A stretch of DNA of 64,000 bases from Cyanophora paradoxa CCMP329 (lineage: Eukaryota; Plantae; Glaucophyta): positions 62,001 through 126,000 of the forward strand of contig QPMI01000533.1 of assembly GCA_004431415.1 (NCBI GenBank), given 5' to 3'. The notes beneath the pieces are model-generated. The model did not search any database and was not told the DNA's origin. It saw only the letters and a program-made list of their open reading frames with translations. A program made the translations under genes and the position numbers. Every line of letters begins with the position of its first letter. Positions within the stretch are counted from its first letter, which is position 1. Positions 1-64,000 of the stretch are shown piece after piece.

Positions 1-215
1 CTCTTTCTATAGAAACGTCCCTGGCCTAGCCGAGGCGCTAGAGCTTGAGCTAGCCTCACTTTATGGCGAGCTTGACTTGGAGGGCAGCTTGACTTAGAGG
101 GCAGCGCGCCATCGCTAGAGCCTGCCCCTGGGCTAGCCGTCGCACTCTCTCTCTCTCTCTCTCTCCGCGCTCCCCGTCTCCGCCGCGCCTCGCCCGCTGA
201 CCTCGCCCCCGCCAG

Positions 216-920
216 CTTGATCCTGGCCACGCCCACCGGCTCCACGGCCTACTCCATGTCGGCCGGCGGCGCCATGCTCCACCCCAGGTACCTCCGTACC
301 CCTAGGGGAGGGTACGGCGTTGTTTGACGGGCGTGCGTGCGCACCCCCCGCAGCGTCCCCGCGATCCTCTTCACCCCGCTGTGCCCCCACTCGCTCTCCT
401 TCCGCCCCGCCGTCTTCCCCGACTCGGCCGTCATCGAAATCCGGGTACCCCCCTCCCGCGAACCCGGTTTCGCGTACCCCGGCCGACAGGGGGACGCCCC
501 TCCCGCAGGTCCCGGAGGGCAGCCGCGCGCTCGCGTGGGCGTCCTTCGACGGGAAGCAGCGCACGAAGCTTAACCGGGGGGAGTCCATCGTCGTCCGGAT
601 GTACGAGTACCCCATCCCGAGTTCGCGAATCCCGTACCCCCCACCTCCACAATTTCGAGTACCCTGACGGACCCCGTGCCGGCGCGCGCAGCGGTGAACA
701 AGACGGACAACACGAGCGACTGGTTCGACTCGCTGGCTCGCTGCCTCAACTGGAACGAGCGCGTGGGGCAGAAGCCGCTCTCGGGCATCGCCAACGCGGG
801 CCCCCCGCAGCCCTCCATCAAGCCCGGGGTACGCTGCGCTTCGTTCGCGCTCCTTCGAGGGGTACTGACGGCCTTCTTCGTTCGCAGGGCCTCCCCGCGG
901 CGGCCGCCGCCGAGAAGTGA
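216..920 (+). CDS. NAD(+)/NADH kinase, 3' exons only (5' part lies outside the window or in the preceding intron)
   Basis: Spliced translation gives [18 protein letters not shown], then [18 protein letters not shown] and [15 protein letters not shown], which are NAD kinase motifs. Four GT-AG introns. Stop TGA at 918-920. Confidence 0.93.
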
Positions 921-1514
921 ACGGAGCCGGCGCTAGCTTGCGGCGCTCCTTCTAGGAGTCTTTCCGCCTATGCATAATGTGTAAAACGGTTTCCTGGGGT
1001 TGGGGTCCTTGTTTCCTTATCATGATCATGATCAGACCACTAGATTGTTACAGGCAGATCAGTGTTTGTTTGCCGACCGAGTACATACACCAGATGTCCG
1101 CATCCTGCAGGTCGCCGCCGCATGCTCCGGGCGCGGGGCCGGCCCCCGGGCCCAACTGGTGGCTGAACTGGGCACACTGTGACTTAAAGCCCGGCCCGGC
1201 ACATCCAGAGCGAGCCTCGGAGATTGAAAGGTGAAGAGCGCGTTTCTACGCGATGCAAATTAATTAAAGACAACGCGAAGAAGACAGAATGCAGTAAAAT
1301 CAGAAACTCATGAAAAAAGTAGCCTACATGCTACACTGTCCGGGGCCAGGCCAGGCAGGGAGGGGGTCCGCGCTGTCCCCCAACACGGGGAGTGCGGGAC
1401 GCTCCCACATCGGGCATCAAAAACGGCCGCTCAAATCCATCCGCGCGCCGAAAGCACGCGCAAGCAAAGCCAAACGCTACAGTATGTGGTGTGCCTGCGA
1501 CTCGAAGGGAAAGC

Positions 1515-2855
1515 TCATTGCCAGAAGCGGGTGAAGAGGTCGAGGGCCGCTAAGGACGGTGATGCGGTGCGCATACAGATCGCCGTCGACCGCCACTCGT
1601 ACGCCCGGGACACGCCCGTGAAGAAGCAGAGCCAGGCGGGGACCGAGATGGTGTGGAAGAGCTGGTGCGAGTGCAGCCAGATGTCGAACTTGCCGGGCCA
1701 GAAGCGCTCCGGGAACCGCATCGCGAAGAGCGCCGTGCCGGTCGCGTACAGCAGCGCCGAGTAGAGGTACCACGGGAGCGCGCGCGTCGTCTCCTCGTGG
1801 CTGAACCCGTACGCGACGATCTTGTGGAAGTAAGGGGCCGCAAAGGCCGAGCCCAGCGTCAGGAAGACCGTCGCGCGGATCCACCGGTACTCGGGCCGGT
1901 CGAAGCGGTCGCAGCTGCAGGCGGCGAGGATGCCCAGCGCCGCGCCCAGGTACAGCAGGGTGTAGAACAGCCGCAGGTTCTCGTCGCAGTAGAACTCATA
2001 GTTGACCGCGGGGATGTTCGCGCCCAGCAGGTGGAAAGCAATGCCTGCGCGCGCGCGCGTGCCTGTGAGCGCCCCGCCGGCGCCCCGCCCGGCGCAGCGC
2101 GCCCGCGCGCACCGGCGTAGTCCATCCTTGAAAGGATCTTGAATGCCTTCATCGAGACCGGCATGAAGATGTGGAAAACGGCCGAAAAGAGGAAAGCTCC
2201 GATCCCAGTGATAAGGAAAGACGCGAGGTTCATGTAGTGCTCCATGCTGGCCCCGCGCAGATCGAAGAAGAGGACTTTGATGGTACAGGTGATGGCCATG
2301 GTGAGCCCGATGATGTGTGTCCAGATATTCATTGATCTGATGAGGCAGCGAATGTTAGCTTAGCAGGAAGACGCCGCAGACAGCGCCCAAGACGCTTACT
2401 CGTTGTGAAGGCAGCAAACAGACGCGAGGCATTCGCACGGGGTGCATTGGCAGCGGTGCCCGGACAAAAGGTATTCTGCGCAATGCAAAATGGCGAGGCG
2501 CGGGGATAGCAGTCAGAGACGGCCAGCCCGGGCGCACTCCCACGTGCGCGCGCATCGGAGAGCGACGCCGACTGCGGCCAGGGGGCTAACCGTTATCCCT
2601 GAGCCAGTCTGATGTAATATCCTTGAAAGATGTGAGCTGGACCCGCCGGGCGATTTCGCTAACGTAGGGCAGCCGGAAAACGATCGGTGCGGGCGACGCC
2701 TTCGCTGCCCTGCCCTTGACGGGCTTATCTGCGTCGGCCGGCTGCTGCTGGAAGTGGATGCTATCGCTAGACTCCGTACGGACGGGCGGTGTTGTTGGTG
2801 CGTCGTCGTCACGCAGCGGGCCGTCCGCGACCAGATCCTCGTTGCGGGGAGCCAT
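1515..2855 (-). CDS. PAQR / adiponectin receptor / hemolysin-III family membrane protein
   Basis: Spliced motifs DNEYLLSGHR, LHNESMNIWTH, SAVFH, MDYAGI and FPERFWPGKFDIWLHSHQLFH. Three GT-AG introns. Confidence 0.92.
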
Positions 2856-3152
2856 TAACGCTGTTTTAAAGCACGCCGACGAGCGGCGGCTTGCGAACGG
2901 AGGGCACGGCGCAAGGGCCGGCGAACTAATCACGCTGCTGTGCTTATTTATTGTGTACCCAAGCCATCCGCCCGTACCCCCCTTCGTCAAAGCCACACGC
3001 CGGCCGCCGCCTCTCCGACGCGCTCCAGCTTTCCGGCGCGTTCAGCAGGCGCCGTCGCACCGTCGCGCGACCGCGGCCCGCGACCCGGGCGCTGAAAGCA
3101 CCCATCGCGGCGACCGGGCCCGTCGGCGCGGTCGCTGGTGAGCGCGGCAAGC

Positions 3153-6100
3153 ATGGCGGACCCGCTGTCGATCCTGCGGGAGTACGTGAAGGACAAGAAG
3201 GACATCTTCTACGACAATGAGGAGCTGCACTTCGGGAAGACCCGCTTCAGCAAAGACGTGAAGACGGCGTTCAGGGGAATGAAGGGCAAGGGAGAGTTCT
3301 ACACCCTCGGCGCGCTGTACTTCTGCTGGAAGCTCGACAAGCTGAATGTCACGGAGTACCGCCAGGAGTGTAAGACCGCCGGCGTGTCCATCGTGTCGCT
3401 CGTCGACAAGCGTGATGTGCTCTCGTACCTCACGGGCGAGACGGACTCGTGCGCCAGTATCGCCGCGCTCCCCGACCTGCTCCCGGGCTCGTCGGTGCTC
3501 TCGGCCGCCGACCTGGAGGAGCCGCCGTCGAAGCGCGTGCGCGTCGAGGCCGCCGCGGAGCCCGCCGAGAAGCGCGCCTCCGAGCCGGCGGACAAGAAGG
3601 CGGAGAGCGCCGCCGTCGCCCAGCAGGCGCCGTGCGCCCCGCCCGCGCCCGCGCCCCCGCCCCCGCCTCGCGTCGCCCGCCCGCACGCCCGCCCGCCCCG
3701 ACGCCACCGACCGCGCAGGGAGCCGAGCGAAGGCATGTCGGTCGAGAAGATCGCGGAGCTGCAGGCGAAGCGCGCGGCGAAGAAGGCGAGGAAGCCTGAG
3801 GAAGGCGACAAGAAGAAGGTGCGCCAGCGCCTCCGCTTGCCGCTGGTCAGCCGGCCGCCTCCCATCCTCGCGCTCACGCTACGCTTCGCTGCGCGAAGGA
3901 GGCGGCCGAGGCGGATCCGACGGCGGAGGTTCTCAAGCAGGAGCGCCCCCTCTGCACTCGCTACACGATTTTGCAGAGCACGCGAAAGGCGCGCGAGCGC
4001 GCGCGCGCGCCGCCGCACCGCCCGCCGCCGCCGCCGACGCGCGCTGACGTGTCCGCGCAGGTGTTCACGAGTGTGCTGCAGCTCGTGAGCGAGATCCGCA
4101 AGAAAGAGGCGGGGGCGAAGAAGGACGGGGGCGCGGCGCCTGCGCCGGCCCCGCCGCCGCCGCCCGCCGCGATGCCGGGGCGCGCCCCGCGCCGGGCGTA
4201 CCCCTCGTCAGGCGGGACCGCTACAACGTCGACGACCAGCAGTTCTGGAAGAACCGACTCGAGGGTGCGGCGGGGGCGGGTTGATTCCGCGCGGGGCCCG
4301 TTCCGCACTTCGTCGTCTTCTTTGCCGTCGCTCAAGCTTCTTCGCCCTCGCGCAGGCCACGAGCAAATTGATCTGGACTACGCTGGGTCTTTCATGGCTC
4401 GCGCCGCGGCGAAGCCTGGCGCCGACTCCGGCGCCGGCCCGGCGCCGGACGCTGCTGCTGCCGCCGCCGCCGCCGCGCCGGCCCCGCCCATCGACCTCCG
4501 CCGCCGCCGCCGCCGGCTCGTCCGCGCGCCGCCGCGCCGGGCCGCGACCGGCAGGGCGCCCCCGGCGCGCCCCGGACCTCCTCCTCCTCCTCCTCGGGCC
4601 GGCCGGGGGCCCCCGCCCCGGGCTCCTCCTCCCGCTCCGCCCCGCCCACCGGCAGCTCCTCGAGGCCCGGTGGCGCCGCCGGCAGCCGCCCGCCGGGAGC
4701 CAAGCGAGGTGCCACCCAACTTTCTGATCTGAGGTGCCAAGCGATCTGATCTGATCTTCGCAGTGCACCCGATCATCGTGGTGCCGGCGGGGATGACGGC
4801 GCTCATCAACATGTACAACGCCAAGGACTTCCTCGCCGATGGCAGGCGCGTTCTCCTGGGCTGGGGCCGGGGCCGGGCTAGGGCTAGGGATGCTCCGGCA
4901 GACGCGCCCTCCTGGGATAGCTAGGGCTAGGCTAGGATGGAGCCCTTCGAGAACGCGGGCGCGGCCGCATCGTCCCCGCCCGCCGCTGCGAATGCATATT
5001 AGCCGGCCCGTCGGGCGCTGGGCCCGCCGCCCGCTGACCCGGGCGCCGCGCGCGCGCGCAGGTTCGTGACGGTGGAGGAGAAGCGCAACGAGGCCAAGGG
5101 CCTCCTCAAGAAGGTGCGAACGAAGCGGGGGCCGGCGGGGTACCGGGCCCGGGCCTAAGAAACGGCTACTGCCTAAGAAAGAAGCGCCGGCCGGCGGGGT
5201 ACCGGGCCGCGGGCCCGGGCCGCCTGGTCAATGCTGGAGCGCCGGGGACCTCGGGTCGGCGGCCGCCCAGTGCCAGCGGGCTAGTGCTCGAAGCGGCCGA
5301 GCGGCGGCTCTCGAAGCACCGGGCCGCCGAGCGCTCGTGCTTGAAGCGGGGCGCCCAAAGAAGCGGGCGGCCTGGCCCCCTAATGCTTCCTAAGATGGCG
5401 CCCTAAGAAACGGGCGGGCGGCCCAAGCTGCCGAGCGCCGGCGCTCGAGGCGGCTCGCTCTCTCTCGCTGACGCTCGCCGGGTGCGGCAGGAGCCGCGGG
5501 TGGCGGTGGCGCGGCCGGCGGCGGCGCCCCTCTCCTCCTCGGGGGGCTCCCAGGTCCGTCGAGAGCGCTCGCCCTGGCTTAAGAGAGGTTGGAGGGTAGA
5601 GCCCGGGGTTGGCTAGATGGGGCGCCCTCATCAGCGAAGCCATCCGCCAAGCTCTCTACTAAAGACCACTCCCGGGACCGCCCCAAAGCCAAGCTAGAGG
5701 CCGCTGTGCCTGTGTGGCCTCGCCGCGCCCCGTCCGCCCCCCTCTGACCTCCCCCCCTCCCCCCCCCTCCCCCCCCCCCCCCCCCCCCCGCGCGCAGGCG
5801 CCGGCGAGCTCGCCGCGGGGCCACGGCACCATCGAGTACCACATCGTCGACTCCGTCGACCGCTTCAAGTCCGAGGACTGGCGCGTACCCCCCGCACGCT
5901 CACTCTCCCCTTACTCGTCCTCAGCTAGCCTTCTAGCCCCCTTTCTACCCTCCCCCCCCCCCCCCCCCCCCCCGGCCCTTCTCTCTAAGCCTCCGCCCCC
6001 CGCCCCCTACTCCTTCCTAGCGTTAGCTCCCTCCCCCCACCCCGCCGCCCCTCGTCTGAGCGCCCGGGCAGGGAGCGGGTGGTGGCGGTCTTCACGGCGG

Positions 6101-6794
6101 GGCAGCAGTGGCAGTTCAACGACTGGCCCATGAAGAACCCCCCGACATCTTCGCCGCCGGTACCCCCCACCCCTTCCCCCCTCCCCTCCCCCCCCCAACC
6201 CCCCAAAGAGTTCTAGTTGTTTTCGATGCAGTTATTAAGCTAGACTAAGATTGAGAAAGACTGCACAAGCTAGAGCATAAATGATCGAATGATATCTCTG
6301 ACCTTGCTCCCCGCCAGTGCGCGGCTTCTACGTGATGTACGACGACGACAAGCCCAACGAGCAGATCCAGAAGTGGCACGTCGAGATCCTAAAGGCGAGT
6401 GCCGCGCCCCTCCCCGGTTTTTCTAGGCCTTTCTATCTTTCTATCTAGAAAGTGGCACGTCGAGATCCTCAAGACGAGCCCCGCGCCCCCTCCCTCCCTC
6501 CCTCCCTCCCTACGCGACTCTAGGCTACCGGCCTTTTTTAGCCTCCCGTCTATCCAAGCTCCTTCTCGTCTCCCGTGACCCCGCGCGGCCTCGCTGGCTC
6601 GACCGCCCTCCCCCCCCCCCCCGCCCCGCCCCCCCCCCCCCCCCCCCTCCCGCCTATCCCCTCCCCCGGCTGAGCCCCCACTCCCCCCGCAGATCAGCCG
6701 GAACAAGCGGTACCTGGACAAGCCGGCGATGCGGCGCTTCTGGGAGGTCCTCGAGGACTTCGCCCTCCACAAGAAGCCCTGGCTCGTCTCCTAG
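3153..6794 (+). CDS. CDC73: Parafibromin / CDC73, PAF1 complex subunit
   Basis: N-terminus MADPLSILREY...FYTLGAL...DKRDVLSYLTG, then ERPLCTRYTILQST. C-terminal domain PIIVVPAG..ALINMYNAKDFL, DWERVVAVF..GQQWQF..WP, ISRNKRYLD...FWEVLE. Several GC-AG introns. Confidence 0.93.
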
Positions 6795-7242
6795 GCGGCC
6801 GGGCCCGAGCCGGGGGGCCCGGGCGGCCTAGCTTGGGGCGGGCGGCCGCGGGGCCGGGCAGGCGGCAGCCAGCCGGTCTGGGCCCAGTCATAAGCTCGTG
6901 ATGGCAGATCATGGCCAGCGCGGAAGGCTTAAGGGTAGCTAGCGCTTTAAGTTTCAATTTGCGGGCAAAATATGCTCTATTATATCAATTGCACAAATGG
7001 AATGCGAATGAGGTGAGGCGTGGTACGATTACGACGGCGCAGCATGCGCACAGTGCAAGTGACTCAGTGATCGACCGGTCACGGCGGTACCGGTACCGCG
7101 CCGGCCGCGGCAGCCTGGCAGCATGTGCACGTGCACATGCATATGTTCGTATGAATTCGAATCGAACCTAGCCCAGCCGCGCGCGGGCCCCGCGGCCGGA
7201 GCCATTATGTTGTGAAGCTTATATATATAATTATAATTATAT

Positions 7243-8474
7243 TTAGACTCGAAAAATAGTGCCTCGGATGATGGGGCTACAGCCGTCGAGGACCTCGATG
7301 CCGCGTACGCCCGGGGCGGCGTACGAACTATCCTCGATGCGTTCAAAGACGTTCTTCACCAGCTTCCCGCGGCCGTAGTGGAAAACAAGCATCCCCAGTT
7401 TCTGCGCATGCGGGGATCCGGACCCCATGGTGAGAATTTGAAGCCTGGGAATCAGAAGCGCGAAAGAAGGGGATAAATTGAAAGCGCGACGGCGTGCCTG
7501 ATCTCGAACGCGGTTGCCACGAACAAGAGGATCTGCGTGCAGCAAGACCCCGAGAGCGGCCTTGCGGTTCGAGTAGATTTCATTGGCCACGAACTCGCCA
7601 GCGGCATGCTTGCCGATCCACACGCCGCACTCCCGGTTGTCATGGATGCGGTTGCTGCGGAAGGTGGGCGCTGTGCCGCGGCCCTGCACAAGCACCGCTG
7701 CCGCCCGGCAGCCGCTGATGTCGTTGTCCTCGATGGTGCCCGCCGCTCCGCTGTGAACGAATACGCCGTTGCATGGCGAGTCACGGATGATATTGCTGCG
7801 GATCGTCGGCGCCGTGTCCTGATCCCTGACTTCTATGCACGACATGGCTGCCGTTGTGATGCAGCAGTCCTCGATAACAGCACGGCTCCCGCGGCCGATG
7901 AAGACCGCGGGGTCGTTCGTGCTCGCGCCGCGAATGGTGATGCCGCGGAGGGTCGGCCGCGCCGACGCGATGCAGTCGACGGTCACGTCCTCTGTCCACT
8001 CGAGGACGGCGTCGCGCGTGCCGACGACGTAGACGTCCCTGTCCAGCACGAGCTGCTCGCAGTACCTGCCGCCCAGGCCCGCCTGTCAGATGCGCAACGA
8101 AGAATCCGTCCCGGGCCCGCAGCAGCGCCGACGTCGACGCTCGCATGCGCATGCGCGCACCGGCCCGGCTGCACGATCACCACTTGGCCCGGCGCTGCCG
8201 CCTGCACGGCCTCGCCGATTATTTTGTACCCTAGCTCACCAGTCCAGTTCACAAACAGAGGGGATGTCCGCAGCTGCAGGGCAATTCGCGAGACAATGAG
8301 CGGATCACGATCGCGATCGTATACGTACGCGTATATATTTATCATCAGAAAGGAGTGAAACTGAAGGCGGACCTTTTTTTGTGGGATCTTCAGAAAGGAA
8401 AAGAGCACCTTAGTCGCCGAATCCGGAGAAGCGAGAATATTGATGTGCGTGGCCATGGGAGGTGAAGCCGTCCC
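7243..8474 (-). CDS. Parallel beta-helix (PbH1/CASH, FBXO11-like) exons; inverted duplicate of 13200-14381; probably the 3' half of the gene starting at 9750
   Basis: GYKIIGEAVQAAAPGQVVIVQPGRY and repeats such as PTIRSNII and GTIEDNDI. Near-identical to the reverse complement of ~13425-14160. In-frame acceptor GCGCAG ending at 8475; internal ATG at 8456. Confidence 0.75.
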
Positions 8475-8776
8475 CTGCGCGCGCCCCGGCTTGGGTTCCC
8501 CGGGGCATATCTAGACATATATATAGCTATAGGGGAAGCTTAAGCTTACAATTAAGGCAGCGACGCATGCGCATGCGCATGCGCGCGCATGCGCATGCGC
8601 ATGTACCTGCACATTCGCGATCGAATTCGACGGTGAATTTGAATTCGTAGATGTCGACGTCGAAATCGATTTTGAAGTCGCCTTGAACGATATCGACAAC
8701 TGAGTATGGCGATGCCATGATCATTAATATTTCAATTGACCATGCAAATTAGAACGTTAACATGAAGCTAAGAGCG

Positions 8777-9750
8777 CTAGCATGATATCGATCTCGCCGA
8801 GTCGATTGCGAGCGGGCTGGGACGCACCCGCTGAGGGCGAGTGCGCAGGCGCACGCCCCGACGGCGTGTCGACGACGGCTTACAGCTAGGGTCGATATCG
8901 ATGTCGTTTCCGATGCCCAAGGCGGCATGCGCATCCGTAGCGCTAGCTACGAGCTCGGCGGCTCGGCGCAGGCACGACTCATTGGCCGCGGTTTCGGCCA
9001 GATCGCGATTGGTGCCGGCAAGCGCTTGCCCGTTGACGTTCCACGCGGCCGGGCCCGCGACGCTGGCCGGGGTCGGTGCCGGCGCCGCGGCCGGCCGCGG
9101 CCGCGGTACTGATGTCGGCTCGGGCGCGACCTCAAGTTGCAGCACCTTGTCTGGCAAACGCGCGGCAGTCAGCAATTGCAATGCGTATATATAGTTATAC
9201 GCGTGCGCAATTAGCAGGGTCACATGATCACGTGCACCCGCATGCAAAAAGTCCGGCATATCGCGCAGATCTAGCTGCTGCGGCGGCCTCGATCGCGAGC
9301 TCCCTCGGTGAAGTAAGACCAGAATCGTCTCGACATCTGCGCTATGTGTATGAATTTCACATGAGGGCATGCGCATATATATGCATCCGGCCGCATATGC
9401 ATGCACATGCGCAGCGCGTGCGCGCGGCCGCGGCTGCAGGCCTAGGGCAAACCACGAGCTGGATGGCCGCGGCCGGCGCCGGCGCCCCTGACCTTGCGGA
9501 CAGCCTCGAGCGATTGATGAGGCACCACCTTTCCCTCGCCCGTCATCACAAGAAAGATGAGCCGCAATCGCTGTCGCTCCTCGGCTGAGAGCTCCACCGC
9601 ATCGATATCGCCAACCTTGGTGAACTCAACGCTGTCGCGCATTCCCGGCCATCGCTCGAGGGCGTCTCGCAACGCGCGCTCGAGCTTTGACGGTAGAATG
9701 CCGATAAGAGCGACACGGACGGTTTTTGGGGGTCCTTCAGTAGCCGACAT
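8777..9750 (-). CDS. Uncharacterised alpha/beta (TIR/flavodoxin-like) domain protein, partner gene of pair 1; possibly spliced onto the beta-helix exons at 8474-7243
   Basis: ATG at 9750. Alternating strand/helix pattern VRVALIG / KLERALRDAL / RLIFLVMTG / SLEAVRKVR / DVETILVLLH / KVLQLEV, similar to the C-terminal domain of the gene at 32976-35538. Confidence 0.6.
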
Positions 9751-9881
9751 TGTGCCCCTTGCTCAGGCGTCGTGACATGCGTCGTGTCAGGCGCCCTGCA
9801 GCTGGACCACCTGGATCGTGTGACCTGGACGGGTACCCGGTACATCAGCCCTGTCGCCGGCGGCCTTGAACTGCAGCGGCA

Positions 9882-12800
9882 ATGCCGCCGCGCCGGACGC
9901 ATCAACCTTTGCGAGCAGCAACAGCAGCAGCAGCAGCCGGGCGCAGCAATCACAGCGAGCATCCCGATCACAGCCAAGTCATCCCGAGCAGCAGCCATTC
10001 GCCGCAGCCCGCTCACATCACCATTGCGGATGCAGGCAGTCAGCCCCTGGCGCTCTTGTGGGCGCTCGAGACGGCGTCGAGCTCAAGGAGCACGCATGAA
10101 GCTGAGCTTGTCGCTGTCAGGAGTCGAGCGAATGGCCCGCTCCGGGCAAAAGAGGACATGCTTGTAGAGCTTGAGGTGCGGTGGCTCAGTCAACGCACTG
10201 CTTCTGCGGTGCCAGACGCCGCGTCGCAGTTTGCCATTCCGCAGTGCCAGCGCACCTGGGACCCTGGCGGCTGTATGGTGCGGCTCTCAAAGAACCATGC
10301 AGCAGCGCACTTCGCGCCCGTCGAGGCGCCGCTCGCGCGCGGGGCGAGTGGTGTACGCTCGCGGGTGCGCCTCGCACTTCGACCGCTTGCGGACCCGCGT
10401 CCGCTTGCGGAGCCGCGTCAGCAAGTGGCACGGACGCTGAAGAGGCTACCGAGCGCTCTTGACTTCGAGCTGGAGGCCGGGGGGCAACGCGTCGGCGGGG
10501 GAACGCTTCCGCTCCGCTTTGGCGCGCCGCCTCCTTCGTTGCGAGCCCCATGTAGCGAGCTGAATCCGTCGCAGAGGATTTCACTGGAGATCTGCGCGAC
10601 CTGCCATCTTCGTGGTTACCGCCTCGCCTCCTCGTCGCCGGGCCTCCATCCTCGCTCAAGGTAGGCCGCCCTATTCGCCTCGGCACTCCTTGCCGCTGAA
10701 CAACTGCCCATGCAGACGGAGCTGATTGACATGATGGCTGCGTCCCTCTGTCGCACTGTGCCCCACTTATCTCAGGCCGGCAAAGACGGCGTCCGCGAGA
10801 TCGACTTGCGCGCGCTCGACCGCGGTTGGGGCCTCTCCGCCCCACCGCACTGCATCCTCATCGAGGCGGGGTGAGCCCCACCCTGTTTCTAGGATCGTAA
10901 TATCGCTTACTGGCTGCAGGGAAGCGGTTTCAGCGGCCACCGCCGCTCTGCAGCGGATCGCAGGCGACGCGCATGCAGTTTGCCTCTGCCTCCGAGGCTC
11001 GGCAGCGTCAGAAGACGCGGTGATTGAACCGCTCGGGACTGCTCAGGCCTTCATTCGGCCTGCATTGGATGTGATCCGTAGGATCGGTGCGGATTTTCTC
11101 ACTACCCCCCCCCCCCCCCCAGGAGCTCATTCCTCATTCCTCGTTCCTTATTCATTCCTTAACAGGCCTCCCGACCCTCGTGGTCATCACGGACGACTCC
11201 GAAGAAGGCCTCGTCGATCCCGACGCCGCGCTGGTTGCCCGCGAGGTTGTGGCGGACGCCCTCTCCATCCCCGTCGAAGAGGTCAGAGCAAACCAGCTCC
11301 GCCGCCTGGCCCAGCTCAAGTGCTTGCAGGTCCTGTTCGTGCCGGGCGTCTCACGCTTCGAGACGGAGCGCGCGAAACATTTTGAGAGCGACCGCGCGGC
11401 CTTCTGCACGCTGTTGCAGCTCGCGGGAGCGGCCCAAGAGCACCGGCTCCGGCGGCCCGACCACTTCGCCCTGGACGCCCTCCACCTCCGCAGCTTCGAC
11501 GGTGCGCTCCTCTCCGTTGTTTGCTCTGCGGAGTTCTCATCGAATAGGCAGCTCTTCGTGTTGTGTTTCTTATCGACCACGAGAACAACAAGGCCGCCTC
11601 TCTCTCCCTCCTCGACGGTCCTAACGCTGGTGATGCCGCCCGTGCACTCCTGTTCTTCTGGAGGGACGACCCCAATGAGGCGTGTATGCGCCCTTCCGTT
11701 CCAAGCAATCTTGAATCTGACACTTGAGGCTTGCAGGAGCGGCTGCGGGCGCTGGAGGACCCCGAGCGCTCGGCGCGCCCCGATCTAGTGCCGGTGCGAG
11801 CGGCGAGCGGGCAGCGGAACGCAGCGGACTTCGCGCTCACGTTCTGGGCGGCGGCCCTCCATGCTGCCTTGCCCGTCTGCATCCCGTTCTACATCGTCTC
11901 CGCGGACAACGCCGTTCTCGATGTCAGCCATCATCTCGCCTCGTGGCTAGGCGGCTCGCGGTCCGTCCGCCGCCTTCCGGGCGTCCGCACGGACCTGCGA
12001 CCGTTGCTTCTGGAAGCTGTGGGAGACGATGACTTGCGGAAGACGGCGCTAGCGGCCCTCGCCCGCCGTGCTGAGGAGCGCCTCCGGGCGGAGCGCCCAC
12101 GGCGTGCCTCTGCAGCTCTCCGGACGATCGCAAACACGGTCATGCGGGCTTGGGAGCGGGAGTGGTACGGCAGTCCCGAGGTCCTCATCCCGCACCTCGC
12201 TGCTCTTGGCGTCGAACTCGCCTTGGAACCTACCGGCGCCGAGGATTGGGTCGTGTACCGGTCGCATCTCCCTTCGCGAATGGCCGCCCGCCGGAGCCGG
12301 TACCCCCTCCTTGGAGACCTCGCGATCTTGTGGGTACGGCCCCATCCAACGCAATCTTCCAGCTCCGATGCCAATTCATGCTGCAGTTGGATCGGGGCGA
12401 TCTTCTGACACAGTCGGCCCTCCTCATGCGTATACTGGGTCGTCTTACTATGGACGAGCTGTCCCGTGTCGCAGCCATCAACAGCCTGTTCAGAGATCTC
12501 TGTCGCCCCCTTGCTTCGGCTTCTGCACTGCTGCCGGCGCCACGCGGGGCGACCCCTGTGGACTTCGACATGTCACCCCACGTGTCCCTCTTCGGTCGCG
12601 TCTGTCGCATCGAGTGCCGGTACGTCACGTCTTGGAATTGCAGATATATTTTATCTGTGCCTCCACGTCTCACATTCTAGCAGGGTCGATGGACTGAAGC
12701 TTGGCATTGCGATGTACAACGTGGTGTGCGGTCGAGAGCGCAAGTTCAGCTGCGGTTTCAAGGGGCCGTCGGGAAGCCTGCACAGGCGGGCCCTTGGCCC

Positions 12801-14381
12801 CAACGAGGCCTTAGTCGGGATTGAGGCACGTTGGCAGCCTCGAGAAGGCGAGGCCGTCCTTGTCGGAGTGGGCTTCATCTTTGCCGTGAAAGATTCACAG
12901 AGCTCTGAAGTGGAGTGGTCTATAGAGTCGGAGACAGCAATGAAGGGCTCCACCACAACCAGCCCTGTGTTCGTACCCTCGCAAGCCGTCTTCGTCCCCA
13001 TCTCGGTGCTCACTGATGCGCCATGCAGATCGAGCGTGCTCCGGGCGCCGCAAGGCTCAGAAGTTGTGGGCATCCGTGGCCGCGTCTCAGCCTGCGATGG
13101 TTGCATTGTCGACCTTAAAATTGTCACACGGGCGGTCGTGTCTGAGGCTTTCCAGGCTGCAGTCAAGGCGAGCTCTACTGGCGCCAAACACCCAATACCG
13201 GCGCCATCTCCCACGTGCACGCATATTCTTGCTTCTCTCGATTCAGCGACCAAGGCGCTTTGCTCTCTTCTGAAGGTGCCACAGGAAAAGGTCCGCCTCT
13301 TCATTTGTTCCTGAAACGTGCAGCAATCGCGAGCCGCTCATTGTCATGCCTTGCGACTTGCCCTGCAGCTGCAGACGCCACCGGTGTTGACGGACCGAAC
13401 TGGTAGGCTCGGATACAGCTCGATCGGCGAGGCCGTGCAGGCGGCAGCGCCGGGCCAAGTGGTGATCGTGCAGCCGGGCCGGTGCGCGCATGCGAGCGTC
13501 GGCGCTGCTGCGGGCCCGGGACGGATTCTTCGTTGCGCATCTGACAGGCGGGCCTGGGCGGCAGGTACTGCGAGCAGCTCGTGCTGGACAGGGACGTCTA
13601 CGTCGTCGGCACGCGCGACGCCGTCCTCGAGTGGACAGAGGACGTGACCGTCGACTGCATCGCGTCGGCGCGGCCGACCCTCCGCGGCGTCACCATTCGC
13701 GGCGCGAGCACGAACGACCCCGCGGTCTTCATCGGCCGCGGGAGCCGTGCTGTTATCGAGGACTGCTGCATCACAACGGCAGCCATGTCGTGCATAGAAG
13801 TCAGGGATCAGGACACGGCGCCGACGATCCGCAGCAATATCATCCGTGACTCGCCATGCAACGGCGTATTCGTTCACAGCGGAGCGGCGGGCACCATCGA
13901 GGACAACGACATCAGCGGCTGCCGGGCGGCAGCGGTGCTTGTGCAGGGCCGCGGCACAGCGCCCACCTTCCGCAGCAACCGCATCCATGACAACCGGGAG
14001 TGCGGCGTGTGGATCGGCAAGCATGCCGCTGGCGAGTTCGTGGCCAATGAAATCTACTCGAACCGCAAGGCCGCTCTCGGGGTCTTGCTGCACGCAGATC
14101 CTCTTGTTCGTGGCAACCGCGTTCGAGATCAGGCACGCCGTCGCGCTTTCAATTTATCCCCTTCTAGATTTCAAGCTTTCCGCTTCTGGTTCCCGGCCCT
14201 TCTCACCATAGGACCCCCACAGGAACTGGGGATGGTTGTGTTCAACGGCGGTCGCGGGACGCTGGTGGAGAATGCTTTTGACCGAATCGGGGATCCGTCG
14301 TACGCCGCCCCGGGTGTACGCGGCATCAAGGTCCTCGATGGCTGTAGCCCCATCATTCAAGGCAGTAGTTTCCATTACTAG
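9882..14381 (+). CDS. Multidomain protein: beta-rich domain + degenerate IFI44-like P-loop domain + PIN/NYN-like domain with HTH-like tail + F-box + jacalin-like + F-box-like + PbH1 beta-helix
   Basis: Frame-compatible splicing gives LPLRF|EDFTGDL, RLLVAGPPSSLK|T, CILIEAG, AHAVCLCL, IG-LPTLVVIT, KHFESDRAAF (IFI44-like). Then RNAADFALTF...FYIVSAD (PIN-like), LLMRILGRLTMDELSRVAAINSLFRDLC (F-box), LGPNEALVGIEA and APQGSEVVGIRGR (jacalin-like), then the beta-helix. The start codon and the 11500-11740 junctions are uncertain. Confidence 0.65.
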
Positions 14382-14741
14382 CTATGTATTGACGTCGACC
14401 GTACCGGTCTTTCGTACATGCATACCCTGGAGAAGATTTAGACTCTGAGAGCGCCTTGTTGGCCTGCTTCACGTGCACATCGTAATATTTGATCAATTCT
14501 GAAAATCGAGTTCTGATATCAATACATAAATATTTAATATATACTATGATAGTACAAATTATTATGGACGCAATACTAAACTCCCAGGCTTCTATCTTCG
14601 AAATTCTCTAGCCGCTGATCATGAGCGCTAGCTATATAGCCCTTGCGATCTAGCTATCCGCGGCGGAACCATCCGTTTCCTGCGACAAGTTCATCGGGCG
14701 AAGGGGGCAGCACAGGCCTAGGCCTAGAACGCGCACGTGCA

Positions 14742-17010
14742 TCAAGTAGCTGCATCAAGTAGGCCGGGTTCATCTGCGCCATTTCGAATTCCAACGCGGG
14801 ATCGACGCCGGGGCCGGCCACCGCAGCGGGGAGCAGCTATCGGGGCGGTAGTCAGCGGACGCGTTTCGAAGAAGGCGGAGCGAAGCACTGCGACACGAAC
14901 CGGCAGCGGGTTGCAGGCGAAAACCTGCATCTCCTCCGGCGCAAGGAGCGCGAACTGTTGAAACCGTTCAGACGGAGCGCGGGAGAAGACGAAAGGGAGA
15001 AGGGGGGGGGGGGGGGGGGGGGGGGTACGGGGGCGCACCGCCTCCAACATGCTGCGAACGAGCTGAAAGAACGCGGGCGGCAGTGACGCCTGCAGCGCCT
15101 GCAGGGTCTGCAGCGCCTGCACCGCCGGATGCGGACCCTGAACTTCCACCGAGCCGCCCGGCACTGCGCATGCCGGCACTGCCGTCAACTGCATGCGGAA
15201 ACGGAAGTCATCAGCTGGCGCGAGCAGGGCCCGATCGCGAGCCAGGGGGCGCTCACCGGCTGCAACGACAGTGACGGGATCGGCGCGCCGTAGTTCAGAC
15301 CACGACCGAGATCGGGACCAGGGCTCTGATCCCGGAGCGAGTCCAGCTGTCGAGAGAAAGGTGAGGGGGGCGGGGCGCGCTGGGCAAGGGCGGGGCGTGG
15401 GGGTCGGCTCACCGGGATCATTGGAGTTCCCGCGGGGCTGGACGAGAAGGAGGCGCTGGTGCAGTTGGGGAGAGCGCCCGCAGGCTGCTGCGGGCGGCGC
15501 GTCAGCGCGCTCTGCAGACGCCCCCGCACCGTACCCCGCACCGAGTTGGCCGGGGAAGACGACGAGGGCGGCGCGGGCGAGGAGGGGCCGTTGGCGCTCT
15601 CCCCATCGTACGAGCCGCCGCCCTCGCCGCCCTCGCCGCCGCCCCCGCCCTCCTCCTCGGCGCCCTCCTCCGCGTCTTCCTCGTCGGCGTCCTCCTCCTC
15701 GGCGCCCTCGACCTCCTCGCAAGCGGCCAGGTCCCGCCGCCGCCGTCCGCGCCGCCGGGGCGGCTGCTGGGGCCGCCGGGGCCGCCGGGGGGCCGGGGCG
15801 GCGGCCTGCGGGGGCCCCTCCGGCCCCCCCGGCCCCCCGGCCGTGGGGGCGGCCGGGCCCCCGCCTCGCCCGCCTCCGCCACCGCCGTCCCCTCGCCGCC
15901 TCCGCCGACGTCAGCCGCCGCCGGCTCCTCCGCCGCCGCCTCCTCGCGCCCTCCTCCGCCGCTCGCCGCCTCCCCGCCAGCGCCCGCCGCCTCCTCCTCC
16001 ACCGCCCCGTCGCGGACGCCAGCGCCCTGGCGTCACGCCGAGGCCGGCGCCGGCGTCGAGGCCGGCGCCAGCAGCTGCTCCTGCGTCAGCGCCGTCAGCG
16101 CGAAAGCGAAAGCGGAGGAGGCGAAGGCGGTACGGGAAAGCATGGGGCGGCGGAAAGGTGCAGCGCCGCCGCTCCCGCCGGGCTGCATCGCGGCCCCGGC
16201 CCGACGCGTCCCCTGCCCGCCGCGGCAGCCGCCGCCCCCCGCGCCAGTCTGAGCACGCGCAGCGGGCGGCCGGCGGATCGAGCAAGCCGCCCTCCGACCC
16301 CCGCGTCCGGGGACCGCGGGCCGCGCGGTCAGCCGGTAATCCGGATCCAGAGGCAGCCGGTGCGGGACCCTTTCACGCAGCCGGACGCACTCGTCGGCTA
16401 GCTATAGCCGACCCGCACGAGCTGGCGACGGGCGAGGAGCCCGCAGCGTGTCGGAGAAGCAGGCGCATTGCCTAACCGCGCGAGCGCCCCTAGGCCTCGG
16501 ACGAGGAGAGCTTGCCGGCCCCTCCTCGCGGCGGCCGCTCGCTCGCTGCGGCGGTGGCAAAAGGCTCAGAGGCCGGCAGGGAGACCATCGCCCAATCCGT
16601 GTTGCGCACCTGAGCCGTCCTGTAAGGCGTGCCGTGATCCTCCTGCCCATTGCCGGCGGGCGGCAGCTGCGAGAACGCCGCTGTGCGGCTCCTGCAGTAT
16701 GCGCGCTGCGCGGCCGCCGGACGCACGCCGAGCTGCACACACTCGAGTACTAATGAAATGGCTGCTTTGCAGCCGCGCCCCGGGCCTGTCCGAGGGCGTA
16801 GAGCTCGCCCCCTTGAGGTTGACCGGAATCGGGTCAACTCTTTCACGAGAGCGCACGGCGGGACGCGAACGAAGGGCCGCTGCGGTACGGGGAGCTGGCA
16901 GGGCTCGCTCGAGCGCTGTTGCAGGCCGTACAAGATGGCTCCGAGCACTTTGAACATCCTGCTGAAGCGGCTTCGGCGGGCGCGACTGGCTGCGGCTGCC
17001 GCGCGGCATG
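14742..17010 (-). CDS. Array unit 1: chimeric orphan gene or pseudogene
   Basis: Shared 3' exons LSTAGLA..SEPWSRSRSW and ERFQQFALLAPEEMQVFAC. The middle includes a copy of the IFI44-like gene tail. The 5' end is uncertain (candidate MPRGSRSQ). Confidence 0.35.
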
Positions 17011-18282
17011 TCGTCGGGTGGGGCACGGCGCAGCGCGTCGCGTCGCGAGAGAGGAGAGCCGCGTTGCAGCTTTGAGCACACGTAGAGCTCTTCTGGCCGA
17101 GAGCTTTGCAGCCTGCGCCGGCACTGCGTATGGCGGGTGCAGCGGATCCGGAAGGAGCGAGTGGTATGATCGATATATCGAGCGTCCCTCGTAATGCCGC
17201 AGGTGCCTGCAACTCGCGGGCGTGCGAGGTAAGAAGCGCCGCTGCATTCGTTCGTGTCGGCCACGCTGATTATGACTTGCAGCGCCTGCCCAGCCCGGCC
17301 CCGGGCGAGTTGGTATGCGGGGGCGCCGCGAGCATCCGCTTCTGGAGCGATAATCAGCGCTTGAGCTGAAAAGGGGGCGCCGCGGGAGGTGGGGCCGCGA
17401 GCTCGCGCGTCTCCCCTCATGATCAGCGGACGCCCGGCCCGCGGCCCAACACGGCTCGAGCTCCTGCCGGAGGCGCGGGGCTGGCGGTCCGCGCCCCGCG
17501 TCGTCTCAGCCCGCGGGTGCGCGCCGTGGACTCGGAAGCCGCCCTTTCCGCCTGGCCGCCGACGTCGCCGGTGTGATCAGTTGCCCACCAGTCCCTCCCG
17601 CCCCGCCCCGCCGCGGCGCAGCTGGAGGGCCTGGACTCTGGGGCGCACGCGTACGGTCGTGGCCGACGGCTGCCGGGCCCCGCTGGGGCGGCGTGCAGGC
17701 CCGAGGCGCGTCGGCTCCGGTCCTCTGCACGAGGACGGCGTTTTCGCTGTCCGCCGCCGCCGCCGCACCGGCCCCCGCCCCGTCGACCTCCGCCGCCGCC
17801 GCTAGCTCTCGACGTCCCCTACTAGGCTACTACTAGCCTAGTACGTAGGCTTGAGGGGCTCAGCGGCTAAGCTGCGCTTCGCGATGGCGCCGGTGGCGAA
17901 ACCTATATAGCTATGGTGAAACCAGTATACGTAGGCAGGCTGAGCCAGGCTCGAGCTAAACAACACATGCAGAGGCCGCCAATCGCTTTTTGCGCACAGC
18001 TTGTGCACATGCCGTGTCAAAATTGATGTTCTGCACAGAATAGAAGCCTATTTTATTGGCTCGAAGCTCGATCGCGATCGAGAATATTGCGTTCCGACAA
18101 CACAAAGAAGCTCGGACCCCCAACAGCATCAGGGTTCAGCTGCGGGCTAGGGGTCTGTGAACGGGGGGACCTGTAGTCACGGCCTGGCGGGGCCGGGACT
18201 GCAGAACGCCACGCATGTTCACTGGTGTGCAAGCAATCCGTTGCCTGCGCCAAGTTCATCGGGCGAAGGGGGCAGCACAAGC

Positions 18283-21092
18283 CTATAATGCGCACCGAAG
18301 TGATCGGCGTTGGCGGCCAGGCTCACCTGCGCCATTTCCGACGCGGGATCGACGCCGGGGCCGGCCACCGCAGCGGGGAGCAGCTATCGGAGCGGTAGTC
18401 AGCGGACGTGCCTCGAAGAAGGCGGAGCGAAGCACTGCGACACGAACCGGCAGCGGGTTGCAGGCGAAAACCTGCATCTCCTCCGGCGCAAGGAGCGCGA
18501 ACTGTTGAAACCGTTCAGACGGAGCGCGGGAGAAGACGAAAGGTAGAAGGGGGGGGGGGGCAGGGGGGTACGGGGGCGCACCGCCTCCAACATGCTGCGA
18601 ACGAGCTGAAAGAACGCGGGCGGCAGTGACGCCTGCAGCGCCTGCAGGGTCTGCAGCGCCTGCACCGCCGGATGCGGACCCTGAACTTCCACCGAGCCGC
18701 CCGGCACTGCGCATGCCGGCACTGCCGTCAACTGCATGCGGAAACGGAAGTCATCAGCTGGCGCGAGCAGGGCCCGATCGCGAGCCAGGGGGCGCTCACC
18801 GGCTGCAACGACAGTGACGGGATCGGCGCGCCGTAGTTCAGACCACGACCGAGATCGGGACCAGGGCTCTGATCCCAGAGCGAGTCCAGCTGTCGAGAGA
18901 AAGGTGAGGGGGCGGGGCGCGCTGGGCAAGGGCGGGGCGTGGGGTCGGCTCACCGGGATCATTGGAGTTCCCGCGGGGCTGGACGAGAAGGAGGCGCTGG
19001 TGCAGTTGGGGAGAGCGCCCGCAGGCTGCTGCGGGCGGCGCGTCAGCGCGCTCTGCAGACGCCCCCGCACCGTACCCCGCACCGAGTTGGCCGGGGAAGA
19101 CGACGAGGGCGGCGCGGGCGAGGAAGGGCCGTTGGCGCCCTCCCGACCGTACGAGCCGCCGCCCTCGCCGCCCTCGCCGCCGCCCCTGCCCTCCTCCTCG
19201 GCGCCCTCCTCCGCGTCTTCCTCGTCGGCGTCCTCCTCCTCGGCGCCCTCGACCTCCTCGGCGCCCTCGATCTCCTCGCCGGGGGCGTCCTCGTCCGTGT
19301 CCTCCGAGCCGTCGCCCTGCTGGCCGACGTCATCGCTGTCATCGCCCTCCTCGGAGGAAGTGGCGCTCGTGTGCGGGTCCCCGCCCTCGGCGCTCCCGCG
19401 AGCCTCCGCCGGCTCGCCCGCAGGCAGCTGCTGGACGGCGGTTCGGCGCGCTTGGCAGACAGCAGAGCTAGCCGCAGCACGCACCGAGTTCGCGACGGGG
19501 GATGATGACGCGGGCGGGGAAGGGCCGCTGCTCGCGCCCTCGCCCTCGCCCTGCTTGGGCTTAACGGGCGCGGGGACAGGTTCGATGCCGGCGCCCTTGA
19601 GCTGCTCTTCCAGCTGCTTCACCCGGTCCTTCAGCTCCTGCGAAGAAAATGAAATGAGGCGACCGCTTTCTCAGTTAGTTAGGCGGTTAGCTGGGCCCCG
19701 TTCCTCTCCCAACACCGTCACAGCCAGTTTGTTAGATGGCTAGGCCCCTTGCCTATCGAAGGAAGTTATTTAGGCAGCTGACCGAGCCCTGCTCCACAAT
19801 CCTTCCTTCCCTCCTTCCCCGGGGCACGCAGGTAGAGCTCGGCCTCGCGGGAGTCGAGCTCAGCCCCCTCCCTCTCGTCGGTGCACCTGGATTGCCTTGT
19901 CGCGGACGTCCTTGTCCTCCCCGCGCCGCACCCCTTCCTGGATCTGCGAGGCGTGTGGACGGGCCGAGCCGCGGGCAGACAGGCCAAAGGTCGCGTACCT
20001 CCGCCCTCTCGCGGACGGCCTTCTGGTAGAGCTTCTGGGGTGCGGTAAGAACAAAGAACCTCGAGAAAGTAAAAAAGGAACGGCACCTCCTTGACCTTGT
20101 CCTTGCCTGGCTCCTAAAGGAGCAATAAGAACAAGGCGATCTAGAAAGGACACCAAATAAACAAAAAGACGGATACATGGACACTGTTGAGGAGCTTCGT
20201 GAAGTCTTCCGACGAGAGGATGTTCTCCAGGATGTCCTTCGAATTCCCTGCGCACGGGCCATCAGCCGTCAGCAGGGGCCGGCAAAAATCGAGAGCGAAA
20301 CATGCTGCGCACGATCCGCTTTCGCCTTCGCGCGGAAGACGAGCTGCAGAGGCGTTTCTCCTTCATTTTCGATCTTCAGATTGAAGTCGCCGCAGTATAG
20401 CTTGTTGATGCTGAAGGGGAAGATCCTGGCCCCGTCCTCCGGCAAGCCATTTTTGCAGGCCTTGCGACGGCTGCCGTCATACTCCAGCAACTGCACAAAG
20501 CAGAGGCGGTCAGCAGGTCGGTCAGCATGAATTCAAGCGCACCTTATCTTTATTGATGTGCCTCGCGATGAAGCAATGATGGCGCCAATTGTCTCGCGTC
20601 AACTGTAGCGTCTCTGCAGGTCCACATACCACTCCTTTCTTGCGCGGCTGAAAGGTGCCGGTGACGCTCAGTCCCTTGGCTTTGTAAGGCAGTATCGTGA
20701 AGTACTGCACTCCCGGGCTGAGGCTCCCAGGGAGAACACGGCGGATGACGTATATGTCTTGCTTGTGCCCGTCGTCTTTGAGGTATACGGTCTTTTTGAA
20801 GGCATACACAACGGTCTGAAGCAAGAAAATTAAAAAAGCAAGCGTTCCGACGGTTTTGGGCGGCGCACAGGCTCTTGGGCTCCTGCTGCAGTCTCCTGCG
20901 CATCAGGCTCCTGCACATCCTTCTCATTCTCGTCCTCGTGGAGGTGCTTCGTCTCCACTGCGGTCTGGCTCTCCTCACTCGCGGCACGCTTCCGCTTCCT
21001 CGACTGTAGCGTTGGCTTCAACAAGCGCGCAGCGCACCAATGTAAGCGTCAAAGGAAGCGAAGCGCACCCGCTTGTCCGCTCCACCTGTCAT
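18283..21092 (-). CDS. Array unit 2: orphan multi-exon gene
   Basis: ATG at 21092 (MTGGADKR). Exons with canonical introns include TVVYAFKKTVYL..DIYVIRRVLPG..VQYFTIL and LLEYDGSRRKACKNG, then an acidic linker and the shared C-terminal exons. Confidence 0.55.
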
Positions 21093-22800
21093 CGCTCCCT
21101 CTCTCGATCGCACTGGGGCAGTTGACCCGGACTTGATTGCGGACGTACTACGGTACCCCACTGCAGCCGCAGGCAGCAGGCAGCGCGCGGGGGGCCCCGC
21201 CTGAACTAGGCCTAAACGCGCGCCGCGGCGCCGCGGCGCAGGTTGACCGGATTTTTCCGGTCAACTCTTTCACGAGATCGAGAGCGCACGGCGGGACGCG
21301 AACGAAGGGCCGCTGCGGTACGGGGAGCTGGCAGGGCTCGCTCGAGCGCTGTTGCAGGCCGTACAAGATGGCTCCGAGCACTTTGAACATCCTGCTGAAG
21401 CGGCTTCGGCAGGCGCGACTGGCTGCGGCTGCCGCGCGGCATGTCGTCGGGTGGGGCACGGCGCAGCGCGTCGCGTCGCGAGAGAGGAGAGCCGCGTTGC
21501 AGCTTTGAGCACACGTAGAGCTCTTCTGGCCGAGAGCTTTGCAGCCTGCGCCGGCACTGCGTATGGCGGGTGCAGCGGATCCGGAAGGAGCGAGTGGTAT
21601 GATCGATATATCGAGCGTCCCTCGTAATGCCGCAGGTGCCTGCAACTCGCGGGCGTGCGAGGTAAGAAGCGCCGCTGCATTCGTTCGTGTCGGCCACGCT
21701 GATTATGACTTGCAGCGCCTGCCCAGCCCGGCCCCGGGCGAGTTGGTATGCGGGGGCACCGCGAGCATCCGCTTCTGGAGCGATAATCAGCGCTTGAGCT
21801 GAAAAGGGGGCGCCGCGGGAGGTGGGGCCGCGAGCTCGCGCGTCTCCCCTCATGATCAGCGGACGCCCGGCCCGCGGCCCAACACGGCTCGAGCTCCTGC
21901 CGGAGGCGCGGGGCTGGCGGTCCGCGCCCCGCGTCGTCTCAGCCCGCGGGTGCGCGCCGTGGACTCGGAAGCCGCCCTTTCCGCCTGGCCGCCGACGTCG
22001 CCGGTGTGATCAGTTGCCCACCAGTCCCTCCCGCCCCGCCCCGCCGCGGCGCAGCTGGAGGGCCTGGACTCTGGGGCGCACGGTCGTGGCCGACGGCTGC
22101 CGGGCCCCGCTGGGGCGGCGTGCAGGCCCGAGGCGCGTCGGCTCCGGTCCTCTGCACGAGTACGGCTTTTTCGCTGTCCGCCGCTGCCGCCGCACCGGCC
22201 CCCGCCCCATCGACCTTCGCCGCCGCCGCCGCCGCCTCCGGATCGTCCCGCGCGCCACACGCACGGGGCCGCGATCGGCGGGGTGCCCCCGGCCGCGGCG
22301 CGCCCCGGACCGCTTCCTCCTCCTCCTCGGGCCGGCCGGGCCGGTGGGGGGCCTTACTTATTCGGCAGTGCATTCGGCATGATGCCGCGATCAGCAGGCG
22401 CCCCCGGCGCGCCCCGGACCGCTTCCTTCTCCTCCGATCCTCGGGCCGGCGCCGGCCATGTCGGTGGGGGGCCTCACTTATTCGGCAGTATACGTAGTAC
22501 TAGCAAGCTTGTGCACATGCCGTGTCAAAATTGATGTTCTGCACAGAATTGAAGCCTATTTCATTTGCTCGAATTCAAAGCCCAAACGAGAATATTGCAT
22601 TCCGACAACGTTAACACAAAAAAGCTCGGACCCCCAACAGCAGCGTTTTTCAGCTGCTGGCTAGGGGTATGTGAACGGGAGGGGGGACCTGTAGTCACGG
22701 CCTGGCGGGGCCGGGACTGCAGAACGCCACGCATGTTCACTGGTGTGCAAGCAATCCGTTGCCTGCGCCAAGTTCATCGGGCGAAGGGGGCAGCACAAGC

Positions 22801-25597
22801 CTATAATGCGCACCGAAGTGATCGGCGTTGGCGGCCAGGCTCACCTGCGCCATTTCCGACGCGGGATCGACGCCGGGGCCGGCCACCGCAGCGGGGAGCA
22901 GCTATCGGAGCGGTAGTCAGCGGACGTGCCTCGAAGAAGGCGGAGCGAAGCACTGCGACACGAACCGGCAGCGGGTTGCAGGCGAAAACCTGCATCTCCT
23001 CCGGCGCAAGGAGCGCGAACTGTTGAAACCGTTCAGACGGAGCGCGGGAGAAGACGAAAGGTAGAAGGGGGGGGGGGGGGCAGGGGGGGTACGGGGGCGC
23101 ACCGCCTCCAACATGCTGCGAACGAGCTGAAAGAACGCGGGCGGCAGTGACGCCTGCAGCGCCTGCAGGGTCTGCAGCGCCTGCACCGCCGGATGCGGAC
23201 CCTGAACTTCCACCGAGCCGCCCGGCACTGCGCATGCCGGCACTGCCGTCAACTGCATGCGGAAACGGAAGTCATCAGCTGGCGCGAGCAGGGCCCGATC
23301 GCGAGCCAGGGGGCGCTCACCGGCTGCAACGACAGTGACGGGATCGGCGCGCCGTAGTTCAGACCACGACCGAGATCGGGACCAGGGCTCTGATCCCAGA
23401 GCGAGTCCAGCTGTCGAGAGAAAGGTGAGGGGGGCGGGGCGCGCTGGGCAAGGGCGGGGCGTGGGGGTCGGCTCACCGGGATCATTGGAGTTCCCGCGGG
23501 GCTGGACGAGAAGGAGGCGCTGGTGCAGTTGGGGAGAGCGCCCGCAGGCTGCTGCGGGCGGCGCGTCAGCGCGCTCTGCAGACGCCCCCGCACCGTACCC
23601 CGCACCGAGTTGGCCGGGGAAGACGACGAGGGCGGCGCGGGCGAGGAAGGGCCGTTGGCGCCCTCCCGACCGTACGAGCCGCCGCCCTCGCCGCCCTCGC
23701 CGCCGCCCCCGCCCTCCTCCTCGGCGCCCTCCTCCGCGTCTTCCTCGTCGGCGTCCTCCTCCTCGGCGCCCTCGACCTCCTCGCCGGGGGCGTCCTCGTC
23801 CGTGTCCTCCGAGCCGTCGCCCTGCTGGCCGACGTCATCGCTGTCATCGCCCTCCTCGGAGGAAGTGGCGCTCGTGTGCGGGTCCCCGCCCTCGGCGCTC
23901 CCGCGAGCCTCCGCCGGCTCGCCCGCAGGCAGCTGCTGGACGGCGGTTCGGCGCGCTTGGCAGACAGCAGAGCTAGCCGCAGCACGCACCGAGTTCGCGA
24001 CGGGGGATGATGACGCGGGCGGGGAAGGGCCGCTGCTCGCGCCCTCGCCCTCGCCCTGCTTGGGCTTAACGGGCGCGGGGACAGGTTCGATGCCGGCGCC
24101 CTTGAGCTGCTCTTCCAGCTGCTTCACCCGGTCCTTCAGCTCCTGCGAAGAAAATGAAATGAGGCGACCGCTTTCTCAGTTAGTTAGGCGGTTAGCTGGG
24201 CCCCGTTCCTCTCCCAACACCGTCACAGCCAGTTTGTTAGATGACTAGGCCCCTTGCCTATCGAAGGAAGTTATTTAGGCAGCTGACCGAGCCCTGCTCC
24301 ACAATCCTTCCTTCCCTCCTTCCCCGGGGCACGCAGGTAGAGCTCGGCCTCGCGGGAGTCGAGCTCAGCCCCCTCCCTCTCGTCGGTGCACCTGGATTGC
24401 CTTGTCGCGGACGTCCTTGTCCTCCCCGCGCCGCACCCCTTCCTGGATCTGCGAGGCGTGTGGACGGGCCGAGCCGCGGGCAGACAGGCCAAAGGTCGCG
24501 TACCTCCGCCCTCTCGCGGACGGCCTTCTGGTAGAGCTTCTGGGGTGTGGTAAGAACAAAGAACCTCGAGAAAGTAAAAAAGGAACGGCACCTCCTTGAC
24601 CTTGTCCTTGCCTGGCTCCTAAAGGAGCAATAAGAACAAGGCGATCTAGAAAGGACACCAAATAAACAAAAAGACGGATACATGGACACTGTTGAGGAGC
24701 TTCGTGAAGTCTTCCGACGAGAGGATGTTCTCCAGGATGTCCTTCGAATTCCCTGCGCACGGGCCATCAGCCGTCAGCAGGGGCCGGCAAAAATCGAGAG
24801 CGAAACATGCTGCGCACGATCCGCTTTCGCCTTCGCGCGGAAGACGAGCTGCAGAGGCGTTTCTCCTTCATTTTCGATCTTCAGATTGAAGTCGCCGCAG
24901 TATAGCTTGTTGATGCTGAAGGGGAAGATCCTGGCCCCGTCCTCCGGCAAGCCATTTTTGCAGGCCTTGCGACGGCTGCCGTCATACTCCAGCAACTGCA
25001 CAAAGCAGAGGCGGTCAGCAGGTCGGTCAGCATGAATTCAAGCGCACCTTATCTTTATTGATGTGCCTCGCGATGAAGCAATGATGGCGCCAATTGTCTC
25101 GCGTCAACTGTAGCGTCTCTGCAGGTCCACATACCACTCCTTTCTTGCGCGGCTGAAAGGTGCCGGTGACGCTCAGTCCCTTGGCTTTGTAAGGCAGTAT
25201 CGTGAAGTACTGCACTCCCGGGCTGAGGCTCCCAGGGAGAACACGGCGGATGACGTATATGTCTTGCTTGTGCCCGTCGTCTTTGAGGTATACGGTCTTT
25301 TTGAAGGCATACACAACGGTCTGAAGCAAGAAAATTAAAAAAGCAAGCGTTCCGACGGTTTTGGGCGGCGCACAGGCTCTTGGGCTCCTGCTGCAGTCTC
25401 CTGCGCATCAGGCTCCTGCACATCCTTCTCATTCTCGTCCTCGTGGAGGTGCTTCGTCTCCACTGCGGTCTGGCTCTCCTCACTCGCGGCACGCTTCCGC
25501 TTCCTCGACTGTAGCGTTGGCTTCAACAAGCGCGCAGCGCACCAATGTAAGCGTCAAAGGAAGCGAAGCGCACCCGCTTGTCCGCTCCACCTGTCAT
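22801..25597 (-). CDS. Array unit 3: near-identical copy of the unit 2 gene
   Basis: Same exon set shifted by about 4505 bp, with few differences (one 18-bp indel in the acidic linker). Confidence 0.55.
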
Positions 25598-27304
25598 CGC
25601 TCCCTCTCTCGATCGCACTGGCGCAGTTGACCCGGACTTGATTGCGGACGTACTACGGTACCCCACTGCAGCCGCAGGCAGCAGGCAGCGCGCGGGGGGC
25701 CCCGCCTGAACTAGGCCTAAACGCGCGCCGCGGCGCCGCGGCGCAGGTTGACCGGATTTTTCCGGTCAACTCTTTCACGAGATCGAGAGCGCACGGCGGG
25801 ACGCGAACGAAGGGCCGCTGCGGTACGGGGAGCTGGCAGGGCTCGCTCGAGCGCTGTTGCAGGCCGTACAAGATGGCTCCGAGCACTTTGAACATCCTGC
25901 TGAAGCGGCTTCGGCGGGCGCGACTGGCTGCGGCTGCCGCGCGGCATGTCGTCGGGTGGGGCACGGCGCAGCGCGTCGCGTCGCGAGAGAGGAGAGCCGC
26001 GTTGCAGCTTTGAGCACACGTAGAGCTCTTCTGGCCGGGAGCTTTGCAGCCTGCGCCGGCACTGCGTATGGCGGGTGCAGCGGATCCGGAAGGAGCGAGT
26101 GGTATGATCGATATATCGAGCGTCCCTCGTAATGCCGCAGGTGCCTGCAACTCGCGGGCGTGCGAGGTAAGAAGCGCCGCTGCATTCGTTCGTGTCGGCC
26201 ACGCTGATTATGACTTGCAGCGCCTGCCCAGCCCGGCCCCGGGCGAGTTGGTATGCGGGGGCGCCGCGAGCATCCGCTTCTGGAGCGATAATCAGCGCTT
26301 GAGCTGAAAAGGGGGCGCCGCGGGAGGTGGGGCCGCGAGCTCGCGCGTCTCCCCTCATGATCAGCGGACGCCCGGCCCGCGGCCCAACACGGCTTGAGCT
26401 CCTGCCGGAGGCGCGGGGCTGGCGGTCCGCGCCCCGCGTCGTCTCAGGCCGCGGGTGCGCGCCGTGGACTCGGAAGCCGCCCTTTCCGCCTGGCCGCCGA
26501 CGTCGCCGGTGTGATCAGTTGCCCACCAGTCCCTCCCGCCCCGCCCCGCCGCGGCGCAGCTGGAGGGCCTGGACTCTGGGGCGCACGGTCGTGGCCGACG
26601 GCTGCCGGGCCCCGCTGGGGCGGCGTGCAGGCCCGAGGCGCGTCGGCTCCGGTCCTCTGCACGAGTACGGCTTTTTCGCTGTCCGCCGCTGCCGCCGCAC
26701 CGGCCCCCGCCCCATCGACCTTCGCCGCCGCCGCCGCCGCCTCCGGATCGTCCCGCGCGCCACACGCACGGGGCCGCGATCGGCGGGGTGCCCCCGGCCG
26801 CGGCGCGCCCCGGACCGCTTCCTCCTCCTCCTCGGGCCGGCCGGGCCGGTGGGGGGCCTTACTTATTCGGCAGTGCATTCGGCATGATGCCGCGATCAGC
26901 AGGCGCCCCCGGCGCGCCCCGGACCGCTTCCTTCTCCTCCGATCCTCGGGCCGGCGCCGGCCATGTCGGTGGGGGGCCTCACTTATTCGGCAGTATACGT
27001 AGTACTAGCTAGCTTGTGCACATGCCGTGTCAAAATTGATGTTCTGCACAGAATTGAAGCCTATTTCATTTGCTCGAATTCAAAGCCCAAACGAGAATAT
27101 TGCATTCCGACAACGTTAACACAAAAAAGCTCGGACCCCCAACAGCAGCGTTTTTCAGCTGCTGGCTAGGGGTATGTGAACGGGAGGGGGGACCTGTAGT
27201 CACGGCCTGGCGGGGCCGGGACTGCAGAACGCCACGCATGTTCACTGGTGTGCAAGCAATCCGTTGCCTGCGCCAAGTTCATCGGGCGAAGGGGCAGCAC
27301 AAGC

Positions 27305-28235
27305 CTATAATGCGCACCGAAGTGATCGGCGTTGGCGGCCAGGCTCACCTGCGCCATTTCCGACGCGGGATCGACGCCGGGGCCGGCCACCGCAGCGGGG
27401 AGCAGCTATCGGAGCGGTAGTCAGCGGACGTGCCTCGAAGAAGGCGGAGCGAAGCACTGCGACACGAACCGGCAGCGGGTTGCAGGCGAAAACCTGCATC
27501 TCCTCCGGCGCAAGGAGCGCGAACTGTTGAAACCGTTCAGACGGAGCGCGGGAGAAGACGAAAGGTAGAAGGGGGGGGGGGGCGGGGGGGGGGGGGGGGG
27601 GGGGGGGGGGGGTACGGGGGCGCACCGCCTCCAACATGCTGCGAACGAGCTGAAAGAACGCGGGCGGCAGTGACGCCTGCAGCGCCTGCAGGGTCTGCAG
27701 CGCCTGCACCGCCGGATGCGAAACCGGAACTTCCACTGAGCCGCCCTGGAGAGCAGATTCCAGGCCAAGCGTCGGCACTGCCGGCAACTGCATGCGGAAA
27801 CGGAAGTCATCAGATGGCACGAGCAGGGCCCGAGCCGGGATGCGCTCACCGGCTGCAACGACAGTGACGGGATCGGCGCGCCGTAGTTCAGACCACGACC
27901 GAGATCGGGACCAGGGCTCTGATCCCAGAGCGAGTCCAGCTGTCGAGAGAAAGGTGAGGGGGGCGGGGCGCGCTGGGCAAGGGCGGGGCGTGGGGGCCGG
28001 CTCACCGGGATCATTGGAGTTCCCGCGGGGTTGGACGAGAGGGTCCCTCCATCGGCGCCCCCGCCCTCAGCGCCCCCGCCAGCGCCCGCGAGCGCGCCCG
28101 CAGGCTGCTGCGGGCGGCGCGTCAGCGCGCTCTGCAGACGCCCCCGCACCGTACCCCGCACCGAGTTGGCCGGGGAAGACGACGAGGGCGGCGCGGGCGA
28201 GGAAGGGCCGTTGGCGCTCTCCCCATCGTACGAGC

Positions 28236-28266
<31 letters not shown>

Positions 28267-29660
28267 CGGCCGCCAACTCCCGCCGCCGCCGTCTCCTTCT
28301 CGCCCCCAGCCCCGCCGGCGCCGGCGGCTTCCCCCGCCGCCAACTCGCCACCGGCGCCGGCGCCCTGAGGCTACTCCGGCGCCGAGGCCTACGCCTCTCC
28401 GGGGCCGCCGGAGGCGCCGCAGCCACCGGGGCCGATGACGCCGCAGCCGTCGACTCGCTGTACGGCTGCAGCACTGCGCGCCACCTCCGCCGCCGCCTCG
28501 TCGCGGGCGCCAGCGCCCTGGCGTCACGCCGAGGCCGGCGCCGGCCGCTCCCGCGCCTTCTCCGGTCGCAGCGCCCCGCGGGTAAGGGGCGGGGGCGGGG
28601 GCGGGCCCTGAGGGAGGTCCCGAGGGCGGGGCGGGGGCGCCGCGCCGCCCTGCCCGCCGCACGCCCCGGTGCCGCCGCGCGCATCGGCGCCGCGCGCATC
28701 GGCGCCGGGGACCGGCCCCGGGCTGCGACGCGGCCCCGGCCCGACGCGCCCCCGCGACGCGGCCCCGGCCCGACGCGCGCGCAGCGGGCGGCCAGCGGGT
28801 GCGACAAGCAAGCCGCCCTCCGACCTCCGACGTCCGGGGACCGCGGGCCGCGCCGGGTGCGACGAAGCCTGCGGCGGGGCGGGGGCGCGGTCAGCCGGTA
28901 ATCCCGATCCTGAGGCGGGACCCGTTCACGCAGCCGGACGCACTCGTCGACGTCGCCAAGCTAAAGCCGGCCCGCACGCGCCAGCTGGCGCCGCGCGCGG
29001 AGCCCGCAGCGCGTCGGAGCAGCAGGCGCATCGCCTAACCGCGCGAGCGCCCCTCGGACGAGGAGAGCTTGCCGCGGCCGGCCGCTCCTCTGTAGGAGCG
29101 CCGCTCGCTGCGGTGGCGGCAAAAGGCTTAGAGGCCGGCAGGAGGAGCACGACCAAGCCCTGCGCGCACCAGAGCCGTCCAGCGAAGGCGTGCCGCGAGC
29201 CGGTCCTGCCCGTGCATGCGCAGGTGGCTGGCGGGCGGCATCTGCGAGGACGTTGCCTCGCAGCCCGCAGCGCCTTTCTGCGGCGCTCGCTCGAGGCCAA
29301 CGCACCGCTCTAGATCTGCAGCTCCTGCAGCATGACGCGCATGATGAGCGTGGCTGCGTGCGTCAACTGCACACAGCTATGGCTCCTTTGACGCCACGCC
29401 CGGGGCCTGTACGAGAGCGTAGAGCCCGCCCCCTTCAGGCTCTACGGGCTCTACCCCTCTACGGGCTTTACAGCCTCTACCCCTTCAGGGTAGAGCCCGT
29501 AGAGCGTAGAACCGGACTCTTTCACGAGAGCGAACGAAGGGCCCGCTGGTAGGGCTCGCTCGATCGCTGTTGCAGGCCGTAGAAGATGGCTGCGAGCACT
29601 TTGAACAAGCTGCTGAAGCGGCTTCGGCGGGCGCGAGTGACTGCGGCTGCCGCGCGGCAT
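27305..29660 (-). CDS. Array unit 4: chimeric orphan gene or pseudogene
   Basis: Diverged version of the shared 3' exons. The middle holds a different copied piece of the IFI44-like gene tail (VLQPYSESTAAAS..APVAAAPPAAP). Confidence 0.35.
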
Positions 29661-30929
29661 GTCGTCGGGTGGGGCACGGCGCAGCGCGTCGCGTCGCGAG
29701 AGAGAAGAGCCGCGTCGCAGCTTTGAGTCAGCCGCGTCGTAGGACTCCGCGGCCTGCGCCGGCACTGCGCATGCCGGGTGTGCGATCCTTGTTCGAGGCC
29801 CCAGCTACAGCGGAAGGAGCGACTGGCATGATCAAGCGTCCCTCGTAATGCCGCACGTGCTGTAGCTGGCGTGCATGCGAGGTAAGACGCGCCGCTGCAT
29901 TCGTTCGTGTCGGCCACGCTGAGTGCATTTGCAGCGCATGCCCAGCCCCGGGCGAGTTGGTATGCGGGGGCGCCGACAGCGGGCGGGCCCGCGAGCTCGC
30001 ACTTCTCCCCTCTGCGGACGCCCGGCCCAGCGCGGCTCGAGCTGGCCGTCCTCGCCCCGCGTCGTCTCAGGCCGCGGGTGCGCGCCGTGGAGCCGCCCTT
30101 TACGCCTGGCCGCCGACGTCGCCGGTGTGATCAGTTGCCCACCAGTCCCTCCCGCCCCGCCCCCGCCGCGGCGCAGCTGGAGGGCCTGGACTCTGGGGCG
30201 CAAGGTCGCGGCCGACGGCTGCCGGGCCCCGCTGGGGCGGCGTGCAGGCCCGAGGCGCGTCGGCTCCGGTCCTCTGCACGAGGACGGCTTTTTCGCTGTC
30301 CGCCGCTGCCGCCGTACCGGCCCCCGCCCCATCGACCTTCGCCGCCGCCGCCGCCGCCTCCGGATCGTCCCGCGCGCCACACGCACGGGGCCGCGATCGG
30401 CGGGGTGCCCCCGGCCGCGGCGCGCCCCGGACCGCTTCCTCCTCCTCCTCGGGCCGGCCGGGCCGGTGGGGGGCCTTACTTATTCGGCAGTGCATTCGGC
30501 ATGATGCCGCGATCAGCAGGCGCCCCCGGCGCGCCCCGGACCGCTTCCTTCTCCTCCGATCCTCGGGCCGGCGCCGGCCGTGTCGGTGGGGGGCCTCACT
30601 TATTCGGCAGTATACGTAGTACTAGCTAGCTTGTGCACATGCCGTGTCAAAATTGATGTTCTGCACAGAATTGAAGCCTATTTTATTTGCTCGAATTCAT
30701 AGCCCAAACGAGAATATTGCATTCCGACAACGTTAACACAAAAAAGCTCGGACCCCCAACAGCAACGTTTTTCAGCTGCTGGCTAGGGGTATGTGAACGG
30801 GAGGGGGGACCTGTAGTCACGGCCTGGCGGGGCCGGGACTGCAGAACGCCACGCATGTTCACTGGTGTGCAAGCAATCCGTTGCCTGCGCCAAGTTCGTC
30901 GGGCGAATTTCGAAGGGGGCAGCACAAGC

Positions 30930-31195
30930 CTATAATGCGCACCGAAGTGATCGGCGTTGGCGGCCAGGCTCACCTGCGCCATTTCCGACGCGGGATCGAC
31001 GCCGGGACCGGCCACCGCAGCGGGGAGCAGCTATCGGAGCGGTAGTCAGCGGACGCGCCTCGAAGAAGGCGGAGCGAAGCACTGCGACACGAACCGGCAG
31101 CGGGTTGCAGGCGAAAACCTGCATCTCCTCCGGCGCAAGGAGCGCGAACTGTTGAAACCGTTCAGACGGAGCGCGGGAGAAGACGAAAGGTAGAA

Positions 31196-31236
<41 letters not shown>

Positions 31237-31845
31237 CGCACCGCCTCCAACATGCTGCGAACGAGCTGAAAGAACGCGGGCGGCAGTGACGCCTGCAGCG
31301 CCTGCAGGGTCTGCAGCGCCTGCACCGCCGGATGCGGACCCTGAACTTCCACCGAGCCGCCCGGCACTGCGCATGCCGGCACTGCCGTCAACTGCATGCG
31401 GAAACGGAAGTCATCAGCTGGCGCGAGCAGGGCCCGATCGCGAGCCAGGGGGCGCTCACCGGCTGCAACGACAGTGACGGGATCGGCGCGCCGTAGTTCA
31501 GACCACGACCGAGATCGGGACCAGGGCTCTGATCCCAGAGCGAGTCCAGCTGTCGAGAGAAAGGTGAGGGGGGCGGGGCGCGCTGGGCAAGGGCGGGGCG
31601 TGGGGGCCGGCTCACCGGGATCATTGGAGTTCCCGCGGGGTTGGACGAGAGGGTCCCTCCATCGGCGCCCCCGCCCTCAGCGCCCCCGCCAGCGCCCGCG
31701 AGCGCGCCCGCAGGCTGCTGCGGGCGGCGCGTCAGCGCGCTCTGCAGACGCCCCCGCACCGTACCCCGCACCGAGTTGGCCGGGGAAGACGACGAGGGCG
31801 GCGCGGGCGAGGAAGGGCCGTTGGCGCTCTCCCCATCGTACGAGC

Positions 31846-31876
<31 letters not shown>

Positions 31877-32452
31877 CTCGCCCTCCTCTTCGGCGACCTC
31901 CTTTTCCGAGCCGGGGGCGTCCTCGTCCGCGTCCTCCGAGCCGTCGCCCTCGACCTCCTCCCAATCCTCGGACCCCTCCGGATCCGGATCACGTAGCAAG
32001 ACGATGTACTGCACTTCTGGGCTTACGGGGTACTTGGCGGGAACACGATGTAGAGTTCCTTGGCGGGAACACGTAGCAAGACGATGTACTGCACTTCTGG
32101 GCTTACGGGGTACTTGCCGTCGACGAGAGGAACTTCTCGAATGACATAGCTTCGCTCTGCGACGTACAACCCGGGCTGGAGCCGGGCGGTTAACGGAGCA
32201 CGCGGTTGAGGGTCGGGCGGCTCGCGCACTGGTGGTTGCGTTGTTGCATCTCGGCGCTCTTTCCTACGATTGCGCTTCTCATTGCGCTTGCACTTCTCGT
32301 CCTCCGTCGCGGGCTGCTTCTTCGCTGGCCGCTTCAATGCCGAGGACGCCGCCCGCTTCCCTCGAGCTCTCTGCGCTCCGAGAGATTAAACATGCTCCCA
32401 GATTCATACAGACAAACCCGCAGCGTACTGGCTTATCCGCTCCGTCTGCCAT
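30930..32452 (-). pseudogene. Array unit 5: diverged paralogue of the unit 2/3 gene, interrupted by an 80-bp-period duplication
   Basis: MADGADKP versus MTGGADKR, and YVIREVP...SPEVQYIVLL versus YVIRRVL...SPGVQYFTIL. The duplication at 31990/32070 shifts the frame unless it is spliced out. Confidence 0.45.
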
Positions 32453-32975
32453 CGCAGATGAAACGGACGGGTCAGGTGGCGGTCAAGTGCTTGTTCGAGT
32501 CGGCAGCAGCAGCATGCAGCTGCAATGACAATCAGTCAGCATCGTTAAGTCAGAAATAGGCAGGGCAAACATGATCAGTCAGTATCGTACCGCGTCGTAC
32601 CGCGTACATGCGCAGCTGGCTATAGCTACGTATACCCCTCCGATCGAGGCTCACTTGAAGTCACTTCCACTTCGAATTCAATTGCAAACATATATATACG
32701 TAGAATTGTATACGTACGTATCGAGGGACGGCGCGGGCGCCGGGTGGGGGCGGATCCGGACGGCACACAATTGCAAACTTTAACAAAGCTAGCAGGAATT
32801 CGAATACACACATCGCAAAAGCTACTAGCTATAGGCTAGTGCCAAAAAGGATGTGATATCGATCATGAGTCGACGTCGTGGGGATCGCGATCGTGAGGTG
32901 TGTGCGAATTCATTGTGAGATGTGTGCGAATTCATTATGAGATGTGACCGTGGAATTGAGGGCCAGAGCCGCCTC

Positions 32976-35538
32976 TTAGCCTGAAATGGCTGCAGCGTAA
33001 AGAGCTCGAGCGTGAAAGGGCCGTGAAAGGCGTGCAAGGCGTCGGAGCGCACCCATCGAGAGGAGCTCCATGAGCGTCCGCAGGTTGTCTACCCCGCGCG
33101 CGTCGTCCTCCCGCAGGCGCCCTTCGTAGTGCACGAGCCGCAGCACCGCCCGCCGCGGCGCCTTGACTGCGCAGCGCGCGAGTCAGCCACGACTCACGAT
33201 GAAACAAGAGCGGCTCACGAGGAGGGGACGGGGGAGGGGGGGGGGAGAGGGGGGGAGGGGGGACGGGGGGGAGGGGGGCGCATCACCGTTCAGGATGCCG
33301 GAGCCGTGGTCGACCGCGGTCGGGTAGTCATCGACCCTTGCGGCGTCGAAGCAGTTCCGAAGCACGACCAGGACGACCTCGATGTCCGATCCTGCGCCAA
33401 AAGTTGAGAATACGCGGGAAGGCATGCGCGGGAGAAGGACGTGCACCCCGGCGGATCGCGCGGACCGACTCCACGAGGGTGTCCGAGAGGCGCGAGCCCT
33501 GGGCGGTACCCAGGACGACGGCCGCGCCGCGCCCGGCACCGGCGCCTCCGTCGGGGGCGCCGGCCTTGAGCGGGCGCAGCTCGAAGGAGAAGCGGCCGCC
33601 GGCGAGGGACTCCATGAGGCGCACGGCCTGCTGCGCCACGCCGCCCTCGGCCGCCAGCGCCGACTCTGTCGCCAGGACCGGCACCACCGGCACACACGGC
33701 TTCGCCTTGGCTGGCACGCCGGCTGGGGGCGGAGCTGCCAGGGGCGCAGCAGCGAAGCGGACTGCCACGGCGCTTGCGGGCACGGCGGTGGTAGGTACGG
33801 CTGTTGGCGCCCGCGCGCCGCCAGAGAATGCGTTTCCGGGCGGCAGGCGGGGGCGAGCCGGGGACTGGCCACGCCGGTTCGTGACCCTGGCCGGGGCGCG
33901 CTGGGGCGAGGAAGTCCGGTTGGGAACAGTTGCAGGCGACCCGGGGCCCGGCGGGACGGACGGGAGATGGAGCACCTGGCCGAAAGCGCAAGGCAGGAAT
34001 CACGGAGGAGCGGGGGGAGGAGCGGGGAGGGCGCGCCGTTTCCACGACGGCGTCGATGGATGTAGAGATTGCGTTGGGGTCGACAGGCCACGGCAGCAGC
34101 GGCAGCTCGGGCCCGGTGCCGCGCATCGTCAGCGCCTCTCGCAGCGCACTCTGCTCGCCGTCCGATACGACGATGGCCTCGATCCGACGGGCCACCAGCT
34201 GCTTCCACGCGCGCGCAAGCACACCGACCTCCTCCGCGTCGGCGCCCGCGGCATGGATGAGGACGACCGCGGTCGCGTGCTGCATCGTTGGGTGCTCTGC
34301 TGCACTCGAGGCGGCGACAGGAACGGCATACAACCTGCGACCACATGTCAACGAGCGCGCAACCGCGAGGTCAGTGGGCGTCAGGAACCAGCGCGAACCC
34401 CCGGAAACGAAGAGCGTTCAGCAGAATGAAAGCCCGATCGCTTGCGCCGTTCCCGTAGACGATAACAATGGGCGGCCGAACGATGAGAACGTTGTTGATG
34501 TAAGAGCCTTCGACAGCGTACGGGCGGTCCTGGCACACAACGTAGTGCCCCCTGCCAGCTGCGTGCCGCATGAAGTCAGATACTTAGTAGTGCGTGTGGG
34601 ACAGCGGTCTGAACTGGCCTTCGATTTTGTACTGGTGCCGGCCGGTGGGGAGGAGCTCAAGAGCGACGTAGTCGCCGTGCTGATCGCGCTGCAGCACCAC
34701 CTCCGATCTCCAACCATCCCACGAGCCCTTGCAGGTTACTTGCTGGCCGGGCGGGCATGGACCCCTCCAGCGGAGCTCGGCTAGATAGCAAGGCGCTACG
34801 GGATCCGGCGGCATAACATGCACAGCCGGAGTCTGCGAGCTGAACAGGCTGCCCGTGATGTTGGTGAAACGGCGGACGCAGTCCGCCAGCTAAAGCTTCG
34901 CTGCCACACGACAGTCCGGCTGCGTCGAGAGACAGATCCATGTTCGGGTCTGGTGCCCCAGCAACGAACCACCATTATCGCGTACCCCGAGGCTCTGGTG
35001 CATTGGTGCAAATGGCCGGACAGGTGCCCCGCGGGTCTGGTGCCCCTCGCTGCCCTTTAAAGCGCGCTTCGCTCTTCTTTTGCTCTCCGCGCTCCGCAAC
35101 TTTTGCTCTAGATCTGGCAACCGCAACCGCAGCGATGACGGCAACCGCAGCGCAAGCTCTCGAACCGGCGCCTCTGGGCATCACGGGCCCGCCGGTCGAT
35201 CTCTGCCTCGTACGCCGATCGATCACTACCTCCCGCTTCTCGGTTTTCGTAACGCTTCTCGCAGGTCATTCCGGCGTATGGCACGTCCAAAAACCCAATA
35301 CTGAATACGTGCCGCGGCGTCTTGAGTCTTCTTGACTCGGGAAACACCTTAGCCGCCATCACGGCGTACGGCCCTGCACAGGTCACCCCCTGGAGCTCGG
35401 CCCTTGCAAGCCCGCAGAAGGCTAGAAAGCACCTGAATGACCTCCAGAGTGCGTTCCCGCTCTGTCAGTCATTGGCGCGCTCTCGGTCTGAGCGACCCAC
35501 ACAGATCAAGCCACCCAGCAGGCTGGCGCTGCCAACAT
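32976..35538 (-). CDS. CBM48 (AMPK-beta-type glycogen-binding) domain + TIR-like domain + shared alpha/beta domain; partner gene of pair 2
   Basis: ELRWRG...QVTCKGSWDGW...LPTGRHQYK...YINNVLIV (CBM48). PIVIVYG..DRAFILLNALRFRG..ATAVVLIH..IEAIVV (TIR-like). AAVVLGTAQGSR..LVESVRAI..DIEVVLVVLRNCFD..AVLRLVHYEG (shared domain). Start is 35538 or 35472. Confidence 0.65.
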
Positions 35539-35643
35539 AGTCGGCGGCATTCGCGAAGCGATCCGCACCTGCCAGCGCTCCTCGCGCCCCTCCTCCTCTA
35601 AGGTGCGCTTGTCCGTCGGAATGTTGTCTCTGCCAGATTAACA

Positions 35644-38511
35644 ATGACCGATGGTCCCCCGCAGATCATCTTGATCTTCGTCGACGGGTCCGCCACGCCT
35701 GAGGCGCTCGTCGCCGCTCTCGAGGCCGCCAACGACGCGCGCAATCTGGTCCGCCACAAAACTAGAAAGCGCATTCAAATTTGAACTCTTCGCGCCACAG
35801 GGATACTCCGTGCGCGTGGCGGACGTGGACGGCTCGTCCGCCGAAGCTCTGGTGGACGATGTGATGCTGGTCGCCTTGGCGGACCCCAACGCCCTCTTCG
35901 TGGGCAACAACGCCGTCGAGCAGCTCTACGAGGCCGTCTCCCGCCCCCGGAACCTGATCCCCGCCGGCACGTTTCTTCACCTAGCAATGTCACTGCCCGT
36001 GTCTCACTTTCCCCGCAGCCGGCGTCGGCGAAGCCGTCTCGGCCTCTATCCGTACGGCCTTCGTGCTCGATCACCCCGTTCGCATCGGCGATTCCGTCAA
36101 CGTTCATGTGGGGGTCCGCAAACCCTGCCACTCCTTCCGGCCCCGCTTATGCGCCACGGACCGCAGCTCGTCCTGTCGACTCCGGCTTCCGGTCAGACTT
36201 TCCGTCTTGTGGCGGTCGGGAACGACTATTTCTGGTGCGCGCGCTGTTTCGGCGGGGCGCGCAGTCCGCTCCTTTCCGACAGGCGGGGCAGCGGGGGGTA
36301 CGAGAGCAGCGTGGACATCGCGTCCGAGGCGGGCAAGGCCGTTCTGGAGGGGGAGCTCAGCCTAACTCCCAAGTTCAGCCGGGCGAACCTCCACGCCGGC
36401 GTGCGCGCCCTCAGGCCGGCTGTGCAGCTGGAGCTGTACAAGATCGAATCCGGCCAGCCCCCCGCTCGCGTGCCCCTCACCCGCGACTACCTCATCTTCC
36501 CCTTTGGTCCGCCAGCGCCTGCCCGCGGCGCTCCGGCCCGGTTCGCGATTGCTGACGCGTCGCAGAGCTGTTCACGGGCGACGTGTACAACGCTCGTTTC
36601 TACCCAAAGGACGGTCGCAGCAAGCACACAGTGCTCTTCCACGGGAGCGCCGGCTCTGGCAAGAGGCACGCCCCCGCCCGCCCGCCCGCCCGCCCCCCTG
36701 CGCGCTGACTTCCTGCCCAGCTCTCTTACCAATTCGATCTTCGCGAGCGTCCTCTCGCAGTCGGTGCGCGCATCGTCGACGGGCGGCTCCACTGGGCACG
36801 TCACGAGGCACTACCGCCGCTTCGCCCTCGACTCGACTATCCCATTTGCCCTCCCATTCGCCATCGCCGAGATGCCGTGCGCCCCCACCCGCCCGCTTCT
36901 GAGCGTCGCCGCCTCCGACTCCGCGGCAGGGGCAAGGACGACCACAACTTCGCGGGGGAGGAGCTGGCGATGGCCTGCGGCGGCCTCTTCGCCGACGGCG
37001 ACGCGGTACCCCTCGGGCAGGAGGCGCCCCTCACCCTCCGCGACAAGGTTCGGCCCCCACGCCCTTGCGCGCCGCCGCTGAGCCCGCGCGCAGCTCTCCG
37101 GGACCCGCCTGCGGGCCCGCGACAGCGCTGAGATCGAGCTGGAGCGCGCCGCCCCTGTCGTCGTCTTCGTCATCAGGCTCGTACCCCCCTTTCGCCGCAC
37201 CCTCCCCTCTTCCCCCCCCCCCGCACTCCCCCGCTTCAACCCCCCCCCCCCCCCTCTTAGGCCTCCCCCACCCTCCCTTAACTCCACCCTACCTTCCCCT
37301 TCCCCCCCCCCCCCCCCTCTTTTTCCCCTCCCCCTTCCCACAGCCCTATTCCCACGCTGAACTGTTCGAGCAGCGCGGAGGAGGCGCGCGGGGCGGATGT
37401 ACCCGACGGAGCCGTGGCGCGTCTGCAGCCCCACATCGAGGAGGTCATTCGCATCGGTTCGCGCAACCCGGCCCGGCCCTCGCCGCCCCAGCACCCCGCC
37501 GCTCACAACTGTCCCACGCAGGTCGCCGCATCTTGATCACTGTGACTCGCGGCGACGACATTGCGAACGCGGCGGAGGCCGCTTCGATCACCAACAAGCT
37601 CGTCCGCGCCCTCGCAGTGGACCGCAACTCGGTATGCCGACGATTTCCGTGCCATCCCGATGTAAACTTGGATCCAACATCGCAACGCAGGTCCACATCG
37701 TCACCAACAACGTCGACGACCGCGACAAGCACTTCGAGAAGGACAAGGTGCGAGGCGCCGGGGCCCGCCCGCACGCCTTCGAGCTGACGCCTTTCTTACC
37801 GTCTCATCCCAGGCCGCCTACCTCGCGCTTCTGGCGATGCTGGAGGACGCCTGCACCGTCCCGCGCTCCGTCCGTGCGCGCCGTCCCTCACTTCGCCCGT
37901 CCGCTTTCGCCTCCGCTGATTCCCGTCGCGCAGTGCTGCAGCCATACGGCCAGTCGACGGCTGCGGCGGCGTCGGCCCCGGTGGCTGCGGCGCCTCCGGC
38001 GGCCCCGGCGCTGACGCAGGAGCAGCTGCTGGCTGCCCTCGCGAGCCTCATGGGCAACCAGGCCGCGCCGGCGCCGGCCTCGGCGTGACGCCAGGGCGCT
38101 GGCGTCCGCGACGGGGCGGCGGAGGAGGAGGCGGCGGGCGCTGGCGGGGAGGCGGCGAGCGGCGGAGGAGGGCGCGAGGAGGCGGCGGCGGAGGAGCCGG
38201 CGGCGGCTGACGTCGGCGGAGGCGGCGAGGGGACGGCGGTGGCGGAGGCGGGCGAGGCGGCGGCCGGCACCGGAGGCGGCGGGGAGGAGGCCGAGGAGGA
38301 GGACGCACTGGAGAGCGACGTGGAGTGGAGCGGCGACGACGAGGCGGACCTCGACGTGGAGGAGGGGCCAGATCCGGAGGGACCCCCGCAAGCCGCCGGC
38401 CCCTCCGCCCCGGCCGCCCCCGCGGCCGGTGGGACTCACGAGCAGCGGTCGCCGCCCGCGGGGCCCTTGGCGCGCCTCGCGAGCGCGGGGAGAGCGTTGT
38501 TTGGGCGGTAG
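35644..38511 (+). CDS. IFI44-like P-loop GTPase with N-terminal TIR-like and beta-rich domains and an acidic tail
   Basis: Spliced TVLFHGSAGSGKS|SLTNSI (Walker A), GGSTGHVTRHYRRF, LPFAIAEMP, GLFADG, PVVVFVI, ILITVTRGD, VHIVTN..DKHFEKDKAAYLALLAML. Motif order matches the IFI44/IFI44L GTPase-like domain. Ends at 38088 if the 33-nt intron 38062-38094 is retained. Confidence 0.78.
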
Positions 38512-38851
38512 TTCAGGCTTTTCTATCCCCAGCGCGCAGCTCGAATGTTTTGTTCATATCGATGTTCAACAGAGCTGCGCATGCGCTGATATCATCATTT
38601 GACTTGCACATCATAACTTATGCCTATGCACATCGGCAGGGTCCCCCCCTAGGGGTCTTTGATTGATATTAGAGGCGGCTCTGGTGTACTGGTATACATA
38701 CACACACCGCAGAATAAGCGCGCTCCTGACCTAGAGCTGGGACTGTGACCTACAACGCTGGGCTCTATACATCTTCAGATAATAAAGGGCTCCGATCCGA
38801 TCCGATCCCATCGATCCGCGCCGGCGGCGGCAGCGGCTCGGCCGCGGGCCG

Positions 38852-41266
38852 CTACAAGTCGGCAATGCGGACGCGGCCCTCGCCCCCGGCGAAGGCGATC
38901 GATTTCACGTCCGGCGCCCTGCGTTACAAGTAAGCAAATTTGATCCCGAATTCGATCTGGGGGGGGGTGAGGGGAGGGGGGGGGTACGGCGCGCCAGCAG
39001 GCGGTGTAGACCCCCTTCTCGAGGCCCGTGACCGAGCCCAGGATCGCCCCGCTGCTCCTGTTGAAGATCTGTGCCCCGTACCCCGCCCGCCCGGATCAGG
39101 GGGGGTACCGGCCAGAAGCGGGAGGGGAGGGGGGTACGGCAGCCGACCTTGACCTCGTTGCGCCCGCTGCCGCCGGCGACGACCATCGAGCCGGCCGGGT
39201 CCCCCGAGAACTGCGCACTGCGAACGAAGTCAAACAAAGCGAACGAAGCGATCAAATTAAGCGATCAAATTAAGCGCACGTGTAGAGGAGGCACTGGGCC
39301 TGCTGGAAGGGGTTGGCGGTGAAGGGGATCGTCTTGACGAGGGCCGTCGTCCCCAGGTCCCACACCTGCAGCTGGTCCTTCGGGCGCCTGCGCCCCCCGC
39401 AGCTCAGCTATTCTATCATCCTCTCTCTTCTTATCTTTCCTCCGCCCTCGCTCGCACCAGGAGCCGGTGAGGACCTCGTCGCCTTGGACGTCGACGGCGT
39501 CGCCGCAGATGTGCGCCCCGAAGATGCTCCGCACCGCGTAGTCCACCCGCATGTCCCACACCCTGCCCCCGCCGCCCGTCATCAGCTCAGCTCGGACTCC
39601 CTCTTCTTCTTCTCCGCTCTTCTTCGATTGGACCTCGGGCCGGTCTGGGTGTTTCTAGTCTTTCAGAAGGTTCAGGAGGACTAGGAGAGTGCGGGGCGCG
39701 CTCGGCTCAGATCCCTCAGATCCTAGGCGCTAAGAAGAAGCGGCGCTAAGAGCTTAGACGCCCGCGCGTGTAGAAGCGGGCGGGGCTGGGGAGGGGGCGG
39801 GGCGGGGCGGGGTACGGCGCACTGGATGGTGTTGTCCCACCCGCCGCTGATGAAGAGGTGCTCGTTGTTCGGCACGAACTGGGGGATAGGGGCACCGAGG
39901 TGAGAAGGGCGGGGGAGGGGGGGGGGGGGGGGCTGGGGGGGGGCTGGGGGGCGGGGTGGGGGTGGGGGGGGGGGGGGGGGGGGGGGGACAGGGAGGAGGG
40001 GGAGGGGAGGGACGAGGCTCCCTCCCTCCCCTTCAACATCTTATACCCCTTTCCGGGGAAGAAGGGGGGAGGCGGGTGGGTGCGGAATGGGGGGGGTACC
40101 TTCAGCGAGAAGACGCGGTTCGAGTGGCCGGGCCGGGCCTTGCCGTACCCCCCCGCCAGCTCCTGTACAAGCTGCTCGCCCGACCCCGGGGAGTCAAGAG
40201 ACGCGGCGGACGTCCTGTACCCCTCCCCGCGCACCGTCTTGGTCGCTTCGTCGTACAATCGGACCTGCGGGCGGGCGGGCGGGCGGGGCGCGTTCGAGCT
40301 CAGGAAGAAAGGGGTACGGTCGATCGGGGCGGGGCGGGGCGCGGTGGGGCGAGCGGGGCGCGCCTTGAAATCCTGTCCCGCAGTGATGAACTTTAGGCCA
40401 TCGTAGCGGTAGTCCAACGCGTACACCTGCGGGTGGGAGCGGAGGAAAGAAGTTGAGCGGAGAGGGGGACGGCGCGTGCCGAGCGGCGGGAGAGGAGGAA
40501 GAGAAGGAGGGGTACCTGGTTGTCCTCCTCGGTGATCGTGTGCAGGCACTTCCCGCTCGTGATGTGCCAGTGCTTCACCGTGCCGTCGGCCCTGCGCGGC
40601 GGCAAGTTCGAAAGACTGCGCAAGCGCACGCGCGGCGCAGGCAGGAGGCGGGGCTCACCCGGTCGCCAGGAGCACGTTCTTCGTCTTGCTTTGTGCTGCG
40701 ATGCGTCAGCGTGGACGGGAGAGCGCGCGCTCGCGCGTGCAGCACCGGTGTAGGGCCGGAATCGGACTGCGGCGAGGCGTGAGCGCGGGGCGGAAGCGAG
40801 GCGAATGCGGAGGGTGACGCTTACGGCACGTTATGGGGAGCACAGCCGATCCGTCAGAGACGAGTTCATAGCTGAGCTTCCCTGCGCGGCCTTCAGCCGG
40901 CGGCCCGACTCCCGCATCGGCACGACCAGCGGGCGAACCCGATTCCGCGTTGAAGATCTTGATGACTCCGTCGCCGTAGCCCGCCGCGACATACACTCCG
41001 TCCATGCTGCGAGACGCGCGCTGAGTGTCGCCCTGACGTGTCGCCTGGGGTGCGGGCGCACGAGTAGCGTATACAAAACGTCTCCGGCTTCTCCTTGCCA
41101 TGCGTGTGCCTGTCCTCGCTCTCTAGCCTACGAGTGAAGGACGATCAGATGACGCGCTGCGTCTGGGCCCGTGTGACGCGCGCGGCGCCTTCAGACACCC
41201 TAGATTCTTGACGGTAAGCGGACGCTCCGGCTTCACTCCGCCGGGGAGCTCCTCCTCTTTCGACAT
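38852..41266 (-). CDS. WD40-repeat protein
   Basis: DGVYVAAGYGDGVIKIFN, ADGTVKHWHITSGKCL, GHSNRVFSLK, FISGGWDNTI, WDMRVDYAVRSIFGAHICGDAVD and LTGSW across many introns. Confidence 0.9.
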
Positions 41267-41551
41267 GGTGCTTTGTGTGCTCGTACCCCCATCCGGCAGA
41301 ACAACTTGCAGCAGCAGGAGCCGGCCGCCGCACCCCGCAAGAGTTCGGACAACAGCCTCCCACCCGATCTCGGCAGTCCGGCCTCCGCCGCAGGTTCCTC
41401 GTGGTGACGCGTGCGGCGTCCAGGCCGGCTCCGGCGGCGGCGATCCGCTTGGAAACAGCTTCCTAACTGCGTCTACGCGGCCGGCCACGAGCTGGTTCAC
41501 CGCGCGGCGCTGAAGCGACTCGGCGGCTGCAGCCCCCCGCAGCCCACGGCC

Positions 41552-44500
41552 ATGCTCCGCCTAGCTACGCGCGTGGCCGCGGCGGGCGCGGCCATCGGCG
41601 CGTCGGCTCTGACGTTCGTCAACTTCGCGGCGGACTTCGACGGCAGCGAGCTCCCGGTTGCGGGCGACGCGCCCGCCCGCGCTCTCAGGACCCGCGCCGA
41701 GCACCTTGCCGACCTAGGCGCCTCCTCCAAGAACCCCTTCGATGTCCTCGTCATCGGTGCGCCCGCCGGCGACGCCCGCGCGGGCCCGCGCCTCGTTGGG
41801 GCGGCGCCGGACGATCGGGTCCCGCGCAGGCGGCGGCGCCACGGGCGCGGGCATCGCTCTGGACTGCGCCACCCGCGGCCTCCGCTGTGCGATGGTCGAA
41901 AGGGACGGTACGCAGCGCCCGGCGGCATGCTGCGGCCGACCCATGCCTGCCCCGAGGCCCCTCTCCAACCGCATCGATCCCTCCCATCTCAGACTTCGCG
42001 GCTGGGACCTCCTCCCGATCGGCGCGCCCGTACCCCCCTCCCACCCGCCCGCCTCGCTTTTTTGCAGCTCTTATGATACCCCTCCCAGACGAAGCTCATC
42101 CACGGGGGTATTCGGTACCTCGAGAAGGCTTTCTTTCAGCTGGATCCCTCCCAGTTCAACCTCGTCTTTGAGGCCCTGCACGGTCCGGAAACCCCGTACC
42201 CCGCTTCTTCTGCGCTCGTACCCCTGACAGACACGTCGCACCGCCCGCAGAGCGGCGCCACTTCTACCACGTCTGCCCGTTCAGTGCGTGCCCGGCCGCC
42301 GAGCGAGGGGGGGGGGGGCCGGTACCCCCCTCGTTCCTTCCCTGCCTGACGGCGGTCCGCCCCTCGCAGACGCGTACGTGGTACCCATCATGATCCCTAC
42401 GTTCGCCTGGTGGGAGGTCCGCGAATGCTGTACCCCTCCACCCACCCCCTGTATTTCATACCCTCCTTTTTCCTCAGGTCCCGTACTACTGGGCGGGCGC
42501 CAAGGCCTACGATCTCGTCGCCGGGCTCCGCCGCGGCCCCGTACCCCCCTCCCACTTCGTCTTTCCAGGTGGTGCGTGATCCGTACCCCTCCCCTCGGAT
42601 GCAGCACCCCCTGCCCTTCCCTTATTCCGTACCCCCCGCAGAGGCGATGCACCTGTTCCCGACGCTGCGCCGCGAGGGCCTCAAGGGCACCGTCGTGTAC
42701 TACGGTGCGGTACCCCCTTCTCCCCAATCCATCTACCCCAGCAGCCTTAACCCCCCCCCCCCCCCCCCCCTTTGCAGACGGGATGCAGAACGACGCGCGG
42801 GTGAATGTTCTCGTGGCCCTCACGGCCGCCGCCAAGGTCCGCCCCCGTACCCCCCCTTCCCTACCCCCTCGCTTCCCAGGCGAGGGCGTACCCGTCGCGC
42901 AGGGCGCCGCCGTCGTAAACCACTGCGGTGTGGTCCGTCTCCTCAAGGACAAGGCCCGTACCCCCTCTAACTCGCTGTACCCCCTCCTTCCGACCTAGCT
43001 AACTTGCTGTACCCCCGCAGGCGGGGAAGGTGATCGGGGCGCGGGTGCGGGACGGCGAGACGGGCAGGGAGATCGACGTGCGGGCGAAAGCCGTCATTAA
43101 CGCCGCCGGGCCCTTCTGCGGTGCGCGCGGCGGGGGCGCGTACCCCCCGTGGATTGCGTACCCCTGAGAGGTTTTTGCAGATGGCGTGCGGGAGATGGAC
43201 GAGCCGGGGACTCCCCCCCTCGTCACGCCCTCGGTGCGCCGGCGCCCGAAGCGAGCGACTCTGAGCGAGTGCCAGTCGCGAGCGACTCTGAGCGAATCTG
43301 ATTTAATCAACTTTCCCGCCGCTCAGGTGGGGGTACACATCGTGCTCCCCGACCACGTCGCCCCCTCCAACGCCGGCCTCATCGTTCCCAAGACGCGGGT
43401 TCGACTCCCGACGGGCCCCTTTTCGTCCCACGGCCGTGACTTTGCGCGCAGGACGGTCGCGTGCTTTTCTGTCTACCCTGGGAGGGATCCATCCTCGCCG
43501 GGACGACCGATAGCCCCGCCCGCCTCGAGCCCCTCCCGGCCCCCTCCAGGGTACCGGCGTCGTACCCCCCGCCGCTCTATAATTTAGCCCGCCGACGGCC
43601 GCAACGCTCGCAGGAGGATGTCGAGTGGATTCTGAGGGAGCTTGGCGAGTTCCTTCGCGTACCCCTCGAGCCCCGCGACGTGCGCGCGGCCTGGTCCGGT
43701 TTCCGGTGCGGTCGTACCCCCTTCCTCCCCCCTCTTTCACCCCCGAGCCCCGAGCCGAACCTCGCAGGCCCCTCGCCGCCCCGCCGGCCGCGGGGCAGTC
43801 CGCCGCGCGCACGAGCGACGTCGTTCGCGATCACTTCGTCACGGTACCCCTCTCCCCAGATATCGCGCACCCCTCTGACTGTCCCTTGAATCGGAAGGTG
43901 TCGCCCTCGGGGCTGCTGACGATCACGGGGGGGAAGTGGAGTGCGTCATCTGTACCCCCTTCCGCACCCCGCCCTCTCTGACGCGCCTCCCTTCTCCCTT
44001 CCACCACCCGCAAACGCAGCCACTTACCGGTACGGATCTACCCGCCCTCACTCCGTCCCTGCCTTTCGCTCTGTCTGAGCCACCCCCGCGCGCAGGAAGG
44101 CGAGGCTACCCCCCCCCCCCCCCCCCCAACCCCCGCTCCCCTTGAACCCGTACCCCCTTAGATGGCCGAGGACGCCGTTGAGGCCGCCATCTCCGCCGCG
44201 GGCCTCCAGCCCCAGTACCCCTCCCGCACCCTCCAGGCGCGCCCCGTACCCGCGCCTTCCCTGGACGGCCCGCAGCTAACGTACCCCCCCCCATCAGACG
44301 ATGCTGGTGGGGGGGCACGAGTGGACGCCACTCGCGCCGGTATCCCTGCGCCGCGACTTCGGCCTCGACAAGGCGTGTACCCCCCTCGTTCTCCTCGTCT
44401 CCTTCTTCCGCTGTTGATGCTGTACCCCCAGGATATCGCGGAGCACCTTTCTCGGAACTACGGCGACCGCTCTCGCGATATCGCCGAGGTGCGGTACCCC

Positions 44501-45076
44501 CGCCGTCCTTTCTCGGTCCCCTCATTTCTGCGGTCTTGCGCGGGGCAGCTGGCGAAGCAGCCCGCGCCGGGCCCCTCCTCCAAGTCCCGTACCCCCACCA
44601 ACCTCTCCGCCCGCCTCGCCCCCGTGAGCCCCCCCGGGTTCCCCTCGGGCTCTCCGGTGCTCAATCGCCGGCAGGGGTACCCATTCATCGAGGCCGAGGT
44701 CCTGTACGGCGCCCGCCAGGAGGTACCCCCCTCTCGCTCGCGTACCCGCCGGTCGGTCCCTTGACGCCGTACCCCCAAAAATACAGTACGCGACGACGGC
44801 GGTGGATGTCCTCGCGCGCCGCACGCGACTCGCCTTCCTCGACCGCGACGCAGCCGCCGCGGTACCCCCCTTTTCCCCCACCCCTCACTGTACCCCCCCT
44901 GAGCCTGACCCGGCGGGGTACAGGCCGCGCCGCGTGTGGTGGAGCTGCTCGCGGGGGAGCTCGGCTGGTCCAAGAAGCGCCGGGAGCGCGAGGCGAACGA
45001 AGTGGCGCGCTTCCTTTCCACAATGCACTGTACCCCTTCGGCCCTGCAGGCCCCGAGCCCGGCGCCCCGCCCCTGA
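41552..45076 (+). CDS. GPD2: Mitochondrial FAD-dependent glycerol-3-phosphate dehydrogenase (GPD2/SDP6-like)
   Basis: FDVLVIGGGATGAGIALD, DFAAGTSSRSTKLIHGGIRYLE, YYDGMQNDARVN, VINAAGPF, GGKWTTYRKMAED, GYPFIEAEV and DVLARRTRLAFLD. Confidence 0.95.
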
Positions 45077-45730
45077 CAGCCGGACATGCCTTAGGCCGAC
45101 ACGGGCCGGACGCACAGCATCCCGCAACTGACCGCCGGGCGCGCGCGCGCGCCCGGCGCCGCGCCCCTTGTATGATTGCAATTTTGTTCGAAGGCTCTAG
45201 CTAGCGGGAGCGAGCCCAGATCCGATGATCCCGAAGTTCGGATCACTGAGTCAGCTAGATTTTAGATTTAGAACAGTGAGGACTCTGATCCGGTCGCGGG
45301 ATCCCGGATCGGGATCCGGATCATCGATCGGATTAGCCAGATTTTGTACAGATGTTGATGTATGTACGCATGCTGCAGCTAGCGCTGATGTGCGACGTCA
45401 GAATATTATAAGCGTAAGCGTAGTACGGCACCGCCGCACGTCAGGGCTCCCGACGGGGAAACAGCTCTCGCGATCGTCTCATACAGTTTAATATTAACGC
45501 GACAGCTGCAGAATCTAACCTAGACTTCTCCGAGGCTCGAACACTCAAGATCTAGACTAAGCCTGCACTAGCGGGACGCTACGCACTGGGCAATATTAAT
45601 GGGCACAGGGGGGCTTTACATCGGGCTGCGCTCCTGTGCAACTGAAGAAAGAAGAGCAACGCAAAAAAGCAGCAGAGAAGCAGAGGGGAAGGGGAAAAAA
45701 CGATGGCGCCGGGCCCAGGGCGGCGGCGGC

Positions 45731-46937
45731 TCAGGAGTTGGGTATCGAGATAGTCATGTGGCGGATCATTGCTGGGTGCCTGAGGACCATTTGTCGGTAC
45801 TCTGCGAACGAAGCGATGAGGACGAGGGACAGCGACTGAGAGCGTCGGCGGCACCTTCGAAGTCGATCCGACCGTCTGCGCGCGGCGCCCCGTGAGCAAA
45901 GACAGAAGAAAGAGAAAAGAGAAGGGGGCGTACCACCGTCGGTGTCTGCTTCTCGGAACGTGGCATCTGCCCGGACGAGACCCGTGAGACATCAGGGTCC
46001 GACCGGACAGCGGCGAGGCACGCACCTAGTACGGTCTGCATTTGCTCGGGCGTGAGGTTCAAGTTGTTCCTGCGGGCCGCGCGTGAGCTCTGCTCTCGAC
46101 TCCGGCACCGGCCGGCGCTGGCCGGGCGCACTCGATCAGCGATGCTTCGAGCATTTTGCTCAGCTCGTCGCGCGAGATGCGCTCGTCGCCATCAAAGTCC
46201 TGCGGGACAAATCAGAAGAGAACAAGAAGAAAGAAGCGCCGCGGGGCGCACGTAGATCTTGAACGAGACTGGCGAAGACACCGGCAAGCGCGGAAGCGAT
46301 TAGCCAGGGTCAGCGCGGCGGCGACTTCCGTACGCACATTTCAGCTTCTCTTCGAGCGTTCCCTGCACGGCGGAACGCCAGTTAGCGCTCGGCGGGGCGG
46401 GGCCAGCGGTGCATGGGTCGCTGCACCTTCGGGCAGAAGACGCTGAGGCCGCTGCGCGGGGCGCGGCTCAGCAAAGATGAAGCATGTAACTGCCTTACGG
46501 CGCTTACGTGAGAAACTCCCGGAAGTTGATGCGGCCGTCCGCGTTCCTATCGAAAAGACTACTCATTGTCGTCAGCGGCTGCTCGCACGCCAGGGACGCC
46601 GGGCGGCCGAACGCTACGTACCTGAACAGCCGATCTACGAAGAGCGATGCCCTGAGGCCGAGTGCCTGCTTGAACTCCTCCTTGTCGATGAGGCCGTCGT
46701 CGGAGATGGACCCACTGATGCTAGAGAAGTGCCTATAGAGGTGCATGATTTCATCCTGAGTAAAATCTGCGTTCGAAGACGGCGTCTCAGCGCGCGCGGG
46801 CGCACGGGGCGCCGGAGCGCGAGGTTGCGCGGCCGCCAGTCCGCGCGGCGGGGGGGCTCACGCGTCGCTCCAACGAAGTCCTTGATCTCCTTTTCCTTTA
46901 GCGCGCTTTTGCTCCGCCCCGATTGATTCTGTCCCAT
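45731..46937 (-). CDS. Calcineurin-B-like EF-hand calcium sensor
   Basis: MGQNQS (myristoylation-type N-terminus), SISGSISDDGLIDKEEF, LFDRNADGRINFREF, EEKLKFSFKIYDFDGD and TFREADTDGDGRIDFEEY. Confidence 0.92.
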
Positions 46938-47097
46938 AGCGCCACTCCGCGGCCGTCGAGGCCGGCTAAGCTCTACGCCGCGTTGCTACTATCGAGCGTG
47001 GCCCCCGTTGTCAAGTTTGCGCTGTGCGCCGGAGCCGTAGTTGCAACCGGCGCCAAGGGGCTTTTTTACGCCTGGGTACAGTGGCAAAACGGTGTGG

Positions 47098-48290
47098 ATG
47101 GCCGCGGCTCCGGCGTGGCTCTCCGGGGCTCCCCGCAGTCTCCGATGGGCTTCGGACGCACCCCAGCGTAGTTTCCGTCCCCGCGGCGTTACGGGTTTCG
47201 TAGCAATGCATCCGGCGCAGCGGCCGGGCCGAAGCCACGCTTTTGTCGCTCCAGCAGTGAGCTTCAGCTCGCGCATCCGGCCAGCCCGGCGCTCGAGCGC
47301 CTCGCCGCGCGCCGGACTTCAAATCTGCAGCTGGTCAGCGCGGCCGGTGTGCAAGGAGCGGAGGCAACAGGGCGACTGGAAAAGCCGCGGCATACGGCAG
47401 CTTCAGCGCGCGTCGAAATCCGTCCTGCGGGGCGTCGGCATCACCGTCGGCGTAGCGGAGTACTTTCTCGCGCGGAACGCCCCAGGCCTGCTTCGGATAA
47501 TAACCGCGGCGCTGGATGCGGCGATTGGAGGCGGCGGCGGCAGCGCGAAGAGGCGGCGGCGCGCGCTCTTCGGCGGGGAGGACCCCGAGGAAGTCCAGCG
47601 CGCGGTGAAGAAGGTCGAGCGGGCGGCGAAGAGCGTGCAGCGTGGCGGATCGCAGGCGCAGCGCCTAGCCGTGAGCGGCACGCGGGCGCTGGCGCGGGGA
47701 CTGCGGGCCCTCTCACAGGCCCGCGTCTCGCCGGCCGAGCTGCGCGAGATGATGAAGACGGAGGCGTTCTGGCGGCAGGCCTTCCGCTTCTCGTCCTGGA
47801 TGAGCTTCGGGTCGGCGTTCCTGACCATGGGGCTCTACATGTCAACGGCCGAGACGCAGGTGCCCGCGCCCGCCCGCCCTCCCGCCCGCCCGCCCGCCCG
47901 CCGCGCTCCCGCTCGCTCGCCGCTGCGCCCCGCCGCTGACCGCTGTCATCCGCGTCCGCGCGCTTCAGACGGAGTGGGAGCAACTGTACCGCGAGGCCGT
48001 GCGGCTCTCCAGCGAACGAAGGGAGCTGCTGCAGGAGGTCGCCGAGTTCCGCTCCCAGGCGCGCCGCTTTCCCGCCACCCCCGGATCAAATTCGAATTCA
48101 AACCCGCCTCTAAGCTCTTTCTTTTTCGAATTCGGCGCAGGTGGCGGCGGAGGGCCACGGGCTGGAGGAGATGTTCGTACCCATATCGCTGGAGAACACG
48201 ATCTTCCTGCGGCCGCCAAAGAAGCGGCAGCCCAAGTGGGACCCCGGCATCGAGAACGCACCCCCGCTCTGGGTCATGACGAATTACTGA
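47098..48290 (+). CDS. Unknown protein; possible organellar transit peptide and hydrophobic segments
   Basis: Three frame-compatible exons with one GT-AG and one GC-AG intron. The N-terminus is R/S/A-rich and contains AFVAPAV. Hydrophobic segment FSSWMSFGSAFLTMGLYM. Confidence 0.6.
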
Positions 48291-48426
48291 TCGACGATCG
48301 CGAGATCCGATAGCGTAGCCAAGCCTAGCTGAGTAACTGTAGGGACTCCCGGATCCGGATAGTATTATAATACACAGGCTAGGCACCGTGGCACAGGACA
48401 GGACCAGGCGGGCTGGGCTAGGATGG

Positions 48427-51400
48427 CTAAGGGGAGGCGACGGCCAGGCGTGCGGCCTCGACAAGGAGTCCGCAGAGGACCATGTTGTCGCAGTGGACGC
48501 GGAGCGAGGCGGCCGCGCCGCCCTCGTCCAGCTCCAGGACGATCAGGGCGCGGAATCCGCCGCAGGGCGAGGCGCCGGCGAGCCATAAGGGGCCCGAGGC
48601 GGCCGGGAGGCCGGCCGCGTCCGGGTTGCACAGGGCGACGTTGACGTGCCGCGCGAGCCGCTCGGCGGCCGCCGCGTTCGAGAGCGACCCGAGGCCCGCC
48701 GCGCGCGCCCGCTGCTCGTGCAGGCCCGACAGCTCGCCTGCGCATGCGCCGGCTTCGTCAGGGGTACCGGTAACATTCGGGGGGGTACGACGCGCCTCGG
48801 AGCTTGGAGAAGGCGGCGGGGGCGAGATCCAGCGGCCTCAGGAGCTCCCCGACGGCGGGGGGTAGGGCCACCTGGAACTTGCCCGTGCTCGTCCTGCGCG
48901 GTGGGGGGTACGTCGGCGCGGCTGGGGTACGCGGGAGGGCGGAGGGGGTACACGCACGTCAGCTCGAACCGGACCGGCTTCGTGCGCAGGGCGAAATCGA
49001 TGTGCAGGTTCACCTGAGCGGCGAAAGTGAGTAGAGCTGGGGGAGGGACGGTTGGGGGGTACGCGAACCTCCACGGAGGCACCAGGGTTCACGCAGAGGA
49101 TCTCCGGGAACGGGAGCACCTGTACCCCGTCCTCGGAGGACTGCGGCGGCCGGACGTCAGCCGCAAAAACGCAGGGAGGGGAGGCCGGGAGGGGGTACGC
49201 GTACCACGTTCCGCATGGCGACGTTGTAGACGGGATTGGGGGTATGGTTGCGGAACGTGATGCGGATGAGGTTCGCGGAGGCGCTAAAGATAGAGCGCTG
49301 CCGCTGGAACGCGTACTCCGCCCCCAGGCTGTACCCCCCCAAACGCCCGTCATGCCCGGGAAAAGAGAGGGGGTACGAGATCGGATCGGATCGGGAAGGG
49401 ATCGGGTCGACGCACCCGCCGCCGTGCGTGTAGTGGAGGAGCTGGTGGGCAGGCGCCTCGCGCCCGGGGCGGACCAGGGGCTGGGCGCGGGCCTGCGGGG
49501 CCCCGGCGGCGGCGGGCGGGGAGGAAGAGGCGGCGGAGGCGGCGGAGGCGGGGCGGAGGGATCCTGTGGAGGGCGGGGGCGAGGGCGTGGGCGCCAGGGC
49601 CGCGGGGAGCGAGCTGGAACCCGGGCCCATCGAAAGGGACTCGAAGAGGGAATCGATGGCGGGGGCCGCCGCCGGCCGCGCCGCGCCGCCGCGGGCGGCG
49701 CCCGCGCGGCGGCGGAGGCGGCCGCCTGGGCCGGCGCCTGGGCCGAGGCGGACGGGGCCGGGGAGAGGTCCAAGAGGAGTTGGGAGTCGGATTTGGGGGC
49801 GGCCGCAGCGGCTCCGGGGCGCACGGCCGCGGGGCGAGCTGGGGGCTGCGCCGCCGCCCTCCCTTTGGGCGGCTGCGGTACCTCGTCCTCGGACCCGCTG
49901 CCGCTCCCGCTCCCGCTCCCGCTTTCCGTGTACGACCCGCTGAGGGGCGGGTCAGACGGGTACAGGAAGACGAGGTGGGTGCGGGGGGTAGACGAAGGCA
50001 CCTCTCGCTGCCGGTCTCAGAGCCGCTCTCGCTGCCCTCCTCGCTGCCGGACCCCTCCTCGTCGGAGTAGAAGCCCTTGGAAGCACCACGGGCGGACGCC
50101 CCGCCGCCGCCGGCGGCCCCCGCTTTGCCGCCCGCCGCCACCGCAGCGGCGGCGGCCTCGCCCCGCACGGAGGGGTCCGGCGGGTGCCGCGGGAAGGCCG
50201 GCAGCGCGGCGTACCCCGGCGTGGCCTGCCCCACGGAGTGGGCGAGGGAGCCGGCCGTGAAGCGGGCGCGCTCGAGGGAGGCGGGAGGCGCCTCGGTCGG
50301 GGGCGGCTTGGGCGCGAGCAGAAGCTCGGCCGCGTGCTCCAGGAGCGGGGAAGGGGCCCCCGGGGCCGGGAAGAGCGCGGCGCGGAGGAAGCGGGCTCGG
50401 TCCCTCACGTCGTAGCTCGCGTCGTACTTGGCGAGCTCGAGGATGTGCCTGAAGATTCCGCCCACGCGCCCGGCGATGCCGCCCTGCGCCTCGCGCGACG
50501 CCGGCGCTGGCGGCGGGAGCGCCGCCGCCGATGTGGGTGCCAGCGCCGGGCCGCCCAAGTCCGAGAGGCCGTGGTCCAGGTCCAGCAGGCTGGCGCTGGG
50601 CGGCGCGAAGGCGGCGGGCACGGGCGAGGCGGCCCCGGGCTGGGCCGCCGCCGCCGCAGCCGACTCGAGCGGCAGGCCGGCGGGGCTGTGCAGGCCCAAG
50701 CAGTGGATGAGGTACATCTTGGCGCCCAGCGTGAGGGCCTGCGAGGCTGTTCCTTAGCCCTCTTTCTGATAAAAATTCTTCTTTGAGGCGCACCTGGAGC
50801 TTGACCGCGGGGTCCTCGCCTGCGAAGCCTTTCGCAAGGGTGCGGAGGGCGTCGGGGGCCAGCCGCGGGAGGCGCTCGCAGTACTCCCCTGCCGCCCGAG
50901 ACGAGGGCGTTAGGCGAGGGCGAGGGCGAGGAGGGGGAGGGAGGTCTGGTGGGGGACGGGCGGGCGGAACGGGTCCAAGGAGGGGAATGAGAGTGTTCGG
51001 GAGGCGGATATAGAGCGGTACGGGAGGCGGTGAGGGGAACACCCCAAGCCCAGGAAAGAAAGAGCGGGGCCACGGGGGCGGGTACAAGAAGGCCCCCGCG
51101 GCAGGGGCGCTTGGGCGCACCGAGGAGCCATGTGATGGAGGCGCGGGCGGCGGGGTCCGTCGTCTCCTCCAGCCGCCTCGCCACCTGCCGGCCGGCCCCG
51201 AGTGAGCAGGGCGCGCGCGCGCACGCGCGCGTGGGGCAGGGCAGTGCGGCTGGGCCGATGCCTAGAGGCTCCCAAAAGCCAAGCTCAAGCATCTATATCC
51301 TCGCGTATTCTGGAAAGATTATGGAATCGCTCATAGAAAGATCGTGGAGAATGCTAGAAGCTTATAAAGGTTACGGAAGTTACGTCAAGCTGGGCCCAAC

Positions 51401-54400
51401 ATTATAGAGGGCGGCCTCTGATTCTGATTCTATGAAGTCTCGTCTTCTTATTATTATTATTCTTAATGATCTCTTATGAAATCTCATAGAAACATTATTA
51501 TTTAAGCGCGGACCTTCTTGAGTGCGGCCTCGTTGCGGCCGCCGTCGCGCTGGAGGAGCCGCCGCAGCTGCACGACCGCCTCCCCGGATACCGACTCTGC
51601 GATTCGGTGCAAGGCGGGGCGGGGCCGGGGCGGGGCGGGGGGCGCGGCGGTCAGAGACATGGAGTCACGAGGGTCGGAACGATCGGAGGGCCGAAGCGAA
51701 TCGCTATCGGGGCAGCGCAGAGTGAGGGGGGCGGGGCGGCAGCGTCACAGAGTCACTATCAATTCGGCGGGCGGCGGGGCGGGGCGGCGGAGGGCGGGGC
51801 GGCGGGGTCACATAGTCACTATCCATTCTAGGCAGCAACGGGGCGACCCCGCCGTGGAGACGGGGGGCGGGCGGCGGGGCGGGGCGGGGCGGCGGACCGT
51901 CCCGCGAGCCGACGGCGCCGAGGAGCGACCGGATGCAGGTCTCCGACTGCGAGGAAGGTCGGGGCGGGGCGAAGGGGGTACGGGTGCAGACAAGCGCGGG
52001 GGAGGGGGCGGACCTGGCCGGGGAGGGTGGCGGCGCACTGGGAACAGGGGCGCAGCGAGTCAGGGCGGGAAAGGCAGCGGGGGGCACAGCGCTAGGCGGG
52101 CCCACAGAAGCAGGCTGCTCTAGTTCTGACCCCTCTAATCCGTCCACCCGAGGCGGGCGGGGCGGGGCGGGCGGACCTGGGCCATGGCGCGGAGGGAGGC
52201 GGCGACGAGGCGGCGGTCGGCGCCGCGCGCGTACGTCTGCAGCTCCCGCACCACCTGCCGGCGCGAGGCGGCGCGCGTCAGTCAGGCCGCGCCGGCGCAG
52301 CCCGGCAAATCCATCTGGAAGCTGGAACCAACTAAAACTAAAAGAAGCCTAAAAATTAAAGAAGCCGGAACCAGCGAAGGGCCCAACCAATCTTTGAAGC
52401 TAGAGACGGGGCGGGGCGGGGCGGGGCGGGGCGGGGCGGGGCGGGAGGGGGGGGCGGGGAGGGGGGGGGGGGGGGGGGGGGGACGGACCTGGCCGACGTT
52501 CTCCTCACTGGCGAGGGAGCACAGGATCTCCACCTGCGCGCCCGGGGCGTCGGCCGAGGGCTCTCTATTCTGTGGGGGAGCTCTAGACCGCGAGGTAGAT
52601 GAGACCAGATCTCATAGATAGATGAGATTGATTAGATTAGACTAGACCTCTTAGTTAGATTAGATTAGATGAGGCCTTGGCCGAGCCGCGGGGATAGGGC
52701 GGCGCCGGCGCGCTCCGCTCCAATCCAACCCAACCCAATCCAACCCCACGGCCCCATATAATCCACGCCGACGCGCGGCGGACCTTGAGGGTGCGGGAGA
52801 AGCCCGGGTCGGTGACCTTCACGAAGAACTCCTTCAGGTGCGGCCGGAACATCGCCTGCGGGGGAGGGGAGGAGGAGGACGAGGAGGAGACGGAGGGGGG
52901 CCAGTCAGAGTCAGAGGCAGAGGCGGGGCGCGGAGGGAGGAGGAGGAGGAGAGGGGGGGGCCAGTCAGAGTTAGAGGCGGGGCGGGAGGGAGGGAGGGCA
53001 CGGGATGCCCTAGCGAAGAGTCCGTGGCGCGGGCGGGCGGGCGGGGGGTGCGCGGACCGGGCGCTCGGCGGCGAGCGAGGCGACGTTCTGGAGGACGACG
53101 TACCCCACCTCCCGCGAGGTCCGCATGATCCGCACCAGCGCCTGGGCGGGGGGTACGCGATCGAGAGGGGAGGGGGGTACGCTGGCGGAGCGGGCGGGGC
53201 GGGGCACCTTGGCGCATCGGACGGCCTCGAAGGGGGGTGCCAGGTACATGTAGAGGGAGGATACCCCCATGACCACCTGCGGCCGGGCTCAGATGGCTCT
53301 TTCTGAGTTCCGAGCTCTCGCTCAGATCGTTCGCGGGGGGCGCACCGCCGTGTTACGGCTCTGGAGCAGAGGCAAGGTGCTCTTCAGCAGCAGCCGGTGG
53401 TCCGCGTCCATCGGGCGCCGCCCGCCGCCGCCGCCGCCGCCGCCGCCTGCGCCGCCGCCGCCGTTCTCCTCGCCGCTGCCCTCGCCGTCCTCCTCGTCGC
53501 TGTAGAAGCCGCGCTGCCGATGCGGCTTCGCGGGCTTCGCCGGCTGCGCCGAGGACCCGCCGGCCCCCGCCCCCGCCGCAGCCGCGCCGGTCTCGCCATC
53601 GGCCTGGCGCATCGGCCGTCCGAACGCCACCTCAAAGTCCTACGGGCCCCGCGTCGGCGGCGGCGGCGGCGAGGAGCGGCGGCGCGCAGGCGCCCACCCG
53701 CGCGGTCGACGGGTCGCTGAACTGCGTCCGCGCGTAGCGCGTGAGGATGCCCAGGACGATGGCCTGCGCCGAAAGGCGGGCGGCCGGTCAGCCGGGGGGC
53801 GGGTGGCGGGAGAGGGGAGCGAGCGCCGGCGCCGGCGCTGGCGCCCCGCGAAACGCGCCTGAGACCATTCGTCCATGTCGATGAGCACGCGGCAGATGCG
53901 GCGGTAGTGCGGGTGAAGAAGGTCCAGGCGCTCGGGGCAGACTGCGGCGCGCCGCGGCTCAGCGGCGGAAAGCCTGCGCGGCGCGGCGCGGCGCGGCGCG
54001 GCCCGCACCCTCGTTGAAAGCGGCGAAGACCGAGCCGAGGACCATCGTGGAGCTGTCTCCGAGCATGTTCGCGATGATCTCCACGAGCTGCTCCTTCTGC
54101 TCGGCGTCCATGCTGCGCGGAGCCGAGAGATTTGATCCGGGCGTGCGGGGCGCTGCCGAGCGCCGAGCGCCGCGCGCACCTGTAGATCTTCGAGAGCGCG
54201 TTCGCTGCGATCTTGCGCACGTACGGCGAGTTGTCGCCGACGGCCTTGCGGACCGCCATGACGATGAGGTGCAGGATGATGGGCACGCGGATGCTGGACA
54301 TCGTGCGCAGCGCCAACCCGCGGACCATCTGGTTCTTGTCTGCAAGCTCCTGTGCGGCGCGGTGCGGTGCGGCGTCGGGGCTCGATTGGCGTGGGCATAT

Positions 54401-54920
54401 GAGCGCTGACCTTTTGGAAGGAGTTGACGGAGAGAAGCGCCAGGTCGGTCTTCGCTTCTGCGTAGTGTACGAGATACATGTACACCAGCTTCTTGACCTC
54501 TATCGACGGAGTGACGACGTTCTTGACCACGTCGGCGAAGTAGTCCGATGCATCTCGCCCGGTCGAGATGAGCTGCGGCGCGGCGCCGCGTCGGCGCGCG
54601 GTCCTCGTGGCGACCCGCGGCGACCGCAGCGGGCGGCGGGAGGCGGACCGCGATCAGGCGCTTCATGCCATCGAGCTTGTCCTTGACGAACTTGCTGTCC
54701 AGCTGCGTTTTGATCTCCGACGAGCTAACCGGCAAGTCGAGGAACTACGGCGACGTCAGCGAATGGATGCGCGGCGGAATGAGCGGCCCGCCGCTTGGGT
54801 CGCTGGGCGATGCGGCCAGAGCGCCGAAGGACGCGTCCTTCCGGCGCGAGGGCGAACCTGTGTATCTGTGAGGATGCTCGGCAGCGGTACGTGCGGCAGT
54901 TGGACGTGTGGACGCTGCAT
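48427..54920 (-). CDS. AP3B: AP-3 adaptor complex subunit beta
   Basis: [73 protein letters not shown] and [18 protein letters not shown], followed by an acidic hinge and C-terminal ear. Confidence 0.94.
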
Positions 54921-55093
54921 TTCGCCCTCGGCCTGAGGGCCTCGCCGCGCTTGCCTAGAACTTCAAGCGCGGCTCTCCACCTAAAGCGCGGCTGCGAATG
55001 ACAGCTCGTTCGCCCCGGCGGCCTCAGGACAGCGCTCGGCGAGGAAAGAAGACCCGTGCAGAGTCGAACCGCCGCCTCTGGGGAAATCAAGAA

Positions 55094-58000
55094 ATGGAGG
55101 CGCCGCACGAGCACGCGAGCGCGAAGGCGCGCGAGGAGGGGCTCGAGGCGCTCCCGAGGCTCATGATTACCTCGAGCTGCGCGCCCGCTGAACAGCTGCG
55201 GGCTACGGGCCTGCAGCAGCCAGCAGCGCCGCAAGCCGCTGAAGAGGGAGGCGATGAAGAGGCGGAAGACGCTTCGCGCTCTCTGGATGCATCGGCGCTG
55301 CTGGAAAGGATCGAACAGTGCCCGTGGTGCGCGTTCCACTGGGCGTCCTCGTTGATTCTCGGCAAACTTGTTGATTCTTCGTTTCTTTTGTGCGCAGGGA
55401 AGTCGAGATCTCGCGCATCGCGCTGCTTTCTTGGAGGGACGCGGCCGAAGTTTTCAGACTCGCCGCGCTCCGCAAGCTGCTCGCGATTGCCAGCGGCGTG
55501 CGCTCTGCGCGTCTCGCCAAACCGCTCAGCCTGAGCGTATGCCCATCCTCGCGGACAGCGCGCGCCGCGAATCTAGATCAAATCCCGAAAACCATCGCAG
55601 AACGCTCCAGGCGCGTCGCTGTTCGAGTCGTATCTGCCGGGCGGGTGGCGGCTGCTCTGGGAGGAGATCGTCTCCTTCTCTGAGCGCCACCGGAGCGTTC
55701 GCGACTGCGTCCTCATCTGGTGGCCGCCCCGCTCCCGCAGCGGCCGCGGGAGCGCGCGGCCGCCGCTGCCGCTGATCACACGCCCTGCAGGGACCTCTGC
55801 AGCCACGATGACGCCCAGCAGCGGATCCAGGACATCGGCCGCCGGCACCGCGCGGCGGCGCGCCCCGGCGCGGTGGCCGGCGGGCCCCGCCGCGCGACCC
55901 CAACGAGCCGCTTCGGCTGCCCGCGACCACGGCCGGACGCCGCCGCCGCCCCGCCCCCGTCGCCGGCCTGACGCTATCCCTCGCGGCACTTTCGCCCGGC
56001 CGCCCCGCCGCGCCTCCCGAGGGGCGGAGCGCGGGGCCGAGGGCGCGCTGCCAAGCCGAAGCGCCGAGGTCTGGGGGCGCCGGTGCGTTGCGACCCGCTC
56101 CCGCCAGGCCCGCGGCGCTCGTAACGCGGCGGCAGACGCGGCGGTGCTGCGGGCGGTGCGGGAGCGGCGGCGGGGCTCGCGCGGCGGCTCCTGGCAGACC
56201 GGGCGCCGCCGGAGGTGGCGCCGGCGCTGGCGGCGGCGGCGGAGGCGGAGGCGGATGCGGTGTGCGCGGACGAGGCAGTGCTCCTTCTCGGCCGCTCCGG
56301 CACCGGTACACGCCGGCCTGCCTCCCGCCCCGCCCCGCCCCGCCCCGCCCCGCCGACGCGCCGCGGCGGCAGGCAAGACCAGCTGCGCGCTGCTGCGCCT
56401 GTGGAGCCGCTACCGGGCGTACTGGGAGGAGAGCCGCGGGCGCGAGCTCCTGGTCTCCGGCCACGCCCACCAGGCGCGCACGCACGCCGCGCCTTGAAAC
56501 CTAGGGCTTACCCTTCCGCAGGTCTTCCTCGCGTCCTCGCCCGCCCTCTGCCGCGAGGTCCGCTCCTGGTTCGCTCGCCTGGTGCGGACTCGCCTGCCCG
56601 CCCGCCCGTCCGCCGCGCCAGCCGCGGCGGTGACGAGCGGGCCGGGGCGCAGGAGGAGGGGCACTCGCTGGTGCGGGCGGAGGGTCCCGGGGCGGCGCCG
56701 GAGGGCCCGCCCGAGCCGCGGCTGCCGGGGCGCGAGTCGCACGAGCTGCCCGACTCGGTCGCCGCCCTCCGTGACGACGCTTTCCCCCTCTTCGGTCCGC
56801 GCCCCGTCACCCGCCGCCGCTGCGTCGGCCGACGGCGCGCGCGCGCGCGGCAGTGACGGCGGCGAAGTGGCTCGAGATGCTCGACGGGAGCCTCGCGCGG
56901 CCCTTCTTCGCCCGCGACGAGGCCGGCCGCGTCCACCGCCACGCCGCCGGGCCCGACTCCGAGCTCGGGGCGCCCCTCCCAGCGGTGCGCCGCCGCCCGC
57001 GGCCGCGGCTGCCCTTGCGCGGCATATGACGGCCCGGCGCAGGGGGCCCAGGCGCTCGTGAGCGGGCCGCGGGGCGGGGAGGGCGAGGCGCTGGCGGCGG
57101 GCGGGCAGCGTGCGGTGGGGTACGAGGGCTTCGCGGCAGAGCTTTGGACAGCGGTGGCGGCGACGAAGGGCGAGCGGAACCTGCACCCACTCGTCGCCTG
57201 GACCGAGATCGTCTCCCACATCACGTGCGCGCGCGCGCCACCGGGCCCGCAGCCGCCCATTCGCCGCTGAGGCGCTCCAGGGGGAGCCTGGAGAGCCTGG
57301 AAGAGCCCGAGGGGTGCCTCAGCGAGGACGACTACCTCGCCCTGCCCCGCGGCCGGCGCGCCCGTGCGACCCCGTCCCGCAGTGGCGCCGTTGACGCGCG
57401 CGGCCCGCGGGCGCAGGTCGCGCCTGGAGCCCTCGCAGCGGAAGTGCGTCTACGCGATCTTCGAGCGGTACCGCGCCGAGAAGCGCCGCCGCGGCCTCTA
57501 CGACCGCATGGTGCGCACGCGTACACGGGGCGGGCCGCGGGCGGCGGGGCCGGCGGCGAGGCTCGCGGCAGGACGCGGTGCACGCGGTGTACCGGGGGCT
57601 GGCGCGGGAGGGGTACCGGGGCCCGGCGGTGCACGAGGTGCTGGCGGACGAGGTGCAGGACTTGACGCAGGCCGAGCTCTGGCTCCTCTTCTGCGCCACG
57701 GAGGACCCGAAGGGCTTCTTCCTTGCCGGCGACACCGCCCAGACCGTCTCCCGCGGCGTCGGCTTCCGGTGCGCTCCGGCGGGGGCGGGGCGCGCTCGGG
57801 GGGCGACGCGGGGCCGGGCGGCAGGTTCGCGGACCTGCGGGCGCTGTTCCACCATGAGGCGAAGGTGGCGGGGCGCGCCCGCCGCCTCGCAGCCTCGGGC
57901 CTCCCCGTCCGCCAGCTCACCCTCGTGCGCCCGGCCTTAACTTTCTCTTTGAGAAAGCCTCACGCGGGACCGCGCAGAACTACCGGTCGAAGTCGGGGGT

Positions 58001-61000
58001 GCTGGGCCTCTCGGCGGCGGTGCTGGACGCCATCGAGGCCCTCTTCGAGCGCGAGATCGACCACCTTGCCCGCGACGCCGGCGCGCCCGCGCCCCGCCGA
58101 ACCCGCGAGCCGCACCTTGTGAGCCGGCTCGCGCAGGCGTGCAGCCCGGCCCGGCGCCGCTGCTCTTCCGCGAGCCAACGCTCCTCGACCGCTTCCTCTT
58201 CGGCGACGGCGGCGGCGCGGAGGGCGACGCGCCCCTCGGCGCCGACCAGGCGCGCCTTGCACCTCTTCCGATCCTCCGGCCGCTAAGGGGCGGCAGGTGG
58301 TGCTGGTGCGGAGCGGGGCGGCGCGGGGCCGGCTGCCGGCGCGGCTGCAGCGGGCGATCGTGCTGACGGTGGAGGAGAGCAAGGGCCTCGAGTGGAGCGA
58401 CGTCCTCCTGTGTGCACTACCCGCCTCCGCCGCCTCCGCTGCCGCCAGCGCTCACGCCGTGCCACAGCTTTGACTTCTTCCGGGACTCGGCGCTGGCTGA
58501 CGGGCGCGCGTGGAAGGAGGCCGCCCGCGCCTGCCCCGACGCCGTCCGCGCCGGCGCCGCCGCGCGGCCGCCAAGGCGGCCGGGGGGCCGCCCCGCGGGC
58601 CTTCGAGGACCTCGAGGCCAGCGCCGACAAGAAGGGCAAACGCGCGGCGACGGCGGCGGCGGCGGGCGGCGCCGGCCGCGTGCTCGCCTCGGAGCTCAAG
58701 CACCTCTACACCGCCGTCTCCCGCGCCCGCACCAACGTCTGGTCCGCCTCCTGCCCGTGCAAGCTCCGCGGTCGACCCCGCCGAGGCCGGGCCGCAGGAT
58801 CCTGGAGGAGGACGAGGAGCGCGGCCGCCCGATGCTCGACCTCTTTGCCGCGGCCGGCGTCGCTCGGCTCTGGGGCAAGGAGGAGGAGCAGGAGAGCGAG
58901 GCAGCGGCGCAGCGCCCGCGGCCGCCGACGCAGGAGAGCAGCCCGGAAGAGTGGGTGCGGCCGCAGAGTCCACGGGTCGATATCGATTCCTCGCCGTACA
59001 CTGAGCTCCAGCCGTGCAGGCGGCGCGGGGCCGGGAGTACCTCGCGCGGGGCCTGTACGACGCGGCGGCGCGGGCCTTCGAGAACGCGCGCGACGCGAAG
59101 GGCGGCGAGCGCGCCCGCGCCCTCGGGGCCGTCGCCCGCGCCGCCGCCGTCGGTGCGCCTCTTCATTTTCCATGGCTGCCTGCTATGAGTCTTAAGCTTC
59201 TGACAAGCCGCAGCGGGGGAGAAGCCGCGGCAGAAGCTGTACCGGGAGGCGGCGGGCCTCTTCGCGGCAGCGGGCGAGGCGGTCAGCGCGGCGCGGTGCC
59301 TCTACAGCGCCGGCGACTTCGCGAAGGCGGCGGCGGCCTTCGAGAAGGAGGGCGAGCTGGCGCTCGCCGCCGAGGCGCACGAGGCCGGCGGCAACCCGGG
59401 CAGGGCCGCCGAGGTGGGCACGTGCACGTGCACCCGCGGCCGTGGCCGGCGAGCGGGGTCGCCTTTACAAATTTCGTTCCGGCTGACGCGGCGAGCATGC
59501 GCAGCTCTATGCAAAGCTTAATCGACCGCTCCGGATCCGCCGCAATCGACCGCTGCGGCAATCGACCGCTCCGGATCTTGCACCAACGATCTGTACTACA
59601 TCGACCGCTCCGGATCCGCCGCAATGGCGTCTACGTCCGCCCCGCAGGCCGGCGGCACGCGCATGGCTGGAGAGGGCGCGGCCCTTGCAATTGAAGGCGT
59701 TCGCAAGGACCGCGCCTACTTTGTGAGAAAGGTGCACGCAGCTGCTGTCGCCGGCTGAGTCTCCGTTGCGGTTGAGCCGCCCTTGCCCTGGCAGGCGGCC
59801 GGGGCGGCAGCGGACGCCGGGGACATCGCGGCCCTTGTCAACATCCTCGCCATCGGCGGCGACCCAAATCGGGCGAGCTTCGAGCTTGCGATCGGGCCGG
59901 GGTCGGCGGGCTTGCAATTGTTGCCACGCTCACGATTAGCGCAGGCAAGAGAACTGATTGTAGAGCGGGGTCTGTCGGAGTCCGTGCGCGAGGAGCTGGC
60001 ACGGCGGCAGCGGGACCCCAACATTAACATGAGCGCCATGGAGCACATGGGCGCGCGCCCTCTCCATTCGAATTGAATTCAGGTGCCTTGAATTCCCTGC
60101 CGCTCTGATCATCAGATTCTCGCGCAGATCTGATTGGGAGACTCGGATTGGGCGTCTCGGTGGGTGTTTCATTTTCCTGTCTTGCGAACCTTGGCCCGCC
60201 GCGGGCCGCTCAGCTAGATCATTTCTGCGGCAGCTCTCCCCGGACGCATCGCGTCCCAACCGTTTCAACACTTTTGAGGATATTGTGGTACGGGTTTCGT
60301 GACTTTGCACGCAAAACCCTGTATACTATGGTTTATCTTATAGGTGTGATTATGCATATCTAGATATAAGATGGAAGCTAGATATAATTGCAACTCCGCT
60401 GCAGGCGAAAATGAGGAAGCTCAAGGACGAACCGCAAGATCCCGAGGAGCTCGAGCGGGAGAAGTCGAAGAAGCTTAAGCGCAAGGAGGACCAGCAACTG
60501 CGCTTCTCGAAATCTGAGCTCTGCCGCCTTGCCGTCCGCCCCCGCCCCGCCGCCCCTTTAGATCTCTGCAGTGGCTAGCGCGCTGTCGGCAGCTGATTAT
60601 CAGATGGCGCTGCCTTCGAATTTGCATGCGCAGTTAGCTGCAGAGGCGGCGAACCGTCTCAAGTTTTGCAGCTACTGCCCCCGCGAGCTGCAGCCGAAAA
60701 GTGCCGCGGCCGTGGCCGAGCACAACGCTTCCGAATATCACGCGGTGCCATGAATCTGTTTAAATCCAAATCTCGATCTCCCTTTGTCTGAACGCCAGCC
60801 AATATTTATGCAGCAAAGTGTCCAAACCCGTGAGGACTATTACATAACCCTGTCTCATGGGCCCGAGGAGATGCTCCAGCGGTGCGCGTGCGCAGCTTGT
60901 AATTATATATAAGCTACTCCGCGGCTCGAATCTAGATATCGGTGTAGATTGGATTTCTGTTCCTCCGGTAGTGCACGTCAATTGCGCCCCTGGCCTGCCT

Positions 61001-63130
61001 TCTTAGATTCCCCCGCTGCGCTGCCGCGCGCACCGCCGAGACCGACGCGTCGGACAGCATGTCGCTTCAAGTGGACGCCCTTGGAAAGCTCGCGGGCCCC
61101 AATTGCAAGGGCGGCAGCCGGCCAGAGAACTGGAGGGCCCTTCTCAAGGCGCGCGCGCGCGCGCTTCGAATTCGAATTCGCACAGCGATGGAGCCTCGAT
61201 TGCTTACGGCCGCCTCGAGCTCATGATCACGCGGGGGCCTGGGCGGCCGCGCGCGCAGCACAAGAAGCGGCTGGAGCTCGACCGGAAGGAGCTCCGCGCC
61301 CTTGCAGACTTCGGCGCGTCGAAGCAGTGGGGCGCGGTGTGCATGCACGTATCCATCAATTTGTAATTACACGTGAACTGAGAGCGAGTGCGAACCAGGT
61401 CATTCTTGGCATTCTTCCAAATCAAACGAAGTGGCAGGAGGTGATCTGGAATCGGCGTAAATCGGCATTGATTCGCATTGACAATCGATGTGCAGGACAT
61501 CAAGGAGGGGGACCGGCTTGCGGGGCTGGAGCCGGCCAAGTGGGACGACAGCGGCGAGAACATCGTTGCTTTGCACGTGGTCCATCGCAGCCTCGGCTCA
61601 AGCGCCGGCGCAAAAAGCGCAAACTTTCGTGCTTATCAACAGGCAAATCGCAGGGGCCCAGTGGGGACGATCTGGTGGAGGCCCGAGACGAGATCGCCGA
61701 CTCCAGTTACCTGTTCGGCCCGCAGGCGAGAGTCGCCATATATGCATAAACTTAGTTCTGCTCTCTTGCGTTCTAACCGAGCGCACGGCATGCAGCCGGG
61801 CGCCCGGGCGCAGGCTGGCTACGGGGGTGCCCCAGCGCCGGCGCCGGGGGGGGAGACGGGTCCGGACCACATCATGGTCTACTCACGGGTCGTGTACGAG
61901 CTCGTGCGACCGGCCCCGCGCTGCCCCCGCCTAGGCCTGCGATGCAACAAATGTTTATCGATAACGATGCTTCGGACGGGCAGGCGGTGGAGTCCAAGAA
62001 GGCGGGGGAAAATGCGGGGTACGGGGACACGCAAGATCTCTGCGGGGTCTGCGAGTGGACGAATCTGCCGTCGCGCGACCCGGTGCGAATCCGTTGTCTC
62101 TCATATATATGAACATATGCGCACCGGTACCGTGGACGATGCCCGACATTGATGACTCTCGTTCTCTCACGCTAATATACGTATACAGGCCTCCATACTG
62201 AAGCACATGCAGTCTCCTTCGCACGTGGTGCGGTGCCGCGCGACGGTGCCGGTGTCCCATGCGCGGCGCCCTCTGATGCATAGGGGCGGCAGGAGCGGGT
62301 GCGCATCTACAACAGGTTTCTGAACGACGTCATCACTATCTGCGAGGACGTCCTCAATGCGTGCGTGCGCCGTTATTATCTAATACACGTGCCTCTCAGA
62401 TGCATTGATAAAACTCTCGGCTTCCTAATTACACACTTAAATTAACTCTGCGCACGCATGCGCAGCGTGGAAGAGAACGCGGGGGCGCTGTCGCGCGTCG
62501 AGGGAACGCTGTCCGACAAGGACCTCGACACGGTAATACCGGCCTGGCTCTTATGTTAATTTGTCTATAATTTAATTGCGGATGCGGTGCATGCGCGGCG
62601 CGTTCATACCATAGAAGAGCGCCGCCATCTGGCCAGTGGGAGGATTAATGTTTCTGGCGGTCGTTTCCTGCAGCTAGCGCTGATCATGAGCTGCGCGCGA
62701 GCATGCGCAGGCTCGCGACATGCTGGAGCGCATGAACAGCGCGCGCCAGCGCTTCACGACAGCGGTCGTCGCAGTCGGCTGCTACCGCGACTGGGAGGAA
62801 GGTTGCCGCTTCCTCGTGAAGTTCAGGGGCCAATGCGTGGATCTCGTCGAGGAGGCGGAGGAGCTGGCCGGCCTGCCGCGCCGCCGCTGGCGCCGCTGGC
62901 CCAACGGCCGCAGCGCCGTCTCGGACCTCGGGCCCCGCGCCTTCCGCGTCATCCAGCGCCTCGCCAAGTACCCCAATGTCGTCGATCTCGACCACTACCG
63001 CGAGCGGACCGCGCCGCCCCCGCCGCCCCCGCTCGTCTCCATTCGCGCCCCTTCGGCTCCGGGCTCGGATATCGATCCGCATCATGCAGCTGCAGCTAGC
63101 CCCGAAGCTGCGCATGCCCGCGAGTCGTGA
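55094..63130 (+). CDS. TRANK1-like protein: UvrD/SF1 helicase + TPR region + C-terminal CxxC...HxxSxxH zinc-finger-like repeats
   Basis: LLGRSGTGKTSC, WLEMLDGSL, AWTEIVSHI, ADEVQDLTQAEL, LAGDTAQT, NYRSKSGVL, TVEESKGLE, SELKHLYTAVSRAR and SSPEEW. Later FCSYC..HNASEYH and LCGVC..HMQSPSH. Exon structure after ~59.4 kb is uncertain; alternative ATG at 54998. Confidence 0.85.
59520..59625 (+). repeat. Short imperfect repeat, four copies of ATCGACCGCT(CCGGATC), in an intron
   Basis: Copies start at about 59521, 59545, 59561 and 59600. Confidence 0.8.
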
Positions 63131-63755
63131 ATCTTGTGATTTCGACTAGGATGACTGTGATTCGAGTGCGACTGGGCCGGCTCGGCGGCTCGCGATCGGC
63201 GGGCGAAGAGAGGGAGAGGGGACGGGGGGCCGGGGCGCCGAGGCTCAGTTTAAAGAGGAGGCGCTGGGCCACGTGCGCGGGAAGCTAAGGAAGCTCGCCT
63301 TCAGTTCGGGGGCGGGTTAAGATGAACAGATCATGATCATCGATATCCGATGATCGGGCCCGGCTAGCGCTGGGGCTGCGAAATACTATTAATGCTAGGC
63401 GAAAATATTAATAATGCTAGGAAGACAGGAAGGGGAGGGGGCGGCTTGAGCATGCGGGGGGCTTTCTTTTTGGTGAATTACCGGCCACAGCCTCGTAGAG
63501 ACACCAGCACTGCGGGGGCTGCCCAGGGGGCATATGGGGGGCACCTGACGAGCGGAAAGAAATATAATATATATATATATAAATGGGGAGACATTGAATT
63601 TCCGCATCACGTGTTAGGCCTGTAGCTAACTCCTGATCGTCACGCAGGTCTAGATCTGCGGCCTCTCAGAGTTTAACTAATCGCTAACTACAATCGCGGC
63701 AAGCTAGGCAAGCTACTGCTTACTGAGTCCACTGCTTACTGCCACTGCCGCTGCT

Positions 63756-63792
63756 TACACGAACACGAACGAACACGAACGACACGAACACG
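63756..63792 (+). repeat. (ACACGA)n-like microsatellite
   Basis: Visible as acacgaacacgaacgaacacgaacgacacgaacac. Confidence 0.75.
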
Positions 63793-64000
63793 CATTATGC
63801 TGTGCGCCTGGTAATCATATATATCTAGTATATCGAGCAACGCAAGAATTGAACGTCGGAGACTGCGCATGCCCTGGTCTAAAAGGTGTCTGCAGAGAAG
63901 AATAAAAAAGCCTAGGTAGAAACCGTGAACCGTATCAGTTCCCAACTAGTACTAGTACTGAGCTGCACTGGATTATCTAAGATACGAAAATCGAAATGTC

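Follow-up and report, generated by a model that had tools for sequence, protein, structure and literature searches.

Both IFI44-type genes in the window, a 64,000-nucleotide stretch of Cyanophora paradoxa nuclear DNA, lie head-to-head with a small gene on the minus strand. The two plus-strand genes are members of one small family of IFI44-type GTPases with a patchy distribution among eukaryotes; the family belongs to the septin/GIMAP-like group of the TRAFAC class. Similarity of the minus-strand partner in one pair (pair 2) to part of a single-chain protein of another eukaryote gives moderate support to the idea that partner and GTPase work together. We lean, with a little more confidence than doubt, towards a reading that combines the IFI44-type family, divergent pairing with small genes and joint action of the pair 2 proteins, and that would fit a modular sensor/effector system.

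The GTPase family and its IFI44-type fold

The pair 2 plus gene (positions 35135–38511, plus strand; EukProt model tig00021036_g17305, here P0001) has 18 exons and encodes 738 aa. RNA contigs show that it is expressed. Eight of its introns are among the RNA joints listed, and the GC-AG intron at 36666–36720 follows from the EukProt model together with a break in the contigs. The protein consists of a degenerate vWA domain (about 35190–35965, Pfam 8.3e-5), an Ig-like region (36018–36505), the IFI44-type GTPase (36565–37872) and an acidic tail (37936–38508). The vWA score of 23.3 bits is slightly below the Pfam cut-off of 23.8, but the domain is clear in eight family members. Neither the vWA nor the Ig-like domain appeared in the earlier sequence-only reading of this DNA. 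The G1 motif is GSAGSGKS and G4 is TRGD, while G3 (EMPG) carries Glu where Asp is usual.

A phmmer search of 1.8 billion representatives returned 19 relatives with E below 1e-3, among them four Cyanophora paralogues and sequences from Amoeba proteus, uncultured eukaryotes and Gonapodya, a chytrid. In Pfam, vWA, MMR_HSR1/Septin and U-box domains are recognised across the family members, whose C-terminal modules vary (U-box, CCCH and other, unnamed extensions). There is no named IFI44 protein among these 19 matches, so the link to IFI44 is one of fold and not of direct sequence comparison. Against the PDB, the family profile matched septins (1.6e-7) and IRG GTPases (IRGB10, 1e-5). Modelled with AlphaFold (pLDDT 83.7), the GTPase domain of pair 2 was closest to IFI44/IFI44L clusters, which made up 7 of the 10 nearest ESM-Atlas models among the matches listed; it superposed on them with TM 0.80–0.83 and an rmsd of 2.7–3.0 Å over about 250 of 266 residues. 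The top solved structure in Foldseek was GIMAP2 (TMq 0.47). The proposal of an IFI44-like GTPase is supported by the septin/IRG matches together with the IFI44/IFI44L superposition.

The likeness to animal IFI44/IFI44L covers the GTPase domain and the helical extensions at its two ends, N- and C-terminal, which together superpose best on those models. MMR_HSR1/Septin-type Pfam matches like those in family members have been reported for an oyster IFI44L (PMC11682996). The Cyanophora proteins differ from the animal ones in lacking TLDc, whose place is occupied by the vWA and Ig-like domains, in the G3 motif of P0001 and in the loss of the P-loop from the pair 1 gene; moreover, Cyanophora has no interferon system. 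The best solved relatives are GTPases of the GIMAP/AIG1, septin, Toc34 and IRG type (septins and IRGB10 by profile, GIMAP2 by Foldseek), several of which have immune functions that depend on nucleotide-dependent dimerisation. However, their TMq of 0.40–0.48 is far below the values reached with the IFI44 models, and their domain context is another one. Two other Cyanophora family genes (P0004, P0007) share the core of vWA, Ig-like region and GTPase. They carry extra modules (CCCH, U-box) within one chain, whereas in pair 2 the presumed module is encoded by a separate divergent gene; pair 1 has a PIN-like domain instead and a dead P-loop.

In the pair 1 plus gene, the N-terminal part (9882–11501, plus strand) was modelled as six exons (9882–10521, 10575–10660, 10716–10870, 10920–11086, 11166–11281 and 11330–11501) separated by GT/GC-AG introns of 48–79 nt, giving an open frame of 445 codons. 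The modelled product has an Ig-like region followed by an IFI44-type GTPase that is degenerate; a vWA domain is absent from the gene. The Walker A position reads GPPSSLK and about 45 residues are deleted after G3, but the KHFESD motif is kept. The spliced model matched the family HMM colinearly with 23.2 bits (E 1.1e-9 for one target). Its Smith-Waterman score against P0001 was 77, compared with 45.1 ± 6.4 for shuffled sequences (z about 5), and was reached in 0 of 500 shuffles. No single exon was significant against the family alone, and the splice sites were selected with pair 2 as a guide, so the score is somewhat inflated. Both scores uphold the claim that the plus genes are paralogues. 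The motifs on which it had been based are present (LPLRF|EDFTGDL versus LIFPF|ELFTGDV, KHFESDRAAF versus KHFEKDKAAY), and the three introns named with them (F|E, RIG| and before VLFV/VHIV) are identical in place and phase. For two more introns the positions agree to within 2–3 nt. In these comparisons RNA joints supplied the introns of pair 2, and those of pair 1 are modelled. By its sequence, the gene of pair 1 counts as an old family member that has diverged strongly and whose P-loop is destroyed. Its GTPase is no nearer to that of pair 2 than to those of other family members, and the two pairs are not a recent segmental duplication.

The divergent pairs and their minus-strand partners

The same divergent layout had been proposed for both pairs, and it holds for both. 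In pair 1 the ATGs at 9750 (minus) and 9882 (plus), each the earliest ATG downstream of an in-frame stop, leave a spacer of 131 bp (9751–9881) that is presumably a bidirectional promoter. The starts of pair 2 had been placed at 35538 and 35644; the actual ATGs, according to RNA contigs and EukProt models, are 34814 (minus) and 35135 (plus). We rejected 35538 as the minus-gene start because 35507–35602 is a plus-strand vWA exon, and 35644 as the plus-gene start because g17305 begins at 35135. Between the ATGs of pair 2 lie 320 bp (34815–35134). The RNA contigs of the two opposite genes meet within this region at about 34988–34993, one contig covering 34988–35209.

The pair 2 minus gene (32976–34814, minus strand) starts at ATG 34814, ends with a stop at 32976–32978 and encodes 471 aa (P0002). 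Assembling the gene on its six RNA-supported introns reproduced EukProt tig00021036_g17304 exactly, and all six joints are missing from the DNA run X15. The gene is expressed, with RNA contigs spanning 32671–34993. Its product begins with a CBM48 domain (34775–34476; Pfam AMPK1_CBM 1.8e-7, 31.7 bits against a cut-off of 26.8; PDB AMPK beta CBM 4.5e-5), continues with an alpha/beta domain (34478–34046) and a low-complexity linker, and ends with a second alpha/beta domain, the M domain (33624–32979). The predicted structure of the M domain has low confidence (pLDDT 44), and searches revealed no known relatives of it besides the C-terminal domain in P0006, which is a vWA-GTPase protein of an uncultured eukaryote.

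The pair 1 minus gene (M1; 8780–9750, minus strand) was delineated from reading frames and splice candidates. It is predicted to encode a small alpha/beta protein of about 242 aa with a Pro/Ala-rich tail in three modelled exons (9750–9487, about 9336–9239 and about 9150–8783) and has a coding-like GC1>GC2<GC3 pattern. EukProt, searched at 155–493 aa, contained no model for it, and a protein search with M1 found nothing. The two minus genes had been said to share an alpha/beta domain, but the match comprises a motif of 27–31 residues, with p about 0.047 in Smith-Waterman shuffles, a leave-one-out HMM E of 0.014 that was equalled in 9 of 500 shuffles, and an hhalign P of 0.019 (probability 2.5%). 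At full length, M1 and P0002 showed no significant similarity (p 0.56). Two modelled introns have the same phase and are offset by about 2 and about 5 codons. With p of 0.014–0.05 for the motif only, kinship of the minus-strand genes is not established on sequence grounds, and the partners in the two pairs could be related or unrelated. Because homology of the pair 1 partner is not demonstrable, the idea that a pair was duplicated and its accessory domains exchanged is not borne out.

The resemblance between the M domain and the C-terminal domain of P0006 bears on the pair 2 partner. P0006 is encoded by one uninterrupted ORF. The two domains align with a Smith-Waterman score of 63, against 27.7 ± 4.4 for shuffled sequences (z about 8; 0 of 1000 shuffles), BLASTP gives E 0.008 and leave-one-out HMMs give 2e-4 and 5e-4. 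Four structural elements are matched one after another in the same order. The likeness is to one protein and has modest statistics, and the gene lying divergently beside the Gonapodya homologue did not match the M domain significantly. Since both parts occur as a single protein in another eukaryote, the pair 2 partner probably acts with the GTPase. A two-component module of GTPase and adaptor, as envisaged by the sequence-only reading, is in this way moderately supported for pair 2 only.

Accessory domains and the beta-helix duplication

Downstream of the pair 1 GTPase lies a PIN-like exon (11722–12405, plus strand; Pfam PIN_11 at 3.8e-6, scoring 27.5 bits where the cut-off is 26.6), which a modelled splice connects to the exon before it. 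The open frames that follow (12409–13311, plus strand) had been read as F-box and jacalin-like. They contain no supported domain and have a weak codon-position GC pattern; their far end (from about 13206 onward) is the beginning of a duplicated beta-helix unit. No AT-rich break separates these frames from the right beta-helix copy (13323–14381, plus strand; Pfam Beta_helix 1.1e-20), and the pair 1 plus gene may have this copy as its 3' end. The left copy (7243–8456, minus strand) combines an F-box-like helix with a right-handed beta-helix of CASH/AlgG-like type (Pfam Beta_helix 1.2e-19, NosD 2.9e-9; PDB AlgG C5-epimerase 3.7e-6). The beta-helix ORFs form an inverted duplication, overlooked in the sequence-only reading, in which 7253–8314 and 13323–14371 are 91% identical, with a core of 669 nt (13497–14165 and 7465–8133) at 100%. 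An AT-rich spacer (8500–8800, GC 0.42–0.50) lies between the left copy and M1. Probably this copy forms a gene of its own, with ATG 8456, outside the pair 1 minus gene. Among the accessory domains proposed earlier, PIN-like, beta-helix and CBM48 are supported by Pfam. The other half fail: the F-box is under the cut-off (E 0.096), and the jacalin-like domain and the TIR-like domain of pair 2 had zero matches in Pfam and PDB.

Possible roles of the pairs

Adjacency could be devoid of functional meaning, with two distant members of an expanded GTPase family 26 kb apart that share bidirectional promoters with unrelated genes and a likeness to P0006 that is due to chance or a generic fold. Bidirectional promoters are common in compact genomes, the region is rich in duplications, and the pair 1 GTPase is no nearer to that of pair 2 than to those of other members. 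The non-significant similarity of the minus genes, the Gonapodya neighbour, unrelated by the tests applied, and the modest BLASTP value of the fusion match point the same way. However, composition-preserving shuffles never equal the score of the M domain with P0006, the match keeps its structural elements in order, and the head-to-head layout is identical in both family members of the window. We regard this explanation as possible but doubtful.

It is unlikely that pair 1 is a decaying relic, i.e. a pseudo-GTPase or pseudogene from an old duplication, pieced together with a duplicated beta-helix unit, with neither the plus gene nor M1 functional. The lost Walker A, the deletion in the G domain and the empty EukProt search for M1 would fit such decay, as would a GC3 of 0.63–0.78 compared with 0.81–0.84 in the expressed pair 2 genes. 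Against it stand the six open modelled exons with canonical short introns, the long, open PIN-like and beta-helix frames, the coding-like codon-position GC and the perfect repeat core, a sign that both copies are maintained and that gene conversion between them may be ongoing. Less likely still is a real module with a carbohydrate or organelle role, for example a GTPase switch recruited to cytosolic starch via the CBM48 of its partner. AMPK-beta-type CBM48 is the sole confidently named domain of that partner, the defence-library search was empty, and Septin/Toc-type relatives have non-immune functions; yet the closest structural relatives are interferon-induced IFI44 proteins, and U-box, CCCH and variable C-termini would be a pattern typical of conflict systems.

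If the two pair 2 proteins do cooperate, the GTPase would serve as a nucleotide-driven switch or oligomeriser, as in its GIMAP, septin, IRG and IFI44 relatives, and the vWA and Ig-like parts would bind a ligand or protein. The M domain would dock onto the GTPase as in the single-chain fused form and supply the glucan-binding CBM48 module for localisation or sensing. Head-to-head pairs of plant NLRs with integrated domains (e.g. RGA4/RGA5, RRS1/RPS4) resemble the Cyanophora pairs in their divergent layout, short common promoter region, one degenerate NTPase and variable accessory domains. They differ in that their STAND NTPase is unrelated to the TRAFAC GTPase and both genes are NLRs. A search of a defence library gave no match, and no paper on a defence role was found in the literature; a role in innate immunity would follow by analogy only. 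Across the family, C-terminal modules such as U-box and CCCH would be exchanged among members, and such swapped modules fit a modular sensor/effector system, possibly for cell-autonomous defence.

Gene models and surroundings of the second pair

The origin of this DNA from the nuclear genome of the glaucophyte C. paradoxa is backed by the names of the two EukProt models that cover the second gene pair, tig00021036_g17304 and g17305 (EP00741). RNA evidence for the pair came from assembled contigs, not raw reads, over 32600–38599. Runs X1, X4 and X6 behave as RNA: short introns are seen in their contigs and are missing from X15, a DNA run. On the minus strand, six RNA joints yield an open frame of 471 codons, from an ATG at 34814 to a stop at 32976–32978, and this model is identical to g17304 (P0002). 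On the plus strand, the eight listed joints together with a GC-AG intron at 36666–36720 give a continuous frame that contains LFHGSAGSGK-SSLTNSIF. The corresponding EukProt protein g17305 (P0001, 738 aa) maps onto 18 exons spanning 35135–38508. No listed RNA joint corresponds to the final two introns of this model, and the frame ends at 38085 if they are left out. We favor the version with these introns, since the paralogue P0003 (g14898) keeps the same acidic tail. The RNA contigs break at 38063–38066, probably because of a repeat: a segment of about 200 nt at 15852–16055 recurs in inverted orientation at 38066–38268 with 98.5% identity.

The two ATGs of the pair lie 320 bp apart and the RNA contigs of both sides meet near 34990, so that the head-to-head layout proposed in the sequence-only reading holds. 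The starts given there (about 35538 and 35644) were wrong, as 35507–35602 is a plus-strand exon. Expression of the pair is seen as presence of RNA at the contig level. Pfam scans of the exon ORFs of the pair returned no match, and the EukProt models were needed. A GC donor occurs in three of the 14 RNA-listed intron joints (33976–34036, 34559–34618 and 37177–37373), and the further GC-AG intron at 36666–36720 comes from the gene model. GC-AG introns are thus frequent here; for eukaryotes, a share of about 1% is commonly cited.

The region is rich in repeats. A tandem array of five units occupies 14671–31964, with units about 3.6–4.5 kb long, a unit spacing of about 3.5–4.5 kb and 88–98% identity; each unit carries a minus-strand gene whose product, like P0008 (329 aa), is an acidic low-complexity protein rich in Pro and Ser. 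The 200-nt segment is common to one unit of this array and the 3' part of g17305, and in both it codes for the same acidic stretch (residues 30–80 of P0008, 601–651 of P0001). An inverted duplication with a beta-helix ORF in each copy pairs 7253–8314 with 13323–14371 at 91% identity. Its core of 669 nt (7465–8133 and 13497–14165) is perfectly identical, while the arms around it are 84–91% identical, which suggests that the copies were recently converted or that the assembly collapsed them. Poly-C/poly-G tracts of 20–50 nt are found in introns and spacers (5726–5800, 6590–6650, 27560–27612, 31180–31236, 37215–37320 and 39910–39990), one of them inside a 197-nt intron of g17305. The GC content around the first gene pair (0.60–0.63 at 8000–10000 and 12000–14000) is lower than the 0.65–0.75 of the surroundings, and the GC3 of this stretch is lower than in the second pair.

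The GTPase family and its candidate partner domain

P0001, the plus-strand product of the second pair, consists of a degenerate vWA domain, an Ig-like region, a P-loop GTPase and an acidic tail. The vWA domain scores 23.3 bits in Pfam against a cut-off of 23.8, and the MIDAS position, where DxSxS is expected, reads IPAYGTS. In eight relatives of P0001 the Pfam VWA match is found with E-values down to 3.8e-24, and a profile of the family matches collagen VI and integrin I domains. Among 1.8 billion representatives, an exhaustive search with phmmer came up with only 19 relatives. They include four Cyanophora paralogues (P0003, with 56% identity, P0004, P0007 and P0010) and proteins from the chytrid Gonapodya, from Amoeba proteus and from uncultured eukaryotes. 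Across the relatives, Pfam reports GTPase matches of the MMR_HSR1, Septin and AIG1 type as well as C-terminal U-box and CCCH modules. No named IFI44 protein was among the phmmer matches at E <1e-3.

Against the PDB, a profile of the GTPase domain alone matches septins (1.6e-7), IRGB10 (1e-5) and Toc34. The AlphaFold model of this domain in P0001 reached a pLDDT of 83.7 from an alignment of 14 sequences. Seven of the ten nearest ESM-Atlas clusters listed are IFI44 or IFI44-like, with TM scores of 0.80–0.83 over about 250 of 266 residues. The best PDB structure is GIMAP2 (TMq 0.47), so the fold fits the IFI44 models better than other GTPase families. The IFI44-like GTPase claimed from the sequence is thus borne out for the second pair at the level of the predicted fold, a designation supported by model comparison rather than by a direct sequence comparison. 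The G motifs read GSAGSGKS (G1, compared with GxxxxGKS), HVT (G2, where a Thr is expected), EMPG (G3, with Glu replacing the Asp of DxxG) and TRGD (G4, compared with an [NT]KxD-like motif). Animal IFI44 and IFI44L carry an N-terminal TLDc domain, whereas neither P0001 nor a single one of the 19 family members aligned gave a TLD match; vWA was detected in its place.

The minus-strand product P0002 starts with a CBM48 domain of the AMPK-beta type. The AMPK1_CBM match of 31.7 bits exceeds the gathering score of 26.8, and the CBM of AMPK beta-2 in the PDB is matched as well (4.5e-5), which confirms this part of the sequence-only reading. The TIR-like domain suggested for the same gene found no TIR match among Pfam and PDB profiles, either in P0002 or in its parts. 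Two alpha/beta domains follow the CBM48: one without a name and, behind a low-complexity linker, a C-terminal one that is called the M domain here. The middle alpha/beta domain was considered as a second copy of M, but the similarity is not significant. An AF2 model of M from a two-sequence alignment had a pLDDT of 44 and showed no confident fold. A tautomerase-like fold was rejected, the best VIA-align Z of 6.4 being within the noise range of the method, and an Atlas feature search for M stayed at chance level (at most 0.83). No relatives of M were found in Pfam, the Atlas, or metagenome, prokaryote-genome or viral contigs. With the GTPase profile, a metagenome scan retrieved four short contigs, none with an M-like neighbour, and a scan of viral contigs came back blank.

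A link between the two genes comes from P0006, a protein of 812 residues with vWA and GTPase domains that is encoded by one uninterrupted ORF in a JGI sample from an uncultured eukaryote. Its C-terminal domain aligns with M over four successive elements (AVVL..., a helix, (E)xVLLxVLR and xxxxLxHxxGxxxED). The Smith-Waterman score between M and this tail is 63, against 27.7 ± 4.4 in shuffles, with none of 1000 shuffles as high; BLASTP gives an E-value of 0.008 and leave-one-out HMMs give 2e-4 and 5e-4. Because the partner domain is fused to the GTPase in this one protein, the two genes of the second pair may work together, an argument of the Rosetta-stone type. In Gonapodya sp. JEL0774, the gene for a vWA-GTPase-U-box protein (KAJ3341444.1) also has a divergent neighbour, at 7389–8840 of locus L001 (JADIIX010000028.1). 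It encodes 398 aa with a coiled coil and an alpha/beta region and has no Pfam match. By eye this neighbour resembled M, but it failed every test run.

The first gene pair

The first pair consists of divergent genes with ATGs at 9750 (minus) and 9882 (plus). The plus gene was modelled by local splicing with open frames and GT/GC-AG sites as a guide, with introns of 48–79 nt and exons at 9882–10521, 10575–10660, 10716–10870, 10920–11086, 11166–11281 and 11330–11501. The joined models of this pair (P1 and M1) were compared locally only; database searches used exons or EukProt identifiers. Single exons of the plus gene are too short to score against the family. The joined model matches the family HMM in two colinear stretches with 23.2 bits (E 1.1e-9 for one target), and its Smith-Waterman score against P0001 is 77, compared with 45.1 ± 6.4 in shuffles, none of 500 being as high. 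This family score is somewhat favored, since the splice sites were chosen with the second pair in view. The three shared introns noticed in the sequence-only reading (between F and E, after RIG and before VLFV/VHIV) agree in position and phase between the pairs, those of the first pair being modelled, and two further introns lie within 2–3 nt of their counterparts. BLASTP of fragments between the pairs gave no match below E 0.02. The distance from the plus gene of the first pair to each family member is much the same, so the two pairs are not the product of a recent segmental duplication.

The protein has no vWA domain and about 45 residues are gone after G3; the K-x-F-x-x-D of the family is retained. 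Its Walker A reads GPPSSLK, so the P-loop is not intact, and the following motifs are IEAG and ITDD. It is probably a pseudo-GTPase.

The accessory domains ascribed to this gene fared unevenly. The PIN-like domain has a PIN_11 score just above the Pfam cut-off (27.5 bits versus 26.6), but the match is restricted to positions 64–108 of the 118 in the profile. For the F-box, 12150–12677 scores 12.9 bits against a required 24.3 (E 0.096) and the helix ILAS...KVPQEK has no match, nor has the jacalin-like domain in Pfam or the PDB. The right beta-helix copy also lies downstream. Since no AT-rich break separates these downstream parts, it is possible that the GTPase, the PIN-like part, the following frames and the beta-helix form one long gene.

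The left beta-helix ORF lies beyond the minus gene M1 (start 9750, stop 8780–8782, modelled with three exons). M1 is followed by an AT-rich spacer of 300 nt (GC 0.42–0.50), like the 3' flanks of the second pair's genes, and beyond it the duplicated unit begins with its own ATG at 8456, so that the left ORF is probably a separate gene rather than an accessory domain of M1. No EukProt model for M1 was found within the length range searched.

Read as a motif, the proposed alignment between M1 and P0002 (TGEGKVVPHQSLEAVRKVR..VETILVLL versus TAQGSRLSDTLVESVRAIRRGSDIEVVLVVL) holds, but it is weak. Shuffled Smith-Waterman comparisons give a p of about 0.047, and p is 0.56 over the whole length. A leave-one-out HMM reaches an E-value of 0.014, matched by nine of 500 shuffles, and hhalign reports a P of 0.019 with a probability of 2.5%. 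Two modelled introns agree in phase with those of P0002 but are shifted by about 2 and 5 codons, and tblastn of P0002 did not find the first pair. Homology of M1 and P0002 is thus possible, though not established from these comparisons.

Possible role of the paired genes

The analogy to GIMAP, septin, IRG and IFI44 proteins suggests a GTPase that switches or oligomerises in a nucleotide-dependent way. Ligand binding would fall to the vWA and Ig-like parts, and M would be the domain that docks on the GTPase and brings the CBM48 along. The variable C-terminal modules fit a modular sensor/effector design. A role in defence is suggested by analogy only; PADLOC gave no meaningful matches, and a literature search found no paper linking IFI44 with Cyanophora.

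The two-component module put forward in the sequence-only reading is backed by one fusion, that in P0006, but the similarity between the partners of the two pairs is weak and that of the Gonapodya neighbour not significant. The value of the finding is limited, as its new element, the pairing, is carried by one fusion and an unproven sequence similarity. In its widest form, the proposal is that an IFI44-type GTPase and an M-domain protein make up an ancient eukaryotic two-part module, either split head-to-head or fused, that was kept through deep divergence in Cyanophora. The first pair would then represent a specialised form: its GTPase would be dead, and the PIN nuclease and beta-helix attached to it would serve as effector or decoy. 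We consider this proposal as a whole unlikely.

The mechanism of IFI44 and IFI44L is poorly defined, and a review gives neither a GTPase mechanism nor a partner (PMC11682996). The occurrence, in a protist family, of the IFI44 GTPase fold with sensor-like vWA and Ig-like domains and swappable C-terminal modules points to an old, reusable switch. What is added here is a head-to-head partner gene and its fused counterpart: with the same module, M, either fused to the GTPase or encoded by a divergent neighbour, there is a concrete candidate for a partner domain. If true, the two-part module would place a counterpart of paired immune receptors in protists and would hint at what IFI44 does in animals.
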